A stretch of 64,000 bases of DNA from Eledone cirrhosa. Its lineage: Eukaryota. Shown one piece after another: positions 1 through 64,000 of this stretch. The DNA is taken from positions 81,468,001 through 81,532,000 of the forward strand of contig OZ024745.1 of NCBI GenBank assembly GCA_964016885.1. The letters are read 5' to 3'. Both the position numbers and the translations under genes were made by a program. Positions within the stretch are counted from its first letter, which is position 1, and each line of letters starts with the position of its first letter. The notes under the pieces were generated by a model. It had not been told where the DNA came from. It was given only the letters and a program-made list of their open reading frames with translations, and searched no databases.

Positions 1-85
1 AATCTCCTGGGCTCGACACTGCACCAACATCTCATCAGATATGCAGGTTCATATGTGCAGAACACATACATACTTACACACACAC

Positions 86-172
<87 letters not shown>

Positions 173-590
173 GAGAGAGAGGGAGGAGATAGATAGATAA
201 ATGCATAGATAGATATTAGAAAACAGACGGTGTGTGTGTGTGTCCCCACATATTCATATATAAATATATATATGCGTGTTTTTATGTGAAGAATATAGAT
301 GGACAGACAGACAGATAAAAAGAAAGAAACACACAAAGATAGATAGAGAGATAGACATCTGGACAAATAGATATATTTCTTTATTTACCATAAAGGCATA
401 AAAAGAAGGGACAAATACAAAGGGGGAGTTTACATACAATCGAGTAAAAAGGGTATAAAATGAAAATAATCGAATATAACCTCAAAAGGGAGGGGACGTG
501 ATGGGGGTTGCACACACCCCCGAAAAAGTGTGCAATCCTTTGCCCGGGGAGCACATGGAGAAGGTGCTCCCCTCTCCTTCACTTCTTTAC

Positions 591-3500
591 CTACAGGATG
601 GTATACAGAGAAGGCCCATTTACACGAGCCATTCTCGCCACTATCACCCACCTTTCATAAAACTGCCTGTGGCCAAGCACCTCTCTCTCCATTCTTATCC
701 TTCTTCCGAAGTGATATCGGAAGAAGTAGACCAGACTATGGCCAGAGAGGAAGTTGCCTGACCTCAGACCTTTCAATCGTGTCCACCAAACAACCTCTTT
801 CAACATGGCTATTACGCACAGAAAAACCGCCTTTGCTTCCTTTGTGAAGAGGGGAGGCGGTTTGATTGTCATCACGGACTCGGCGGTCAATTGAATCGGC
901 GCCACCCGCGACAGCAGTCGTTCGGCGTAGCCCCACAGATCAGCCACGCCCGGACATTGCACCAATGCGTGCGCAACGGTTTCTTTGTGACGCACGCATC
1001 TAGGGCAAATCTTTGTTGAGGGATCCCTGCCCGGGCGCCCGTGTCTGTAGAGCCTCTCTCGAACGGGTAGAGCCCCCCGGTAGCACTGCCAGGCTAGTGA
1101 CTTCTGGAAGTTGTCCATTGGTCTCGGGCCGAAAGTCCTACCGAACAGGCTGGCCAGTTCGTCCTCTTCCATGTCCAGTGACTCTCCAAGGGTGTCATCG
1201 CCCCTGCTAGCCACCAGCCCTCTATAGAATGATGAGGTGGATTCTCCACCGATGGACTGGCCCGCTTGCCAGATAGCCCTGAGCGCCTGAGCACACTCAG
1301 TGTGCCAGTCTCCCAGTTTTCCGGATCTTTTCTTGACCCAGGACTGCAGCTCGGTGAGCGAGACGAGTCTCGGAAAGGCTCGTTTCACGAACGGAGCCCA
1401 CACCGGTTGACCAGTGAGGAATACCTGTAGGTGCCGTAGCCTTAATGCGTGCCTACGCATCATCAACCACGGCATCCCCAGCCCTCCTTTCGAAGGTTGT
1501 TGGCAGCAGATGTATCTTCTCACCATAGGAGGGCGCTTCTTCTAAAGAAATTGGAAGAGCATGCGTTCCATGGGGGTGAGTGTTTCCTTAGGGCAAGGCA
1601 CGACAGTCAGGCGGTAGTAAGTGACGGACGCTATGTAAATGTTCGCCACCTCCGCCCGGCCTTTTAGGGACAGCTTACACTTGGCCCATTTCTGGGTTAG
1701 TGCAAACACCTTGTTCGTAACCTCGTCCCAGTTCTTTTCCACCTGGAGGTCCGGTCCAAACCAGACCCCAAGCAACTTTACCGGGCCCTCCGTCCAGTGT
1801 CCGACGACACCGTCGGGAGGCATCGGTCTGCCTCTCCACGTTCCGAGTTGCAGCCCGATGGATTTTTCCCGGTTCAGTTTCGCTCCTGACAACCTTTCGT
1901 AATCCTCCAGTAAGGTACCGATCGCCTCGATTTCCGTGTCGTTGATACCATTACTGTTACGTCATCGGCGTAGGCCGACACCGCTATGCTCAATCCTGGT
2001 TCCAGTGGGATACCCTGCAACAACTCTAACTTCCTCAGTAAAGGCTCGAGAGTCAATACGTACAGAAGGGAGGAGAGAGGGCACCCCTGTCGAATGGATC
2101 GTGTGATTTCGAACGGCTTCGAAAGGTAGCCGTTCACCTTGATCCTAGAACAGATGTGGTTGCTATGTAAGGCAGTGATCCAGCCTCTGAAAACAAGACC
2201 GAACCCAGCCGCCGCTAACACCGCATCCAGGTAACCATGGTCGACCCTATCGAAGGCCTTAGACTGATCCAAGTTGATCAGGGCCCCACCGAAGCCAGGT
2301 TCGTTGCCAACCCTCTCTATGATGTATCGCATGAGGTGGAGGTTATCGTGAATGGACCTGGATGGGATAGCACATGTCTGCGCATCTCCCACCAGGCTAC
2401 CCACGACAAGCGCCAACCTCTTTGCTAACACCTTGGCCAAAATCTTTAACTCTGTGTTTAGCAGGGTTATGGGCCAAAAATTATTTATACTATCTCCCTT
2501 GTTCTCGTCCTTCCTCACCAGCGAGACTACGCCCTTGGCTACAGAACAAGGAATTCTCCCGTTCTGCTGCCAATTGCAGTAGACCGCTTCGAGGAGTTCG
2601 GAGAAGAAGACCGGCATTGCTAAATAAAGTTCGTAAGGTATACCATCGAGACCTGGAGATTTGCGTCTGCTGCATTGGCTCAGCGCATCTCCGATCTCAT
2701 CAGCCGAGATTGGTCCCTCGCAGGACTCTGCCTCTTCGCTCGAGAGACGCGGCAGGCCGTCGAGGTATGGACCGAAATCCACGTCCCCGCCCGGACCCTC
2801 GCCTCCCCCGAATAATCGGGCAAAGTGCCTTTGAAAGGCCTCGCACATCTGCTTAGGCTCCCGGATCACCCGTCCATCCTCGTCTTGCAACGACCGGATG
2901 GTGGATCGATTTCCACTCTTAGCTTCTGTCACGCGGGCCCAGCCAACGGCTTTGGCTCCCTCATTACCTAGAGCACGTATTTTACTTCGAATGACGCAGC
3001 CTTCGTGCTTTGCATCGAAAAACTGGTTCAAGGCCGTCCTCGATGCCAGCACTCTGGCCAGATCTTCGCTCTTGATTGCCTCTTCTAATTTACCTGTTAA
3101 TTCTTTCTCGTTTCTATTCCTATCGGCAGCTAACATCTTGCTATAACTTATTGATTCTGTTCTAATCTCTCTTTTGAGAGATGCCCACCATCGGTTGTTG
3201 ACGATTGCACCCGTCAACCTCTCCTTAACTAATCTGCTAATCCGGTTTCTGTAAGTCTCTTTTGCCGGTAAAGACAAATTAAGTTTCCAGTAACCGGGAC
3301 CCTGTTTATGTGTTTTCTCGAGATTGACTACGCAGGTCACTAATTTGTGATCCGTATAGCCAACCGTGCGCATTTCTGGACAGCTTAATATGTCCCTATC
3401 CTTACTTCTAACTAAGAATCTATCTAAGTACGATCTAGATTGACCACTGTGGTTTCTCCAAGTCCAGGTAGGCACAGTTGGAAAATCTAGTCGATATCTA

Positions 3501-4027
3501 TCGACCAAGTTAAAACGGTCGAGTAACCCCTTGAGGCTGTTACAGCCCCCTCTATTAGGACATGCTCCTGCATAGTCCCAACGTGCATCTAGGATGTCAT
3601 TCCAATCCCCCGCTAGAAGCAGGGAACGCGACGTTCCCAGAAAAGTCTCCAAACGCTGGAAGAAGTCGGGCCGTTCAGCTCCGAAAGGGGAGTAGACGGC
3701 GACCAGTCTCAAGGCCGCACCTTCACTACTGCCAACGTCTAGCACCAACAAACGACCCTCCGGGTCCGAGTGAACAACCTGTACGGCAAGACCCAGGTGT
3801 TTTTGCAGCAGTACGACAACCCCACCCCCACCTCCAGGTTGACAGAGAGATGCATGCACCTCAAAGTCATCGAAGGTAGGGGCCAGCTGCCGCACGACGC
3901 TGATCCGAGTCTCACAGATAACCATTACATTTATACCACATGACCTGAGGTCATTTAGAAGCTTTGCTTGCTTCCAAGTTGAGCCCAGGCCGCGTGCATT
4001 CAAACATCCTACTCTTAACACATCCAT
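591..4027 (-). pseudogene. ORF2p: APE endonuclease, reverse transcriptase and C-terminal CCHC; two frameshifts (~1940, ~1545)
   Basis: LNARGL, GDWN, YLDR, TDH (APE); SPGLDG, PITLLN, LDQSKAFDRV, QGCPLS, YADD, LLGVWF (RT); CPRC..ETVAHALVQC. Confidence 0.93.
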
Positions 4028-4060
4028 GTGGGCGGCAGAGCCAAAGGAGAGTGTAGAGAC

Positions 4061-5764
4061 CTACCTTTCTGCTTCCCGGGGTTCGGGTCGCACGACTTCC
4101 ATGGGGTCGGGGGTGTTGGGTGAAGGGGTGTCTTGTGGTGGTGTGGGGTCGTCAGTGTGTGGTGGGGTTGGTGTGTTTGGAGTTGTGTTGGGGAGGGGAA
4201 GGGGAGGGGGAAAGCTTTTTAGTAGGACGCGGTTTATGGGTTTGACAGAGGGTGGTCCTACGTCCTCCTTAAAATCCTTTTTTAGTTTTTGGCAGAGGTT
4301 CATTGGGATCTTTATTAATTTTAAATGTGGGTAGTTTTCTGAAGAAACAAAGTTTACACCTTCGGTTTGTACCGAAGGATTATTGTTTATGAGTTTATTT
4401 AATTTATTATTGTTTCTGTTGATGTAAGTATAGTGTAATGTCTTTTTTTCGGATGGTGTCAGTGTTTCGAAGAGGGGAGGGGCAGGTTTGGTTTTGTTTG
4501 TTGCTGGAGGGGTGTTTTGTGTTTTGTTGGATTGTGTTGACATTTGGGTGGGGGTTGTTTGGCCTTGTGTGTTTTGCACATGTTTTCTTTTTTTCCTTTT
4601 AATCTGTCTGAAGGACTCCGTTTCTTCTTCCGAATTCGTTGGGTTATCTTCAGTGTTGGAGGGAAGAGGTATGTTTGCTGGTAATGTTTCCGTGTTGGTT
4701 TTCTTTGTGGGGGAGATGGATGTCACTATGTTAGACTGTGTTGTGTGTTGTGGCTGCGGTGGTTGTGTTGTTTTATTGAGTGAGGGGTTGGGTGGGCCTG
4801 TATTTTGTTTTGGGGTAATGTGTTGTGACTGTTTGTGTTGTGGTGGTGGTGTAGTTTTACTGAGGGACGGGTTGGGTGGGACTGAGTTTTGTTGTTTGTT
4901 TATCTGTTGTGGTGGTGGTGGTGGAGCTGGTGTTGGTAACAGGGTTTTCTTTTTGTTGAGCTGGGGACAAGCGGCCTTCAGGTGCCCTCTGCCTGCACAG
5001 ATATGACAGGACGGCCTTCTCCCCTCCACGCTAATGTTTATATACCCGTGGCCCTCTAATAGGATTCTGTCGGGTATTTGGGCGATGCGTTCAGGCTTCA
5101 TTTGCACTACCAGCTCTATACCTGTTCCACTGAACGCATTGCCTGTGGTTTTCCCAATGGAAATCATGTTGTCATTCACTGGATCGATGAAGCCAGCTAT
5201 GAGCCAGCAGTAGTCCACATCTGGCATCATTGCATCCAGCCATATGCGTTGAGTTCTTTTACCCATATAAGATGGATAAAAGGTAAAAATTTTCGAACGA
5301 ATCGGTGACAAAGCACATTTTTTTGCCGCCGATTCGTTCTTCATAATAATCGCTAGGCTTCCATACAGTCTGTCTTTTCTTATGAAAGTGGTTTCATTAA
5401 GTACTTCTGTAAGTACTGTTTTAATATCTGTTTGAGTTGGCTGTTCAGGTTTTTTTGAAGTGTTGTTGATGGTGCGGAACACGACCGTTCGACTTTCAAT
5501 GTCTTTGGTGAGTTCTTGAGGCATTTTTACCGATAAAATACCATTCTCTCCTTCACTTATGTATTGTTTGGCGTCTGTGATTCTTTGTGCCACATCTGAA
5601 ATATTTTCAGGTATATATGTCAAAGATTTCTTTGTGGTTTGTGCAAATGAAATCTTGTTGGTGTTGACTTTGTCGTCTGCTTTGCTTTCTGTTATGATGT
5701 TGTTTTCAAATGTTATTTTTGTGTTTGTTGTGTCTTTGTTTGTGGTATTAATATTGTCAGGCAA
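4061..5764 (-). CDS. Tx1-type ORF1p (CCHC zinc knuckle, long P/T/Q-rich region)
   Basis: 567-aa ORF with CHICAGRGHLKAAC (CX2CX4HX4C). The true start may be the ATG at ~5799, across an A-run frameshift. Confidence 0.85.
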   Translation of the reverse strand: MPDNINTTNKDTTNTKITFENNIITESKADDKVNTNKISFAQTTKKSLTYIPENISDVAQRITDAKQYISEGENGILSVKMPQELTKDIESRTVVFRTINNTSKKPEQPTQTDIKTVLTEVLNETTFIRKDRLYGSLAIIMKNESAAKKCALSPIRSKIFTFYPSYMGKRTQRIWLDAMMPDVDYCWLIAGFIDPVNDNMISIGKTTGNAFSGTGIELVVQMKPERIAQIPDRILLEGHGYINISVEGRRPSCHICAGRGHLKAACPQLNKKKTLLPTPAPPPPPQQINKQQNSVPPNPSLSKTTPPPQHKQSQHITPKQNTGPPNPSLNKTTQPPQPQHTTQSNIVTSISPTKKTNTETLPANIPLPSNTEDNPTNSEEETESFRQIKRKKRKHVQNTQGQTTPTQMSTQSNKTQNTPPATNKTKPAPPLFETLTPSEKKTLHYTYINRNNNKLNKLINNNPSVQTEGVNFVSSENYPHLKLIKIPMNLCQKLKKDFKEDVGPPSVKPINRVLLKSFPPPLPLPNTTPNTPTPPHTDDPTPPQDTPSPNTPDPMEVVRPEPREAER

Positions 5765-6433
5765 TTTTTCAAATTTTTTTTTTCGTTGTTGGAATCCATG
5801 TCCAGATTTGTGTTTTCGTCATTTTTCTCCGCAGATTCGTCTGTTTTTATCTTATTTTTTCCTTCCTTGTCTATGACGTTAGTTGGGAAGGAAGGGGGGA
5901 CTAAAGCGTGCGAGCTTACAACTCTTACCGCTGTCCCCCACCACTATTTTCGTTAGCTTCGTTTAACATTTCTGTCAGACGATTGAAATTTTTTTTTTTT
6001 GCCACAAAATTTTTAAAAACAGGTTTTTCACCCCTAGGAGAGGTAAAGATGAGCTGACCCACCGCCTGACAGTTCAGACGGGGGGTCAAGCTACACAATA
6101 GTATCAAAATTAAAATTGAACTTACAAAATTTCCGCAATAAATTTGAACAAAACTTCTGCGCGAAGTGAATTACATCTACGCTGTAGAACAGACGACAGC
6201 TAGATTATCTACATCTGGACAAATAGATAGATACATAGACAGGCACACAGTTACTAGTAGAGATGTATATACGATATGTTTATGTATGATAAATATACAA
6301 GAGCCTTGCTATGAATAATTTAAGCTGTGATCATGTTACAGCTATCTCAGTAGTTGTGTGAGAATGCCAGACACGTGTTTATCGATTTTATCCGCCATCT
6401 GAAATATTTACTCACTCGGTACTGAGACTTGCG

Positions 6434-6770
6434 AATGAAACATAGGCCGGCGATGCTCATTTGCATACAGTACAAATGAAACATCGGCTGGAGATGCTCA
6501 TGCGCATACAATACAAATGAAACATCAGCGAGAGATGCTCATTTGCATACAGCACAAATGAAACATCGGCTGGAGATGCTCATTTGCATACAGTACAACT
6601 GAACCTTCGGTTGGAGATGCTCATGCGCATACAGTACAAATGAAACATCGGCTGGAGATGCCCATCGACATATAGTACAAGTGAAACATCGGTTGGAGAT
6701 GCTCATTTGCATACAGTACAAATTAAACATCGGTGAGAGATGCTCATTTGCATACAGTACAACCGAACAT
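6434..6770. repeat. 41-bp tandem repeat, ~8 copies, 5 carrying a perfect octamer ATTTGCAT
   Basis: Unit ATGAAACATCGGCTGGAGATGCTCATTTGCATACAGTACAA; period 41 (6436, 6477, 6518). Confidence 0.93.
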
Positions 6771-6974
6771 TCAAAGTATTTATCAATAGCGATACATCCA
6801 CACAATCTAATATTGCAGAAAGAAATTTCATTAATGCACTAGGGCTTGATGAACACAACCACAAGGATATGGTCCGAACGTAGAAGAGCCGAACTCCCAC
6901 TATCATCGCCTCCATCTCTCTCGCCCTCCCCATCTCTCCGTTTGGTGAGCAAATGGGGTCCCACGTGCTGGTCT

Positions 6975-7043
6975 CCCCACAGCTCCGGCGGACAGAATGG
7001 AGAAGGCGTTTCCCCGGAGGATGGTAAGGGAGATGCGCTGGAA
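6975..7043 (-). mobile_element. Short CRE-like LINE fragment, copy of 42346-42416
   Basis: Near-identical sequence CGGCGGACAGAATGGAGAAGGCGTTTCCCCGGAGGATGGTAAGGG. Confidence 0.7.
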
Positions 7044-7416
7044 AGAATTATAAATCAAATATGCCTAAATTCCAGTTACATACAGTAAATAATTTATAAA
7101 AAGACTCCTCGATAATTATCAAAGAACAGATAAAGACGGAGGAACGGAAATTGTGAACAAAAATCATTACAAAGATATGGTTTTAGAACAATTAAATGAC
7201 AAATATTTCCACAAGAAACTAAAAATAAACAAAAAAAACAGTCGAAGAGAAAAGAAAAATGTTCCAAGAAGATACATTTATATAAAATACCAAAGCAACC
7301 TAAGATGGTCAACTGAATAAGCATGTTTTTTTCTCTCTCCAATTTTTGTTCTCATTTTCCCCTGTCCATCCCCTCATAACTCTTTACTTTCTATTCATCT
7401 TCTATTTATAACTCTA

Positions 7417-7452
7417 TCTTCTGATGAAGGACTAGAGTCCGAAACGTTAAGA
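7417..7452 (+). ncRNA. Minimal type I hammerhead ribozyme (Penelope-type)
   Basis: TCTT-CTGATGA-A-GGAC(TAGA)GTCC-GAAAC-GTT-AAGA; palindromic stem III (AACGTT). Confidence 0.75.
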
Positions 7453-8094
7453 CTCTTTTCCGGCTATTTCAAGCGTTAAACTAATATATTTCTTCCATGT
7501 ACTGTGCCGTTTGATTTGTTATTTTTTTTATTTCTGTTTACTTTTTACATACATATATATATAATAAATTGGCTGCTAAGCAGGCACAGTAAACGATGAA
7601 TGTATATCTATATAAATACAGTAAGGAGGTAACCGAAACTGTGTAAATGTATATATATTTACACATTCAGCGCTTAGACTTGTAAACATGTCTAATTCGC
7701 ATTTTACCCTGTAAATTGAAAAAAAAAAAGAGAAATACCTTGAATCTATTTTTGCTCTTTTGGTACTTCTCATGAGAGAAGATATGTTTATAATCTAACA
7801 AGGAAATATGCAAATGGAGAGTATATATATATATACTATCACTTATAGTATTATCATTGAAACGGACGTACTAATTTGCATATTATTCTCTTTGTAGTTA
7901 ATTTTAATATATATTAAATAGTGCGCTAAGCATTCAAGTATACGATAGATTTAAATCTGTATATACAAGTATAGAGATAACTCGAGACTGCGTCAATGTG
8001 TATATCAATTTACACACTTAGTGTTTAGACTTGTAATCATGCCAAATTCACACATTTCTCTGTAAACTGAAAGAAATGATATCTTGAACAGGCA

Positions 8095-8345
<251 letters not shown>

Positions 8346-8540
8346 CACATAGCCTTTGATTTATTTGAGCTTCGGGTCCTTCGTGCTGTTTTTGAGCTGC
8401 TCTATTCCTCTACTTCTGCTGTCTTGATGATTTTCATACATCTGATTCCTCTTGACGAATAGTTGCTTCCATTGTCTTATCTTCAGCAAGCCTTTTTAAT
8501 CTTTGTTCTACTGATTTATCCAGTCTATTCTATGCACTTT

Positions 8541-8731
8541 AGAGCGGATTGGCAGTGTCGGGAGAGGGTCGTACGTCATGCTTTGACGCATAGAGTTACG
8601 GCCTTTTCCATTCTGAGTTCAAATCCCGCCGAGGTCAACTTTGCCTTTCATCCTTACGGGGTCGATAAAATAAAGTACCAGTAATGTACTGAGTAATTGC
8701 TGGCCTTGTGTCAAAAGTAGAAACAATTATT
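8541..8731 (+). mobile_element. tRNA-derived SINE with Meta/MESC-like core
   Basis: Box A-like TGGCAGTGTCGG, box B GAGTTCAAATCCC, core CTTTCATCCTTACGGGGTCGATAAAATAAAGTACCAG; about 15 copies in the window. Confidence 0.88.
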
Positions 8732-9129
8732 TGTTGTTGAAACCTTGATGATCTTTGTGCATCTGATTCATCCTGTGTGTTTTGTGCTGTAGTTTTGTAC
8801 ATCTAATTCCTCTTGACGAAAAGTTGCTTTCCTTGTCCTATCATCAGCAAGCCTTTTTGATCTTTGTTCTTCTGATTCATTTTACCTATATTTCGTTGTT
8901 GTTTTTCTTTGTTTTGGGAGTTTTTCTTGTCACTGCTCTTCACTTTCATTCTCCCTTTGTAGCTACTTTGCCATAGCTTTATAATTTTTTCCTCGAGGCA
9001 TCTTTTTTTTTTTGCTTGCAACTTCAACTGACACTATTATTTATCTAAAAAAAAAAAATTTTTCTGTTAACAATGAATCTAAGGACTCACTGCATTAACC
9101 TCCAGTTATTTTTCGGGTAGAGAGAATAT

Positions 9130-9780
9130 CTTGGTGTCCGGCAACAACTTTCGGCTGCCAGACCTTTTTCAGTCCCCTCCTGTTGACTGCTTCTGTTTGG
9201 AGGCTAAACATAGTGAGGGACTAGATGCTTGGAGAAGATGGAAACGACTAAACCTTTATAAGGCCCACAGAAATGTCATGATGGACACACAACAAGTAAC
9301 ATGCTGGATCTGTTGAAGCCCGGTAAACCAACAACCGCGTTCTCCACTATTATTTCCCAGGTTGAAGCAGGCTAATGTGCAACCAGGATGACAACAATAA
9401 CAACTACATCTACAGCCTTTCTAAGGAAAATACTGTCTTTGGGACATGAAACGTCCGCACTCTATATCATTGTGGAAGGACGAAAGAACTAACATATTGG
9501 AATACTAGGGCTGACTGAAGTCAGGTGAACTGAATTTGGTGAGAGAACGTCAGATGAAGACCACAAACTGTGGCACAGCGGAGATGACACTAAGCACGGA
9601 CATGGAATGAGCTTCATCGTTAACAAGACCAAGGTGAGCTTAATCATCAGTTGTACACCAGTATCGGCAGGGTCATCATCGAACGTAAGACGGCAATACC
9701 ACAAAACATTACTATCGTACAAGTCCATGCGCCAATGCTTAAATATGATGATGATACTGTCAAAGAGTTCTATGAATAGG
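9130..9780 (+). mobile_element. Decayed RTE-clade LINE 5' part (APE endonuclease)
   Basis: Broken motifs GT*NVRTL, ILGLTEVR, GDDTKHGHGMSFIVNK, IVQVHAP. Confidence 0.75.
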
Positions 9781-10059
9781 AAGGTGTGGAAGGAAAGTGA
9801 CATAATAGTAAAAACATTTAAAATGTGGCAGCTGTACCGTAATGGATGTTACCGAGGATGATACTCTCTTCGAAAATAATTGTGCATCCAATGTTGAACA
9901 TTTATATTCCTTTCCAAGCGCCAGCGAAAGTAACAACGATATTGTAGATTTTGAAGCTAACTAAATAAATCTTTTTGTAGGCTAAGAATTTCTTTTATTT
10001 CGATGTTTTGAGTTCTTGTGTCTGAAACAATATTCTTTTTTCAATAACAAGTTAAATTT

Positions 10060-10155
10060 TTGTACAATAAAAGTCTTTTAAATACGCCTGTAACTTTTTC
10101 CCAAACATTCTTCTTCAAATTAAGGGTGTGTCTTATATACAGAAAAATACGGTAT
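10060..10155 (-). mobile_element. Possible pogo/Tc1-like terminal inverted repeat remnant
   Basis: Minus strand reads TA-CCGTATTTTTCTGTATATAAGACACACCC, resembling pogo-type MITE ends; no partner end found. Confidence 0.35.
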
Positions 10156-10227
10156 ATACGCCCGCAAGCTCACATACAAATGTGTATATATAATTGTATA
10201 CATACACACACACACAAATATATATAT

Positions 10228-10311
<84 letters not shown>

Positions 10312-10394
10312 AATAAGATTTCGCTTCGAGCATTGCTTTATACAATATGTATAGAAATTTCGTATTTCGAAAGAAATACGGTTTTAGTCGCAAG

Positions 10395-10983
10395 CGGTAA
10401 GGCTAATAGAATAAACTCATGGTATGATAGCAATAAATACCAGAGTGTAATGTTCATCGATACAACCCCTAGAGGTGAATTAGCTTACAAATTTAGAAGG
10501 GCCCTAGATAAACATAAACTCAATATTAAGATAGTAGAAAGACCAGGTACCTCCGTAAAAACACTTATTAGCAAGACATACCCTTTTCAAAGACCCCCCT
10601 GTATAGATAAGAAATGTATAACCTGTAAAATAAGCCCCCATATTAACTGTAAAACTAGAAATGTAGTATATAGCATAAGATGTACTGAAGGACAATGTAG
10701 AGACAAAAATATAGTGTACATAGGTGAGACAGCTCGTAGTGTAGCGGAACGGATAAATGAACACTGGCGAGACCTTCAAGATAGTAAAGAATCATCTGTA
10801 CTCTACCAACATGCTAAAATAGAACATAAGGGTAAATTAGAGAACATAGAAATAAAAATAGAATCTACACACAGAAAAGACGCAATGTTTAGACAAATCA
10901 CAGAGGCAATAAACATAAAAGAATTACAACCAAAATTAAATAGAAAATATGAGTGGAACAGCAACATCACAACTTACAATTAA
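10395..10983 (+). pseudogene. 5'-truncated Penelope-like element, GIY-YIG endonuclease
   Basis: C..C..C, TRNVVYSIRC...C...VYIGETARSVAERINEH, EAINIKELQPKLN. Confidence 0.9.
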
Positions 10984-11173
10984 GGACAAAATGAAAACAC
11001 ACACGCACATAGAACAAACAACCAACCGGTAACATGTAAATAAACAAATAAATAAACGAATATAAACACACACAGACACCCGGATGTGACGCATGCGCAG
11101 ACTGAGCACACAGAAACAAAATGGCGTAGGACAGAACAAAGGAGAGGCACAAAAACAAAGAAAAGAATCCCCA

Positions 11174-11216
11174 GTCACTGAAGAGGTCACAGAATGTGTG
11201 ACGAAAGAACTTTGAC
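11174..11216 (+). ncRNA. Hammerhead ribozyme in the Penelope 3' pseudo-LTR
   Basis: GTCA-CTGAAGA-G-GTCACA(GAATG)TGTGAC-GAAA-GAAC-TT-TGAC, ~190 bp after the GIY-YIG stop. Confidence 0.8.
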
Positions 11217-11423
11217 AATATATAAACAACTATCTGGTTGTGGAACCAACCAACCAACCAGAAATTTATAAATTCCTAAATTTATAAATTTATTTTAATA
11301 AATTGAAGTGAAAGCAACTGGTGCGTGTGTTTCTTATTGGCAACATGACCCTCCCAAAGTATAACAATATCGGTTTCTAACACACGTTTTCAGATAAAGA
11401 ATCTTGCTAAACAAATTCAGAAA

Positions 11424-11503
<80 letters not shown>

Positions 11504-11785
11504 TATATATATGCATATAAGTATATAAATACATGAATATGTATAATTGTGCCAATTAATTTCAGCCAATAATGAAATAGAAATGTAAGACAGAAATGTA
11601 GAGACATACAGAGAGTGGGGGAAAATGCAGCTAAATTAATAAAATTGTTATCGTACACGAAAATATTCTAATGTATTGTGTACTCGTCAACAATATCAGT
11701 AAAGAACATCAGTATTAAACGAAATGAATTACAAAATCAAATATGTTAGTGGGAATTCGTATCCTTCACACATCATGCTTATTAT

Positions 11786-12013
11786 TGTGGGTTGGCAATA
11801 TCGGTAGAGCGTTGGATAATACACTTTGTGTCATATAATTACGTCCCTTTATGTTCTGTGTTCTAATCCTACCGAGGTTAGCTTTGACTTTCATCCTGAC
11901 GGGGTCAATAAAATAAAGTAGCAGTAATGCACTGGGGTCGATTTAATCGACTTTCCCCTTTCTCCCAAATTGTTGGCCTTGTGCTTAAATCAGAAACCAT
12001 TATTATTATTATT
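11786..12013 (+). mobile_element. tRNA-SINE, long variant, (TTA)n tail
   Basis: Same family core plus the extra GGGGTCGATTTAATCGAC segment. Confidence 0.85.
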
Positions 12014-12760
12014 AGTTGACTATTTATCTCGACCAGCGTTCATATTGCTTTGTATCGGGTATTTTAGGGAATACTGGGCTAAAACTAGTAATCTAAGGTA
12101 CTCCAACTTTTTCATATCATTTCTTGACATATCATTACTGACGGTAGTCCAGAACCTTTCTCAATATTCAAGCTGTTCCTAGTAAGCATGTCTTCTGGAG
12201 TGGTTCAATCCCTGGTGTAGAATCTATCTCCCACATATAGTGTTTTGCCACCATGCAAAGAGCACCAATCACCACTGGGACAATGGCGACTGTATTCACT
12301 TTATTATTCCAGCATTTCAAGATCTCATATTTTAGATCGGTATAAACACCTACTTTCTCCTCTTCTCGTTCAATTCTGGTATCATAAAGTCATGCCACAT
12401 CTATGAGAATACCGGTTCTCTCTTTCTTCTCAATTACAACAGTATCTGGTTTGTCGTGTTCAATCTTTATCTCGGTCTGAATTGGGAAGTCCAATAAGAG
12501 CTTTATCTCATTGTTTTTTTAGCATTCTCATCTCACGTGTGACACTATGTTCATAGCTGTTTTTCTGAACATGGAAATCCATACATTTTACACCAACTCC
12601 AGTGCAACATGACAACCACTTACCACGGCGGCCTTTTTAGTAATCATTCTGGGCTAACTGCTTACACTCTGAAACTATATGAACAACAGATTGTTGTTCG
12701 GGCAAATATTTCACCGTAGTCTGTCAAAGTTCTGTTTGTAGTGGCTTCTTATTAATTCGA
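12000..12760 (-). mobile_element. R4/Dong-like LINE 3' fragment (restriction-like endonuclease)
   Basis: HIVSECKQLAQ, DFPIQTEIKIEHDKPDTVVIEKK, LIDVA, IVPVVIGAL, LQKTCLLGTA*ILRKVL; (TAA)n tail. Confidence 0.8.
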
Positions 12761-14092
12761 TTAATCTTGCTCATCCTTAATTGTTTTTGAATGAGAACTG
12801 TGACACTATATTATAATATATTTAATTTCCAACGAACCAATGAAATATCCAAGTGGTTTCTTGAACTACTAGTCATAAAAGCTAAATTTAGAAAGGGACA
12901 TAATGTATGATGTAATTCGGTGTAAACTGAAAAGGAGACGCGGTGGTTGTGGTTTGAATACTTTTAATCGTATGTTTGTTAGACCAAGGTCGACTTGAGG
13001 TTAAACAACAACAGCAACATGAACTTAGAGTTTTTTAAAGGCTGGTAATATCCCATGTATGCCATAGCGGGATTTTAACTCAAAGTGTTAGAACAAATGC
13101 CATAAGGCATCTCGTCCGACGCTTTAACAATTCATCCAGTTATCTCACTATATCTATTATCCAGATTCTTTGGGCAATAAACCCTTTATTCTCTGACAAC
13201 CTTATACAAAATGAAAATACTATATTATTATTATTTCAAGATTGTAATAAATATTTGGTTGAGGATATCGATGTTCAAAACTTGTATTAAGCGTATAGTT
13301 TTAATTGCAAAGTGACTGGTCCTGTTGGAATAGATTAACAAGCTGAAACATTTCTGTCAGTTCACAACCTTGAGCTGTTTTAATTTCTCTCTTGCATTCT
13401 AGATATTGGAAGGAATGATTGTCAATTAATGTTGTAATTGAGCAGTTCTTTAAATCAACAAAGTATATGTACGATAGCATGATAGCATTCTTTAACAACA
13501 ACAACAATAAAACCTCTTGGTAATGCCAACATTGAATCTAACAGTTCTGTTCGCGTTATAGTGTTTCATTGCGGGTTATACAATATTTGAAGGTAACAAA
13601 CACATGAGAGTGACGAGTCTAATTGAACAACAGTTGTATTGTAAGTTAGTGAGAAGAGAGAGCTGCTTTCTAACGGCTGTTTGTTTATTTTCTTGATAAC
13701 ATCGAGAAATGGAAAGAAATAAGATAAGATGATAATTTGTGCTCTCTAGGGTATTCTTTTTCTTTGGTATTATATGATTTATATTTGCTGGAAAATTCTC
13801 ATCAAACATTACTTACGGAGGAATACTTTTAACTGAGAATTGTAGCCAGTCTAGTCGATAAGATATCGGACTGGCTTCAGAACTTCGACGTTATGTACTC
13901 AGTTGCTTCTGAGTTCAAATATTTCTCTGAAGTCTGTAAGATATGTGCCAACTAAGTAATGAAGGTGATTGAATAAGCTCCAAACTCTATGGCCTTCAGA
14001 CAAAGAAATTTTTATCAGAACAGTAGAGTTGGTTAAACATATTGGATTAAGCAGCTTATGATGTTTGATATGATTATGATAGAAAATAATAA

Positions 14093-14282
14093 ATGTTTCT
14101 ACGTTAGGGACAAGGCCAGCAATTTTGGGAGAAGAGAAAATCGATTAAATCGACCCCAGTGCTTTATTTTATTGACCCCGTAAGGATGAAAGGAAAAGCT
14201 AACCTCGGCGGGATTTGAACTCAAAACGTAAAGGACCGTAACTCCATGCTGCGAAGCATGTTGTCTGACGCTCTACCAACAC
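14093..14282 (-). mobile_element. tRNA-SINE
   Basis: Reverse-complement family core. Confidence 0.85.
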
Positions 14283-14731
14283 TATGAAATAATATTAGAA
14301 ATTAGTGTTTAATATCAGCTTCTAGGTTTCGATTGATTTCATATCGCAAATTTTGTATCGTTTAGTCAAAGAAGGTAGGGCAGCACTTTACAAGGCCTTT
14401 GAAACTGGTAGTAGGGACGGGGGAAGAAGAAGGAAGTTACCCTCAGACTAGAAACCTAGCCCGAATACTAGAGTGAAGGTCACCAAAGGCACTAAAGGAT
14501 CAGGAAGTAGGGTTAAACCAGGTGACGAATTAAAACCACGTGGCGCTAAGTTTTAGCTTAACTCCAAGTCAATCTTCTGTCAGAGTGAAAAGCTGAGGAT
14601 TGACTCAGGTGATATATTCAAGATACTCAAACTAAAAAATGTGTGTGTGCGTGCGTTGATGTTCTCTCTCTTTCACTCATTGCCTCCGTCTCTCTCTCAC
14701 TCCCCATCTCTCATTATTATATGCAAATGGG

Positions 14732-14887
14732 CAGGGCCTCCAAGACAAATTTTGCAAGGCGATACAAAACCCCTTCGGAAAAGATTTTTCTCAAAATGGA
14801 TGTTGTATGGTTGTTGTGGGGCCTTCTTAGCTCTTGGGCCCCGGAACAAAATACCGGCTGGACCCCCCTCCCCTCTCATAGGCCCCG
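14732..14887. mobile_element. hAT-type MITE
   Basis: Ends CAGGGCCT/AGGCCCCG; 8-bp TSD CAAATGGG at 14724-14731 and 14888-14895. Confidence 0.75.
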
Positions 14888-15769
14888 CAAATGGGAGTCC
14901 ACGCGCTGGTTACCCCGCCGTCCCGGTGGACAGATTCCAATATGCAAATACTATCTTGGCCAGCTTCACTTTTTATTCAATCCCTCCATAGACGACAGAA
15001 GTATTAATTTAGTGATGTATCAGAGAACTTATTCAATATGTCTTGGCTTTTATTAAAATTGTGATTATTCAAAACAAATATACCATATGGTGTTGTAGAC
15101 ACCAGTTCAACTATGTTAGCAGATTGCTGCATTTTTGTCCGTGACAAGAACACTTAGCACGGAGACAAGGCTTCAATATTCAAGTCTTTAACAAGGAGAC
15201 TGGCACGCTGTGACTCTTGAATATCTACCTAGTGTGGTACGGATAAACAAACTAACAAGAAAAGGCATCATTTAAAACTAATTCTTATTTGTTTACCTGT
15301 ATGTGTATGTCTATCAGTTTGTAAGAAAGATTGAGAAAGAAAGAGAAGGAAAGAGAGAGATAGAACAAGAGATTGTGTGTATGCATGCGTGTATATCTCT
15401 CTCTATTTCTCTCTCTCTCACTCCCTCTCTCTCTCTCTCTCTCACTCTGTATTTGTCAAGCTTTAACATTTATTTTATGTTAATGAAAATATGTCAGGAA
15501 TGTTCGGATTGTTACACTTCTACTGGTGTCTGTGTTTGTGTGAATGTAGGAAAGAATAAAAGAATAGAGATTTACGGGCTGCTACTAATATTACACAAGT
15601 CTCACAGGTCGGCCATTCAACCCTCACACTTCCACATTATTTCGTCAGTAAACTTATAATTTCCCTCTGAACTAGAAATAGAGAGAGAAAAAACCCAGAA
15701 AAAGAAGATACATTTTGCACCAAATCCTAAATAACATTGTACATACACTCACGCAAACAAACACACACG

Positions 15770-15886
<117 letters not shown>

Positions 15887-16509
15887 TGTGTATGTATGCA
15901 TATATATTTATTATGTACTTATGCTCTGAAAGGCTGTGGATAAAGGAAATAAAAAAATTAAATAGTAACGAAGGAAAATTGAAACCTTGTCACAGACTTA
16001 GATTTCAGATTAATTGCATCTGCTTTAAAGATACGAGCCAACGAATATGTTTCTACATGATCGCCCGAATTGTTAAAAATAATAACCAAATCTCCCTCAA
16101 ATCCCACTGTGCTGTACAATCTTAAAAATAGAAGCACATACTGAATAATGTAATAAGCAAAGGAAAATATTATATAATTAAAAAGCATATATACTCGTTT
16201 TCCATGAAAAACGGTCTACTGTTACTCTTCAGCCTCCATTTTCTCTTCACCGCCGAAAGAGATTGTGTTGGTACTACCTAGAAGGAAGGGTCGTGGCTTC
16301 CTCAGCTTCAGAGATTAAAAAATAAGGTCATCTCCAGTTCATAAGACCCTACAACTCAATTATATTCAAGTACGTAAATATCTTTGAGTGACAATCTGAA
16401 TTCGTGTGAAGAGCTAGCCTGTTTTTTTTTTTAATAAATCTATTTAACCCACAATTTATTACATAAAAATATTGTATTGGTTTCTTGATTTATTTCTGAC
16501 TCCAAATAA

Positions 16510-16556
<47 letters not shown>

Positions 16557-17709
16557 GTTCTTTGTTGTTGTTGCTGTTGTTGTTTTGTAGAGAATTAAAA
16601 ATTTAGTAACTTTTCAAAAAATTATTAGCCGTGTAAGTAAAGGTAATTGGCTTCAATCAGGAATATAAATTCCATTCTAGACCTTGATCCCAGGGGGGTT
16701 AACTTCAAACCAATGGCACACCTCTTGAAACCTTAGGTTATGAATGGTACAGTCGAAGTGCTTGCGTTATTTTTCATTTTGAGTGAAGGACTAGAAGTTC
16801 CTTTTAAAGATTCTTTTCTGTCTTTCTTTTCTATATTATTTCTTATTTTAGTTTTTTCCTTGCCTTAGTGTAGGTTCGAGCTATCAGATATTTTAATATA
16901 TCATATTTTAATATGGTCTTGTTCTTTGTTTATTTGTTTATTTGTTTGAGTCAAAGACAGACTGTTTAAACCATTCCACCAACAGTATAAACGTCGAAAG
17001 TGGAATAGATTTACTCCAACTAGCAATCGAAACCGGATAGTGGACACGGCTTAATAGGAACTTAACCAGAAGCAAATTAGACCTTGGGGCCCCCGGGGCA
17101 GTTCAAGTTATGTGAACCCCTCATAGAATAACTCACACACACACATAAGCAGGAAGGGAGAGAGAGAGGGTGAGAGAGAGAGGGGGAGGGAGAAAGAGAG
17201 AAAAAGACAGCAGAGATTTAAAAGGCAGCTGTAGTTCTGTTTGAAGTGGGTGGTGGCTGCTCGAAGAAGGGGCCCTGTTCGGAGAGGAGAGGGTAGTTTA
17301 TTGAGGCATTGGTCCCTGCCACCCTCGATAAATCCGACCCTGAGTTTAACACCTGATATACAGCGTTTGCTAGATAGGAAAATAATATTCTTCATATACG
17401 CCGTACTTTGTTTCTATGCATTTAGCATTTCTTCAGGCTGTTTTCTTCCTACCTTTTCTAAAGTTCCATTTCTTTATCGTTATTTCTTCTTCTATAATAC
17501 AATTTAAAATAAAACAATATAATCTTTATCTATGCAATAGCTCTCCTTTACTTGACTAAAAAACAATAATTATAAAGCAATAGCCTCCAGCGTGTTGACA
17601 GAAAATGTGTGCATGAGTTAAATTGAATTGAAATTCCTTTGAGACAGAATATGCGATCAAATTTTATCGAGAAAATGAGCCAAAGTGTTACTGGACCGGA
17701 ATGGTGTAA

Positions 17710-17803
17710 ATTTACACACACACACACGTACACAAATTCACATTCTCCTACATTTACCCACACAAATACATACACACAGATACAAATTCACATACGCACA
17801 ATT

Positions 17804-17844
<41 letters not shown>

Positions 17845-18025
17845 TATATCAATGCATGTGTGTATGTGAATTTGTATGTGTCAGCATGCATATGCTTGTG
17901 TGTGTGTGTGTGTGTGTGTGTGAATATGCATGTGTGCGTATGTGAATTTGTATCTGTGTGTATGTATTTGTGTGGGTAAATGTAGGAGAATGTGAATTTG
18001 TGTGCGTGTATGTGTGTGTGTAAAT
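17710..18025. repeat. Inverted repeat, ~90-bp arms, CA/TG-rich
   Basis: 17710-17800 is the reverse complement of ~17932-18025. Confidence 0.8.
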
Positions 18026-18244
18026 GTGTATGCGTATATGCGTATATACACGGGCGGTGGAACTGGGGCGGGGGCAAGGGGCCATTCCCCCTCGCCCAAT
18101 AATTCTATTTTTCTCCCCAAACTACCAAAAGACATAACTATTTGTATATACGCTACAATGTATGTACATGTTATGAAGAGACAGATGAGAGAGAGATATA
18201 TACATATATAGAGGAGGAGAGTTTGGTGTAAATTGATATATAAA

Positions 18245-18510
18245 TTTCTATTTATTTGCCACCAGGGTATAAAAGATTGGAACAAATACAAAGTAGGAGT
18301 TTACATACATTTAAAAAGACGTGTAAAAACATATAACAAATTAAATTTAACATTCGATGTCATCAATTGGGAGGGGGCGTTGACGTGGGGTCGCACACAC
18401 CCCCGAAAAAATGTGCAACCCTCCTCTTCAGGAGCACAAAGAGCGGGTGCTCCCTTCCTCTCCTCCTTCTTCTCCTCTCTCACCTACAGGCTGATATAGA
18501 GAGAAGGCCC
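18245..18510 (-). mobile_element. 5'-truncated Tx1 subfamily B copy (last ORF2 codons plus 3'UTR)
   Basis: Matches 18627-18891 with scattered differences; minisatellite sequence on both sides. Confidence 0.92.
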
Positions 18511-18864
18511 ATATAGAGAGGAAAGTCGGGAGAGTGTGTTGTATATTAGATATAGAGAGGGGGAGAGATTGATGTTTATTGATATAGAGAGGGGGTTGGA
18601 AGAGAGTACCCTGTAATAGATATATATTTCTATATATTTGCCACCAGGGCATCAAAGATTGGGACAAATACAAAGGGGGGAGTTTACATACATTTAAAAA
18701 GACGTGTAAAAACATATAACAAACTAAATTTAACAATCGATGTCCTCAATAGGGAGGGGCGTTGACATGGGTCGCACACACCCCCGAAAAAATGTGCAAC
18801 CCTCCTCTACAGCAGCACAAAGAGCGGGTGCTTCCTTCCTCTTCTCATTCTTCTCCTCTCTCAC

Positions 18865-21800
18865 CTACAGGCTGATATAGAGAGAAGGCCCATTCACTCG
18901 GGCCATTCTCGCTACTTTCACCCATCTTTCATAAAACTTGCTGGGGTAGAGCACCTCTCTCTCCATTCTGATCCTTCTTCTAAAGTGGTACTTGAAAAAA
19001 AAGACCAGTTGTTGGCCGTAGAGAAAGGTGTCTGACCTCAGCCCTTTCAACCTTGTACACCATACAACTTCTTTCGCCATAGCTATCACACAGAGGAAAA
19101 CCGCCTCTCCTTCGTTTTTGAATGGGGAGGCGGTTTGATTGTGACAATGTTCTCGGTGGTCAACCGGATTGGTCCCACCCGCAACAGTAGTCGTTCTACA
19201 TAGCCCCACAGGTCAGCAACGCCCGGGAAGTGTACGAATGCGTGTGCGACGGTTTCCTCGTTACGCACGCATCTTGGACAGATCTTCTTCGAGGGGTCCC
19301 TACCCGGGCGCCCGTGTCTGTAGAGCTTGTCCCGAACGGGTAGAGATCCTCGGTAACATTGCCAAGCCAGGGACTTTTGGAAGTTGTCCATCGGTCCCGG
19401 GCCAAACGTCCTACCGAACAGACTGGCCAGCTCGTCTTCCTCCATGCCCAGAGCCTCTCCGAGAGCGTCGTCGCACTTACTGCGCACCAACCCTCTATAG
19501 AATGTTGAGGTTGAGTCTCCACTGATTGCTGGATCCGCTTGCCAGAGGGCCGTGAGCGCCTGGGCACATTCAATGTGCCAGTCGCCCACTTTTCTCGGTC
19601 TTTGCTTGACCCAGGATTGCAGCTCGGTGAGTGAGACGAGTCTCGGAAAGGCTCGCCTCACAGACAGGGCCCACACCGGCTAACCGGTGAGGAATACCTG
19701 GAGGTGCCGTAGCCTTAATGCGTGTCTACGCATCGTCAGCCACGACATCCCCAGCCCTCCGTTCGAAGGGTGTTGACAGCAGATGGATCTTCTCACCAAA
19801 GGAGCCTGCTTCTTCCAAAGAAATCAGAAGAGCGCGCGCTCCATTTTGGCGAGTGTTTTCTCTGGGCAAGGCACGACGGTCAAGCGGTAGTAGATGACGG
19901 ACGCTATATAAGCGTTCGCCATCTCCGCTCGACCTTTCAGGGATAGTTTGCACTCGGCCCACTTCTGGGCGAGTGCAAAGACCTTTCCCGTTACCTCGTC
20001 CCAGTTTTTCTCCACCTGGAGGTCCGGCCGAACCAGACCCCGAGCAGCTTCACCGGTCCCTCCGTCCAGCGTCCGACGATGCCGTCGGACGGCATCGTTT
20101 TGCCCCTCCACGTCCCGAGTTGCAAACCGACGGACTTGTCTCGAGTTGCAAACCGACGGACTTGTCCCGGTTCAGCTTGGCTCCTGTGAACCTTTCATAT
20201 TCCTCCAGTAAGGTGCCGATCTGCCCGATTTCCGAGGCGCACGACACCATTACTGTCACGTCATCGGCGTAGGCCGACACCGCTTTCCGCAATCCCGGTT
20301 CCAAGGGGATGCCCTGCAACAGCTCCAGCTTCCTCAGTAGTGGCTCGAGAGCCAGCATATACAGGAGGGAGGAGAGAGGGCATCCCTGTCGGATGGATCG
20401 CGTGATTTGGAACGGCTCCGAGAGGTAGCCGTTCACCTTGACCCTCGAGCAGGTGTTGTTGCTGTGCATTGCAGCAATCCAACCTCTGAAAACGGGTCCG
20501 AAGCCTGCCGCCGCGAGCACCGCATCCAGGTACCGATGGTCAACCTTATCGAACGCTTTAGATTGATCCAAGTTGACAGGGCCCCACCAAAGCCGGGTTC
20601 GTTCCCTACCCTCTCTACGATGTATCGCAAGTGGTGGAGGTTGTCGTGTATGGACCTGGACGGGATTGCGCATGTCTGCGCTTCTCCCACCAGGTTCCCT
20701 AAGACAAGCGCCAACCTCTTCGCTAACACCTTGGCCAAAATCTTTAACTCTGTGTTTAGCAGAGTTATGGGCCTGAAGTTATCTATGTCATCCCCCTTGT
20801 TCTCGTCCTTCCTCACCAGCGTGACTACGCCCTTGGTCACAGAACTGGGAATTCTCCCGTTCTGTTGCCAGTTGCAGTAGACCGCCTCGAGGAGACCGGA
20901 GAACAAGCCCGGCATCGCTACATAAAGTTCGTATGGTAGACCATCGAGACCCGGAGATTTGCGTTTGCCGCATTGGCTCAGCGCTTCCCCTATTTCAGCG
21001 GCTGAAATCGGCCTCTCGCAGGACTTCGCCTCCCCGTCCGAGAGCCGCGCCAGACCGTCGAGATATGGACCGATATCCATGGCCCCACCCGGCCCGCCGC
21101 CGCTCCCGAACAGTCGTGCAAAGCGCCGTTGAAAGGCCGCGCTCATCCGCTCAGGTTCAAGGATCACGCGTCCATCCTGGTCCTTCAAAGACCGAATCGT
21201 GGACTTGTTTCCACTTTTTGCTTCTGTCACACGGGCCCAGCTAACAGCTTTGGCTCCCTCGTTACCCAGAGCACGTATTTTACTCCTGACAACGCAGCCC
21301 TCGTGCTTCGCATCAAAGAACTGGTCTAGGGCCGTTCTTGACGCCAGCACGCCGGCCACGTTTCCACTCCTAATCGCCTCTTCTACTCTATTTGTTAATT
21401 CCTTTTCAGTTCTATTCCTATCTGATGCTAATTCCCGACTAAAACCTATCGATTCTATTCTAATTTCTCTCTTGAGAGAGCCCCACCACCTGTTGTTGAC
21501 AATTGCCCCCGTCAAACGCTGCTTAACTAGTGTGCTAATCCGCTTACTGTAAGCTTTGTTTGTCGGTAAAGACAAGTTTAGCTTCCAGTAAACGGGTCCC
21601 TGTCTATGAGTTCTATCAAGGTTGACCACTCCGGTCAACAACTTGTGATTCGAATAGTCAACCATGAACATTCGTGGACAGCTTAATATTTCCCTATCCT
21701 TATTTCTAACTAGGATCCTATCTAAGTACGACCTGGATGTTCCGCTGCGATTACTCCACGTCCACCGTGGCACAGTCGGAAAATCCAGTCGATATCTATC

Positions 21801-22325
21801 GGCCAGATCAAATCGGCCGATTAATCGTTTGAGGCTGTTACACCCCCCTCTATCGGGACATGCCCCTACATAGTCCCAACGTGCATCCAGGATACCATTC
21901 CGGTCCCCCACTAAAAGCAAGGAGCGAGACGTTCCCAGGAAATTCTCCAGGCGTCGGAAGAAGTCCGGTCGCGGTGTCCCAGATGGGGCATACGCTGCCA
22001 CCAGCCTGAAAGCTCCACCTTCACCACTGCCGACGTCTAAAACCACCAGTCGACCCTCCGGGTCCAGGTGTACCTTCTGTGTGGCAAGACCCAGGTATTT
22101 TCGCAGCAGAACGACAACCCCACCCCCACCCCTCGGCTGACAGAGAGATGCGTAGATCTCAAAGTCGTCGAAGATGGGGGCCAGTTGGCGCTCGCTGCTG
22201 ATCCTAGACTCGCAAATAACCATTACATCCACTCTGTGCGACCTGAGGTCATTTAAGAGTTTGCCCTGTTTCCAGGATATCCCCAAGCCGCGTGCATTCA
22301 CACATCCAACTCTTATATTGGCCAT
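18865..22325 (-). pseudogene. ORF2p APE-RT-CCHC with several frameshifts and stops
   Basis: ORF pieces 20433-22325, 20050-20673, 19824-20111, 19086-19676 and 18865-19209; ~21-bp internal duplication at ~20116-20167. Confidence 0.92.
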
Positions 22326-22367
22326 GTTGGTGCTGAAGAGGTAAAAAGGAAGAGGAAAGGAAATTAC

Positions 22368-24219
22368 TTACCTCTTCGTCTCCTGGGGACCAGGCTGCAC
22401 AATTTCCATGGGGGTGTTGGAAGGGTTGTTTGGTGGGGTGGTGGTTTGTGGTGGGGTGAGGACATCAGTGTGTGGTGGGATTAGGGTGTTTGGTGGGGTG
22501 TGGGTGTCTGGTGTGTGGGTGGGGAAACATCTCAATAGGATGCTGTTATGTGGTTTGGTGCAGTTGGTCCCCACATGCATTGGATAGTTCTTTTTCAAAG
22601 TTACATAGGTTTCCGTTGGGACCCTAATCATCATTAGGTGCGGTTTGTTCGCTGCATAGGTGAAAGTGATCCCTTCGGTTTCCACCGAAGGGTTATATTC
22701 TCTCGCTTTCATCAACGTTTTATTGTTCTTGTTAATGTATGTATAGAGTTTTTGTTGTGTTGTGTTTGTTTTTGTTTGTTGTTCTTGTGCGTGTTTGCGA
22801 TTTGTAGTACGTGTTATGTTTTGGGGAGGGGTGGGTTTTTTTATTTGTGATGTTTGTTCTGTTTGTGCTGGTGGTTGTGTGTTTGTGGCATTTTTGTTAA
22901 TGTGGTGCCTTTTTGTTTCCTTTTCACCTGTTGAAAGGGTTCTTCCTCGTCGTCACTGGGTGACGTTGATACGGAGTCCTCTTCCGTGTTGTTGGGGAGG
23001 GGTATATTTTGGGGTTTTGTTGTGGTTGCTTTTGTATTTGTTTTAGGTGGGGAGGGGTTGGGTGGAACAGTGTTTTGTGTTGTTATTTTTCCGTGTTGTT
23101 GTGGTTGTTGTTGTGGTTGTTGTTGTGGTGGTGGTGGTGGTGGTGATGGTGGTGGTGGTGGTGGTGGTGGTGGTGGTGGTGGTTGTGTTGTTGCGTTGGG
23201 GGTTGGCAGAAGAGCCTTTCTTTTTTGACTCGTTAATTGAGGACAGGCAGCCCTCAGGTGACCCCTGCTTAAGCAGTGGTAACATGACGGCCGCCTTCCC
23301 TCCACTGAAATGTTTATATAAGTTATCCCGTCCAGAGGCACGCGTTGTGGGATATTCGCGATTCGTTCTGGGCTCATTTGCACCAGAACTTCTACGGTGG
23401 TCCCACCAAATACACCTCCGGAGGACTTTCCTATTGAAATTATCTTATCCTATTGAAAGTTAATGATTCCACATAGTATCCACCAAATATTTACATTTGG
23501 TGTGATACTCATGATTTTTATTCTTTGTGTCCTTTTTCCCCTGTATGTGGGGAAACAGGTGAAGCGGGACGACACAATGGGCGATACCGAGTACTTTTGA
23601 GCTGTTGACTGGTTGTTCATTAGCACCGAAATTCTACCAAACAGTTTACCTTTTTGTATGAAGGTTAAGTCCTTCATTGCATCTTTTAGAACCAGCTCAA
23701 TTTCATTTTGTGATAATTGAGCTGGTTTTCTTGTTTCGTTCGATATTGTCCTGAAAACCACAGTTTTTAGGACAGCCTTTCTACGTAATTCCTGTGGAGA
23801 ATTGATGCTAAAAGCACCGTTTTCGCCAAAAGTCACGAATTGTTTTGCGTCTTGTAATAGTTGTTTAGCATTTGTTATGTCTATTGGCGTGTATAGTTCG
23901 TTTTTTTTACAGTCTGTGCGAATGTTGTTTTGGTGTTGTCTTTTTTGTTGCTGCTGTTGTTGTCACTGTTGGTAATATTGTTCATGTTTTCCTTGGTGTT
24001 GCTATTGTTGCAGTTGTTGGTTGTGGTGTTATTGTCATTGTTCTTGTTGTTGGTGCTGGTATTATTAACCGGGTTTGGTTTCGTGGTTTCAATATTTTCA
24101 ACGTTTTTCGATAATGCGAGGGGGGAAGGCTGCAAGCTTTGTACTCCTACCTTCCCTCGACCACTTTTCTTAGCGGGCGTGGCACTCACGACAGTGTGCG
24201 AGGTTGAAATGGCATCCAT
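22368..24219 (-). pseudogene. ORF1p, frameshifted
   Basis: CYHCLSRGHLRAAC knuckle, poly-Pro from (CCA)n, C-terminus PMEIVQPGPQETKR. Confidence 0.88.
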
Positions 24220-24423
24220 TGCTGATACCAAGTCTACACAGTTTTGAGATGAAAATGAAAATTTCGCCCCAGAAAGGGGCGAAAATTTGTTGACTCAACG
24301 TCTGAAGGCCCAGGCAAGGGGTTAAACTAAACAATGCTATTAAATTGAGCAATGAACTCACAGTTTTTTTGACAATAATCCGTAAAAATCCGGAGCGAAG
24401 TAATTCACGTCTATATCAAGTGG

Positions 24424-25165
24424 TAATTGATATAGAGAGGGGTGTTGAGAGAGTGTGTTGTATATTAGATATAGAGAGGGGGAGAGATCGATGTTTATTG
24501 ATATAGAGAGGGGGTTGGAAGAGAGAACCGTGTAGTAGATATATATAGAGAGAGAGTTTGGGGTTACTTAATATAGAGATGGGGAGAGTTTGGTGTTAAT
24601 TGATATAGAGAGGGGGATTGGAAGAGAATCCCATGTAGTAGATATAGAGGGGGAGAGTTTGGTGTTACTTGATATAGAGAGAGGGATTGGAAGAGAGTCC
24701 CGTGTAGTAGATATAGAGAGAAGGAGGGTTTGGTGTTAATTTATATAGAGAGGGATATTGGAAGAACGTTCCGCGTAGTAGATATAGAGAGGGGAAGGGT
24801 TTGGTGTTACTTGATATAGAGAGGAGGATTTGAAGAGATTTGCGTGTAGTAGATATAGAGAGGGGGATTGGAAGAGAGTACCGTGTTGTAGATATAGAGA
24901 GGGGGAAATTTGGTGGTAATTAATATAGAGAGGAGGGTTGCGAGAGTCTGTTGTAGAAAGGAGAATTTAGGAGGGACTGATATACAGAGGCGGATTGGGA
25001 GAGATACGTGTAGATATTTATACAGTGTGAGAGAGTGTATTAGTCTTAGATATAGAGAGTGGGATAAGAGAGGCGGTGTCGTGGTAGAGTTTGTTTTTTG
25101 AGATACAGAGGGGGGGTTAAAAGAGAGTTTTGTGTGATAGACATAGAGAAGAGGAGCGTTTGGAA
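24424..25165. repeat. ~60-bp minisatellite made of two ~30-bp GATATAGAGAGGGG subunits
   Basis: Recurring GATATAGAGAGGGGGATTGGAAGAGAGTCCCGTGTAGTA-GATATAGAGAGGGGAGAGTTTGGTGTTAATT; also at 18190-18243, 18511-18626, 47771-48010 and 53685-53805. Confidence 0.92.
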
Positions 25166-25166
25166 T

Positions 25167-25501
25167 CACTCTCGGGTCCCAAATAATATGAGGGGTGGCA
25201 ATAATGGGTGGGGACATTTGAGAAATCAGTAATTGTAAAGTGTTCGTTCGTAAATATGGGATTTCTTGTAATGTTTTTCTTTTGTCATATATAATGTTTT
25301 TTAATGTAAAATAAAATTATTATTAGATTTTCCAGCTTCTGTATCAATATGAATCACTTACAATAACATTTCACCGGAGATAGATTAGCAAAATTTAATA
25401 AGCGGGTGGAGTGAGGTGGGACAGAAATAAAACCCTGGGTGTGGGGAATCTGACAAATTAATAAGCGGTGGGTGGGGATGAATATTCAAGACCTGAAAGT
25501 A
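25167..25501 (-). mobile_element. MITE-like repeat adjoining the minisatellite
   Basis: Imperfect inverted ends TACTTTCAGGTCTTGAATA / ATTATTTGGGACCCGAGAGT; homologous to 47405-47770 and 53806-54125. Confidence 0.75.
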
Positions 25502-25827
25502 CGTAAATTATATATAGAAGATGAATAAATTGGGTATAATACCAGTTTCTTACCAAATGCGAAGAAGCTCGATATATTAACCCCCATAGGAAAGGGCACA
25601 GAGCATAATTTTTTAAAACTATATATATACAGTGTCGGTGGAACTAGCGGGAGAAGGCATGCCCCCTCCAATAATTATATTTTCTCCCCAAACTACCAAA
25701 ACACACATCTATCTGTATATGCGCTACAATTTATGTACATGTTATGTTTATCGCATATCGAGGTTTTCTGACTATTTTCTAAAATGGTCAGAAAACTTCG
25801 TGTGCGAAGAGCTAAACTAATCACTAC

Positions 25828-26009
25828 AACCTCTAAAACCCAAACGGGGAGTACCATGAAAAAAGGGCCCCTAAGCGGGGAGAAAAGAGGAAACTGGGAG
25901 ATTTTACATAATGAAAGCTATACCCATTTTCACAAGAGAAGACGTCTCTCACCCACCGCTAAATAGGTGGGAGATCTCCCTGTCGGACGGGGCGGGTTGA
26001 CAGGTCTGG
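25828..26009 (-). mobile_element. Truncated copy of the hAT-like MITE at 35688-35862
   Basis: Reverse-complement similarity; one end TTGACAGGTCTG. Confidence 0.7.
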
Positions 26010-26038
26010 TGTGTGTGTATTTATGTGTATTATTTTAC

Positions 26039-26253
26039 ATTGGCAGTATCGGTAGAGCGTCGGACACCATGCTTCGTGGCATAGAGTTACGACCCTTTAC
26101 GTTCTGAGTTCAAATCCCGCCGAGGTTAGCTTTGCCTTTCATCCTTACGGGATCGATAAAATAAAGCACCAGTAATGCATTGGGGTCTATTTAATCGACT
26201 TTCCATTCTCCTTCAAATTGCTGACCTTGTGTCTAAATCAGAAACTATTATTT
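26039..26253 (+). mobile_element. tRNA-SINE, long variant
   Basis: Boxes A and B plus family core. Confidence 0.88.
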
Positions 26254-26544
26254 TACAGCTTACGAAACAAATAGATGAACTACAATATTATTTAAATGCC
26301 CTTTAAATAATATTATTTGTAGAGAAAACAACAACTAAATGTTGAGATATCTGTATTTCATTTTATTGTGTTTAGTTGAGTTCATGCCCTACAGATGTGA
26401 ATCATTAAGAGAAATGAATATCACACTGGATATTGACCTAGGAATAGATTCTGCGCAATAGGAAACTTTTGTTTGTCTTAAAAAATACTTCCACTTCAGT
26501 TGAATTGAGAAACTTAAATTTAACTCCGTATAAATCTATCTATG

Positions 26545-26637
<93 letters not shown>

Positions 26638-26639
<2 letters not shown>

Positions 26640-27270
26640 AGTGAAAATTTAAGTAAGTAAAAAAATTTTTTTTTTAATTTTTTTAAAAGGATTTTCTTAT
26701 TTTACGTCTTTTATATTATTGTTCTGCATCCTCCTGCATTGAACCACCTAGGTACTATGACATAACCTGTGTATTTGCTGGCATAGGCGTGCATCTGTGC
26801 GCTTATGTTAGTTGATATATTAAATTATCTATATTTATCTCCAAATCACTGATTTGTCGAGCAAACCTGCCAAAACCACTTCTAAAAAAAAAATTTTTTG
26901 GGGGGGTGTTAGTAGGCGTCTGTCATCTTACCATCCCATTCCTTCTGACTAGCCTCTGCGTCACGTGATTGATTCTTTAGAATCGGCCATTTGACTAGAA
27001 GCAGTGAGGATTTCAGTGCATGGAATTCAGTCCTCGCTAGCTGTTCCATCTACCGAATTATTATTATTTTTATATGAGCCGCCAGTGTCCGCGCATTGCC
27101 TGGAGACTTAGCTGAGAATAGACTCCCTGATGACGCAATGAATTCTCGACAGTTAGATTACGTAACTGTCTTTATCCCATTGCAGAAACTAATTAGTTGG
27201 AGTGAAAATTTAAGTAAGTAAAAATTTTTTTTTTTTTTTTAAAGGATTTTCTTATTTTACGTCTTTTATA
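26638..27270 (+). mobile_element. Non-coding hammerhead retroelement (retrozyme or Penelope pLTR): 561-bp monomer plus ~72-bp repeat
   Basis: 26638-26716 is repeated at 27199-27270; hammerhead at 27122-27203; (TA)n on both flanks. Confidence 0.8.
27122..27203 (+). ncRNA. Type I hammerhead ribozyme with extended stem II
   Basis: ACTCC-CTGATGA-C-GCAATG..GACAGTTA/TAACTGTC..CATTGC-A-GAAAC-TAATTA-GTT^GGAGT. Confidence 0.85.
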
Positions 27271-27286
27271 TATATATATATATATA

Positions 27287-27444
27287 AGGCGGGTAAAATT
27301 CCCGAGATCCATGGACGAGTTCTCTCCAGCGGTATCTGTCCCTCATTATCGCTGCCATATCCTGCGTCTCCAACAGACCAGTGTCTGTCCTTAGGGCATC
27401 AACATACGTTAACCTTGGTCTTCCTCTTCTAGTGTGTCCATCTA
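27287..27444 (-). mobile_element. RTE-like LINE 3' end
   Basis: DGHTRRGRPRLTYVDALRTD...MRDRYRWRELV, followed by (TA)n. Confidence 0.8.
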
Positions 27445-27861
27445 CGGTTTTCCTCTGTATAGTGGTAAAAACGATTATATGGTAGACGAGATTGAGAGGA
27501 CTGAGGACAGATGCCTTTCTCTCCGGACAACAACTCATTCCCTTCTTTAGGTACCACTTCAGAAGGAGAATCAGAGTGGAGAGAGAAGCACTACACCCCA
27601 GTAAATTTACTGAAAGGTGGGTGAATGTATCAAAAATGGCCCGAGTGATTGGGCCTTCTCTGTATATAAACCTATAGGTTGAAGATGAGAGCAAAAGGAG
27701 GAAAGAAGCATTTTCACAACACGCTCCTGGAGTTGAGGGTTGTTCTATCGACGGGGTATTAAACAACCCATTTGTAACGCCTCCCCCCTATTGGGGATTT
27801 CGATTGTTAAATTTGCTTGTTTTAATAATATTTTTACACGATTGTATGTAAAATCCCCGGC
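27445..27861 (+). mobile_element. Tx1 subfamily C 3' fragment fused to the 5' side of copy 3
   Basis: Matches ~33087-33498 but lacks the last ~50 nt of the tail. Confidence 0.9.
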
Positions 27862-27881
27862 AAATTTTGCCAACTATAAAA

Positions 27882-28192
27882 CATGAATAACCCGGAAAGA
27901 ACGCAGGAGAACGTCGACAGAGAGAAGAGGGTAGAAAGGCAGATATTAACGCTATATCTGCTTCTGCCACTATGAACGTCGCCATGGATACGACTGTCAA
28001 CAAAGAGAAAAATATAATATTACCACTTAAACATTTAAAAATTTCTACCGTCGAAGTGGAGAAAAATAACACACAGGAAAACACAGGAATTAAACCTATT
28101 AATATACATACGCATGAAAAAGACAACGACAACAACTCCATAGATACACCTCGTCAAGAAATTGCGATTTCCAACACCGAGGCTGACAACAA

Positions 28193-28227
<35 letters not shown>

Positions 28228-29867
28228 CAAAAATGTCTTTCGCTGAAACAGTGAACAAAAAACGAGATTTTATAAATCTTGACATCTCCAATGCAAGAGA
28301 TATGTTCCAACAAGGAAAAAAATTTGTAACTTTCGAAGACAAGGGTGGGTTTAGAATCAACTCATCCCTCGAAATAAAAGAAGAGACGGTTCGAAGGACA
28401 GTGACCTTCAGGACTGTCTCAAACACAACGAGAAAGCCAATATTTGTGAGTCAAGGAGACATAGAAGCCACCTTGAAGGAGACTCTAGAAAATATTGACT
28501 TTCTTCAACGAGGAAAACAGTACGGAAGTATTTCCGTACTGTTTAAAAGCGAGGCACTCGCCCAAAAACATTCTGTGACTCCAATGGTGTCAAAAGCTTT
28601 TTCCCTACGTACATGGAAAAAATAAAAATAAAAAAGTACCACCAAACATTAACATCTGGTGGATCTTGGCTGGCTTCGTGGAGCCAGAGACTGTTGCCAT
28701 TCTTTCGATACGAAAGTCGATTAGACAAAGGTGGGCGGGTACTGATTTGGAAATTCTGATGCAGATGAGGCCGGAGAGAATCTCCAAAATACCCGGGCGG
28801 GTACTGATTTTGAGATTCCGATGCAGATGAGGCTGGAGAGAATCTCCAAAATACCCGGGCTGGTACTGATTTTGAGATTCTGATGCAGATGAGGCCGGAG
28901 AGAATCTCCAAAATACCCGAAAAAGTCGTCATCGACGACAACAACAAAATAAACATTTCGGTGGAGGGGTGTAAACTTCATTGCTTTCACTGTGGTAGCG
29001 CAACATACCTAAAGGCCTCCTGCCCTTTACAAACACGATCAACCAAAACAATACAAAAGAAAGCACTGTTACCAACACCAACACCACAGCAACAACAACT
29101 CACGAAACAAGCAAACACACCAAAACAAACAGCCACTCAACCAACAACAACAGAAAAAACACAGACAACACCCCTGAAGAACACAGCCCCACCCCATCCC
29201 ACTCCATCAAACACACACATCGAAACACCACCACCACACAACATACCCCTACCCCACACTCCTGACGATGATTATTCATCCACAGCTGAGGCTGCTTCCC
29301 CTCCTTTAAGTGAAGAAGGAGAGCCTCGGAAATCTAAAAAAACAAAAAAGAGACACCACAAAAACCCCAAAACTCCAATCACCAACACCAACACACAACC
29401 ACAGACACAAACAACAACATAAACAACAACACAAACAACACCACAGTCAAACATCCCCCTACCAGCAAAACCAACACCAACACAACCCCAAACGCAAGCA
29501 CCTACCATAAAAAGAAAACCCCCGGACGAACAACAAACTAAAACAACACAACAAAAACACAAACAAAAATACGCATACATCAACACAAACAACAAGAGTT
29601 TGGTGGAGGTCATCTCCCAAAACCCCAAGGTGGAGACGGAGGGGAAAACTTTCGTCAAAGCAGAATCGTCTCCACACCTTACACTTATAAGGGTTTCTAT
29701 GGAGACCTATAGTGACCTGGAAAATAAATTATCGCAGGACGTGGGAAACAACTGTCAGAAAACCCATCAACCGCGTCCTGTTAAAATGTTTTCCCACCCC
29801 ACCCAACACCCCCTCCAGCACCCAAATGGAGATTGAACAACCCGATCTCCAGGAAACGAAAAGATAA
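27882..29867 (+). pseudogene. ORF1p, disrupted
   Basis: CFHCGSATYLKASC (knuckle His lost); C-terminus MEIEQPDLQETKR; 62-bp triplication at 28733-28918. Confidence 0.85.
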
Positions 29868-29909
29868 GTGCACATTTTCGTCCTTTTTCTCCAACTCTTC
29901 TTCACCAAC

Positions 29910-32900
29910 ATGGCTAGTTTACGAGCTGGAAGCGTGAATGTGCGTGGCCTAGGGATGCCCTGGAAACAGGGCCAACTATTAAACGACCTTAGGTCACACG
30001 GTATGTATGTGATAGCCATCACCGAGTCCAGGATCAACAACAGGCAGCAACTAACCCCCATCTTCGACGACTTTGAGATCTACGCATCTCTCTGTCAGCC
30101 AGGAGATGGAGGGGAGTGGCTGTCATGTTTCGGAAGAACTTGGACGTCGAAGTACAGCAAGTACACTTGGACCCGGAGGGTAGACTGGTAGTCCTAGATG
30201 TGAACAGTATTGAAGGTGGAGCCTTCAGACTGGTGGCCGTTTATACCCCGACCGGGCAATCGCAATCACGGCCTGACTTCTTTAAGCGTCTAGAGTCTTT
30301 TCTGGGAACATCTCGCTCCTTACTTTTAGTAGGGGACTGGAATGGTATCCTAGATACACGATGGGACTATGTGGGAACATGTCCCAGTAGAGGGGGGTGC
30401 AACAGCCTCACAACTTTAATTGGACAATTCCAACTGGCCGATAGGTATCGACTGGATTTCCCGACTGCACCACAGTGGATGTGGGCAAACCGCAGCGGGA
30501 CATCTAGATCGTATTTAGATAGGTTCTTCATTAGAGAAAGGGACAAGGAGATGTTAAATTGTCCACGAATGCACATGGTTGCCTACTCAGATCACAAATT
30601 AGTCATCTGCTTAGTCAACTGTGATAGAATGCATAGACAGGGACCCGGATACTGGAAGCTCAACGTGTCGTTGCCGGCACGTAAAGCTTACAGTGAACGA
30701 ATAAGTAGACTAGTCAAGCCATCGTCAACAATAGATGGTGATACTCTCTCAAGAAAGCAATTAGAGTAGAATCGATAGAGTTTAGCAGAGAGTTAGCCTT
30801 AGAGAAAAACAAAATAAAAAGAGAACTAGTAGCCAAAGTAGTGGAGGCACTTAGAAGTGGCAACGCGGCTAGAGTGTTAGCGTCGAGAACGGCACTAGAC
30901 CAGTTTTTCGAAGGCTGCGTGGTCAGAAGCAAAACACGTGCTCTAGGAAACGAAGGAGCGAAAGCTGTCAGCTGGGCCCGAGTGGTGGAGGCAAAAAGTG
31001 GCAACAAGTCCACGATTCGGTCTTTGAAAGACCAAACGGACGCATGCTACTTGACCCCAAGCGAATGTGCGCGGCCTTTCAGCAGCACTTTGCGCGACTG
31101 TTTGAGCAGAACGACGGTGAGCCGAACGGGGCAATGGACTTTAGTTCATACCTCGACGGCTTGCCGCGTCTCTCGAACACGGGCGCCGAGTTCTGGGAAA
31201 GACCGATCACGGACACTTAGATACGGGACGCTCTGAGCCACTGCGGCAAACGCAAGTCACCCGATCTAGATGGTCTACCCTATGAGTTTTACATAGGCAT
31301 GCCGAACTTGTTCTCTGGCGTCCTCGAGGCCGTCTACTGCAATTGGCAGCAGAACAGGAGAATTCCAAGTTCTGCAGGCAAGGGCGTAGTAACGCTGATC
31401 AGGAAAGACGAGAACAAGGGGGACGAAATTAACAACTTCAGGCCCCTAACTCTGCTCAACACAGAGTTAAAGATTTTGGCCAAGGTGCTAGCGACGAAGT
31501 TGGCGGTTGTCGTCGAGAACCTGGTAGGGAAAGCGCAAACGTGTGCAATCCCGACCAGGTCCATACACGACAAGCTCCACCTCATGCGATACATCATAGA
31601 GAGGGTGGGCAGTTAACCCGGCTTCGGTGGGGCTCTGAGCAATGTGGATCAGTCTAAGGCAGTCAATAGGGCCGACCATCGATACTTGGAAGCGGTTCTC
31701 AAGGCAGCCGGTTTCGGTCCCGTTTTCAGAGGCTGGATCGAGGCGATGCACACCAGCATCTGCTCGAGAGTCAAGGTGAACGGCTACCTATCTGAGCCGT
31801 TCGCAATCACGCGTTCCATTCGACAGGGATGCCCTCTCTCCTCCATTATGTATGTATTGACTCTAGAGCCACTACTGCGGAAATTGGAGCTGTTGCAGGA
31901 CACCCCTCTAGAACCGGGACTGCGCAAAGCGGCGTCGGCTTATGCCGACGACGTGACGGTAATGGTGTCGAGCACCTCGGAAATCGGGGTGATCGGCAAC
32001 TTACTGAAAGAATACGAAACGCTGACGGGAGCAAAACTAAACCCGGAAAGTCTGTCGGTTTGCAACTCGGTACGTGGAGAGGCAAACCGATGACGTCCGA
32101 CAGCGTCGTTGGACGCTGGACGGAGGGACCGGTGAAATTGCTCCGGGTCTGGTTCGGTTCAGACCTCCAGGTGGAGAAAAACTGGAACGAGGTAACGGCC
32201 AAGGTGTTTGCGCTCACCCAGAAGTGGGCAGAGTGCAAACTGTCCTTGAAAGGTCGAGCGGAGGGGGCGAACACTTTCATAGCGTCCGTCATCTCTACCG
32301 CTTGACTGTCGTGCCTTGTCCCCGTGAACACCTCGCCAAGATGGAACGCATGCTCTTCCAGTTTCTGTGGAAGAAGCAGACTCCGCTGGTGAGGAGATCC
32401 GTCTGCCGTCAGCACCCTTCCAGCGGAGGGCTGGGAATGCCGTGGCTGATGATGCGCAAACATGCGCTGAGGCTGCGGCATCTCCAGGTATTCCTCACCT
32501 ACCCCCGACCGGTGTGGGCACCGTTTATGAGACAGGCTTTCCCACAGCTCGTCTCGCTGACGGAGCTGCAGTCATGGGGGAAGAAAAGACCGAAAACGAT
32601 GGGCGCCTGGCACATTGAATGCGCTCAGACGCTCACAGTCCTCTGGCAAGCGGGCGCAGCAATCAGTGGAGACTCTACTTCGACATTCTATAGAGGGATT
32701 GTACGTTACAAGGGCGACGACGTGCTCGGGGAGACCCTGGGCGTCGAAGACGATGAGCTCACCAGTCTGTTTGGTAGGACTCTCCGCCCGGGATCTATGG
32801 ACAGCTACCAGATGTCCCTGGCCTGGCAGTGCTACTGAGGAGCTCTACCACTTCGAGACAAGATCTACAGGCACGGACGCCCCGGCAGGGATCCTTCCAA

Positions 32901-33317
32901 GAGGACGTGTCCAAGATGCGCGCAGGACATTGAAACAGTCCTGCACGCAATTGTACACTGCCCGGGCGTAATCGACCTGTGGAACTATGCAGAACAACTG
33001 CTGTCGCGTATGGGACAAATCCAGTTGACTGCCGAGTCCATAGTAAGGATCAAACTGCCAGCCTCTTTCAAAAACGAAAGAGAGGCGCTTTTCCTCTGTA
33101 CAGTGGCTATGGTGAAAGAAGTTATATGGTGGACGAGATGGAGAGGACTGAGGACAGATGCCTTTCTCTTCGGACAACAATTGATTCCCTTCTTTAAGTA
33201 TCACTTTAGAAGGAGAATCAGAGAGAGGCACTGCACCCCAGTAAATTTACTGAAAGGTGGGTGAATCTGGCAAAAATGGCCTGAGTGATTGGGCCTTCTC
33301 TGTTTATAAGTCTGTAG
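29910..33317 (+). pseudogene. ORF2p APE-RT-CCHC with many frameshifts and stops
   Basis: VNVRGL, GDWN, SDH, QGCPLS, YADD and CPRC..HC motifs spread over ORF fragments. Confidence 0.92.
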
Positions 33318-33659
33318 GTTAAAGAAGAGAGCAAAAGGAAGAAAGGAGCACTTGCACAACACGCTCCTGAAGTTGAGGGTTGTTCTATCGACGGGGTATT
33401 AAACAACCCATTTGTGGCGCTTCCCTCCTATTGGGGATTTCGATTGCTATAATTGTTTGTTTTACATTTTTTACACGACTGTATGTAAAATCCCCGGCAT
33501 GTCTTTGTATTGTCCCCTTTTCTTGTGCGCCCTTGTGGCAAATAAATAAATCTATCTATCTATCTATCGGTTTGTCTGTCTGCCTATCTATCTAACTGTC
33601 TATTTATCTTCTGTTTGTCTGTCTCTCTCTATGTACACATACACACGCGCGCTCGCGTG

Positions 33660-33707
33660 AGCTGTACTGATGAAGGATGATACCCAGAAACATTAGTGTC
33701 TGCAGTT
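33660..33707 (+). ncRNA. Hammerhead-like motif
   Basis: AGCTGTA-CTGATGA-(weak stem II)-GAAAC-ATTAGT-GTC^TGCAGTT. Confidence 0.65.
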
Positions 33708-34160
33708 CTGTTCACATGCCAACACAAGAGCAAGAATGAAGGGTTCATTCTACTGACATGGCTATAAAATTAAGGCTTGTTTGCATAATTGCAAACGAAT
33801 CGAATGTTCTTATTAATATTCGTAAAAATCAGATTACATTTATATATATTTATAATAAGAAGTTGACGGACCGGTTGCATTTCAGCGTACTCAATAGATA
33901 ATGTAGAATACATCCCAGAGTATATATATATATGTGTGTACACGAAACGTACGTACCTGGTATGGCGTCTTTGTAGTACTGACCTAAATATACATACACA
34001 TATATATATATATATATATATACTAATTTTGTTATTTTAAAAAACATATTGTATAAAGTCGTCAATCCTCATTTAAATATTAGATGATGTCTTAGGAATG
34101 TCTTAGGAAAAGACATTGACGTTGGCGTTTTCCAAACCTTCCATTAAGTGATGAGTGGCA

Positions 34161-34295
34161 AAATGGCAGAATCATTAGACCGTGAGACAAAATGGTGGGT
34201 GGTGAAATGGCAGGATCATTAGACCGTGTGATAAAATGGTGGGTGGTGAAATGACAAAATCATTAGACCGTGAGACCAAATGGCGGGTGGTGAAA
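34161..34295. repeat. ~44-bp tandem repeat, 3 copies
   Basis: Unit AAATGGCAGAATCATTAGACCGTGAGACAAAATGGTGGGTGGTG. Confidence 0.85.
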
Positions 34296-35150
34296 GAAGC
34301 AATCGTCTCTTGCATTCTTGCACTTAATTCAGCCCCGTGCCTCCCATCACTCTTGAACACGTCTACGTGATACTTGAACCTCTCCACCTGCTTCAGTGAA
34401 ACTCCACTCCATGTAGAGTGCACTGTGCAGGTTTCCTTGTGAGGTCGAATGTCGCAAACTTCGCAGCACTGATTTTTATTCTCCGAATAGAGGAGAACCC
34501 CAGAGGCGTCCCTGAAAGCAGGCATAGAGGGGGACTTCTTATTACGAAGTCAGCGAATGGCTTGCCAGAACACTATTTGCTAAACTGAATTTGGATTCCA
34601 GCTTAATCCCAAAGTCCTCTCATGTCTTTGAACGTTTTTACTGTCTTTACTGCGAGCTTTCGCGCCTGCTTGTACCGCAAGAAGGAGGACTTAATTCCAA
34701 ATGAAGCTTTGTAAGCCTCTTTCTTTGTCCGGATAGCTTGTTTGACCACCTGATAGAACCAAGGAGTCCTCGTACCACCTAGCACCACACCCACCCGCTT
34801 TCACCAGCAGCATTTAACAGCCGAAGCAGAAAGTGCCGAGTTGAACAATCTCTACTCCGTTTCAACATCCTTAGTTTTCTCAGTGAGTTCTCTGAATTTG
34901 GATGGAATAGTATCTGCAAACCTGTACCTTGCTTCCTTGTCTGCCAGCACTTCCCATTTTATCATGTAGGTCGTCCTGGACCTACCAGTTTTGTGGGTTT
35001 CCTTCACTTTAATTAGTCTCAAGTTGACCGTTCAGTCTCTCTTTTAACACGAATATCCAGCACAGAATCGAAGCGATAAGAGACAATAACAAAATCAATT
35101 ATTGATCTGTCCCCGGTTCCATTTATACCATGTATATTTATGGATATTTT
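34296..35150 (-). mobile_element. RTE-clade LINE internal remnants
   Basis: RSIIDFVIVS..VLDIRVKR, TPWFYQVVKQAIRTKKEAYKA, LKQVERFKY. Confidence 0.72.
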
Positions 35151-35174
35151 TATGCTGGAAGAAGAAGAAGAAGA

Positions 35175-35253
<79 letters not shown>

Positions 35254-35359
35254 GAATACATTCAAATAAATTAAAACTATTTTTTTCATTTCATTTCATT
35301 AATCTTGTGTTCTAATTTAATAGGCACGAATTAGCTATATGTAATTTATTAATTTAAAT

Positions 35360-35545
35360 TGTGGATTGGCAGTATCAGTAGAGGGTCGGACACCATGCTT
35401 TCCAGCATAGTTACGTCCCTTTACGATCTGAGTTCAAATCCCGCCGAGGTTGACTTTGCCTTTCATCCTTACGGGGTCGATAAAATAAAGTACCAGTAAT
35501 GCACTGGGTAATTGCTGGCCTTGTGCCTAAAGTAGAAACAATTAA
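35360..35545 (+). mobile_element. tRNA-SINE
   Basis: Boxes A and B plus family core. Confidence 0.88.
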
Positions 35546-35687
35546 TTTAAATTGTGAAATATACTATATTGGGTGCATATCTGTAGCACAGATATTTGCT
35601 TTGGTCTATTTATAGCTACTTCTCAACCTGCTCTATCATTAAATTATATCTTATTGTTGTCTAATATCTTTTACTTCAAAATTGGAA

Positions 35688-35862
35688 CAGACCTGTCAAC
35701 TCTCCCCGTCCGACGGGGAGACCTCCCACCTACTTTGGGGTGGGTGGGAGATGTCTTCTCTTGTGAAAATGGATATAGCTTTCATTATTTAAAATCTCTC
35801 CGTTTTGGGGCACCTTTTTCCATGGTACTCCCTGTTTGGGTTTTTAGAGGTTGGCAGGTCTG
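35688..35862. mobile_element. hAT-like MITE
   Basis: TIRs CAGACCTGTCAAC / GTTGGCAGGTCTG; second copy at 25828-26009; TSD not clear. Confidence 0.75.
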
Positions 35863-36021
35863 TTAGAAGCCAGTGATGTTAATTTAAGAGGGAGAGTTGC
35901 AAGGCGCGGACATTCCAAAAAGAAAAAGAAAAAATATGCCTGAATGTTTTTCAGAGAAGAAAATATCATTTATGAGCAAGAGAACATAAAGGATGGTCTA
36001 CGCAAAATTGGCGCACAATCA

Positions 36022-36153
<132 letters not shown>

Positions 36154-36356
36154 TTTTTTTTTTCATTCAATTGAAGAAAGTTGGTTGATTAAAAATCTGC
36201 CGACTTCTTTTTAACAGATGTTAATATATATTACAGTCGTTTCGAATGAGATATGACCTCGAATTATTCGAAGTGTTGATGAAATTCGTTTCATATAGTC
36301 ATGTGAATCTATGAATTTAGTCTCCTGGCTTGAGACAGACTTTAGACTTAGAGAGA

Positions 36357-36505
36357 CTTAACTGGTACTTTATTTTATCGACTCCTGAATGTTGAAACGT
36401 AAAGTTGACCTCAACAGAATTTGAACTCAGAATGTAAAGAACCAAAACGAATACCACAATTTCATTTTATCCGACGCTCTACCAATTTTGCCAATCCATC
36501 GTCCT
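36357..36505 (-). mobile_element. Diverged tRNA-SINE (further partial + copy at ~36765-36870)
   Basis: Family core similarity. Confidence 0.75.
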
Positions 36506-37398
36506 TCTATCAAACATAATTAAAAGCCCTCATCCAGCCAAACATTCCATGATCTCTCGTTGACAGATATGTTCCGTATGCACCTTGCTTAAATAAATAT
36601 TTCTTTACGTATTAAAGTACCTTGATGGAAATGACTAGGATCGTATTTCCTATTCAAAATAGAAGAAAAAATAAAAGAAAAAATAAAAGAAATAAAATGA
36701 AAAATATTGATTAAAACAAAAATAAACAAAAGGAAAAATATAAGGAATTGTTTTAATGATCAACAGGAGTTCAATCCCACCAAGGTCAACTTAGCCTGTC
36801 ATCTTTCCGAGGTCGATAAAATGAGGTACCAGTTAACTAGTGGAGTCGATTTAATCGGCTTTCTCTTCCACTGTTTTAGCCTGTTCCAAATCGGAATTAG
36901 TTTGGTCGCTTCTGTCTTTGCTAAAGTAAGGGATACAACTGATTTTTTTCGTTGTCGCTTGTGTATAAAAAAGTCATAATCTGTGACAAGGGGTGTAACT
37001 TTACCTTCCTTTAGTGTTAAAAAATTATTTTGCAAGTGTGTTCAATCTTAGCTTGAATTTTCCGATAAAGATGTTTTTCTTTATTAATTCGACCTTGTTC
37101 TGTGATTTCATAACTACATTGGTACAATGGGAAAATATCGAAATTTGGCAGCGAAGTTTATCAGATTATAATTTTTTTTACACACAAGCAACCCAAGCCA
37201 ATGTGGTTGAGAATGAGCATGCAGTAGTTTTAACGACAAAACAATTTAACCTAATAACAAATGTTTTGATAATCCAATACGGACAAAGCAGGTTAGCTAA
37301 CATTAATTTTTTACACCAATTTTTGTACATATAAAGATCCTTTATGTATATATATATATATAACAGGTGTGCTTTTCAAAATATTTTTATATAATTTT

Positions 37399-37436
<38 letters not shown>

Positions 37437-37864
37437 TATATATATCTGTGTGTGTGTGTGTAAATTTCGTATATCTAATGATATACGGTATGTTTGCGAA
37501 TAAACATTTGGAAAGCCTTCTAGCTATGAATATTGACAAGCTGGCGGCTGGCTCCGTCTAGCCGATTCCAGCAGAAGTAACGGGGGACAACTGCCAACGC
37601 GTGTCTGTCTCTGGGGGTCATCTGGATATCCTTCCCCTCCTCTCTGCTGGAATTTGAAACAGGCGAAAATATATAGTTGTTTCGGTCATCTTTATATGAA
37701 GCTGTACAAACTAGCTTAGCTTGAAAGTAGAATTAAAATTTTCACTCCAATATAGCCGTATACATATAAGTATGTGAATTTCGTATATCTAATGATATAC
37801 AGCATGTTAAAAGAGACCCCGGTCAATACAGCCGCCCCCCCCCCTCCACATATATATATATTAT

Positions 37865-37895
<31 letters not shown>

Positions 37896-37938
37896 ATTAA
37901 TAAAAGATCGGAGGCCATTCAGGTTCATTAAAAAGTGA

Positions 37939-37989
37939 GTTATACATATTTCACTGACTATCAGTTATGATAGCCTGAGCTCTTCAGAC
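37939..37989 (-). ncRNA. 5'-clipped hammerhead next to (TA)n
   Basis: GT-CTGAAGA-GCT..GGCTATCA(TAAC)TGATAGTC-AGT-GAAA-TATGTA-TA^AC; only 2 bp of helix I remain. Confidence 0.6.
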
Positions 37990-37991
37990 GG

Positions 37992-38060
<69 letters not shown>

Positions 38061-38064
38061 CACG

Positions 38065-38167
<103 letters not shown>

Positions 38168-39030
38168 ATGTACATATATAGATAGATAGATATATATATG
38201 TGTATATGAATGTATGGAAAGAAATATGTAAAATACCGACCGCGGCGCCAAGTGGTTTCGGCTTGTGAGTGCAGCAAGTCTTTACGAAGGAAGGTGTAAT
38301 AATATTTGTAGGGTGTGTAAAATTAGGTCACTAGTCTTGGTAGTTATTTGGTCAAATTTATCACAGTAGTAAACTGGGATGATGGAGAAAGTGTGGATGT
38401 GGTGGCAGAGAATGGTAAGTGTATCTGGACAAGCAAGGGGCCAGGAGAAGGTAGTGTTGGTTAGAGTAAGGGTAGTTAGTGTGTAGCATTAGAGTAGAAG
38501 GAGAAGGGATATAATGGTCATAGGAATATGGGTGCGGAGGGTTGAAGGGTAATGCTATGTAGTGACAGGGCTTAGAGGCTGAAAGAATATTTTAAAGAAA
38601 AAATAAAATTAAAAAGTGAGTGATATAGAAGTAAATGAGCAAATGGTCAAATAAATTAGTTAATAGGATAAAATAAGATAAGAAAAGAACGAGTAAAATA
38701 TAAGGGTTTAAAAATAGGTAAAATAGGTAATATGAGTTGGTAACCAGTGGTAAAGTATATGGACTGTGTATGTATACTGCATACATACAAGTATACATGA
38801 GTATACTGGGGAATTTTAGAAGGTTTTACATAGAAATGCATGAATAAATAAATAAATTATTACTTCAATGAAAGGAATGGGGGAGATAAAATTTAGAGAG
38901 AACGTAAATGAGTAGATGAATGAATAAAGTATGCACACAGGCACAAGGACATTCATACATGTACACATACATACTCGTGTACACGACATATACATACATA
39001 CATACACACACATATATGCACTGTCGTACA

Positions 39031-39090
<60 letters not shown>

Positions 39091-39091
39091 A

Positions 39092-39162
<71 letters not shown>

Positions 39163-39339
39163 GAATGTAGAAAAGTAACACGAATTGATATATATATATA
39201 AACAAATAGTAAAAAGGAAAAAGATTTTTTCAGTAGAAAATGCTGAAGAGATTCTTTCAGTGTAATATCAAAACCTTCATTTATTTATAAAGAGGATATT
39301 TCCGCATTTAATAATGGTACCGGTTTCAGCATTATATGC

Positions 39340-39772
39340 ATTGTCAACTGCGAATATGCATAATATGGTTAAGTTCCATATTTATACAAATAATAATTAT
39401 TTCTACTTTTGGCACAAGGCCTGCAATTATCCCATTACATTACTGTTACTTTAATTTATCGACCCCGTAAGGTTGAAAAGCAAAGTTAACCTCGGCGGGA
39501 TTTGAACTCAGACCATAAAGGGCTGTAACTCTTTTCTGCAAAGCATGGCGTCCGACTCTCTATCGATACTGCCAATCCACCGCCCTTTATACAAATAATA
39601 ATAACAAAATGTGGAAGAAAAATTATTAATTTTTACATACATATTTTGAAAGGAGAGTTCATATCTCTGTCCGTGTGTGTATGTAAAAATTAATAATTTC
39701 TCTTACACTTTTTATTATCATTATTTGCATAAATATGGAACTTAACCATATTATGCATATCCGCAGTTGACA

Positions 39773-39775
<3 letters not shown>
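39340..39775. repeat. Old fold-back palindrome interrupted by a SINE
   Basis: 39340-39397 plus 39603-39640 pair with 39678-39775. Confidence 0.8.
39398..39585 (-). mobile_element. Full-length tRNA-SINE with 17-bp TSD
   Basis: TTTATACAAATAATAAT at 39381-39397 and 39586-39602. Confidence 0.92.
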
Positions 39776-39831
<56 letters not shown>

Positions 39832-39891
39832 TATGTATATATAAGAGTGGGAAATGAAATTTCGTTTCATTTTTTCCGTATATATATATAT

Positions 39892-39922
<31 letters not shown>

Positions 39923-40223
39923 TTGGAAAAAAGAAACGGGTAATTTCTCAGGAGACAGTCTGACACATATCCCTGTTGGCCTAAAAGTAGCACTAGCAAA
40001 CAGGATTTAATCTGGCAGAAGAAACTCACGGCGAATAAGAGAGGAAAGTGAGTGCAAAGCACGATATTAATGAGTGGCTTTTGGTTTTTTGGGCGTTGGA
40101 CCCAGACAGGGGCGAGTAGTAGGAGAGAGTACTAAGGAAATAGAACTACAACTTCTGGATGAGGTATGTGTAACTACAGAGAGGATAATATACTATAAAC
40201 AAAGACTCGCACACTCGCCTTCG

Positions 40224-40281
<58 letters not shown>

Positions 40282-40282
40282 C

Positions 40283-40336
<54 letters not shown>

Positions 40337-40353
40337 CCTATCTATTACTACTA

Positions 40354-40396
<43 letters not shown>

Positions 40397-40529
40397 GTGG
40401 AACACTGGAAGGTAATATAACCTATCTATTACTATTATATTTATATATATATATATATATATATAGTGGTGGAACACTGGAAGGTAATATCCGTAGTGGT
40501 AGAGCACTCAGTCCAAGGGACGAGTTAGG

Positions 40530-40662
40530 TAGAAGTGGTTACACAACAGTTAGTTCACCATACCGAGAACAATTGCTTCACCTTAGCGGATCTTCAGAAG
40601 ATCCGCTAAGGTGAAACAATTGTTCTCGGTATGGTGAACTAACTGTTGTGTAACGACTTCTA
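40530..40662. repeat. Near-perfect palindrome centred on a hammerhead core
   Basis: Centre GATCTTC-A-GAAGATC; arms read (CT)GAAGA-TCCGCTAAGGT-GAAAC-AATT-GTT. Confidence 0.85.
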
Positions 40663-40751
40663 TATATATATATATATAACCAAAAGTGAAACAAGGTTCA
40701 TTGATTAATCAATGAATATAGTTTTACAATAGATTAAAAGCAATAGATTAG

Positions 40752-40813
<62 letters not shown>

Positions 40814-40851
40814 TGGATGATGTCGATCGATTGGTTATTGATTAGGCGATA

Positions 40852-40961
40852 CCCGCTGATGAAGCAGCATAAGCCGATTGTGCATTGTTGCATAATATAT
40901 GCAGACAGATGGTGCAGTGCACCTTACTGCTGCATTAGTGCTGCAGAAACTCGAGTCCGGG
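40852..40961 (+). ncRNA. Type I hammerhead with ~70-nt stem II insertion
   Basis: CCCG-CTGATGA-A-GCAGCA...TGCTGC-A-GAAAC-TCGA-GTC^CGGG; downstream 40983-41112 recurs at 60188-60325. Confidence 0.82.
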
Positions 40962-41109
40962 AACCTTATAGGCACCCGATTTACGTGTGTTGTGTTGAGG
41001 CAAATAATTATGTGTATACTCTGGTAATGTATTTTACATTGCCCATTGAGTGCGCTGAGATACAACCGGTATTGGCATTGATAAATATGCTGGGTCCGTC
41101 AACCCTTAT

Positions 41110-41173
<64 letters not shown>

Positions 41174-42331
41174 CATAACTATTACTATTACTATGTATAT
41201 AAAGATTTGAACATGCACCTAATTTTTATATATATATACTTGCAAATTTATAGTAACAGTGAAAATAATTAGTTCATACAAAATAATTTATATTTAAAAA
41301 AAAGCAAGTGTCAGAGTCATGGTTGTCTCATTTGTTTCTGTAGTGACCGGTTGAGCATTGAGAATAACATTTTCAAGGTTACATTTGTTCTAGTGTTGTG
41401 TATTTTTAACACTTAACCCTTTAGTATTTACATTACTTTATATTTACTTTTGTATTTTCATGGTAAACACTTTATTTCACATAATTATCTCACATAATAT
41501 CGAACCTACGAGATTTTTATATTATCTAATTTGAGAACAATACCTTAACATCAGAACAAGCAGCCAGTTATGGCCGGTTTGAACAGATTGAGGTGAGAGA
41601 ATTCTGGCCGGATATGGCTGGTTTAAATGCTCTAGGGTTAAACCAAATTCAAGCCAAAGTTGAACTCGTCAGATGAGTTGAATTTAGCAAGTAAATATGT
41701 TGGCTTTCTTACGAAAAACAAAAACAAAAGAACTTCGGAAGGTGTCAAATCATTCAAATATTCTCTGTTACATCGATATGACGAGACGCCGGAAGCTACG
41801 AAGATGTTCTGATGCAGGAAAGCTACCATATTCTCTATTATATTTGTATCACCTGATGTAGGAAGCTGCTAAAAGGGCTCCAGATCAAATTATTACGAAA
41901 TCAAAAGGTACCTTAGCCATTCCATAATTAGGGATCAATGAAATATTTACCAGAGTGAAATATGTAGTGTGGTCAATATCTTCAACTAAACCCCCAAAAG
42001 TGGTGCCCCAGGTTGGCCACAGTCTAATTACAAAAATCTGTAAAAGTGGAAAAGAAGACACCTCTCTCTCTCTCTCTCTTCTGCTAAGTACATATACTCC
42101 CCCACTCTACTACTATGCACATATACCCCCCCCCCCCCACACACACACACACACTCTTCTGCTATGTACGTATACCCCCCACCCCCCACCCCTTCACGCA
42201 CACTTTCCCACTACTGCTATGTACGTGAATCTTTGAATGGAAAAATCGGTCAGTTTTGGTGTCAAGTGGGTTTTCATATGGATCAGCCTTCACAGATTTG
42301 TAAAAAATATGGTAACGAAAGGGTTAAGTAA

Positions 42332-42580
42332 TCATATTGATGGCCTCCTCACAGCCCCGGCGGACAGAATGGAGAAGGCGTTTCCCCGGAGGATGGTAAG
42401 GGAGATGCGCTGGAAGAGCCATTCCAACTCGCAAGGCTCACACCTGCGGTTGGCCAGCTCAGCGCCTATAGTGGTGAGTAGAGAAGTAGCCCTAGGGCCG
42501 AGGACACCAGAAGTCTCCACTGTCAAGGGTACGACCGCAAACCTGTCGGAGAGCGACCGGTATTTGGAGAGTTTGGCTCA
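42332..42580 (-). mobile_element. CRE-clade-like LINE C-terminal restriction-like endonuclease fragment
   Basis: AKLSKYRSLSDRFAVVPLTVETSGVLG...LFQRISLTILRGNAFSI (KxxKY, PxxxExxG and QRxS..RGNA motifs). Confidence 0.78.
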
Positions 42581-43385
42581 GCCAGGAAACTTACCGAGAC
42601 ATGGCGTAAAAAAGACATCATTCTATTTTGACGTAAATTCAAGTTCAGGATCGGATGACCTCCCAGCCACAAAATTTTATGCTCTCAGTTATTGAGAGAC
42701 GATTCTTGACGAACTATTTTACCTTTATTTAAGCAGTAAAACAAATGAAGACTTTGAATATGTTGGTAACCTGGGCACTGTTATATCAGCAGATGTTACA
42801 CAAGAAAAAAGAAAGAGCACTGGAAGGTACTGTCATAACTCAACTCTTTTTTCTTAAACGCTTGCATTGGGAACCTTTTCAAAACAGTTTAGTATTTAAA
42901 TAACTACAATGACACAAACGCTTGCCAAAAGGTCTATGAAACGTGATCAAAGTTTCCCTTGAACCATTTAAAAAGTATCTAAATGAATTTTTCTTAAGAA
43001 AAGTAGAGCAAATTTCACCAATTAGCTGATCCATCAATTAGATATGCTGAAAAACCCATTGATCTACTGAATCTGTGGACATTAACAGACATGTCACACA
43101 CAACAGAGAACATTCAGCCCTAAAGGCATGACCTTAAACGTGATCAATAAAATATACTATGGGATTAAATCTCTCTTCCTTATCAGCCAGTCTCTGAACA
43201 ATGTGTGTTTATGATTTACGTATAAACACACATCATACGGAAATCATAAACACACAGATATTCATCTTTCTATGGAACTGGATTCATGGTGGAATCGTAG
43301 GGACACAATTGTATACGGCGTGCTTTGGACATTGAAACCTGGCGAATCCATCTGCTCTCCAGGCCCAAACACAGACGACTTCTTC

Positions 43386-43470
<85 letters not shown>

Positions 43471-43697
43471 GGGAAGTAAGAAAAAGGCGTAGAGGAAGAA
43501 TGCTGAAATACTGAAATAATACTTTATTTATCGACTTCGAAAGGATGAAAGGTAAAGTTGACCTCAGCAGAATTTGAACTCAAACTACAGAGAGCCGGCA
43601 TGATATCGTAGGACTCTTCTCCCGATGATCCTTCGATGAGTAAGTGGACGAAGAAGAAGAAGAATTAATCTCTTTCTCCCCAGTTCCGCCACCCCTG

Positions 43698-43734
<37 letters not shown>

Positions 43735-43736
<2 letters not shown>

Positions 43737-44736
43737 TACGATTTCACAGAACTTACGTTCACCGAATTCACAGACTAGATCCCTTCTTCCTCCCGTTAGA
43801 CCTGTACGGAATTCCTTCCTTGCTCACATTCCAACCAGGTTTGATGGTCTTTATTCTCTCTCGTTCACGATTTCACCGAATTTATATTCATGGAAATTTG
43901 GGACTTGACTCCTTCTTCCTCACTTTTCGTTGCTTCACCATCTTTGTTTGTTTACACTCTCGTGTCCCCTTTATTTACGTGTCCCAACGACTTTTTTTAG
44001 CCGTTGCTCGCACCAACCGGAGGTATATGGTCTTTAAAGCGATGAAATATCAATGATGGTTGGAAGATCACTGATGAAGGACTAACTTTATTCATATGTA
44101 ACCCATTAACAACCACGCAGCACGTTTATACTCATATTTACACATATTTTTTACCCCGCTATGACCCGTCTATTTCGTTCTTACTGCTTCCTCTTTCTCT
44201 GTATCTTTACCCTCTCTAACAATCACTCTCTCTGTTAGCCTCTTCCTCACCCTTCACTCACTCATTCTCTGTTACTACCTCTCCTCCTCCTCCTCCTTCT
44301 TCCCGTTTGACCTGTGCGTAATTCTTTTCTTTCGCACCCTTGTTCAGGCAGGTCGCTTTTTTTCTCTCTCTCGTCTACGATTTCACAGAACTCACGTTCA
44401 CCGAATTCACAGACTAGATCCCTTCTTCCTCCCGTTAGACCTGTACGGAATTCCTTCCTTGCTCACATTCCAACCAGGTTTGATGGTCTTTATTCTCTCT
44501 CGTTCACGATTTCACCGAATTTATATTCATGGAAATTTGAGACTTGACTCCTTCTTCCTTACTTTTCGTTGCTTCACCATCTTTGTTTGTTTACACTCTC
44601 GTGTCCCCTTTATTTACGTGTCCCAACGACTTTTTTTAGCTGTTGCTCGCACCAACCGGAGGTATATGGTCTTTAAAGCGATGAAATACCAATGATGGTT
44701 GGAAGATCACTGATGAAGGACTAACTTTATTCATAT
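43735..44736. repeat. Partial tandem repeat (period ~639) between (TA)n tracts, pLTR-like
   Basis: 43735-44097 nearly identical to 44374-44736. Confidence 0.85.
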
Positions 44737-44752
44737 ATATATATATATATAT

Positions 44753-45462
44753 ATAAATGTAAGTATGTATATATACATACATATATGTATACATACATAC
44801 ATACATATATGTATACAGACGTACAGTAGTATGTATATATATACATACATGCACACATATATATATTTACGCATGGCTTTACCGAACATTTATTATAATG
44901 TTCGGTTTGTTTGTAAACAAACAGCCCGAATTACGCCGTACAGTGTTCGGCAACCATCGTCGCCCTTTTGTTCAACACTGACACAGGAACGATGTACTAG
45001 TTTCAAGCTTATTAGCTATCGTCAGCATCGTATACCTTCCTATCAGATGATTGAACGTTTGAAAGTATATACTTTCCTTATGCATATTAACGGCTGAGCA
45101 GCCTAATTTGCATATCGAGTGAGTTAATCGGCCGGGCGTACCGAAAACGATAAATGGAAATGAATGAAACGAAATTTCATTTCTCACTCTTAGTACGGCT
45201 GATACTTAAATGTAAGTATGTATATGAACACTGTATACGAACACTGTACAGCGTAATTCGGGCTGTGTGTTTACAAACAAACCGAACATTATAATAAATG
45301 TTCGGTAAAGCCATACGTACATATATATATATGTGTGCATGTATGTATATACATACTACTGTACGTCTGTATACATATATATATGTACGTATACATACTT
45401 ACATTTAAGTATCAGCCGTACTAAGAGTGAGAAATGAAATTTCGTTTCATTCTTTTCCATTT
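44753..45462. repeat. Nested inverted duplications
   Basis: 44753-44947 inverted at ~45243-45405; 45155-45225 inverted at ~45395-45462. Confidence 0.8.
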
Positions 45463-45492
45463 ATATATATATATATATATATACATAATACA

Positions 45493-46088
45493 TGTATTTT
45501 AAAGTGCCCAGGATCTCCTCTCCTTTGAGCACATTATTTACAGGGAACGACGGGAGTCTATGGCTCCGTTAATGTATCGTGATATTTCGCTCTTTATAAC
45601 AGTCTTTCCTCTTTCTCTGTTTGTTTGAGCACACTTCTCTGAGTGATTTGGGGCTGCCCTTTCTAGCAGCTCGTCCCTCAGAGACCACTGGTTCACTGCC
45701 CTTAAACACGCTGTGACTTCTCTCTCCCACGTGTAGTTGGATGGTCGCTTATGGCCTAACACACGCTGATGAACCTGGGTTATTTCATTTCTCTCAACAA
45801 CTTACTGGCGAAACAGATCACTTTGGATTTGTACGTGGGTTATATAGTTATAGAGGTATTTATTTACGCTTTAATTTATATTTTTAATTATCGTGTCTAT
45901 ATTCTGCCTTTCATAGGTTATAGATTCCATACACTGGTGGTTTTTCCCTGTTTTATTGATGGCGCACTGTATCTCTCACTAGTGTGGTACCTTTTCATCA
46001 TATTGTATTTTAAAGTGCCCAGGATCTCCTCTCCTTTGAGCACATTATTTACAGGGAACGGCGAGAGTCTATGGCTCCGTTAATGTAT

Positions 46089-46095
<7 letters not shown>
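45493..46095 (+). mobile_element. Non-coding hammerhead element: 511-bp monomer plus ~90-bp terminal repeat
   Basis: 45493-45584 repeated at 46004-46095; internal hammerhead; (TA)n flanks. Confidence 0.82.
45757..45842 (+). ncRNA. Type I hammerhead ribozyme with stable stem III
   Basis: CACG-CTGATGA-ACC..GGC-GAAAC-AGATC(ACTTTG)GATTT-GTA^CGTG. Confidence 0.82.
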
Positions 46096-46163
<68 letters not shown>

Positions 46164-46182
46164 CATACATACATATATATAT

Positions 46183-46309
<127 letters not shown>

Positions 46310-46480
46310 AATTAATATATATATATATATATATATTAATTTAAAAAGAATTATGCATTGTATCCTTTCCTCGCATTTGGTAAGAAACTGGTATTATACC
46401 CAATTTATTCATCTTCTACGTGTATTCATCACCTACATGTATATATTTATTCATCTCCTACATGTATCATCACCATCTTA

Positions 46481-46715
46481 ATCATCATCATCATCATCAC
46501 TTTACGTCCGCTTTTCCCAGCTTCCAAGGGTTGGACGGATCCTATTCAGCACAGCATCTCTCCACTTGTCACGATCCTTCATCTTCTCCGTGAGCTTCAG
46601 CGATCTGAGGTCCGCTCTCACCACCCCCGCCCATGTTATTCGTGGTCTTCCTCTACTGCGTCTTCCTTCTACTGGGGTTTCTTGAGACTTCTTTACCCAA
46701 CGGTCATCCTCGATG
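46481..46715 (-). mobile_element. RTE LINE 3' end with (GAT)n tail
   Basis: VEGRRSRGRPRITW...MKDRDKWR. Confidence 0.78.
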
Positions 46716-46859
46716 CATATATATATATATGCAAAATTGAAAAAGTGGAGAATAACATGGTCAACAGTACAAAAAAGGGGATTTATTTACAGTTTAATTT
46801 ACAGTCATCTACGTAAACCTCTTATTGAGTCAAACAAAGCCGTACGCTAAAACTATCCA

Positions 46860-47130
46860 TAATTGTTTCTACGTTTGGTACAAGGCCAGCAATTACCCAG
46901 TGCATTACTGGTACTTTATTTTATCGATCCCGTAAGGATGAAAGGCAAAGTTAACCTCGGCGGGATTTGAACTCAGAATGGCAAGGGCCGTAACTCTATG
47001 CGTCAAAGCATGGCGTCCGACCCTCTACTGCCAATCCACCGCCCTATTGTAATAATTGTTTCTACTTTTTGGCACAAGGCCAGCAATTACCCAGTACATT
47101 ACTGGTACTTTATTTTATCGACCCCGTAAG
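46860..47130 (-). mobile_element. tRNA-SINE (46860-47045) plus partial second copy (47052-47130)
   Basis: Family core. Confidence 0.88.
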
Positions 47131-47269
47131 GCTAAGAAGTATTCACAACCTCTAGCTGGATTACCTATAACGATATTTTGTTATCCTTATATATATATGC
47201 ATTCATTTATTATGGCTATTGGTGAGTTATGTTACACTAAAGTTTCACCTGCGCACTCACAGGATCACC

Positions 47270-47324
47270 AGCCTTGTCTGATGGCCCTGTGAGTACGCAG
47301 GTGAAACTCCAGAGTAACAAGGCT
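47270..47324 (+). ncRNA. Hammerhead (A9->G core variant) at the apex of palindrome 47208-47341
   Basis: AGCCTTGT-CTGATGG-C-CCTGTG(AGTA)CGCAGG-T-GAAAC-TCCAGA-GTA^ACAAGGCT. Confidence 0.75.
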
Positions 47325-47404
47325 CACCAATAGCCATAATATATGAAAATTTAAACTCTACTTCCATATTGAGTTTTCATTCTTACGTCCGTCAATAATT
47401 CACG

Positions 47405-47770
47405 TACTCTCAGGTCTTGAATAATGCGTCCCCCCCTCCTCCAGTTTATTAATTTATTAGACCCCCCCAGCCCCGCCCCGCACATTTTCATTCCACCCCT
47501 CCTCGCTTATTAAATTTACTAATCTATCTCCGGCGAAATTTTATTTTATCATAAAGTGATTCATATTGATACAGCAGCAGGAGAACCTAATAATAATTTT
47601 ATTTTACATTAAAAATACTTTATATATGACAAAAGAACATTACAAGAAATCCCATATTTACGAACGTATACTATACAGTTACCGATTCCCCATCCCATGC
47701 TTATAAAAATTTAAGCAAATGTCACCCACTGCTTGTTCCAACCCCTCCTATTTTTTGGGACTCGAGAGTA
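47405..47770 (+). mobile_element. MITE-like repeat preceding the minisatellite
   Basis: Ends TACTCTCAGGTCTTGAATAAT / ATTTTTTGGGACTCGAGAGTA (TA-flanked, Tc1/mariner-like). Confidence 0.78.
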
Positions 47771-48010
47771 CCACCAAACTCCCCTCCTCTCTATGTCTAT
47801 GACATAACACTCTCTTTTAATACCCCTCTCTATATACATCCACCAAATTTCCCCCTCTCTTTATCTAACACTAACATACCCACCCCCTCTATATCTACTT
47901 CACGGAACTCTCTTCCAATCCCCCTCTCTATATCAATTAACACCAAACTCTCCCCCTCTCTATATCTACTACACGGAACTCTCTTCCAACTCCCATCTCT
48001 ATATCAATTA
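47771..48010. repeat. Same ~60-bp minisatellite; resumes at 53685-53805
   Basis: CCCCTCTCTATATC subunits. Confidence 0.9.
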
Positions 48011-48211
48011 CCACTTGATATAGACGTGATTTACTTTGCTCCGGATTTTTACGGATTGTTGTAAAAAAAAACTGTGAGTTTATTGATCAATTTAATAACA
48101 TTGTTTGGTTTAGCGCCTTGCCTTGGCCGTCAGACGTTAAGTCAACAAATTTTCGCCACTTTCTGGGGCAAAATTTTCAATTTTCATCTAAAAACTGTAG
48201 ACTTGGTGGCA

Positions 48212-49978
48212 ATGGATGCCATTTCCACCTCGCACACTGTCGCAAGTGCCACGCCCACTAAGAAAAGTGGTGGAGGGAAGGTAGGAGTACAAAGCTTGCA
48301 GCCGTCCCCCCTCGTATCATCGAAAAACGTTGAAAATATCGAAACCGCGAAACGAAACCCGGTAAATAATACCAGCACCAACAACAAGAACGATGACAAC
48401 AACACCACAACCAACAACTGCAACAATAGCAACACCAATATTACCAACAGTGACAGTAACACGAAAGACAACAACACCAAAACAACATTTGCACAGACCG
48501 TAAAAAAAAACGAACTATACACGCCAATAGACATAACAAATGCTAAACAACTATTACAAGACGCAAAACAATTCGTGACTTTTGGCGAAAACGGTGCTTT
48601 TAGCATCAATTCTCCACAGGAATTACGTAGAGGGGCTGTCCTGAAAACTGTGGTTTTCAGGACAATATCGAACGTAACAAGAAAACCAGCTCAATTATCA
48701 CAAAATGAAATTGAGCTGGTTCTAAAAGACGCAATGAAGGACTTAACCTTCATACAAAAAGGTAAACTGTTTGGTAGCATTTCCGTGCTGATGAACAACC
48801 ATTCAACAGCTCAAAAGTACTCGATAGCACCCATTGTGTCGTCCCGCTTCACCTTTTACCCCACATACAAGGGAAAAAGGACACAAAGAATAAAAATCAT
48901 GAGTATCACACCAAATGTAAACATTTGGTGGATACTATGTGGAATAATAAACTTTGACGAAGACAAGATAATTTCAATAGGAAAGTCCTCCGGAGGTGTA
49001 TTTGGTGGGACCAGCGTAGAAGTTCTGGTGCAAATGAGCCCAGAACGAATAGCGAATATCCCACAACGCGTGCCTCTGGACGGGATAACTTATATAAACA
49101 TTTCAGTGGAGGGAAGGCAGCCGTCATGTTACCACTGCTTAAGCAGGGGTCACCTGAGGGCTGCCTGTCCTCAATTAACGAGTAAAAAAAAAAATCTCTT
49201 CTGCCAACCCCCAACACAACAACACAACCACCACCACCACCACCACAACAACACGGAAAAATAACAACACAAAACACTGTTCCACCTAACCCCTCCCCAC
49301 CTAAAACAAATACAAAAGCAACCACAACAAAACCCCAAAATATACCCCTCCCCAACAACACGGAAGAGGACTCCGTATCAACGTCACCCAGTGACGACGA
49401 GGGAGAACCCTATAAACAGGTGAAAAGGAAACAAAAAGGCACCACATTAACAAAAATGCCACAAACACACAACCACCAGCACAAACAGAACAAACATCAC
49501 AAATAAAAAACCCACCCCTCCCCAAAACATAACACGTACTACAAAACGCAAACACGCGCAAGAACAACAAACAAAAACAAACTCAACACAACAAAAACTC
49601 TATACATACATTAACAAGAACAATAAAACGTTGATGAAAGCGATAGAAAATAACCCTTCGGTGGAAACCGAAGAGATCACTTTCACCTACGCAGCGAACA
49701 AACCGCACCTAATGATGATTAGGGTCCCAACGGAAACCTATGTAACTTTGAAAAAGAACCATCCAATGCATGTGGGGACCAACTGCACCAAACCACATAA
49801 CAGCGTCCTATTGAGATGTTTCCCCACCCCCACACCAGACACCCACACCCCACCAAACACCCTAATCCCACCACACACTGATGTCCTCACCCCACCACAA
49901 ACCACCACCCCACCAAACAACCCTTCCAACACCCCCATGGAAATTGTGCAGCCTGGTCCCCAGGTGACCAAGAGGTAA
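48212..49978 (+). pseudogene. ORF1p with frameshifts in homopolymer runs
   Basis: CYHCLSRGHLRAAC; C-terminal piece 49631-49978. Confidence 0.88.
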
Positions 49979-50020
49979 GTAATTTCCTTTCCTCTTCCTT
50001 TTTACCTCTTCAGCACCAAC

Positions 50021-53000
50021 ATGGCCAGTATAAGAGTTGGATGTGTGAATGCACGCGGCCTGGAAACAGGGAAAACTCTTAATTGACCTCAGGTCGCACA
50101 GAGTGGATGTAATGGTTATTTGCGAGTCTAGGATCAGCAGCGAGCGCCAACTGGCCCCCATCTTCGACAACTTTGAGATCTACGCATCTCTCTGTCAGCC
50201 GAGGGGTGGGGTGGGGTTGTCGTTCTGCTGCGAAAATACCTGGGTCTTGCCACACAGAAGGTACACCTGGACCCGGAGGGTCGACTGGTGGTTTTAGACG
50301 TCGGCAGTGGTGAAGGTGGAGCTTTCAGGCTGGTGGCAGCGTATGCCCCATCTGGGACACCGCGACCGGACTTCTTCCGACGCCTGGAGAATTTCCTGGG
50401 AACGTCTCGCTCCTTGCTTTTAGTGGGGGACTGGAATGGTATCCTGGATGCACGTTGGGACTATGTAGGGGCATGTGCCGATAGAGGGGGGTGTAACAGC
50501 CTCAAACGATTAATCAGCCGATTTGATCTGGCCGATAGATATCGACTAGATTTTCCGACTGTGCCACTGTGGACGTGGACTAATCTCAGCGGAACATCTA
50601 GGTCGTACCTAGATAGGTTCCTAGTTAGAAATAAGGATAGGGACATATTAAGCTGTCCACGAATGTTCATGGTTGACTATTCGGATCACAAGTTGTTGAC
50701 CGGAGTGGTCAACCTTGATAGAACTCATAGACAGGGACCCGTTTACTGGAAGCTAAACTTGTCTTTACCGACAAACAAAGCTTACAGTAAGCGGATTAGC
50801 ACACTAGTTAAGCAGCGTTTGATGGGGGCAATTGTCAACAGCAGGTGGTGGGGCTCTCTCAAGAGAGAAATTAGAATAGAATCGATAGGTTTTAGTCGGG
50901 AATTAGCATCAGATAGGAATAGAACTGAAAGGGAATTAATAAATAGAGTACAAGAGGCGATTAGGAGTGGCAACGTGGCCGGGGTGCTGGCGTCAAGAAC
51001 GGCCCTAGACCAGTTCTTTGATGCGAAGCACGAGGGCTGCGTTGTCAGGAGTAAAATACGTGCTCTGGGTAACGAGGGAGCCAAAGCTGTTAGCTGGGCC
51101 CGTGTGACAGAAGCAAAAAGTGGAAACAAGTCCACGATTCGGTCTTTGAAGGACCAGGATGGACGCGTGATCCTTGAACCTGAGCGGATGAGCGCGGCCT
51201 TTCAACGGCGCTTTGCACGACTGTTCGGGAGGGGCGGCGGGCCGGGTGGGGCCCTGGAATTCGGTCCATACCTCGACGGTCTGGCGCGGCTCTCGTACGG
51301 GGAGGCGAAGTCCTGCGAGGGGCCGATTTCAGCCGCTGAAATAGGGGAAGCGCTGAGCCAATGCGGCAAATGCAAATCTCCGGGTCTCGATGATCTACCA
51401 TACGAACTTTATGTAGCGATGCCGGGCTTGTTCTCCGGTCTCCTCGAGGCGGTCTACTGCAACTGGCAACAGAACGGGAGAATTCCCAGTTCTGTGACCA
51501 AGGGCGTAGTCACGCTGGTGAGGAAGGACGAGAACAAGGGGGATGACATAGATAACTTCAGGCCCATAACTCTGCTAAACACAGAGTTAAAAATTTTGGC
51601 CAAGGTGTTAGCGAAGAGGTTGGCGCTTGTCGTCGGGAACCTGGTGGGAGAAGCGCAGACATGCGCAATCCCGTCCAGGTCAATTCACGACAACCTCCAC
51701 TTCATGCGATACATCGTAGAGAGTGTATGGAACGAACCCGGCTTTGGTGGGGCACTGATCAACTTGGATCAATCTAAGGCGTTCGATAGGGTTGACCATC
51801 GGTACCTGGATGCGGTGCTCGCGGCGGCAGGCTTCGGACCCGTTTTCAGAGGTTGGATTGCTGCAATGCACAGCAGCAACACCTGCTCGAGGGTCAAGGT
51901 GAACGGCTACCTCTCGGAGCCGTTCCAAATCACGCGATCCATCCGACAGGGATGCCCTCTCTCCTCCCTCCTGTATATGCTGGCTCTCGAGCCACTACTG
52001 AGGAAGCTGGAGCTGTTGCAGGGCATCCCGTTGGAACCGGGATTGCGGAAAGCGGTGTCGGCCTACGCCGATGACGTGACAGTAATCGTGTCGTGCGCCT
52101 CGGAAATCGGGCAGATCGGCACCTTACTGGAGGAATATGAAAGGTTCACAGGAGCCAAGCTGAACCGGGACAAGTCCGTCGGTTTGCAACTCGGGACGTG
52201 GAGGGGAAAAACGATGCCCTCCGACGGCATCGTCGGACGCTGGACGGAGGGACCGGTGAAGCTGCTCGGGGTCTGGTTCGGCCGGACCTCCAGGTGGAGA
52301 AAAACTGGGACGAGGTAACGGGAAAGGTCTTTGCACTCGCCCAGAAGTGGGCCGAGTGCAAACTATCCCTGAAAGGTCGAGCGGAGATGGCGAACGCTTA
52401 TATAGCGTCCGTCATCTACTACCGCTTGACCGTCGTGCCTTGCCCAGAGAAAACACTCGCCAAAATGGAGCGCGCGCTCTTCCGATTTCTTTGGAAGAAG
52501 CGGGCTCCTTTGGTGAGAAGATCCATCTGCTGTCAACACCCTTCGAACGGAGGGCTGGGGATGTCGTGGCTGACGATGCGTAGACACGCATTAAGGCTAC
52601 GGCACCTCCAGGTATTCCTCACCGGTTAGCCGGTGTGGGCCCTGTCTGTGAGGCGAGCCTTTCCGAGACTCGTCTCACTCACCGAGCTGCAATCCTGGGT
52701 CAAGCAAAGACCGAGAAAAGTGGGCGACTGGCACATTGAATGTGCCCAGGCGCTCACGGCCCTCTGGCAAGCGGATCCGGCAATCAGTGGAGACTCAACC
52801 TCAACATTCTATAGAGGGTTGGTGCGCAGTAAGTGCGACGACGCTCTCGGAGAGGCTCTGGGCATGGAGGAAGACGAGCTGGCCAGTCTGTTCGGTAGGA
52901 CGTTTGGCCCGGGACCGATGGACAACTTCCAAAAGTCCCTGGCTTGGCAATGTTTCCGAGGATCTCTACCCGTTCGGGACAAGCTCTACAGACACGGGCG

Positions 53001-53445
53001 CCCGGGTAGGGACCCCTCGAAGAAGATCTGTCCGAGATGCGTGCGTGACGAGGAAACCGTCGCACACGCATTCGTACACTGCCCGGGCGTTGCTGACCTG
53101 TGGGGCTATGTGGAACGACTACTGTCGCGGGTGGGACCAATCCGGTTGACCACCGAGAACATTGTCACGATCAAACCGCCTCCCCCATTCAAAAACAAAG
53201 GAGAGGCGGTTTTCCTCTGTGTGATAGCTATGGCGAAAGAAGTTGTATGGTGGACAAGGTTGAAAGGGTTGAGGTCAGACACCTTTCTCTCCGGCCAACA
53301 ACTGGTCTTTTTTTTCAAGTACCACTTTAGAAGAAGGATCAGAATGGAGAGAGAGGTGCTCTACCCCAGCAAGTTTTATGAAAGATGGGTGAAAGTAGCG
53401 AGAATGGCCCAAGTGAATGGGCCTTCTCTCTATATCAGCCTGTAG
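50021..53445 (+). pseudogene. ORF2p APE-RT-CCHC, disrupted
   Basis: 676-aa core ORF; small deletion at ~50058, frameshifts at ~50205 and ~52282, TAG at 52627. Confidence 0.93.
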
Positions 53446-53805
53446 GTGAGAGAGGAGAAGAATGAGAAGAGGAAGGAAGCACCCGCTCTTTGTGCTGCTG
53501 TAGAGGAGGGTTGCACATTTTTTCGGGGGTGTGTGCGACCCATGTCAACGCCCCTCCCTATTGAGGACATCGATTGTTAAATTTAATTTGTTATATGTGT
53601 TTTACACGTCTTTTTAAATGTATGTAAACTCCCCTCTTTGTATTTGTCCCAATCTTTGATGCCCTGGTGGCAAATAAATAGAAATATATATCTACTACAC
53701 GGTACTCTTCCAAATCCTCATCTCTATATCCATTAACACTAAACTCTCCCCCTCTTTATATCTACCATGACACTATCTCTCTCTCAATGCCTCTCCCTCT
53801 ATCAA

Positions 53806-54125
53806 TTTCTCTTAGGTCTTGAATAATACCCCCCCCCCTCCCCGTTTATTAAATTTTCAGTTTCCCCCCATCCCATCCCCCGTGTTCATTATATCCGCAA
53901 CCCTCCTTGCTTATTAAAGTTTGCATAAGCTATCTCCGGTGAAATGTTATTGTAAGTGATTCATATCGATACAGCAACTGGAGAATCTAAAAATAATTGT
54001 ATTTCACATTAAAAAAAACATTATATATGACAAAAAATAAAACATTACAAGAAATCCCGTATTTACGAACGTACACTATACAATTACTTTGTACACTATA
54101 CAATTACCCCCGCTTATATAGAATT
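53806..54125 (+). mobile_element. Third copy of the MITE-like repeat
   Basis: Homologous to 47405-47715. Confidence 0.78.
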
Positions 54126-54453
54126 TCAGGGGTGGTGGAAGCATTTCTGAATGAGGAAGGGTGGGGGATTCGGTCAATTTAGTTGTAGTGATTAATTTAG
54201 CTCTTTGCACTCTAAAATGGTCAGAAAATGGAATTTGCGTCCAAGCAGGTCATATTACATTTACAGGTTTCAATAATTATAAAGTGATTATAGCAAAATG
54301 ACCCATGAAAGATGTCTCTAAATACACACCAGCAATTGGCAAATAGTGATATGTGGAGAAAATTGTTTTACTATGAAGGTTAACAATATATTACAGAGTT
54401 ATTATCAAATATCAACCAAGATTTTAAAAAAACTTCGATATGCGATAACCATA

Positions 54454-56100
<1,647 letters not shown>

Positions 56101-56185
56101 TATATATATAAATGTATATGTGTGTGTGTTTACATACATACATATGTATATATATATATTATTAATGTCTGCTTGATACAGTTGA

Positions 56186-56270
56186 TCGCTACCTTAGGTT
56201 TCAAAACATGGTCCCACATTAGCCATAAAGTTGTATTATGGCTAGCTTGGGAATGCTTCTCATCAGGCTA
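56186..56270 (-). ncRNA. Hammerhead with long rod-like stem II
   Basis: TAGC-CTGATGA-GAAGCAT-TCCCA..TAGCCATA/TATGGCTA..TGGGA..ATGTTTT-GAAAC-CTAAG-GTA^GCGA; helix I weak. Confidence 0.7.
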
Positions 56271-56347
56271 GTAGATAACATGGTTGACGTTTCACACGCG
56301 CGTGCGCACACACTCACACACACACATATATATATATATATATACAA

Positions 56348-56384
<37 letters not shown>

Positions 56385-56779
56385 CACATACATACATATG
56401 TATACCCCCCCCCCCCCCATATTTATATATATATATATAAACTCTTTTTATTAATAACATCGTTATTAATAAGTTACTGCCATGAGACGTAGATTTGGAC
56501 GCTTCAGTGATTCCACGTTCCGCATTATATGTACGTAATATAGAAAGTAGAAGCTGACGCCATTTCAAACCTCTATCCACTGTTTTACTGAGATAACATT
56601 TCTTTCCACATCTGTACCGATTCTGTGCCTTAGCAACAGATTTACATCATAGTATAAAGTTAATTATCTCTTGTTACCTCGCTTATCAATATATACTAGA
56701 TAGCTTTAAACTAGATTTGAACCTTTAGTGTGTGTTTCACATTGTATACTTAGATATGTCTACCGTATTGTCGTTCTGT

Positions 56780-57330
56780 CTACACCCCTTTATGGCTGTG
56801 AACTACCGCTTCCACCTAAAAAGTCTGCAATAGTTCTACATACGCTGCCCCAAGAAGATCTATGGCATCACCAGGAAGGACGATATTACAAGCTCTGAGA
56901 TTTTGAGACGACGCAACATCACCTGCATCGTGTCAAATCACCATGCGAGTACAGCTGCACTGGGCTAGACATGTGTCGTGTATAGTCAACGAGTACCTCT
57001 TCAGAAGTTTCCTATTCGGTCAGCTGGACAAAGGGTACCAATCACGCAATGGAGAGTGTAAGAAGTACAAACATGTTCTCAGACCCACCACGAAGTGTCG
57101 TATCAATCCAATAACATTGGGAAAAACAGACCAGCAACTGGGCACGATGGCAGAAGATCTGCCACAAAGGCAACGCTCACTTCGGGAGCGATCACACCAG
57201 CAAGCTGGTCACCCACTCGCAGGTGCGACACGCAATTACACGCAAGTCACATTCACCAACATCGCTATTGTCCACATTACATCATCACATCTGTTCTGAA
57301 TGCAACGGGTGCATAGGATGCATTAGCCAT
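56780..57330 (+). mobile_element. RTE LINE 3' remnant
   Basis: QLHWARHV...FLFGQL..G.QSRNG..KKYK. Confidence 0.72.
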
Positions 57331-58289
57331 CAAAGAGACAGGCAGCCTAGAGGAAAAAGTTCATCGCTGGCGAGTATTTAAACCAGAGGTATAAAAAAGA
57401 CATTACGTCTTGGAGGAGAGGGAAAGAGAGCTAAAAGTTAGATTTTTTAGCAGTTGATAGGCTACTATTTATTTAATTCTTTGTTCACAATGAATACGCA
57501 TATGATAGTAATTAGGATATGTGAATTAGTACGAAATTTAGGTGGACAAATTATCCGTTTCGAATTTTCTTTAATTCTGTTTTTATTTTAGTAAATTTCC
57601 TTTTTTCCATTTTTACTTTTGACAAGACTCGTTTTTTTTTTAATGTTGTTGGATTTCATGGGTAAATTGCAATAAATTATACAATAAATATTATTAAAAC
57701 AGGATAAAATTAAAAAGTTTTAGAAAAATATTAGTCACGAAAATTGTTCTGCAATGGGTCACAGAAAAGTAGTTTGCAGGCGGCGTGTTTGAGACCCCTG
57801 ACGTAAACCATAATCATTAATACAGGTGATCAGACAATAAAAAGTTTTCACACTTTACATAATACTGAACATTTATTGAATTCGAAATTTAGCCCGATTT
57901 ACATTGAACTCTAAATAATTAATTCCACTACCATCCCGCCCAAAACAGATAAAAAGTCAACCATTCATGTAGATGGAATGTACTAGAAAGGAGAAAATGA
58001 CATGGTATGCGAATGATAGAGAAAAATATGAAGACGTTCATCATTTCTGACAAAATAAACTTTGCTTATCAGTGGTACATGGAACTTGACTGCCCGATAC
58101 AATAAGTTTACTATGCAACAGATGTTAGTTTCATCCTGCACCAACTTGAAATAACCTTACCTGTGAAAAACTAACAAGCTTCGCAGACAGATGTCTTTGT
58201 TCACCACAACCCCTACTTCATTTATTTTTTTCCTATACATATCTTACATATGTAAGTTTGAAAATATTAAATTTGACTTGAATTCTGTA

Positions 58290-58723
58290 ATAATTCTTTC
58301 TACTTTTGACGCAAAGCAAGCAATTTGAAGAGGAGGTGTGAGTCGATTAAACCAACCCAGTGCGTTACTGGTACTTTATTTTATCGACCCCAAAAGGCAA
58401 GACTAACCCCCGGCGGGATTTGAATTTAGAATGTAAAGGGCCGTAACAATATACCGTAAAGCATTTTGTCCGACACTAGCAATACAACCAATCCACCGTC
58501 CTGGTATGTCTACTAATAATGACACAAGGCCAGAAATTTTGGGGAAGAGGAAAGTCGATTAAATCAACCCAATGCGTTACTTGTACTTTATTTTATAGAC
58601 CACGTAAGAATGAAAGGAAAAGCTAACATCGGCGGGATTTGAATTCAGAACGTAAAAGGCCGTAACTATATGTCGTAAAGCATTCTGTTCGCCGCTCTAC
58701 CGATACTGCCAATCCACCGTCCT
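58290..58723 (-). mobile_element. Two tandem tRNA-SINEs (58290-58502 and 58515-58723)
   Basis: Family core twice. Confidence 0.85.
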
Positions 58724-59048
58724 TGTGCATCTGCTAATAATGAAAGAATAAATTGCAGTGTATACTCGTGTAAAAGTCTACCCTACTATTGTTTTCTCCC
58801 CACAAGATTGGATTTTTCCATGTATTTCATATAAAAATTGACCATGGTTCTTCACGGACAACAGATCAGCATTTGTAAATCATTGTATTCTCTTGATCAT
58901 AAATGCTACGACGAGGAAATTAATTAATTTTACTGTGCTATAATTCCCCTGATGTACGGAAGTTAAAAACATTTATAAGAGCTACACTGCCTTATTTACT
59001 TTTATGGTAATACCAAATATGTTTCGATGCGCAAAGACAGATATTATT

Positions 59049-59232
59049 TTGGCAGAATCGGTAGAGCGTTGGACACCATGCTTTATAGCATAGAGTTATG
59101 GTCCTTTACGGTCTTAGTTCAAATCACGCTGAGGTTAACTTTGCCTTTCATCCTTACGGGGTCGATAAAATAAAGTACCAGTAATACACTGGGTAATTGC
59201 TGGCCTTGTGCCAAAAGTAGAAACACTTATTT
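59049..59232 (+). mobile_element. tRNA-SINE
   Basis: Boxes A and B plus family core. Confidence 0.87.
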
Positions 59233-60329
59233 AACTTTATTTCATTTGGGCTTATTCTTATGATTGTAGTGTGAATTTCAACCTCATGTATTCATAGTCG
59301 ACTCCATAAATTTAACCTAAAATAGTCTAAAACATTCGACTGTTATATAAGTATGGACGGTAACAAAGAACAAGATGTAGCTTTAACCGGATTTGAATAT
59401 TTGATGTTGATTTACACTTTAGAGTAATACAGTTGATCAGAGAAATAAATCCTTTTCGTAAATACAATATAGGGTACTAAACTTTAACAGGACATGAAAT
59501 TTTAAACTATTTTTTTTAATTGAACAATAATTGTATCAGCATTGGAAAGACTAATTGAAACATTGTTTCCTTGATTTGATCTGACAATTAGCTCTTTTCT
59601 TCTGTCAGGATTGTGACTGATATCAGTATTGAAAGAAAAGAAAAGAAAAATAAACAAAAAACAATGGAAAGACTGTTTCCTTGGTTCGATCTAATGACCA
59701 ACTCTTTAATTCTGCCAGGAGTTGCGACCAGCAGGTAGTATCACCAATGGAAACATTGTCTTCTTCTGACGAACAGCTCATTTCCTTTTTTCTTTTATTT
59801 CTAGCATAAGTATATATTATTTAAATATATTTTTATAAAAATATAAAAAATTATACACATATTTTAAGATTAAGCAAAAACGAAAATTAATCGATATATC
59901 TAAGATTATAAAGAATATTTCAAAATGAATTCATAAAGATACAAACATGTCTAAAGAAAATTAAAACCTGTTTAGACAACAAAATAATAGCTATAAAAAT
60001 GCTTTGATTATTGAATCAGCTAAGGCAAAGAAAAAAATGTCGTTGGTTAAGGTAAATATAACTGCTAGTGAAATACACAGGGGCATAAGAGGAAAACGGT
60101 ATTGAGAGTTTTGTGTTTGATAAATATATAAACAAACAGCAAAACCACAAAACACGCGTACACACATATCTGAACGTATATGCATACACGTGTGTTGTAT
60201 TGAAGCGAATAACTATGTGTATAATATGGGAGTGTATTTTACATTACCTATTGAGTACGCTGAGATGCAACCGGTCCTAGCATCCTAGCATTGATACCTA
60301 TGCTGGGTCCGTCAACTTCTTATGATATA

Positions 60330-60405
<76 letters not shown>

Positions 60406-61037
60406 AGTATATGTACACACATATATATGTGGTTATATATCAGATAGGGTGTAGTAAAAACCGGTAGACCATAACTCACCAGTGTACTCGATACTAGGGA
60501 TAGTAGAGTGGGTAATATGAAAGATTCAGGACTCCGACGGCTGAGCTCCGTATTACATATACATGTATGTATGTGTGTGCGTGTTGTTTTTATTTTTTGT
60601 CTGTATCAGTGTGTATGTTGTTGCAGTGGAGAGACCGAGGATACCTCTATTCATGAGAGTAATCGATACATGGGGAGAAACCGTTTGGCGCCGCGGACGT
60701 GATTTTACACCCCCCCCCTCTCTCTCTCTCTCTTTATATATATACTGTATATCCAGGGAGTGAAACATAAAGTTAATGTAGGTTCACCCATGTGAGCACT
60801 CGATGTTTAGGTTCACGTCAGTGGCGAGATGTAGAGCTAGACAGAGTGTAATATAATAATATAATAGTACAAGGACAATTTATTAAGCCTTCATTAAGTT
60901 TATTGATTGGTAACGCGCGTTTCGCTATTGATCAGCTCAAGGTCTGATCTGTATCGATCTGGCACGACTCTGGAATCAAAATCTCGTCGGACCTCTGCTG
61001 TTGTATATATACATATATGTATATATATGTATATACA

Positions 61038-61109
<72 letters not shown>

Positions 61110-61191
61110 AAAGTTCTATTTAAATTGTTGGGATACAACAAGCAAATATTTTTATAACTGATATAAAGCACTCGACAAGTATTTGGAGTAA

Positions 61192-61577
61192 ATATACGAT
61201 ATTAACAAATGGAAACTATATTTATAAAACCATATCTATTTTATTATACATATTTCAAGGATACCATGTTAAATTAGGGTATGCTTTCATCAGCCAAAAT
61301 ACAATATATACCAGTTTTATAAATAAATATTGACATACCCTTTCAAAATGCAACCGTTACTTTTGGAAGACATCAGGGATAGATGACTATCCCTGATGTC
61401 TTCCAAAAGTAACGGTTGCATTTTGAAAGGGTATGTCAATATTTATTTATAAAACTGGTATATATTGTATTTTGGCTGATGAAAGCATACCCTAATTTAA
61501 CATGGTATCCTTGAAATATGTATAATAAAATAGATATGGTTTTATAAATATAGTTTCCATTTGTTAATATCGTATAT
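61192..61577. repeat. Perfect palindrome, ~190-bp arms, 4-6 nt loop; each arm holds a degenerate hammerhead
   Basis: Centre GGGATA-GATGAC-TATCCC; CTGATGA-AAG..CTT-GAAA-TATGTA-TA at 61476-61524. Confidence 0.92.
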
Positions 61578-61760
61578 ATATATATATATATATATATCAA
61601 AGGCATGTATTGAGTTAGAAACTCAAAATAGTCTCATTACAGTAAATTAGCAAAACCCTATTGTCTGTAGTTGGTATTTATTTCACCTTAGCGATTCTGG
61701 TACATTACGATTTGAACACATATATGTATATGTCTGTGTTCGTTTTTCTTTTTTGTTCAG

Positions 61761-61907
<147 letters not shown>

Positions 61908-62112
61908 GTGGGGTTTTTTTTACAAAATGAAAAATAACCGAGGTGTCCTACACGAGTGAAAGTATAAAGAAAAAGAGATGAAATCGAAAATGCAACTGGA
62001 GTCTTATTTTTTTTTTAAATATATATATTTATTTGGTTCCTTTACCGGTTTCGCAGTTCTTCTGCTTTTCAAAAGGTGAGTTGAGATGGAGGGACTGTGG
62101 TTTTTCTCACAT

Positions 62113-62197
<85 letters not shown>

Positions 62198-62220
62198 GTA
62201 TACAAATCAATACAATATAA

Positions 62221-62296
62221 TTACCTCATTACCAGAGGTTTCCCGAATGAGGCGAATACGAAAGAAACGTCTTCATTCGTTCGTCAGACGAGGCAA
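62221..62296 (-). ncRNA. Type I hammerhead ribozyme
   Basis: TTGCCTCGT-CTGACGA-A-CGAATGA...TCATTCG-G-GAAAC-CTCTG-GTA^ATGAGGTAA (9-bp helix I). Confidence 0.82.
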
Positions 62297-62977
62297 TATA
62301 AAACATGGCTAAATACTTGGAAAGTCTCATCAAGAAAAGCAAAAAAAATTATATAAATATAGACAAATGAATTACAATAGCCATATGAAATATATAAAAA
62401 TCGTTCAAGAAATATAGTTAGGTGTGTGTGTATGTATGTATATACGCTCACAGATGTACATATATGTGTATGTACAAATGTATACGTATGGTGAAAAAGT
62501 GTGCATAAATATATGTGTTAGGGCAAGTGTATCTGTGTATCTGTCAACTACAGACAGACATGATGTGGTTTTCTGTTTGGCAGGTACACAGAAATAGGGT
62601 AATAGATACATTATAAGAATATGAAGGCACGCGTATAAACACACCCACACGCACGTACACTTATATGCGGAAGTAAAAGAGGTAAGGGAGTGTAATAATT
62701 AAAAGAAAGTATCATTCTCGATATATTTATAAAAATGGAACAATAATTTAGAAAGAAAAAATTAAAGAAAAGAAGACAAACAAGGTACACGCGTACACAC
62801 ACACGTATATCTACAAGAAACGTATATCTATAAGGAATATATATATATATGTACACGCAAAAAACGTGCAGACAAAAGCGTATGCAAGCACATCTACACA
62901 CACAGGATGCACATATATACGCATATACGCCTCGCCCCATGTATATCTAATCACGCGCACGCAGGCGACTGTATTAT

Positions 62978-63012
<35 letters not shown>

Positions 63013-63643
63013 AATATACATGCTTATATACACACGCACACTTACACATCCATACATTCTGTACGTACACATACACACATACATACACTCACGCATATTG
63101 ACCTGTTTGCATGCACACGCATAAAAATGAGGATGTAAAAAAAAAAGAAGAAAAAACAAAAACAAAAAACATAGATGTAAAAACACGGATATAAAGACAC
63201 ATATACATACACACACATATATATATATACGGAACGCGCGCGCACATACGGAGGCGCTCGTGTACATATATAGAAAGTATACACACATTAAGGCGTTCAG
63301 ACACATAGATACAGGGTGTAAATAAACTTGTGGATAAGTAAGTACAAATATAAAATTATAAGATTGGCTGCGAAAAAATAAAATAAAAAATAAAAATAAA
63401 AAATATCTGGAGTGGAAAACGCAAGTGACCAGTTTAATCAGTTAGTGAAGAAAATAGGGAAGTAAAAAGTGGAAAGTGAAGATATTAGGTAAGTGAATCG
63501 GAGAATAAAGTGTGTGTGTGTATTATTGGTGGATGTGAAGTAAAAATAAAAAAATATAAAAATAAAAATAAAAATGAAATTAATAATAAGGATAAAAATG
63601 AAAGTAAATCAGAAAGGGTAGTTATAAAGAGAATAATAAGAGT

Positions 63644-64000
63644 TTATGGAGGATAAGTATCTGAAAGTGTGTTAAGTTTATATGAGCTGGAAAGCAGGTG
63701 TGATTTCATGTGTGGGCAACTGGTGAAAATTTCCGTCTTTGTGTTCAGGCAGGTCTTTGGTGATTTAAGATTTTGCAAGATCCAGTATTTTTCATTTATG
63801 CAGAGCGTGCATTTTCTTGTTCCTCTTGCATATTCTTTAGATTGGTTCAAAATTGACCAATCCAATTTATATTGGATACCTTGGTCTTTCAAATCCCATA
63901 TTCTACTAGCCAGAGCTGTTGTAAATCTTTTTTCTGGATGTCGAAAGGATGCGACATGTGAGTAATAACGCGTTTTGAATTTGTCTTGCGTCAGACCTAC
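63644..64000 (-). pseudogene. Penelope-like GIY-YIG C-terminus, running off the window
   Basis: VGLTQDKFKTRYYSH..., CTLCINEKYWIL...LNTKTEIFTSCPH. Confidence 0.85.

Follow-up and report, generated by a model that had tools for sequence, protein, structure and literature searches.

Elements in the window

The window, a 64,000-nucleotide stretch of Eledone cirrhosa DNA, holds three copies of a LINE subfamily (B) in arrays of one minisatellite, LINEs of the sister families A and C, and parts of a composite cassette in which the arrays lie. The features are listed below.

376-6205, minus strand: sister family A LINE at a (TATC)n-type site, with a ~19-bp duplication, a DPE-like motif at 6178 and no target leader
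18049-18177, minus: right half of the outer element, carrying the right terminal inverted repeat of the cassette
18178-18244, minus: last satellite unit and array end motif
18245-18512, minus: 5'-truncated B copy, 93% identical to other B copies; its break adjoins the element's internal target-like motif
18513-18626, minus: three satellite units separating the truncated B from the full B1
18627-24439, minus: subfamily B1 LINE, full length, frames broken, with APE, RT and zf-RVT in ORF2 pieces
24406-24412, minus: DPE-like motif of the AGACG class, at +28 provided that 24439 is the first base of the head; putative function
24413-24439, minus: 27-base 5' head of the first B1, with ~20 bases of satellite-like leader and the second arm of a 10-bp hairpin
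24440-25166, minus: minisatellite array 5' of the first full B1, a 39+32 dimer with ordered variant units
25167-25501, minus: MITE copy 1, with terminal inverted repeats; solo copies have TA flanks
25515-25900, minus: upstream cassette modules (outer element without its left end, and linker)
27863-33549, plus: sister family C LINE, 5' UTR lost, 3' end in (TATC)n
47204-47404, plus: palindromic module of the cassette, and linker
47405-47770, plus: MITE copy 2
47771-47994, plus: minisatellite array 5' of the second full B1
47995-53684, plus: subfamily B1 LINE, second full-length copy, frames broken
47995-48021, plus: 27-base 5' head of the second B1, satellite-like leader and hairpin
48022-48028, plus: DPE-like motif at +28 of the second B1; putative function
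53426-53436, plus: target-like motif inside the second B1, near the ORF2 stop
53685-53808, plus: minisatellite units 3' of the second full B1
53813-54088, plus: MITE copy 3, partial, followed by the outer-element left end at 54127

A sequence-only reading of this DNA had placed three B insertions in a single minisatellite, and all three are confirmed at the coordinates above; the reading frames are broken in every one of them. The repeat is not of ~60 bp as that reading had it, being a 71-bp dimer of 39- and 32-bp units. The two full-length LINEs are close sisters, with 26 derived sites in common. Their loci are nonetheless separate: the flanks are just 71-87% alike and the LINEs 97%, which disposes of a segmental duplication and of the concern that the two loci might be one duplicated insertion.

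Subfamily B inserts at a minisatellite motif

Of 37 B copies sampled in order of position, 36 end 3' at the TATATC motif of the minisatellite (31 assigned by a script threshold and five by eye at the array's last units, with one exception). Among sister copies, 20 of 22 3' ends lie in (TATC)n microsatellites, the sites used by families A, C and D. The B figure lies beyond the level at which a Tx1 family has been credited with a target preference, more than 20% of flanks being of one type (PMC4494074). Across 119 distinct non-D 3' ends, eight positions of tail plus motif are nearly fixed and are followed by differing units. B also enters a second repeat type having the identical target motif, and its insertions do not fall in (TC)n or (TTC)n. 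Targeting of the minisatellite by B is thus real and far beyond chance. The proposal of a sequence-specific, Tx1-like family parasitising a minisatellite is borne out by these ends, and it survives a genome-wide check in which the B flanks were found to be related. That the satellite is part of the LINE, or a 3' transduction, was ruled out, the flanks being older and varying in unit.

The motif itself is abundant. Its 10-mer has 43,869 genomic copies, with a cassette location in 5 of the first 100; the exact 12-mer has 9,060, against 1,274 for the reversed control.

The arrays belong to an older cassette

A MITE lies directly before the 5' array at both full-length window loci (25501-25167 and 47405-47770), as had been noted. 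The link does not extend to a general rule, since only 12 of 20 full-length B copies show it. The MITE is short, with terminal inverted repeats, TA flanks and solo copies in unrelated sites; a 28-mer from it has 266 exact matches, and its superfamily is presumably Tc1/mariner-like. As 18 of 30 copies were found away from the cassette, the MITE was ruled out as carrier of the satellite. The mobile MITE-plus-minisatellite unit proposed earlier therefore holds only in part. The MITE is an independent element, nested once in something larger; the array lies in an older cassette of composite make-up, bounded by inverted repeats, that has the MITE as a passenger. This cassette has 14-bp terminal inverted repeats, unrelated outer flanks and a fixed order of modules; no clear target-site duplication was seen among the 15 loci listed.

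All B copies share one orientation within the cassette, and occupancy of the arrays is high: 17 of 25 in one set, 8 of 11 in another and, by coordinate match, at least 15 of 30 loci (10 of the 30 being undecided). With at least half of the arrays occupied, and with two duplicated pairs (L019/L020 and L076/L077), one might suppose that B does not target the repeat and was merely copied along in a LINE-containing cassette or segment. Such hitchhiking is hardly credible and is already largely refuted. B insertions are found at many different units, empty cassettes exist, tandem insertions occur one or a few units apart (in the window and at L100), and the window flanks differ as described above. 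Moreover, divergence from the commonest base is 1.0-3.2% for B (median 1.6) and 2.5-5.7% for D, while the cassette medians range from 5.3 to 9.7%, so that cassette parts exceed B in divergence three- to sixfold, in agreement with the earlier impression that arrays and MITEs are the more diverged partners.

Affiliation of subfamily B

The element has the two-ORF layout of Tx1, with ORF2 matches to PF03372, PF00078 and PF13966 (APE endonuclease, RT and C-terminal zinc motif); in copy L098 ORF2 is intact, at 1145 aa. ORF1 of the Tx1 clade carries a CCHC zinc knuckle; in B this was seen by eye and had no Pfam match. Seven fish proteins named TX1, YTX2 or pol-like score 201-335 bits against B, versus 165 for human L1 ORF2p. 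B is likely a Tx1-type LINE, a placement that follows from these scores, the tree containing neither an outgroup nor reference Tx1L or Keno. In that quick tree the B protein forms its own clade with Argonauta, apart from the fish proteins (support 100), to which, where named, it is only 24-31% identical; BAC82603/5/9 we take to be the Koshi/Kibi proteins. A single origin of the satellite-targeting group received weak support (45/98). The ESM Atlas returned only generic RT clusters, and no family names came with the clusters looked up.

B and D differ at 31 positions in ORF2, 13 of them in endonuclease residues 1-128. The beta-hairpin region linked to specificity is the same in both, with no change in residues 131-240. 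The comparison suggests a swap of 5' halves between B and D, or else fast evolution of ORF1.

A satellite-like leader that probably sets the register of the 5' junction

The junction letters given in the sequence-only reading are present in both long window copies, but the 5' junction had been drawn in the wrong place: the bases on either side of it are the element's own leader. The shared 5' phase is consequently not a target site, B carrying ~20 satellite bases as part of itself. The exact leader 20-mer occurs at 44 of 67 5' junctions, as opposed to 16 of 145 native units of the matching type; it is also present at loci whose 3' flank starts with another unit, and the bases immediately upstream of it vary freely between loci. 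Family A, which has no leader, shows ragged 5' junctions. For the older sisters (L254-L262), a search for 5' heads found none.

Two leaders exist in B, defining B1 and B2, and each predicts a junction register. With unit types assigned by a rough score for B1 and by eye for B2, a long unit precedes the 5' junction in 41 of 48 B1 copies and in 1 of 11 B2 copies (p = 3e-6). The bias is confined to the 5' side: B1 has the matching unit at only 18 of 50 3' ends (p = 5e-7), and the nine 3' ends of B2 divide into 6 and 3. Whole-unit duplications of 38, 45, 49 and 115 bases accompany B insertions; the longest is seen in the window, where 18513-18626 repeats, at 92% and with 10 mismatches, the three units that precede the 5' end of the full B1.

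It is unlikely, though the most serious of the alternatives, that the endonuclease alone accounts for these patterns, by reading a motif of at least ~12 bases that lies mostly in the minisatellite, with a passive leader and a register caused otherwise, for example by a preference in second-strand cleavage. The excess of the exact 12-mer (~86% of copies above the reversed-pattern background), the 13 endonuclease differences between B and D, and entry into a second repeat with the identical motif would all fit, as would the finding that TRAS1 and SART1 targets move with endonuclease swaps (PMC1919474). Yet B1 and B2 have B-like endonuclease starts in common and show opposite, leader-matched 5' registers, which this explanation leaves unaccounted for, along with the whole-unit duplications; and Tx1L and TRAS1 endonucleases read ~10 bp, while the 10-mer is mostly outside arrays. 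As to the 3' end, an endonuclease acting alone is compatible with the explanation preferred below.

Less probable still, and very much so, is an origin of the uniform 5' junctions and shifted registers after insertion, through gene conversion among copies and unequal exchange in arrays. Later deletions are indeed common, the two window copies share their 26 derived sites, and 10 mismatches in the 115-bp duplication exceed what the LINE's age would predict. On the other hand, the bases directly upstream of the leader are free to vary between loci, and unequal exchange would not explain a bias that follows the leader and is seen on the 5' side only.

A putative internal promoter

B has a DPE-like motif 27 bases in from its 5' end. 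When family A copies are aligned with their own such motif set at +28 (n = 30), conservation starts exactly at 0/+1 (83% and 97%, against 47% at -1). It is likely, judging from these alignments, that the motif acts as an internal promoter with a start 27 bases upstream, in which case B RNA would begin with target-derived bases. The first 11 leader bases are no more conserved than in native units, so it is the analogy with A alone that locates the start site in B.

The same B head folds into a 10-bp hairpin, which makes another reading possible: B would have no promoter of its own. Cassette transcripts would include it, and processing of the RNA at the terminal hairpin would define its 5' end, much as a ribozyme releases R2. 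The heads of A, D and B1 can each form a 5' hairpin closing at one conserved motif, all B copies have a single orientation in the cassette, and flank-driven transcription has been proposed for SINEU/Tx1-Mar (PMC4494074). We nevertheless consider co-transcription improbable, somewhat more so than an endonuclease acting alone. Both the CGTG motif and the +28 spacing, exact in family A, agree with LINE promoters already described. An HDV-type core requires a longer loop than this hairpin has. At the gathering threshold, where divergent ribozymes can be missed, no Rfam family was found in the window, and a known ribozyme at the B 5' end was discarded as a candidate for want of such a match.

Truncated copies

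Target-site duplications of 10-20 bp are typical of APE LINEs (PMC6895275). Among ~30 copies examined, clear duplications of 15-22 bp were found in four truncated ones, plus one by eye; most of the remainder resemble later deletions, and in full-length copies duplications are masked by the leader. Three truncated copies break within ~15 bases of the internal target-like motif.

A model for target choice and 5' closure

On balance we favor the following account. B is a young, likely Tx1 LINE inserting at TATATC of a dispersed 71-bp minisatellite, to which it likely switched from (TATC)n, and its satellite-derived leader likely anneals to the target and thereby closes the 5' junction. Before that, a composite non-autonomous DNA element with the MITE as passenger would have dispersed the array. 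Transcription would start 27 bases upstream of the DPE-like motif. The APE would then nick the GA-rich strand of any unit, either at TATATC or inside it, the position at which the 3' ends are found, and the TA-rich RNA tail would pair at the nick and prime reverse transcription. A second-strand cut ~15-20 bases downstream, of which a few truncated copies bear the mark, would follow. The register bias suggests that the leader cDNA anneals to whichever matching unit is closest; the 5' junction would then be invariant, and entire units would often be lost or duplicated. The leader itself may have originated as the target-site duplication of a master copy, with at least two such captures (B1 and B2).

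It is also conceivable, with rather more room for doubt, that the change of target from (TATC)n to the minisatellite is still under way in this lineage, with only 31 ORF2 changes and an unchanged specificity hairpin; that the fixed promoter spacing has helped it along by making master copies transcribe their own target-site duplication; and that the leader is an exchangeable RNA guide for the 5' junction, full-length insertions rebuilding the promoter with target bases.

The family touches on two open questions, how APE-type LINEs gain or change targets and how their 5' junctions close, and offers a natural test of target switching by such elements. B and D are near-identical sister proteins with different targets, amounting to a natural swap comparison; B1 and B2 combine two leaders and opposite registers with nearly one protein, and A serves as leaderless control. 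Since B finds some thousands of sites in 3 Gb, mostly with full-length insertions, it is also of interest for targeted gene insertion.

Comparison with known systems

The system had not been recognised as a described one. Its kind has in fact been described, Tx1 families being known in DNA transposons, microsatellites and satellites (PMC4494074); a target switch like that of B and an exchangeable leader were not found in the portions of the literature searched. Closest are Tx1L of Xenopus, in the non-autonomous piggyBac Tx1D, and the crocodilian Tx1-Mar and Tx1-9_AMi, in Mariner-N4_AMi and Harbinger elements (PMC4494074). These are APE-type LINEs inside older non-autonomous DNA elements, as B would be if its cassette is such an element; they share with B the tandem insertions, and hitchhiking was excluded for them in the same way. 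B differs in that its site is a repeated motif of an internal minisatellite, usable in any unit, in its target-like leader, and in a protein that falls in its own clade with Argonauta. Kibi in (TC)n, Koshi in (TTC)n and crocodilian families in (TTCC)n or (TTTC)n (PMC3812793, PMC4494074) resemble the sisters A, C and D on (TATC)n in their Tx1-type targeting of pyrimidine-rich simple repeats; here the repeat is a different one, B is no longer in a microsatellite, and its protein lies outside the fish clade. The Tx1 families of satellites, labelled 'Sat' in the legend to Fig. 3 of PMC4494074, share with B, going by that label, a target category.

In R2, target-derived 5' RNA (upstream 28S) goes with uniform 5' junctions and its absence with variable ones (PMC3774820), a contrast paralleled by the leader-bearing B1, B2 and D and the leaderless A with its ragged junctions. 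R2, however, has a restriction-like endonuclease, a host promoter and an HDV-like ribozyme, whereas B has an APE and likely an internal DPE promoter. LINEs with DPE promoters (jockey, Doc, G, I, F, SART1, TRAS1 and L1Tc) carry the motif at +28 to +32 (PMC4748587), which is where, relative to the 5' end, the CGTG-type motif is found here too; unlike in these elements, bases +1 to ~+20 in B and D are target-derived.

LINE copies in the window

Four long related LINEs are found in the window, which is part of a 135-Mb contig in an animal genome of 3.0 Gb: two belonging to the young Tx1-like subfamily B and one each to its sister families A and C, which are 77-80% alike to B in the window comparison.

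18627-24439, B LINE
47995-53684, B LINE
18245-18512, truncated B copy
376-6205, sister A LINE
about 27863-33549, sister C LINE

APE, RT and zf-RVT domains were found in ORF2 pieces of these LINEs, and an intact 1145-aa ORF2 is present in a natural copy outside the window (L098). The two long B copies differ by 157 substitutions in 5,668 aligned bases. A single duplicated insertion at these two loci is contradicted by their flanks, where similarity is 71-87% and confined to cassette parts and common repeats, and by the different units that precede the 5' ends; the loci are separate insertions. The 26 derived sites that the LINEs have in common, spread along their length (other pairs: median 1, maximum 30), indicate that they stem from one sub-lineage or that one is the parent of the other.

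A C-type 3' fragment (27445-27862) runs straight into ORF1 of copy C, as though the junction between two tandem copies had been lost. The ORF1 region of C has a 62-base tandem repeat (28733-28919) and that of A an 84-base one (4758-4932), and a 41-bp tandem repeat (6434-6762, 8 copies) lies 230 bases upstream of copy A.

The minisatellite and its cassette

Tandem Repeats Finder assigns the minisatellite a period of 71, with sub-periods of 39 and 32, and not the period of about 60 bp given by the sequence-only reading. Every unit terminates in a pyrimidine run and TATATC. The arrays, made of variant units in an ordered set, lie within an inverted-repeat-bounded cassette of about 2 kb whose module order is fixed: outer element, linker, palindrome, linker, MITE, array, end motif and right half of the outer element. 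The outer ends are 14-bp inverted repeats, the flanks beyond are unrelated, and no target-site duplication was evident at 15 loci. Module medians are 5.3-9.7% from their commonest base. A MITE 28-mer has 266 exact matches in the genome; among the first 30, 11 lead into the array, 18 lie outside the cassette and one is in cassette context without array. The MITE is thus a genuine independent element, so the proposed MITE-plus-minisatellite cassette is only partly right. The same upstream modules accompany 9 of the 11 MITEs before an array, so the MITE there is a single old nested insertion. The 140-bp palindromic module at 47204-47345 may be another small inverted-repeat element, and the CA-rich and TG-rich tracts abutting the right end of a cassette (17713-18045) look like an inverted duplication.

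Target specificity at 3' junctions

In each of the 30 copies best matching the B 3' UTR, a brief TA-rich tail leads to TATATC or a close variant of it, past which the sequence enters different units, except for two in unique sequence and three in other repeat types. An exact 23-mer of the 3' end has 607 copies, with the motif following B-style in 299. We sorted 59 of the 62 ends that come first in position order, leaving out an inverted pair and a further locus, by identity and 13 diagnostic columns; since the columns derive from pre-assigned groups, identities alone are the independent check. The array holds 36 of the 37 B ends (31 scored by script and 5, at the array end, by eye), and (TATC)n is found at 20 of the 22 ends of older sisters. 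Both the genome-wide flanks and the sampled ends bear out the sequence-specific insertion first proposed; B almost certainly targets the minisatellite. Of 30 family A 5' ends, nearly all likewise lie in (TATC)n-rich sites. On a tree built from the final 1.3 kb (59 rows; four dropped as short or self-matching), a single target change is required, with weak support (45/98).

Three overlapping samples of arrays had B in 17/25, 8/11 and at least 15/30 by coordinate match (10/30 left without a call); occupancy is at least one half. The target 10-mer, with 43,869 genomic copies and cassette context in 5 of the first 100, is too common to account for the bias of the 3' ends. The 12-mer could do so (9,060 copies vs 1,274 for the reversed pattern; cassettes at 3 of 16 early loci), so B either recognises a motif some 12 bases long or relies on RNA pairing. 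The junction and motif data gave no indication that B recognises the MITE.

B also occurs in a second, related minisatellite whose units have the same end (L019/L020, identical to L325/L326; L076/L077; L210-L214); L325 and L326 form a duplicated pair, their junctions being identical. A long 31-bp satellite (L196/L197, G000:C1 17.22 Mb) holds dozens of copies of the 10-mer and no B sequence within the 3 kb examined, making it useful as a negative substrate.

5' junctions and the leader

In all of the best 30 5' matches the satellite is variable up to a run of about 20 satellite-like bases, which is nearly invariant. The common 5' phase had been taken as target-site evidence; however, this exact 20-mer is present at 44 of 67 junctions vs 16 of 145 native units of matching type, regardless of which unit opens the 3' flank. 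These bases are therefore very probably a leader carried by the element itself. Exact 17-mers of the B1 head (the 5' end with one of two leader variants) number 260, near the 3'-end count, so the majority of copies are full length (31/37 B in the sample); many D 5' ends are retained too.

Register was analysed in 50 B1 copies that keep their 5' and 3' ends; the unit preceding the junction was typed in 48. A long-type unit, whose natural successor matches the B1 leader, precedes the junction in 41 of the 48; the successor opens the 3' flank in just 18 of 50. In the 11 copies of variant B2 the leader derives from the other unit, a short unit stands before the junction in 10 (by eye; p=3e-6), and 3' ends enter mixed units. 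The junction is probably set by leader annealing, for which PMC3774820 offers a precedent in R2.

Whole-unit duplications of 38, 45, 49 or 115 bases flank some copies. Among about 30 truncated copies, duplications of 15-22 bp were clear in four and seen by eye in one, APE LINEs producing 10-20 bp according to parts of PMC6895275; most others look like later deletions, and three have their breakpoint next to the target-like motif inside the element. The leader portion beyond the pyrimidine run is as long as one of these 15-22-bp duplications, which suggests that the leader originated as one.

Candidate promoter

An AGACG/AGATG-type motif is common to the heads of A, B1, B2, D and one further head. 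With the motif placed at +28, conservation in family A begins at 0/+1, and +1 of B and D would then lie in target-derived sequence. Sections of PMC4748587 place DPE motifs at +28 to +32 in jockey, Doc, G, I, F, SART1 and TRAS1. A DPE-like promoter, somewhat more likely than not, would make B and D transcripts start with the target-derived leader. The heads can also fold into hairpins; an Rfam search of the window at gathering threshold found nothing.

Divergence and relatives

B copies are 1.0-3.2% and D copies 2.5-5.7% from the commonest base. Their ORF2 proteins differ at 31 residues, 13 of them within residues 1-128 and none in residues 131-240, which align with the grafted hairpin loop of PDB 2V0S; passages of PMC1919474 tie specificity to that part of the endonuclease. 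ORF1 differs far more (about 70-80%), which hints that 5' halves may have been exchanged between the lineages. A sister copy near 80.68 Mb of G000:C1 (L126) mixes features of both (diagnostic sites of B type at 4 positions and of D type at 9, B-like tail start, one head base in common with B2) in a (TATC)n patch adjoining a second minisatellite; it is a possible intermediate of the target switch.

The best named ORF2 relative comes from Argonauta hians (67% across the RT region), which makes an octopod host likely; ORF2 clusters with Argonauta outside the fish clade in a quick tree without outgroup. Named fish Tx1-type proteins score 201-335 bits, vs 165 for human L1 ORF2p. A large group of unnamed proteins (P0006-P0092), whose RT region is 44-55% identical to that of B, is sister to the octopod clade. 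Tx1 targets named in parts of PMC4494074 are piggyBac, Mariner, Harbinger, LTR elements, microsatellites and satellites; its figure or supplements may name satellite-targeting families. The sites of A, C and D are (TATC)n, in contrast to the microsatellite targets catalogued in portions of PMC3812793, which do not include it. No description of the B family appeared among the papers listed in searches of mainly open-access literature.

Other repeats in the window

The window also holds a dispersed repeat family of about 190 bp, its members 75-91% alike, which resembles octopus SINEs.

8546-8737, ~190-bp repeat
11780-12007, ~190-bp repeat
14083-14283, ~190-bp repeat
26028-26254, ~190-bp repeat
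35358-35553, ~190-bp repeat
39386-39609, ~190-bp repeat
46859-47131, ~190-bp repeat
58288-58743, ~190-bp repeat
59041-59237, ~190-bp repeat

A 311-codon open frame across an AT microsatellite (10048-10983) has no Pfam match and is likely spurious. A 366-bp direct duplication, 98% identical, occupies 43735-44100 and 44374-44739.

Follow-up and report, generated by a model that had tools for sequence, protein, structure and literature searches.

The window, which is the whole 64,000-nucleotide stretch analysed here, comes from the 3.0 Gb genome of Eledone cirrhosa and contains four long LINE copies. They consist of ORF1 followed by ORF2, the latter with an APE endonuclease, a reverse transcriptase (RT), and a zinc finger. 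Pfam matches to Exo_endo_phos, RVT_1, and zf-RVT support their membership of the LINEs, and the ORF1-ORF2 layout fits the L1 clade. Among solved retroelement structures, to which the comparison of ORF2 was restricted, the closest protein was L1 ORF2p (E = 1.5e-20 over residues 4–563), and R2 gave an E value of 2e-5. Judged from these comparisons, the LINEs of the window are L1 clade non-LTR retrotransposons. Their RT has 62 homologues, of which the best are 44–45% identical and none is named Tx1; the elements may be of the Tx1 type.

Copies 2 and 4 belong to family B and are 96.8% identical over 4.6 kb; they are relatives and therefore not independent cases. Copy 1 belongs to family A, and copy 3, which lacks its 5′ end, belongs to family C. 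At its start (27445–27972), copy 3 has a 3′ piece from family C joined to part of the 5′ UTR, and the 5′ end is lost. The features of the family B copies and their surroundings are as follows.

47770..47994, plus strand: minisatellite target upstream of copy 4, in which long monomers of about 38 nt alternate with short ones of about 33 nt, period 71
47995..53686, plus strand: copy 4, subfamily B1, full-length LINE assigned to the L1 clade, with broken reading frames
47995..48021, plus strand: 27-nt leader of copy 4 (B1), predicted +1 to +27, with +1 to +20 as a copy of the beginning of a short monomer
47998..48024, plus strand: hairpin of copy 4, 10 bp with a 7-nt loop; arm 1 is target-like and arm 2 runs into the box
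48022..48039, plus strand: DPE-like box of copy 4, AGACG (predicted +28 to +32), followed by a conserved block
48212 onwards, plus strand: ORF1 of copy 4, followed by an RT piece (50663–52318) and a zf-RVT piece (52864–53445)
53687..53807, plus strand: minisatellite target downstream of copy 4, first monomer long
18625..24439, minus strand: copy 2, subfamily B2, full-length
24413..24439, minus strand: leader of copy 2, predicted +1 at 24439, box at 24408–24412
47407–47682, 53809–54087, 25228–25494; 18043–18175 and 25624–25746: blocks of a dispersed repeat

Families A, C, D, E, and G sit in (ATCT)n, and in nearly all of 92 family B copies, the 3′ flank begins at one and the same minisatellite core. 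Target-specific insertion into repeats, a trait of the Tx1 group, is present in these LINEs. The genome contains 388 exact 3′ ends of family B and 230 plus up to 38 of its 5′ boxes. Well over half of the family B copies look full-length, which is unusually high for a LINE. A 5′-truncated family B fragment (18213–18512) lies directly after the downstream array of copy 2; the junction is at the monomer core and has a 2-nt overlap.

The minisatellite is embedded in a dispersed repeat of larger size; unique blocks of this repeat are found again, in direct orientation, on either side of the LINE. A search for terminal inverted repeats around this host repeat, within 1.5 kb in 15 flank pairs and the two window copies, gave none. 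The window also contains long near-perfect palindromes at 54472–56095, 61189–61580, and 40530–40662 (1632, 392, and 133 bp; 96–99% identity), a separate 41-bp tandem array of 8 copies upstream of copy 1 (6434–6762), and a 267-aa frame (10180–10983). The end of this frame presumably resembles the GIY-YIG nuclease of Penelope-like elements.

Inheritance of the leader

The leader was present in all 137 distinct B1/B2 junctions; 136 of them were within 3 mismatches of 28, and one had a 1-nt deletion. Copy 4 has A at +1, whereas C occupies this position in 95% of the 137 junctions. The original prediction would have failed if other full-length copies lacked the stated sequence upstream. However, all 90 copies picked by the B1/B2 box alone (the first 30 and 60 of the next 70 among 230 listed) carried the leader with 0–3 mismatches in 28, a result valid for B1/B2 boxes only, as the box pattern missed the B3/B4 variants, which came via their 3′ ends. 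Genome-wide, 230 boxes and 223 exact leader-plus-box matches were counted with patterns that are not nested. A first set of 65 family B junctions was found with queries that excluded the first hairpin arm; the 9 bases after the target core were within one mismatch in 64 of these 65, compared with 51 of 481 ordinary monomers. In all of these counts, copies from one family do not represent independent cases.

The frequency of the majority base in B1/B2 is 0.93–0.99 at +1 to +10, 0.85 at −1, and 0.61–0.73 at −2 to −7, and ordinary monomers of the same type (152 monomers) reach 0.76–0.91 at +1 to +5. Near-invariance thus begins at 47995, 27 nt before the box, and the level of the array is reached two bases further upstream. 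This step bears out the expectation that the family B element extends about 16 nt upstream of 48011. The first hairpin arm, together with the rest of the leader, belongs to the element and is inherited. The arm had been equated with the target satellite; it is indeed target-like, but it is a fixed part of the element and not mere flank. A simple target-site duplication was rejected as its source, since in-register identity to the 3′ flank mostly spans 5–11 nt and the leader base wins at differing sites. Positions +1 to +20 cover both sides of the inferred nick, 5 nt before it and 15 nt after it. The conservation at +1 to +5 may reflect target choice instead of inheritance, and the step over the background is modest. 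The first half of the leader is missing from a single full-length copy, L383.

Sister leaders and phylogeny

A search by the 388 3′ ends revealed other leaders before nearly the same box in 38 copies, 30 of which were examined. The B4a, B4c, and B4d leaders copy other parts or variants of the array, and B3b and B4b sit in (ATCT)n. A tree was calculated from the 1.3 kb after the box and rooted on families D and E; families A, C, and G and rows L237, L243, and L401 were left out and two long rows were kept, an earlier tree having been distorted by two long G rows. The 20 minisatellite copies form one clade (100/100) that is nested among relatives that target (ATCT)n. Inside this group, the leader types are intermixed and do not form single clades. 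The tree puts a single switch from (ATCT)n to the minisatellite, and the minisatellite clade holds five leader types.

Stacked behind other copies (in the 3′ flanks of L252, L265, L269, and L271, and at L102, L106, and L113) are five or more additional families that target (ATCT)n, and all of them have a variant of the box. An inverted copy of the target lies just before the box at L269.

The DPE-like box and the predicted start

The end of the family A element is defined by the following features of copy 1.

6174..6205, minus strand: 5′ end of copy 1 (family A), first base at 6205, with its own non-target leader and a 5+5 bp hairpin
6174–6178, minus strand: box AGATG of copy 1 at +28
6206..6229, minus strand: five extra bases (6206–6210, an inverted copy of the target start) and a 19-bp target-site duplication (6211–6229, partner 355–373)

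The three conserved boxes of copies 1, 2, and 4 read as quoted in the original prediction. It had also placed the box of copy 1 about 33 nt inside the target-site duplication, and this distance is correct; however, because the five extra bases intervene, the box is at +28 from the first base of the element itself. The general position claimed for the box, about +28, is seen in family A, where target-site duplications define the end of the element. All 30 family A junctions reach +1 or +2 of the non-target leader, with A at +1 in 26 of 27 and the box at +28. Positions +28 to +32 thus follow from the duplication-defined end in family A and from the conservation step in family B. Judged from sequence, a box-to-start distance of 27 nt appears to be common to the two families, with the start predicted. 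For the box we assumed a DPE consensus of the RGWYV type; family C has T at its first position.

The predicted +1 is A in 14/14 B3, 13/16 B4, 13/14 C, and 18/20 D copies, and in 0/7 E, 0/2 F, and 14/30 G copies; the families are related, so these scores are not independent. The predicted +1 of B1/B2 is C in a pyrimidine run (A in 2 of 79), which is more similar to what we take to be the TCT motif. According to PMC8461331, a DPE depends on an initiator that lies at strict spacing; at the predicted +1 of B1/B2, such an initiator is absent. Families C, D, E, F, and G have 0–11 bases of their own before the box, with (ATCT)n upstream. In 10 of 33 tandem insertions of these families, only 15–26 nt lie between the tail of the previous element and the box. 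Therefore, the 27-nt leader is not always copied in, and these families could start nearer the box. The suggestion that the element borrows its initiator from the target fits the (ATCT)n families better than the B1/B2 copies for which it was made, with their C at the predicted +1.

A 66–70-nt GT...AG segment with donor- and acceptor-like ends lies just after the box in the 5′ UTR of families C (L121–L139) and G (L222–L251). By a strict pattern, it was found in 7/14 C and 22/28 G copies, and families A, B, and E showed only 35–40-nt stretches.

5′ joins and array register

Target-site duplications were found in 20 of 21 full-length family A copies (median 21 bp, one mismatch allowed; 7 ill-defined in pure repeat), and 15 of the 20 duplication-bearing copies have 1–7 extra bases. 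The extra bases are inverted copies of the target at 2 of 30 family A junctions (6206–6210 in copy 1, and L095), similar to snap-back joins. At family B joins, extra bases are essentially absent, and the monomer before the leader has its natural length in nearly all cases. B1/B2 accordingly show uniform full-length joins without extra bases, which is the trait of anneal-type 5′ joining.

At diagnostic sites in 47 in-register copies, the leader base was found 113 times and the target base 3 times, a ratio inflated by copies that are two monomers out of register and by mutations that the 3′ flank acquired later. The cleanest case of the leader overriding the target is provided by 5 copies that were nicked at a long monomer and still carry a short-type leader. 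Target sequence was carried into non-matching sites in the 5 short-to-long copies and in L046, where a short duplication and 2 extra bases are followed by the leader from +1. A family B insertion wholly outside the array was not found. L279 is an exception, with target bases retained up to +20; therefore, the crossover can fall anywhere within the homology.

The register was scored in 92 family B copies with both ends, of which 74 were classifiable and 18 remained unclassified. In 25 of the 30 copies whose 3′ flank begins with a long monomer, the monomer upstream is likewise long, compared with 15 of 123 in arrays (p = 9e-14). The upstream monomer of B3a is short in 6 of 6 classifiable copies (2 were not), compared with 21 of 124 in B1/B2 (p = 5e-5). 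The B3a leader copies the long monomer and the B1/B2 leader copies the short one, and their registers are opposite.

Copy 4 is a long-to-long (out-of-register) join, as judged from the downstream array that starts with a long monomer. It possibly has a one-monomer duplication; a variant is common to both sides, but the duplication was not significant because 37% of other flanks score equally. Copy 2 is flanked by a three-monomer duplication of approximately 115 bp (24429–24543 and 18510–18624), identical at 105 of 115 positions, and none of 91 other flanks reaches that score. Monomer-multiple duplications were found in copy 2, L044, and L272. Duplications explain about 4 of the 25 long-to-long joins, and most are not duplications. 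The remaining joins would be monomer losses; empty sites were not observed. The same register pattern could also be produced by site-specific cutting of the top strand or by recombination at a later time. Among 8 truncated family B copies in the satellite, duplications of 15–17 bp are present in 2 and match the length of the post-nick part of the leader; the other 6 have no clear duplication. The junction anatomy fits the annealing of the cDNA to the target that was originally proposed.

The hairpin

The hairpin of copy 4 lies exactly at its predicted position (arms 47998–48007 and 48015–48024, 7-nt loop), and that of copy 2 on the minus strand (24410–24436) is identical in sequence. The bulged 5+5 bp hairpin of copy 1 (6175–6205) has another sequence, also as predicted. 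Compared with shuffled sequences, the folds of copies 4 and 2 had z values of −3.5 and −3.8 (2 and 1 of 200 shuffles as good). The fold of copy 1 had a z value of −0.8 in 66 nt (41/200 shuffles as good); for +1 to +32 alone, 18 of 1000 shuffles were as good. Perfect 10-bp stems are not rare, with 35 overlapping matches at about 19 places in the window. What goes beyond chance is the fixed place of the B1/B2 stem and not the stem itself. All 10 stem pairs are kept in 116 of the 137 distinct B1/B2 junctions.

A role as a shared functional 5′ element was not supported, as the hairpins of families A and B are not homologous and C, D, B3a, and B4a have none. A covariation test between A and B is impossible because their leaders are not homologous. 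A universal 5′ signal was likewise rejected, since the stem is missing in several related families. It is 10 bp long in B1/B2 and 6–7 bp long, with some G-U pairs, in B3b (6 bp; 6/6), B4b (6 bp with one G-U; 8/8), B4c (7 bp; 2/2), and G (7 bp with two G-U; 17/30). No stem longer than 4 bp was found in C (14 copies), D (21 examined; 328 in the genome), E (7), B3a (8), and B4a (5); therefore, the hairpin is not required. The best explanation of the 10-bp hairpin of B1/B2 is a by-product or an optional add-on. The start of the box is complementary to the target core, and the B1/B2 stem extends that pairing. The arm before the box is partly ancestral, as seen in B3b, and both arms were lengthened together in B1/B2; selection on the hairpin is therefore possible.

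Discussion

The inherited leader of family B spans the inferred nick, extends to about 27 nt before the box, replaces target sequence, and sets the register of the 5′ join. From these observations, we infer the start site, the annealing, and an order of events. The LINEs start with a fixed copy of their own insertion site; it probably arises because the box would set the start 27 nt upstream in the target, and it probably allows the cDNA end to anneal to the next target. An ancestor with its own sequence starting just before the box would have inserted with a 15–20-bp duplication. The box would have put +1 in the flank, and the flank and duplication would have become the first bases of the RNA. 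Because the box would fix +1 upstream while the element's own sequence begins near the box, the RNA would start with target sequence; because the RNA leader is target sequence, the cDNA end could anneal to the target. After target-primed reverse transcription, the 3′ end of the cDNA would pair with the target's top strand at the best-matching monomer. Such pairing would give seamless joins, and monomer-sized duplications or losses if this monomer is not the nicked one. Every new capture would give a new leader, with at least five in the minisatellite clade. Annealing and a borrowed initiator, offered as two options by the original prediction, are then best read as one mechanism. A point against this mechanism is that, of the 20 homologous bases in a free cDNA end, 10 would be concealed by the B1/B2 hairpin.

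With annealing as proposed, the hairpin might have been selected because it masks the RNA leader: the nicked primer strand, complementary to +6 to +20, would then be kept from priming at the RNA 5′ end. Masking is the most testable function of the hairpin, although we regard it as unlikely. The box-adjacent arm pairs with target-like sequence in the leaders of B3b, B4b, B4c, G, and B1/B2, but three to four of the pairs come free with the complementarity of the box start to the target core. From B3b to B1/B2, both arms became 2 bases longer in register as the target changed, although such a two-sided change is one event, and a compensatory pair was not seen among the B1/B2 copies. The stem-bearing B1/B2 group is the larger one (230 boxes versus 38 for B3/B4), and the stemless B3a leader starts past the nick; however, C, D, E, B3a, and B4a all lack a stem above 4 bp.

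The leader might otherwise be a frozen piece of target from a master copy, with site-specific top-strand cutting followed by end joining, and the box would then not be a +28 DPE. The short spacers in 10 of 33 tandem cases point in this direction, as do the missing initiator at +1 of B1/B2 and a start that is only predicted. However, this explanation does not account for the near absence of extra bases, which are present in 15 of 20 family A copies, for the register flip of B3a that follows its leader, or for the same 27-nt spacing in families A and B. We therefore consider it distinctly improbable, and less likely than masking.

Read-through from the host repeat, followed by trimming near +1 by a self-cleaving RNA or a nuclease, would resemble R2, which gains target-homologous 5′ ends in this manner (PMC3774820), and it would suit the B1/B2 copies without an initiator. 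It is highly improbable, however, because no Rfam family reached the threshold over 47850–48350 (2 matches, E = 1.8 and 2.1), unrelated leaders without a shared fold replace one another, and a discrete end with the same spacing is seen in family A. An HDV-like 5′ ribozyme in particular was rejected on the same two grounds, namely the lack of an Rfam match at threshold and of a common fold among the leaders. Folding back of the cDNA end on the hairpin to prime its own second strand, despite the family A stem flush with +1 and the inverted target copies of copy 1 and L095 that recall snap-back events (PMC11331408), is the least probable explanation of all, since the family B stem begins at +4 and would leave the cDNA end unpaired, no inverted leftovers occur at family B joins, and most families lack the stem.

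A broader scenario can be put forward tentatively. A Pol II LINE would gain target homology without a ribozyme, as its DPE would measure 27 nt back into the insertion context, and the target would supply the start and become the leader. New contexts would found new leaders, locking the switch from (ATCT)n to the minisatellite; copies would be transcribable mainly in the right repeat, and the hairpin would have evolved to hide the leader from the nicked primer.

Of the steps of LINE retrotransposition, the joining of the 5′ end is the least understood, and for the precise insertion of transgenes by R2 proteins, target-homologous 5′ ends are important. One genome here offers a natural comparison between sister families with and without a target-copied leader, with young copies numbering in the hundreds and a single array in which two leaders impose opposite registers. 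By the proposed mechanism, a promoter-bearing element would acquire target homology in a simple manner, and a LINE could lengthen or shorten a host minisatellite by whole monomers.

Comparison with known systems

Anneal-type joining (R1A and R2), DPE promoters of LINEs, and repeat-targeting Tx1 families have already been described separately. In the literature consulted, we found no description of the leader, of a DPE that reaches into the target, or of leaders being captured repeatedly; Repbase, subscription papers, and supplements may describe the families. The accessible part of PMC7265360 treats 3′ junctions.

As far as the accessible text of Stage and Eickbush (2009, PMC2718515) describes it, R1A of the Drosophila melanogaster group has target sequence at the 5′ end of its RNA and invariant joins without extra bases, whereas ancestral R1 makes 14-bp duplications with extra bases. 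Truncated R1A copies keep duplications, and rare joins consist of a duplication and then the leader. The uniform family B joins, set against the duplications of family A, are similar to this case, and L046 is like the rare R1A joins. R1A differs in that its target is 28S rDNA with a 9-bp deletion and its carried sequence lies upstream of the nick. Here, the leader spans the nick, the tandem-array target allows slips by monomers, and several leaders coexist. That text gives no account of the origin of the upstream sequence of R1A.

The R2 ribozyme cleaves upstream in 28S, and the target-homologous 5′ RNA leads to uniform joins by cDNA annealing (PMC3774820; PMC11331408), for which 11 bp of homology can suffice in cells (PMC11331408). 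In contrast to the present LINEs, for which no ribozyme match was found, R2 is co-transcribed and self-cleaving, and it has another type of nuclease.

Target-specific Tx1 families include Tx1L in Tx1D, Kibi in (TC)n, Koshi in (TTC)n, and crocodilian Tx1 (PMC4494074). They share with the present LINEs microsatellite or repeat-element targets and tandem stacking, and SINEU-2B has a 5′ extension from its own target (PMC4494074). However, the targets here are (ATCT)n and the 71-bp minisatellite, and the accessible part of PMC4494074 does not describe a 5′ leader or promoter geometry.

DPE-type internal promoters with a box at +28 to +32 are reported for jockey, Doc, G, I, F, SART1, TRAS1, and L1Tc (PMC4748587). 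The box lies at the same +28 to +32 from the 5′ end here, directly so in family A. The difference is that the promoters of those elements are internal, whereas most families described here have little or no sequence of their own before the box, and their predicted +1 would fall in target-identical DNA.
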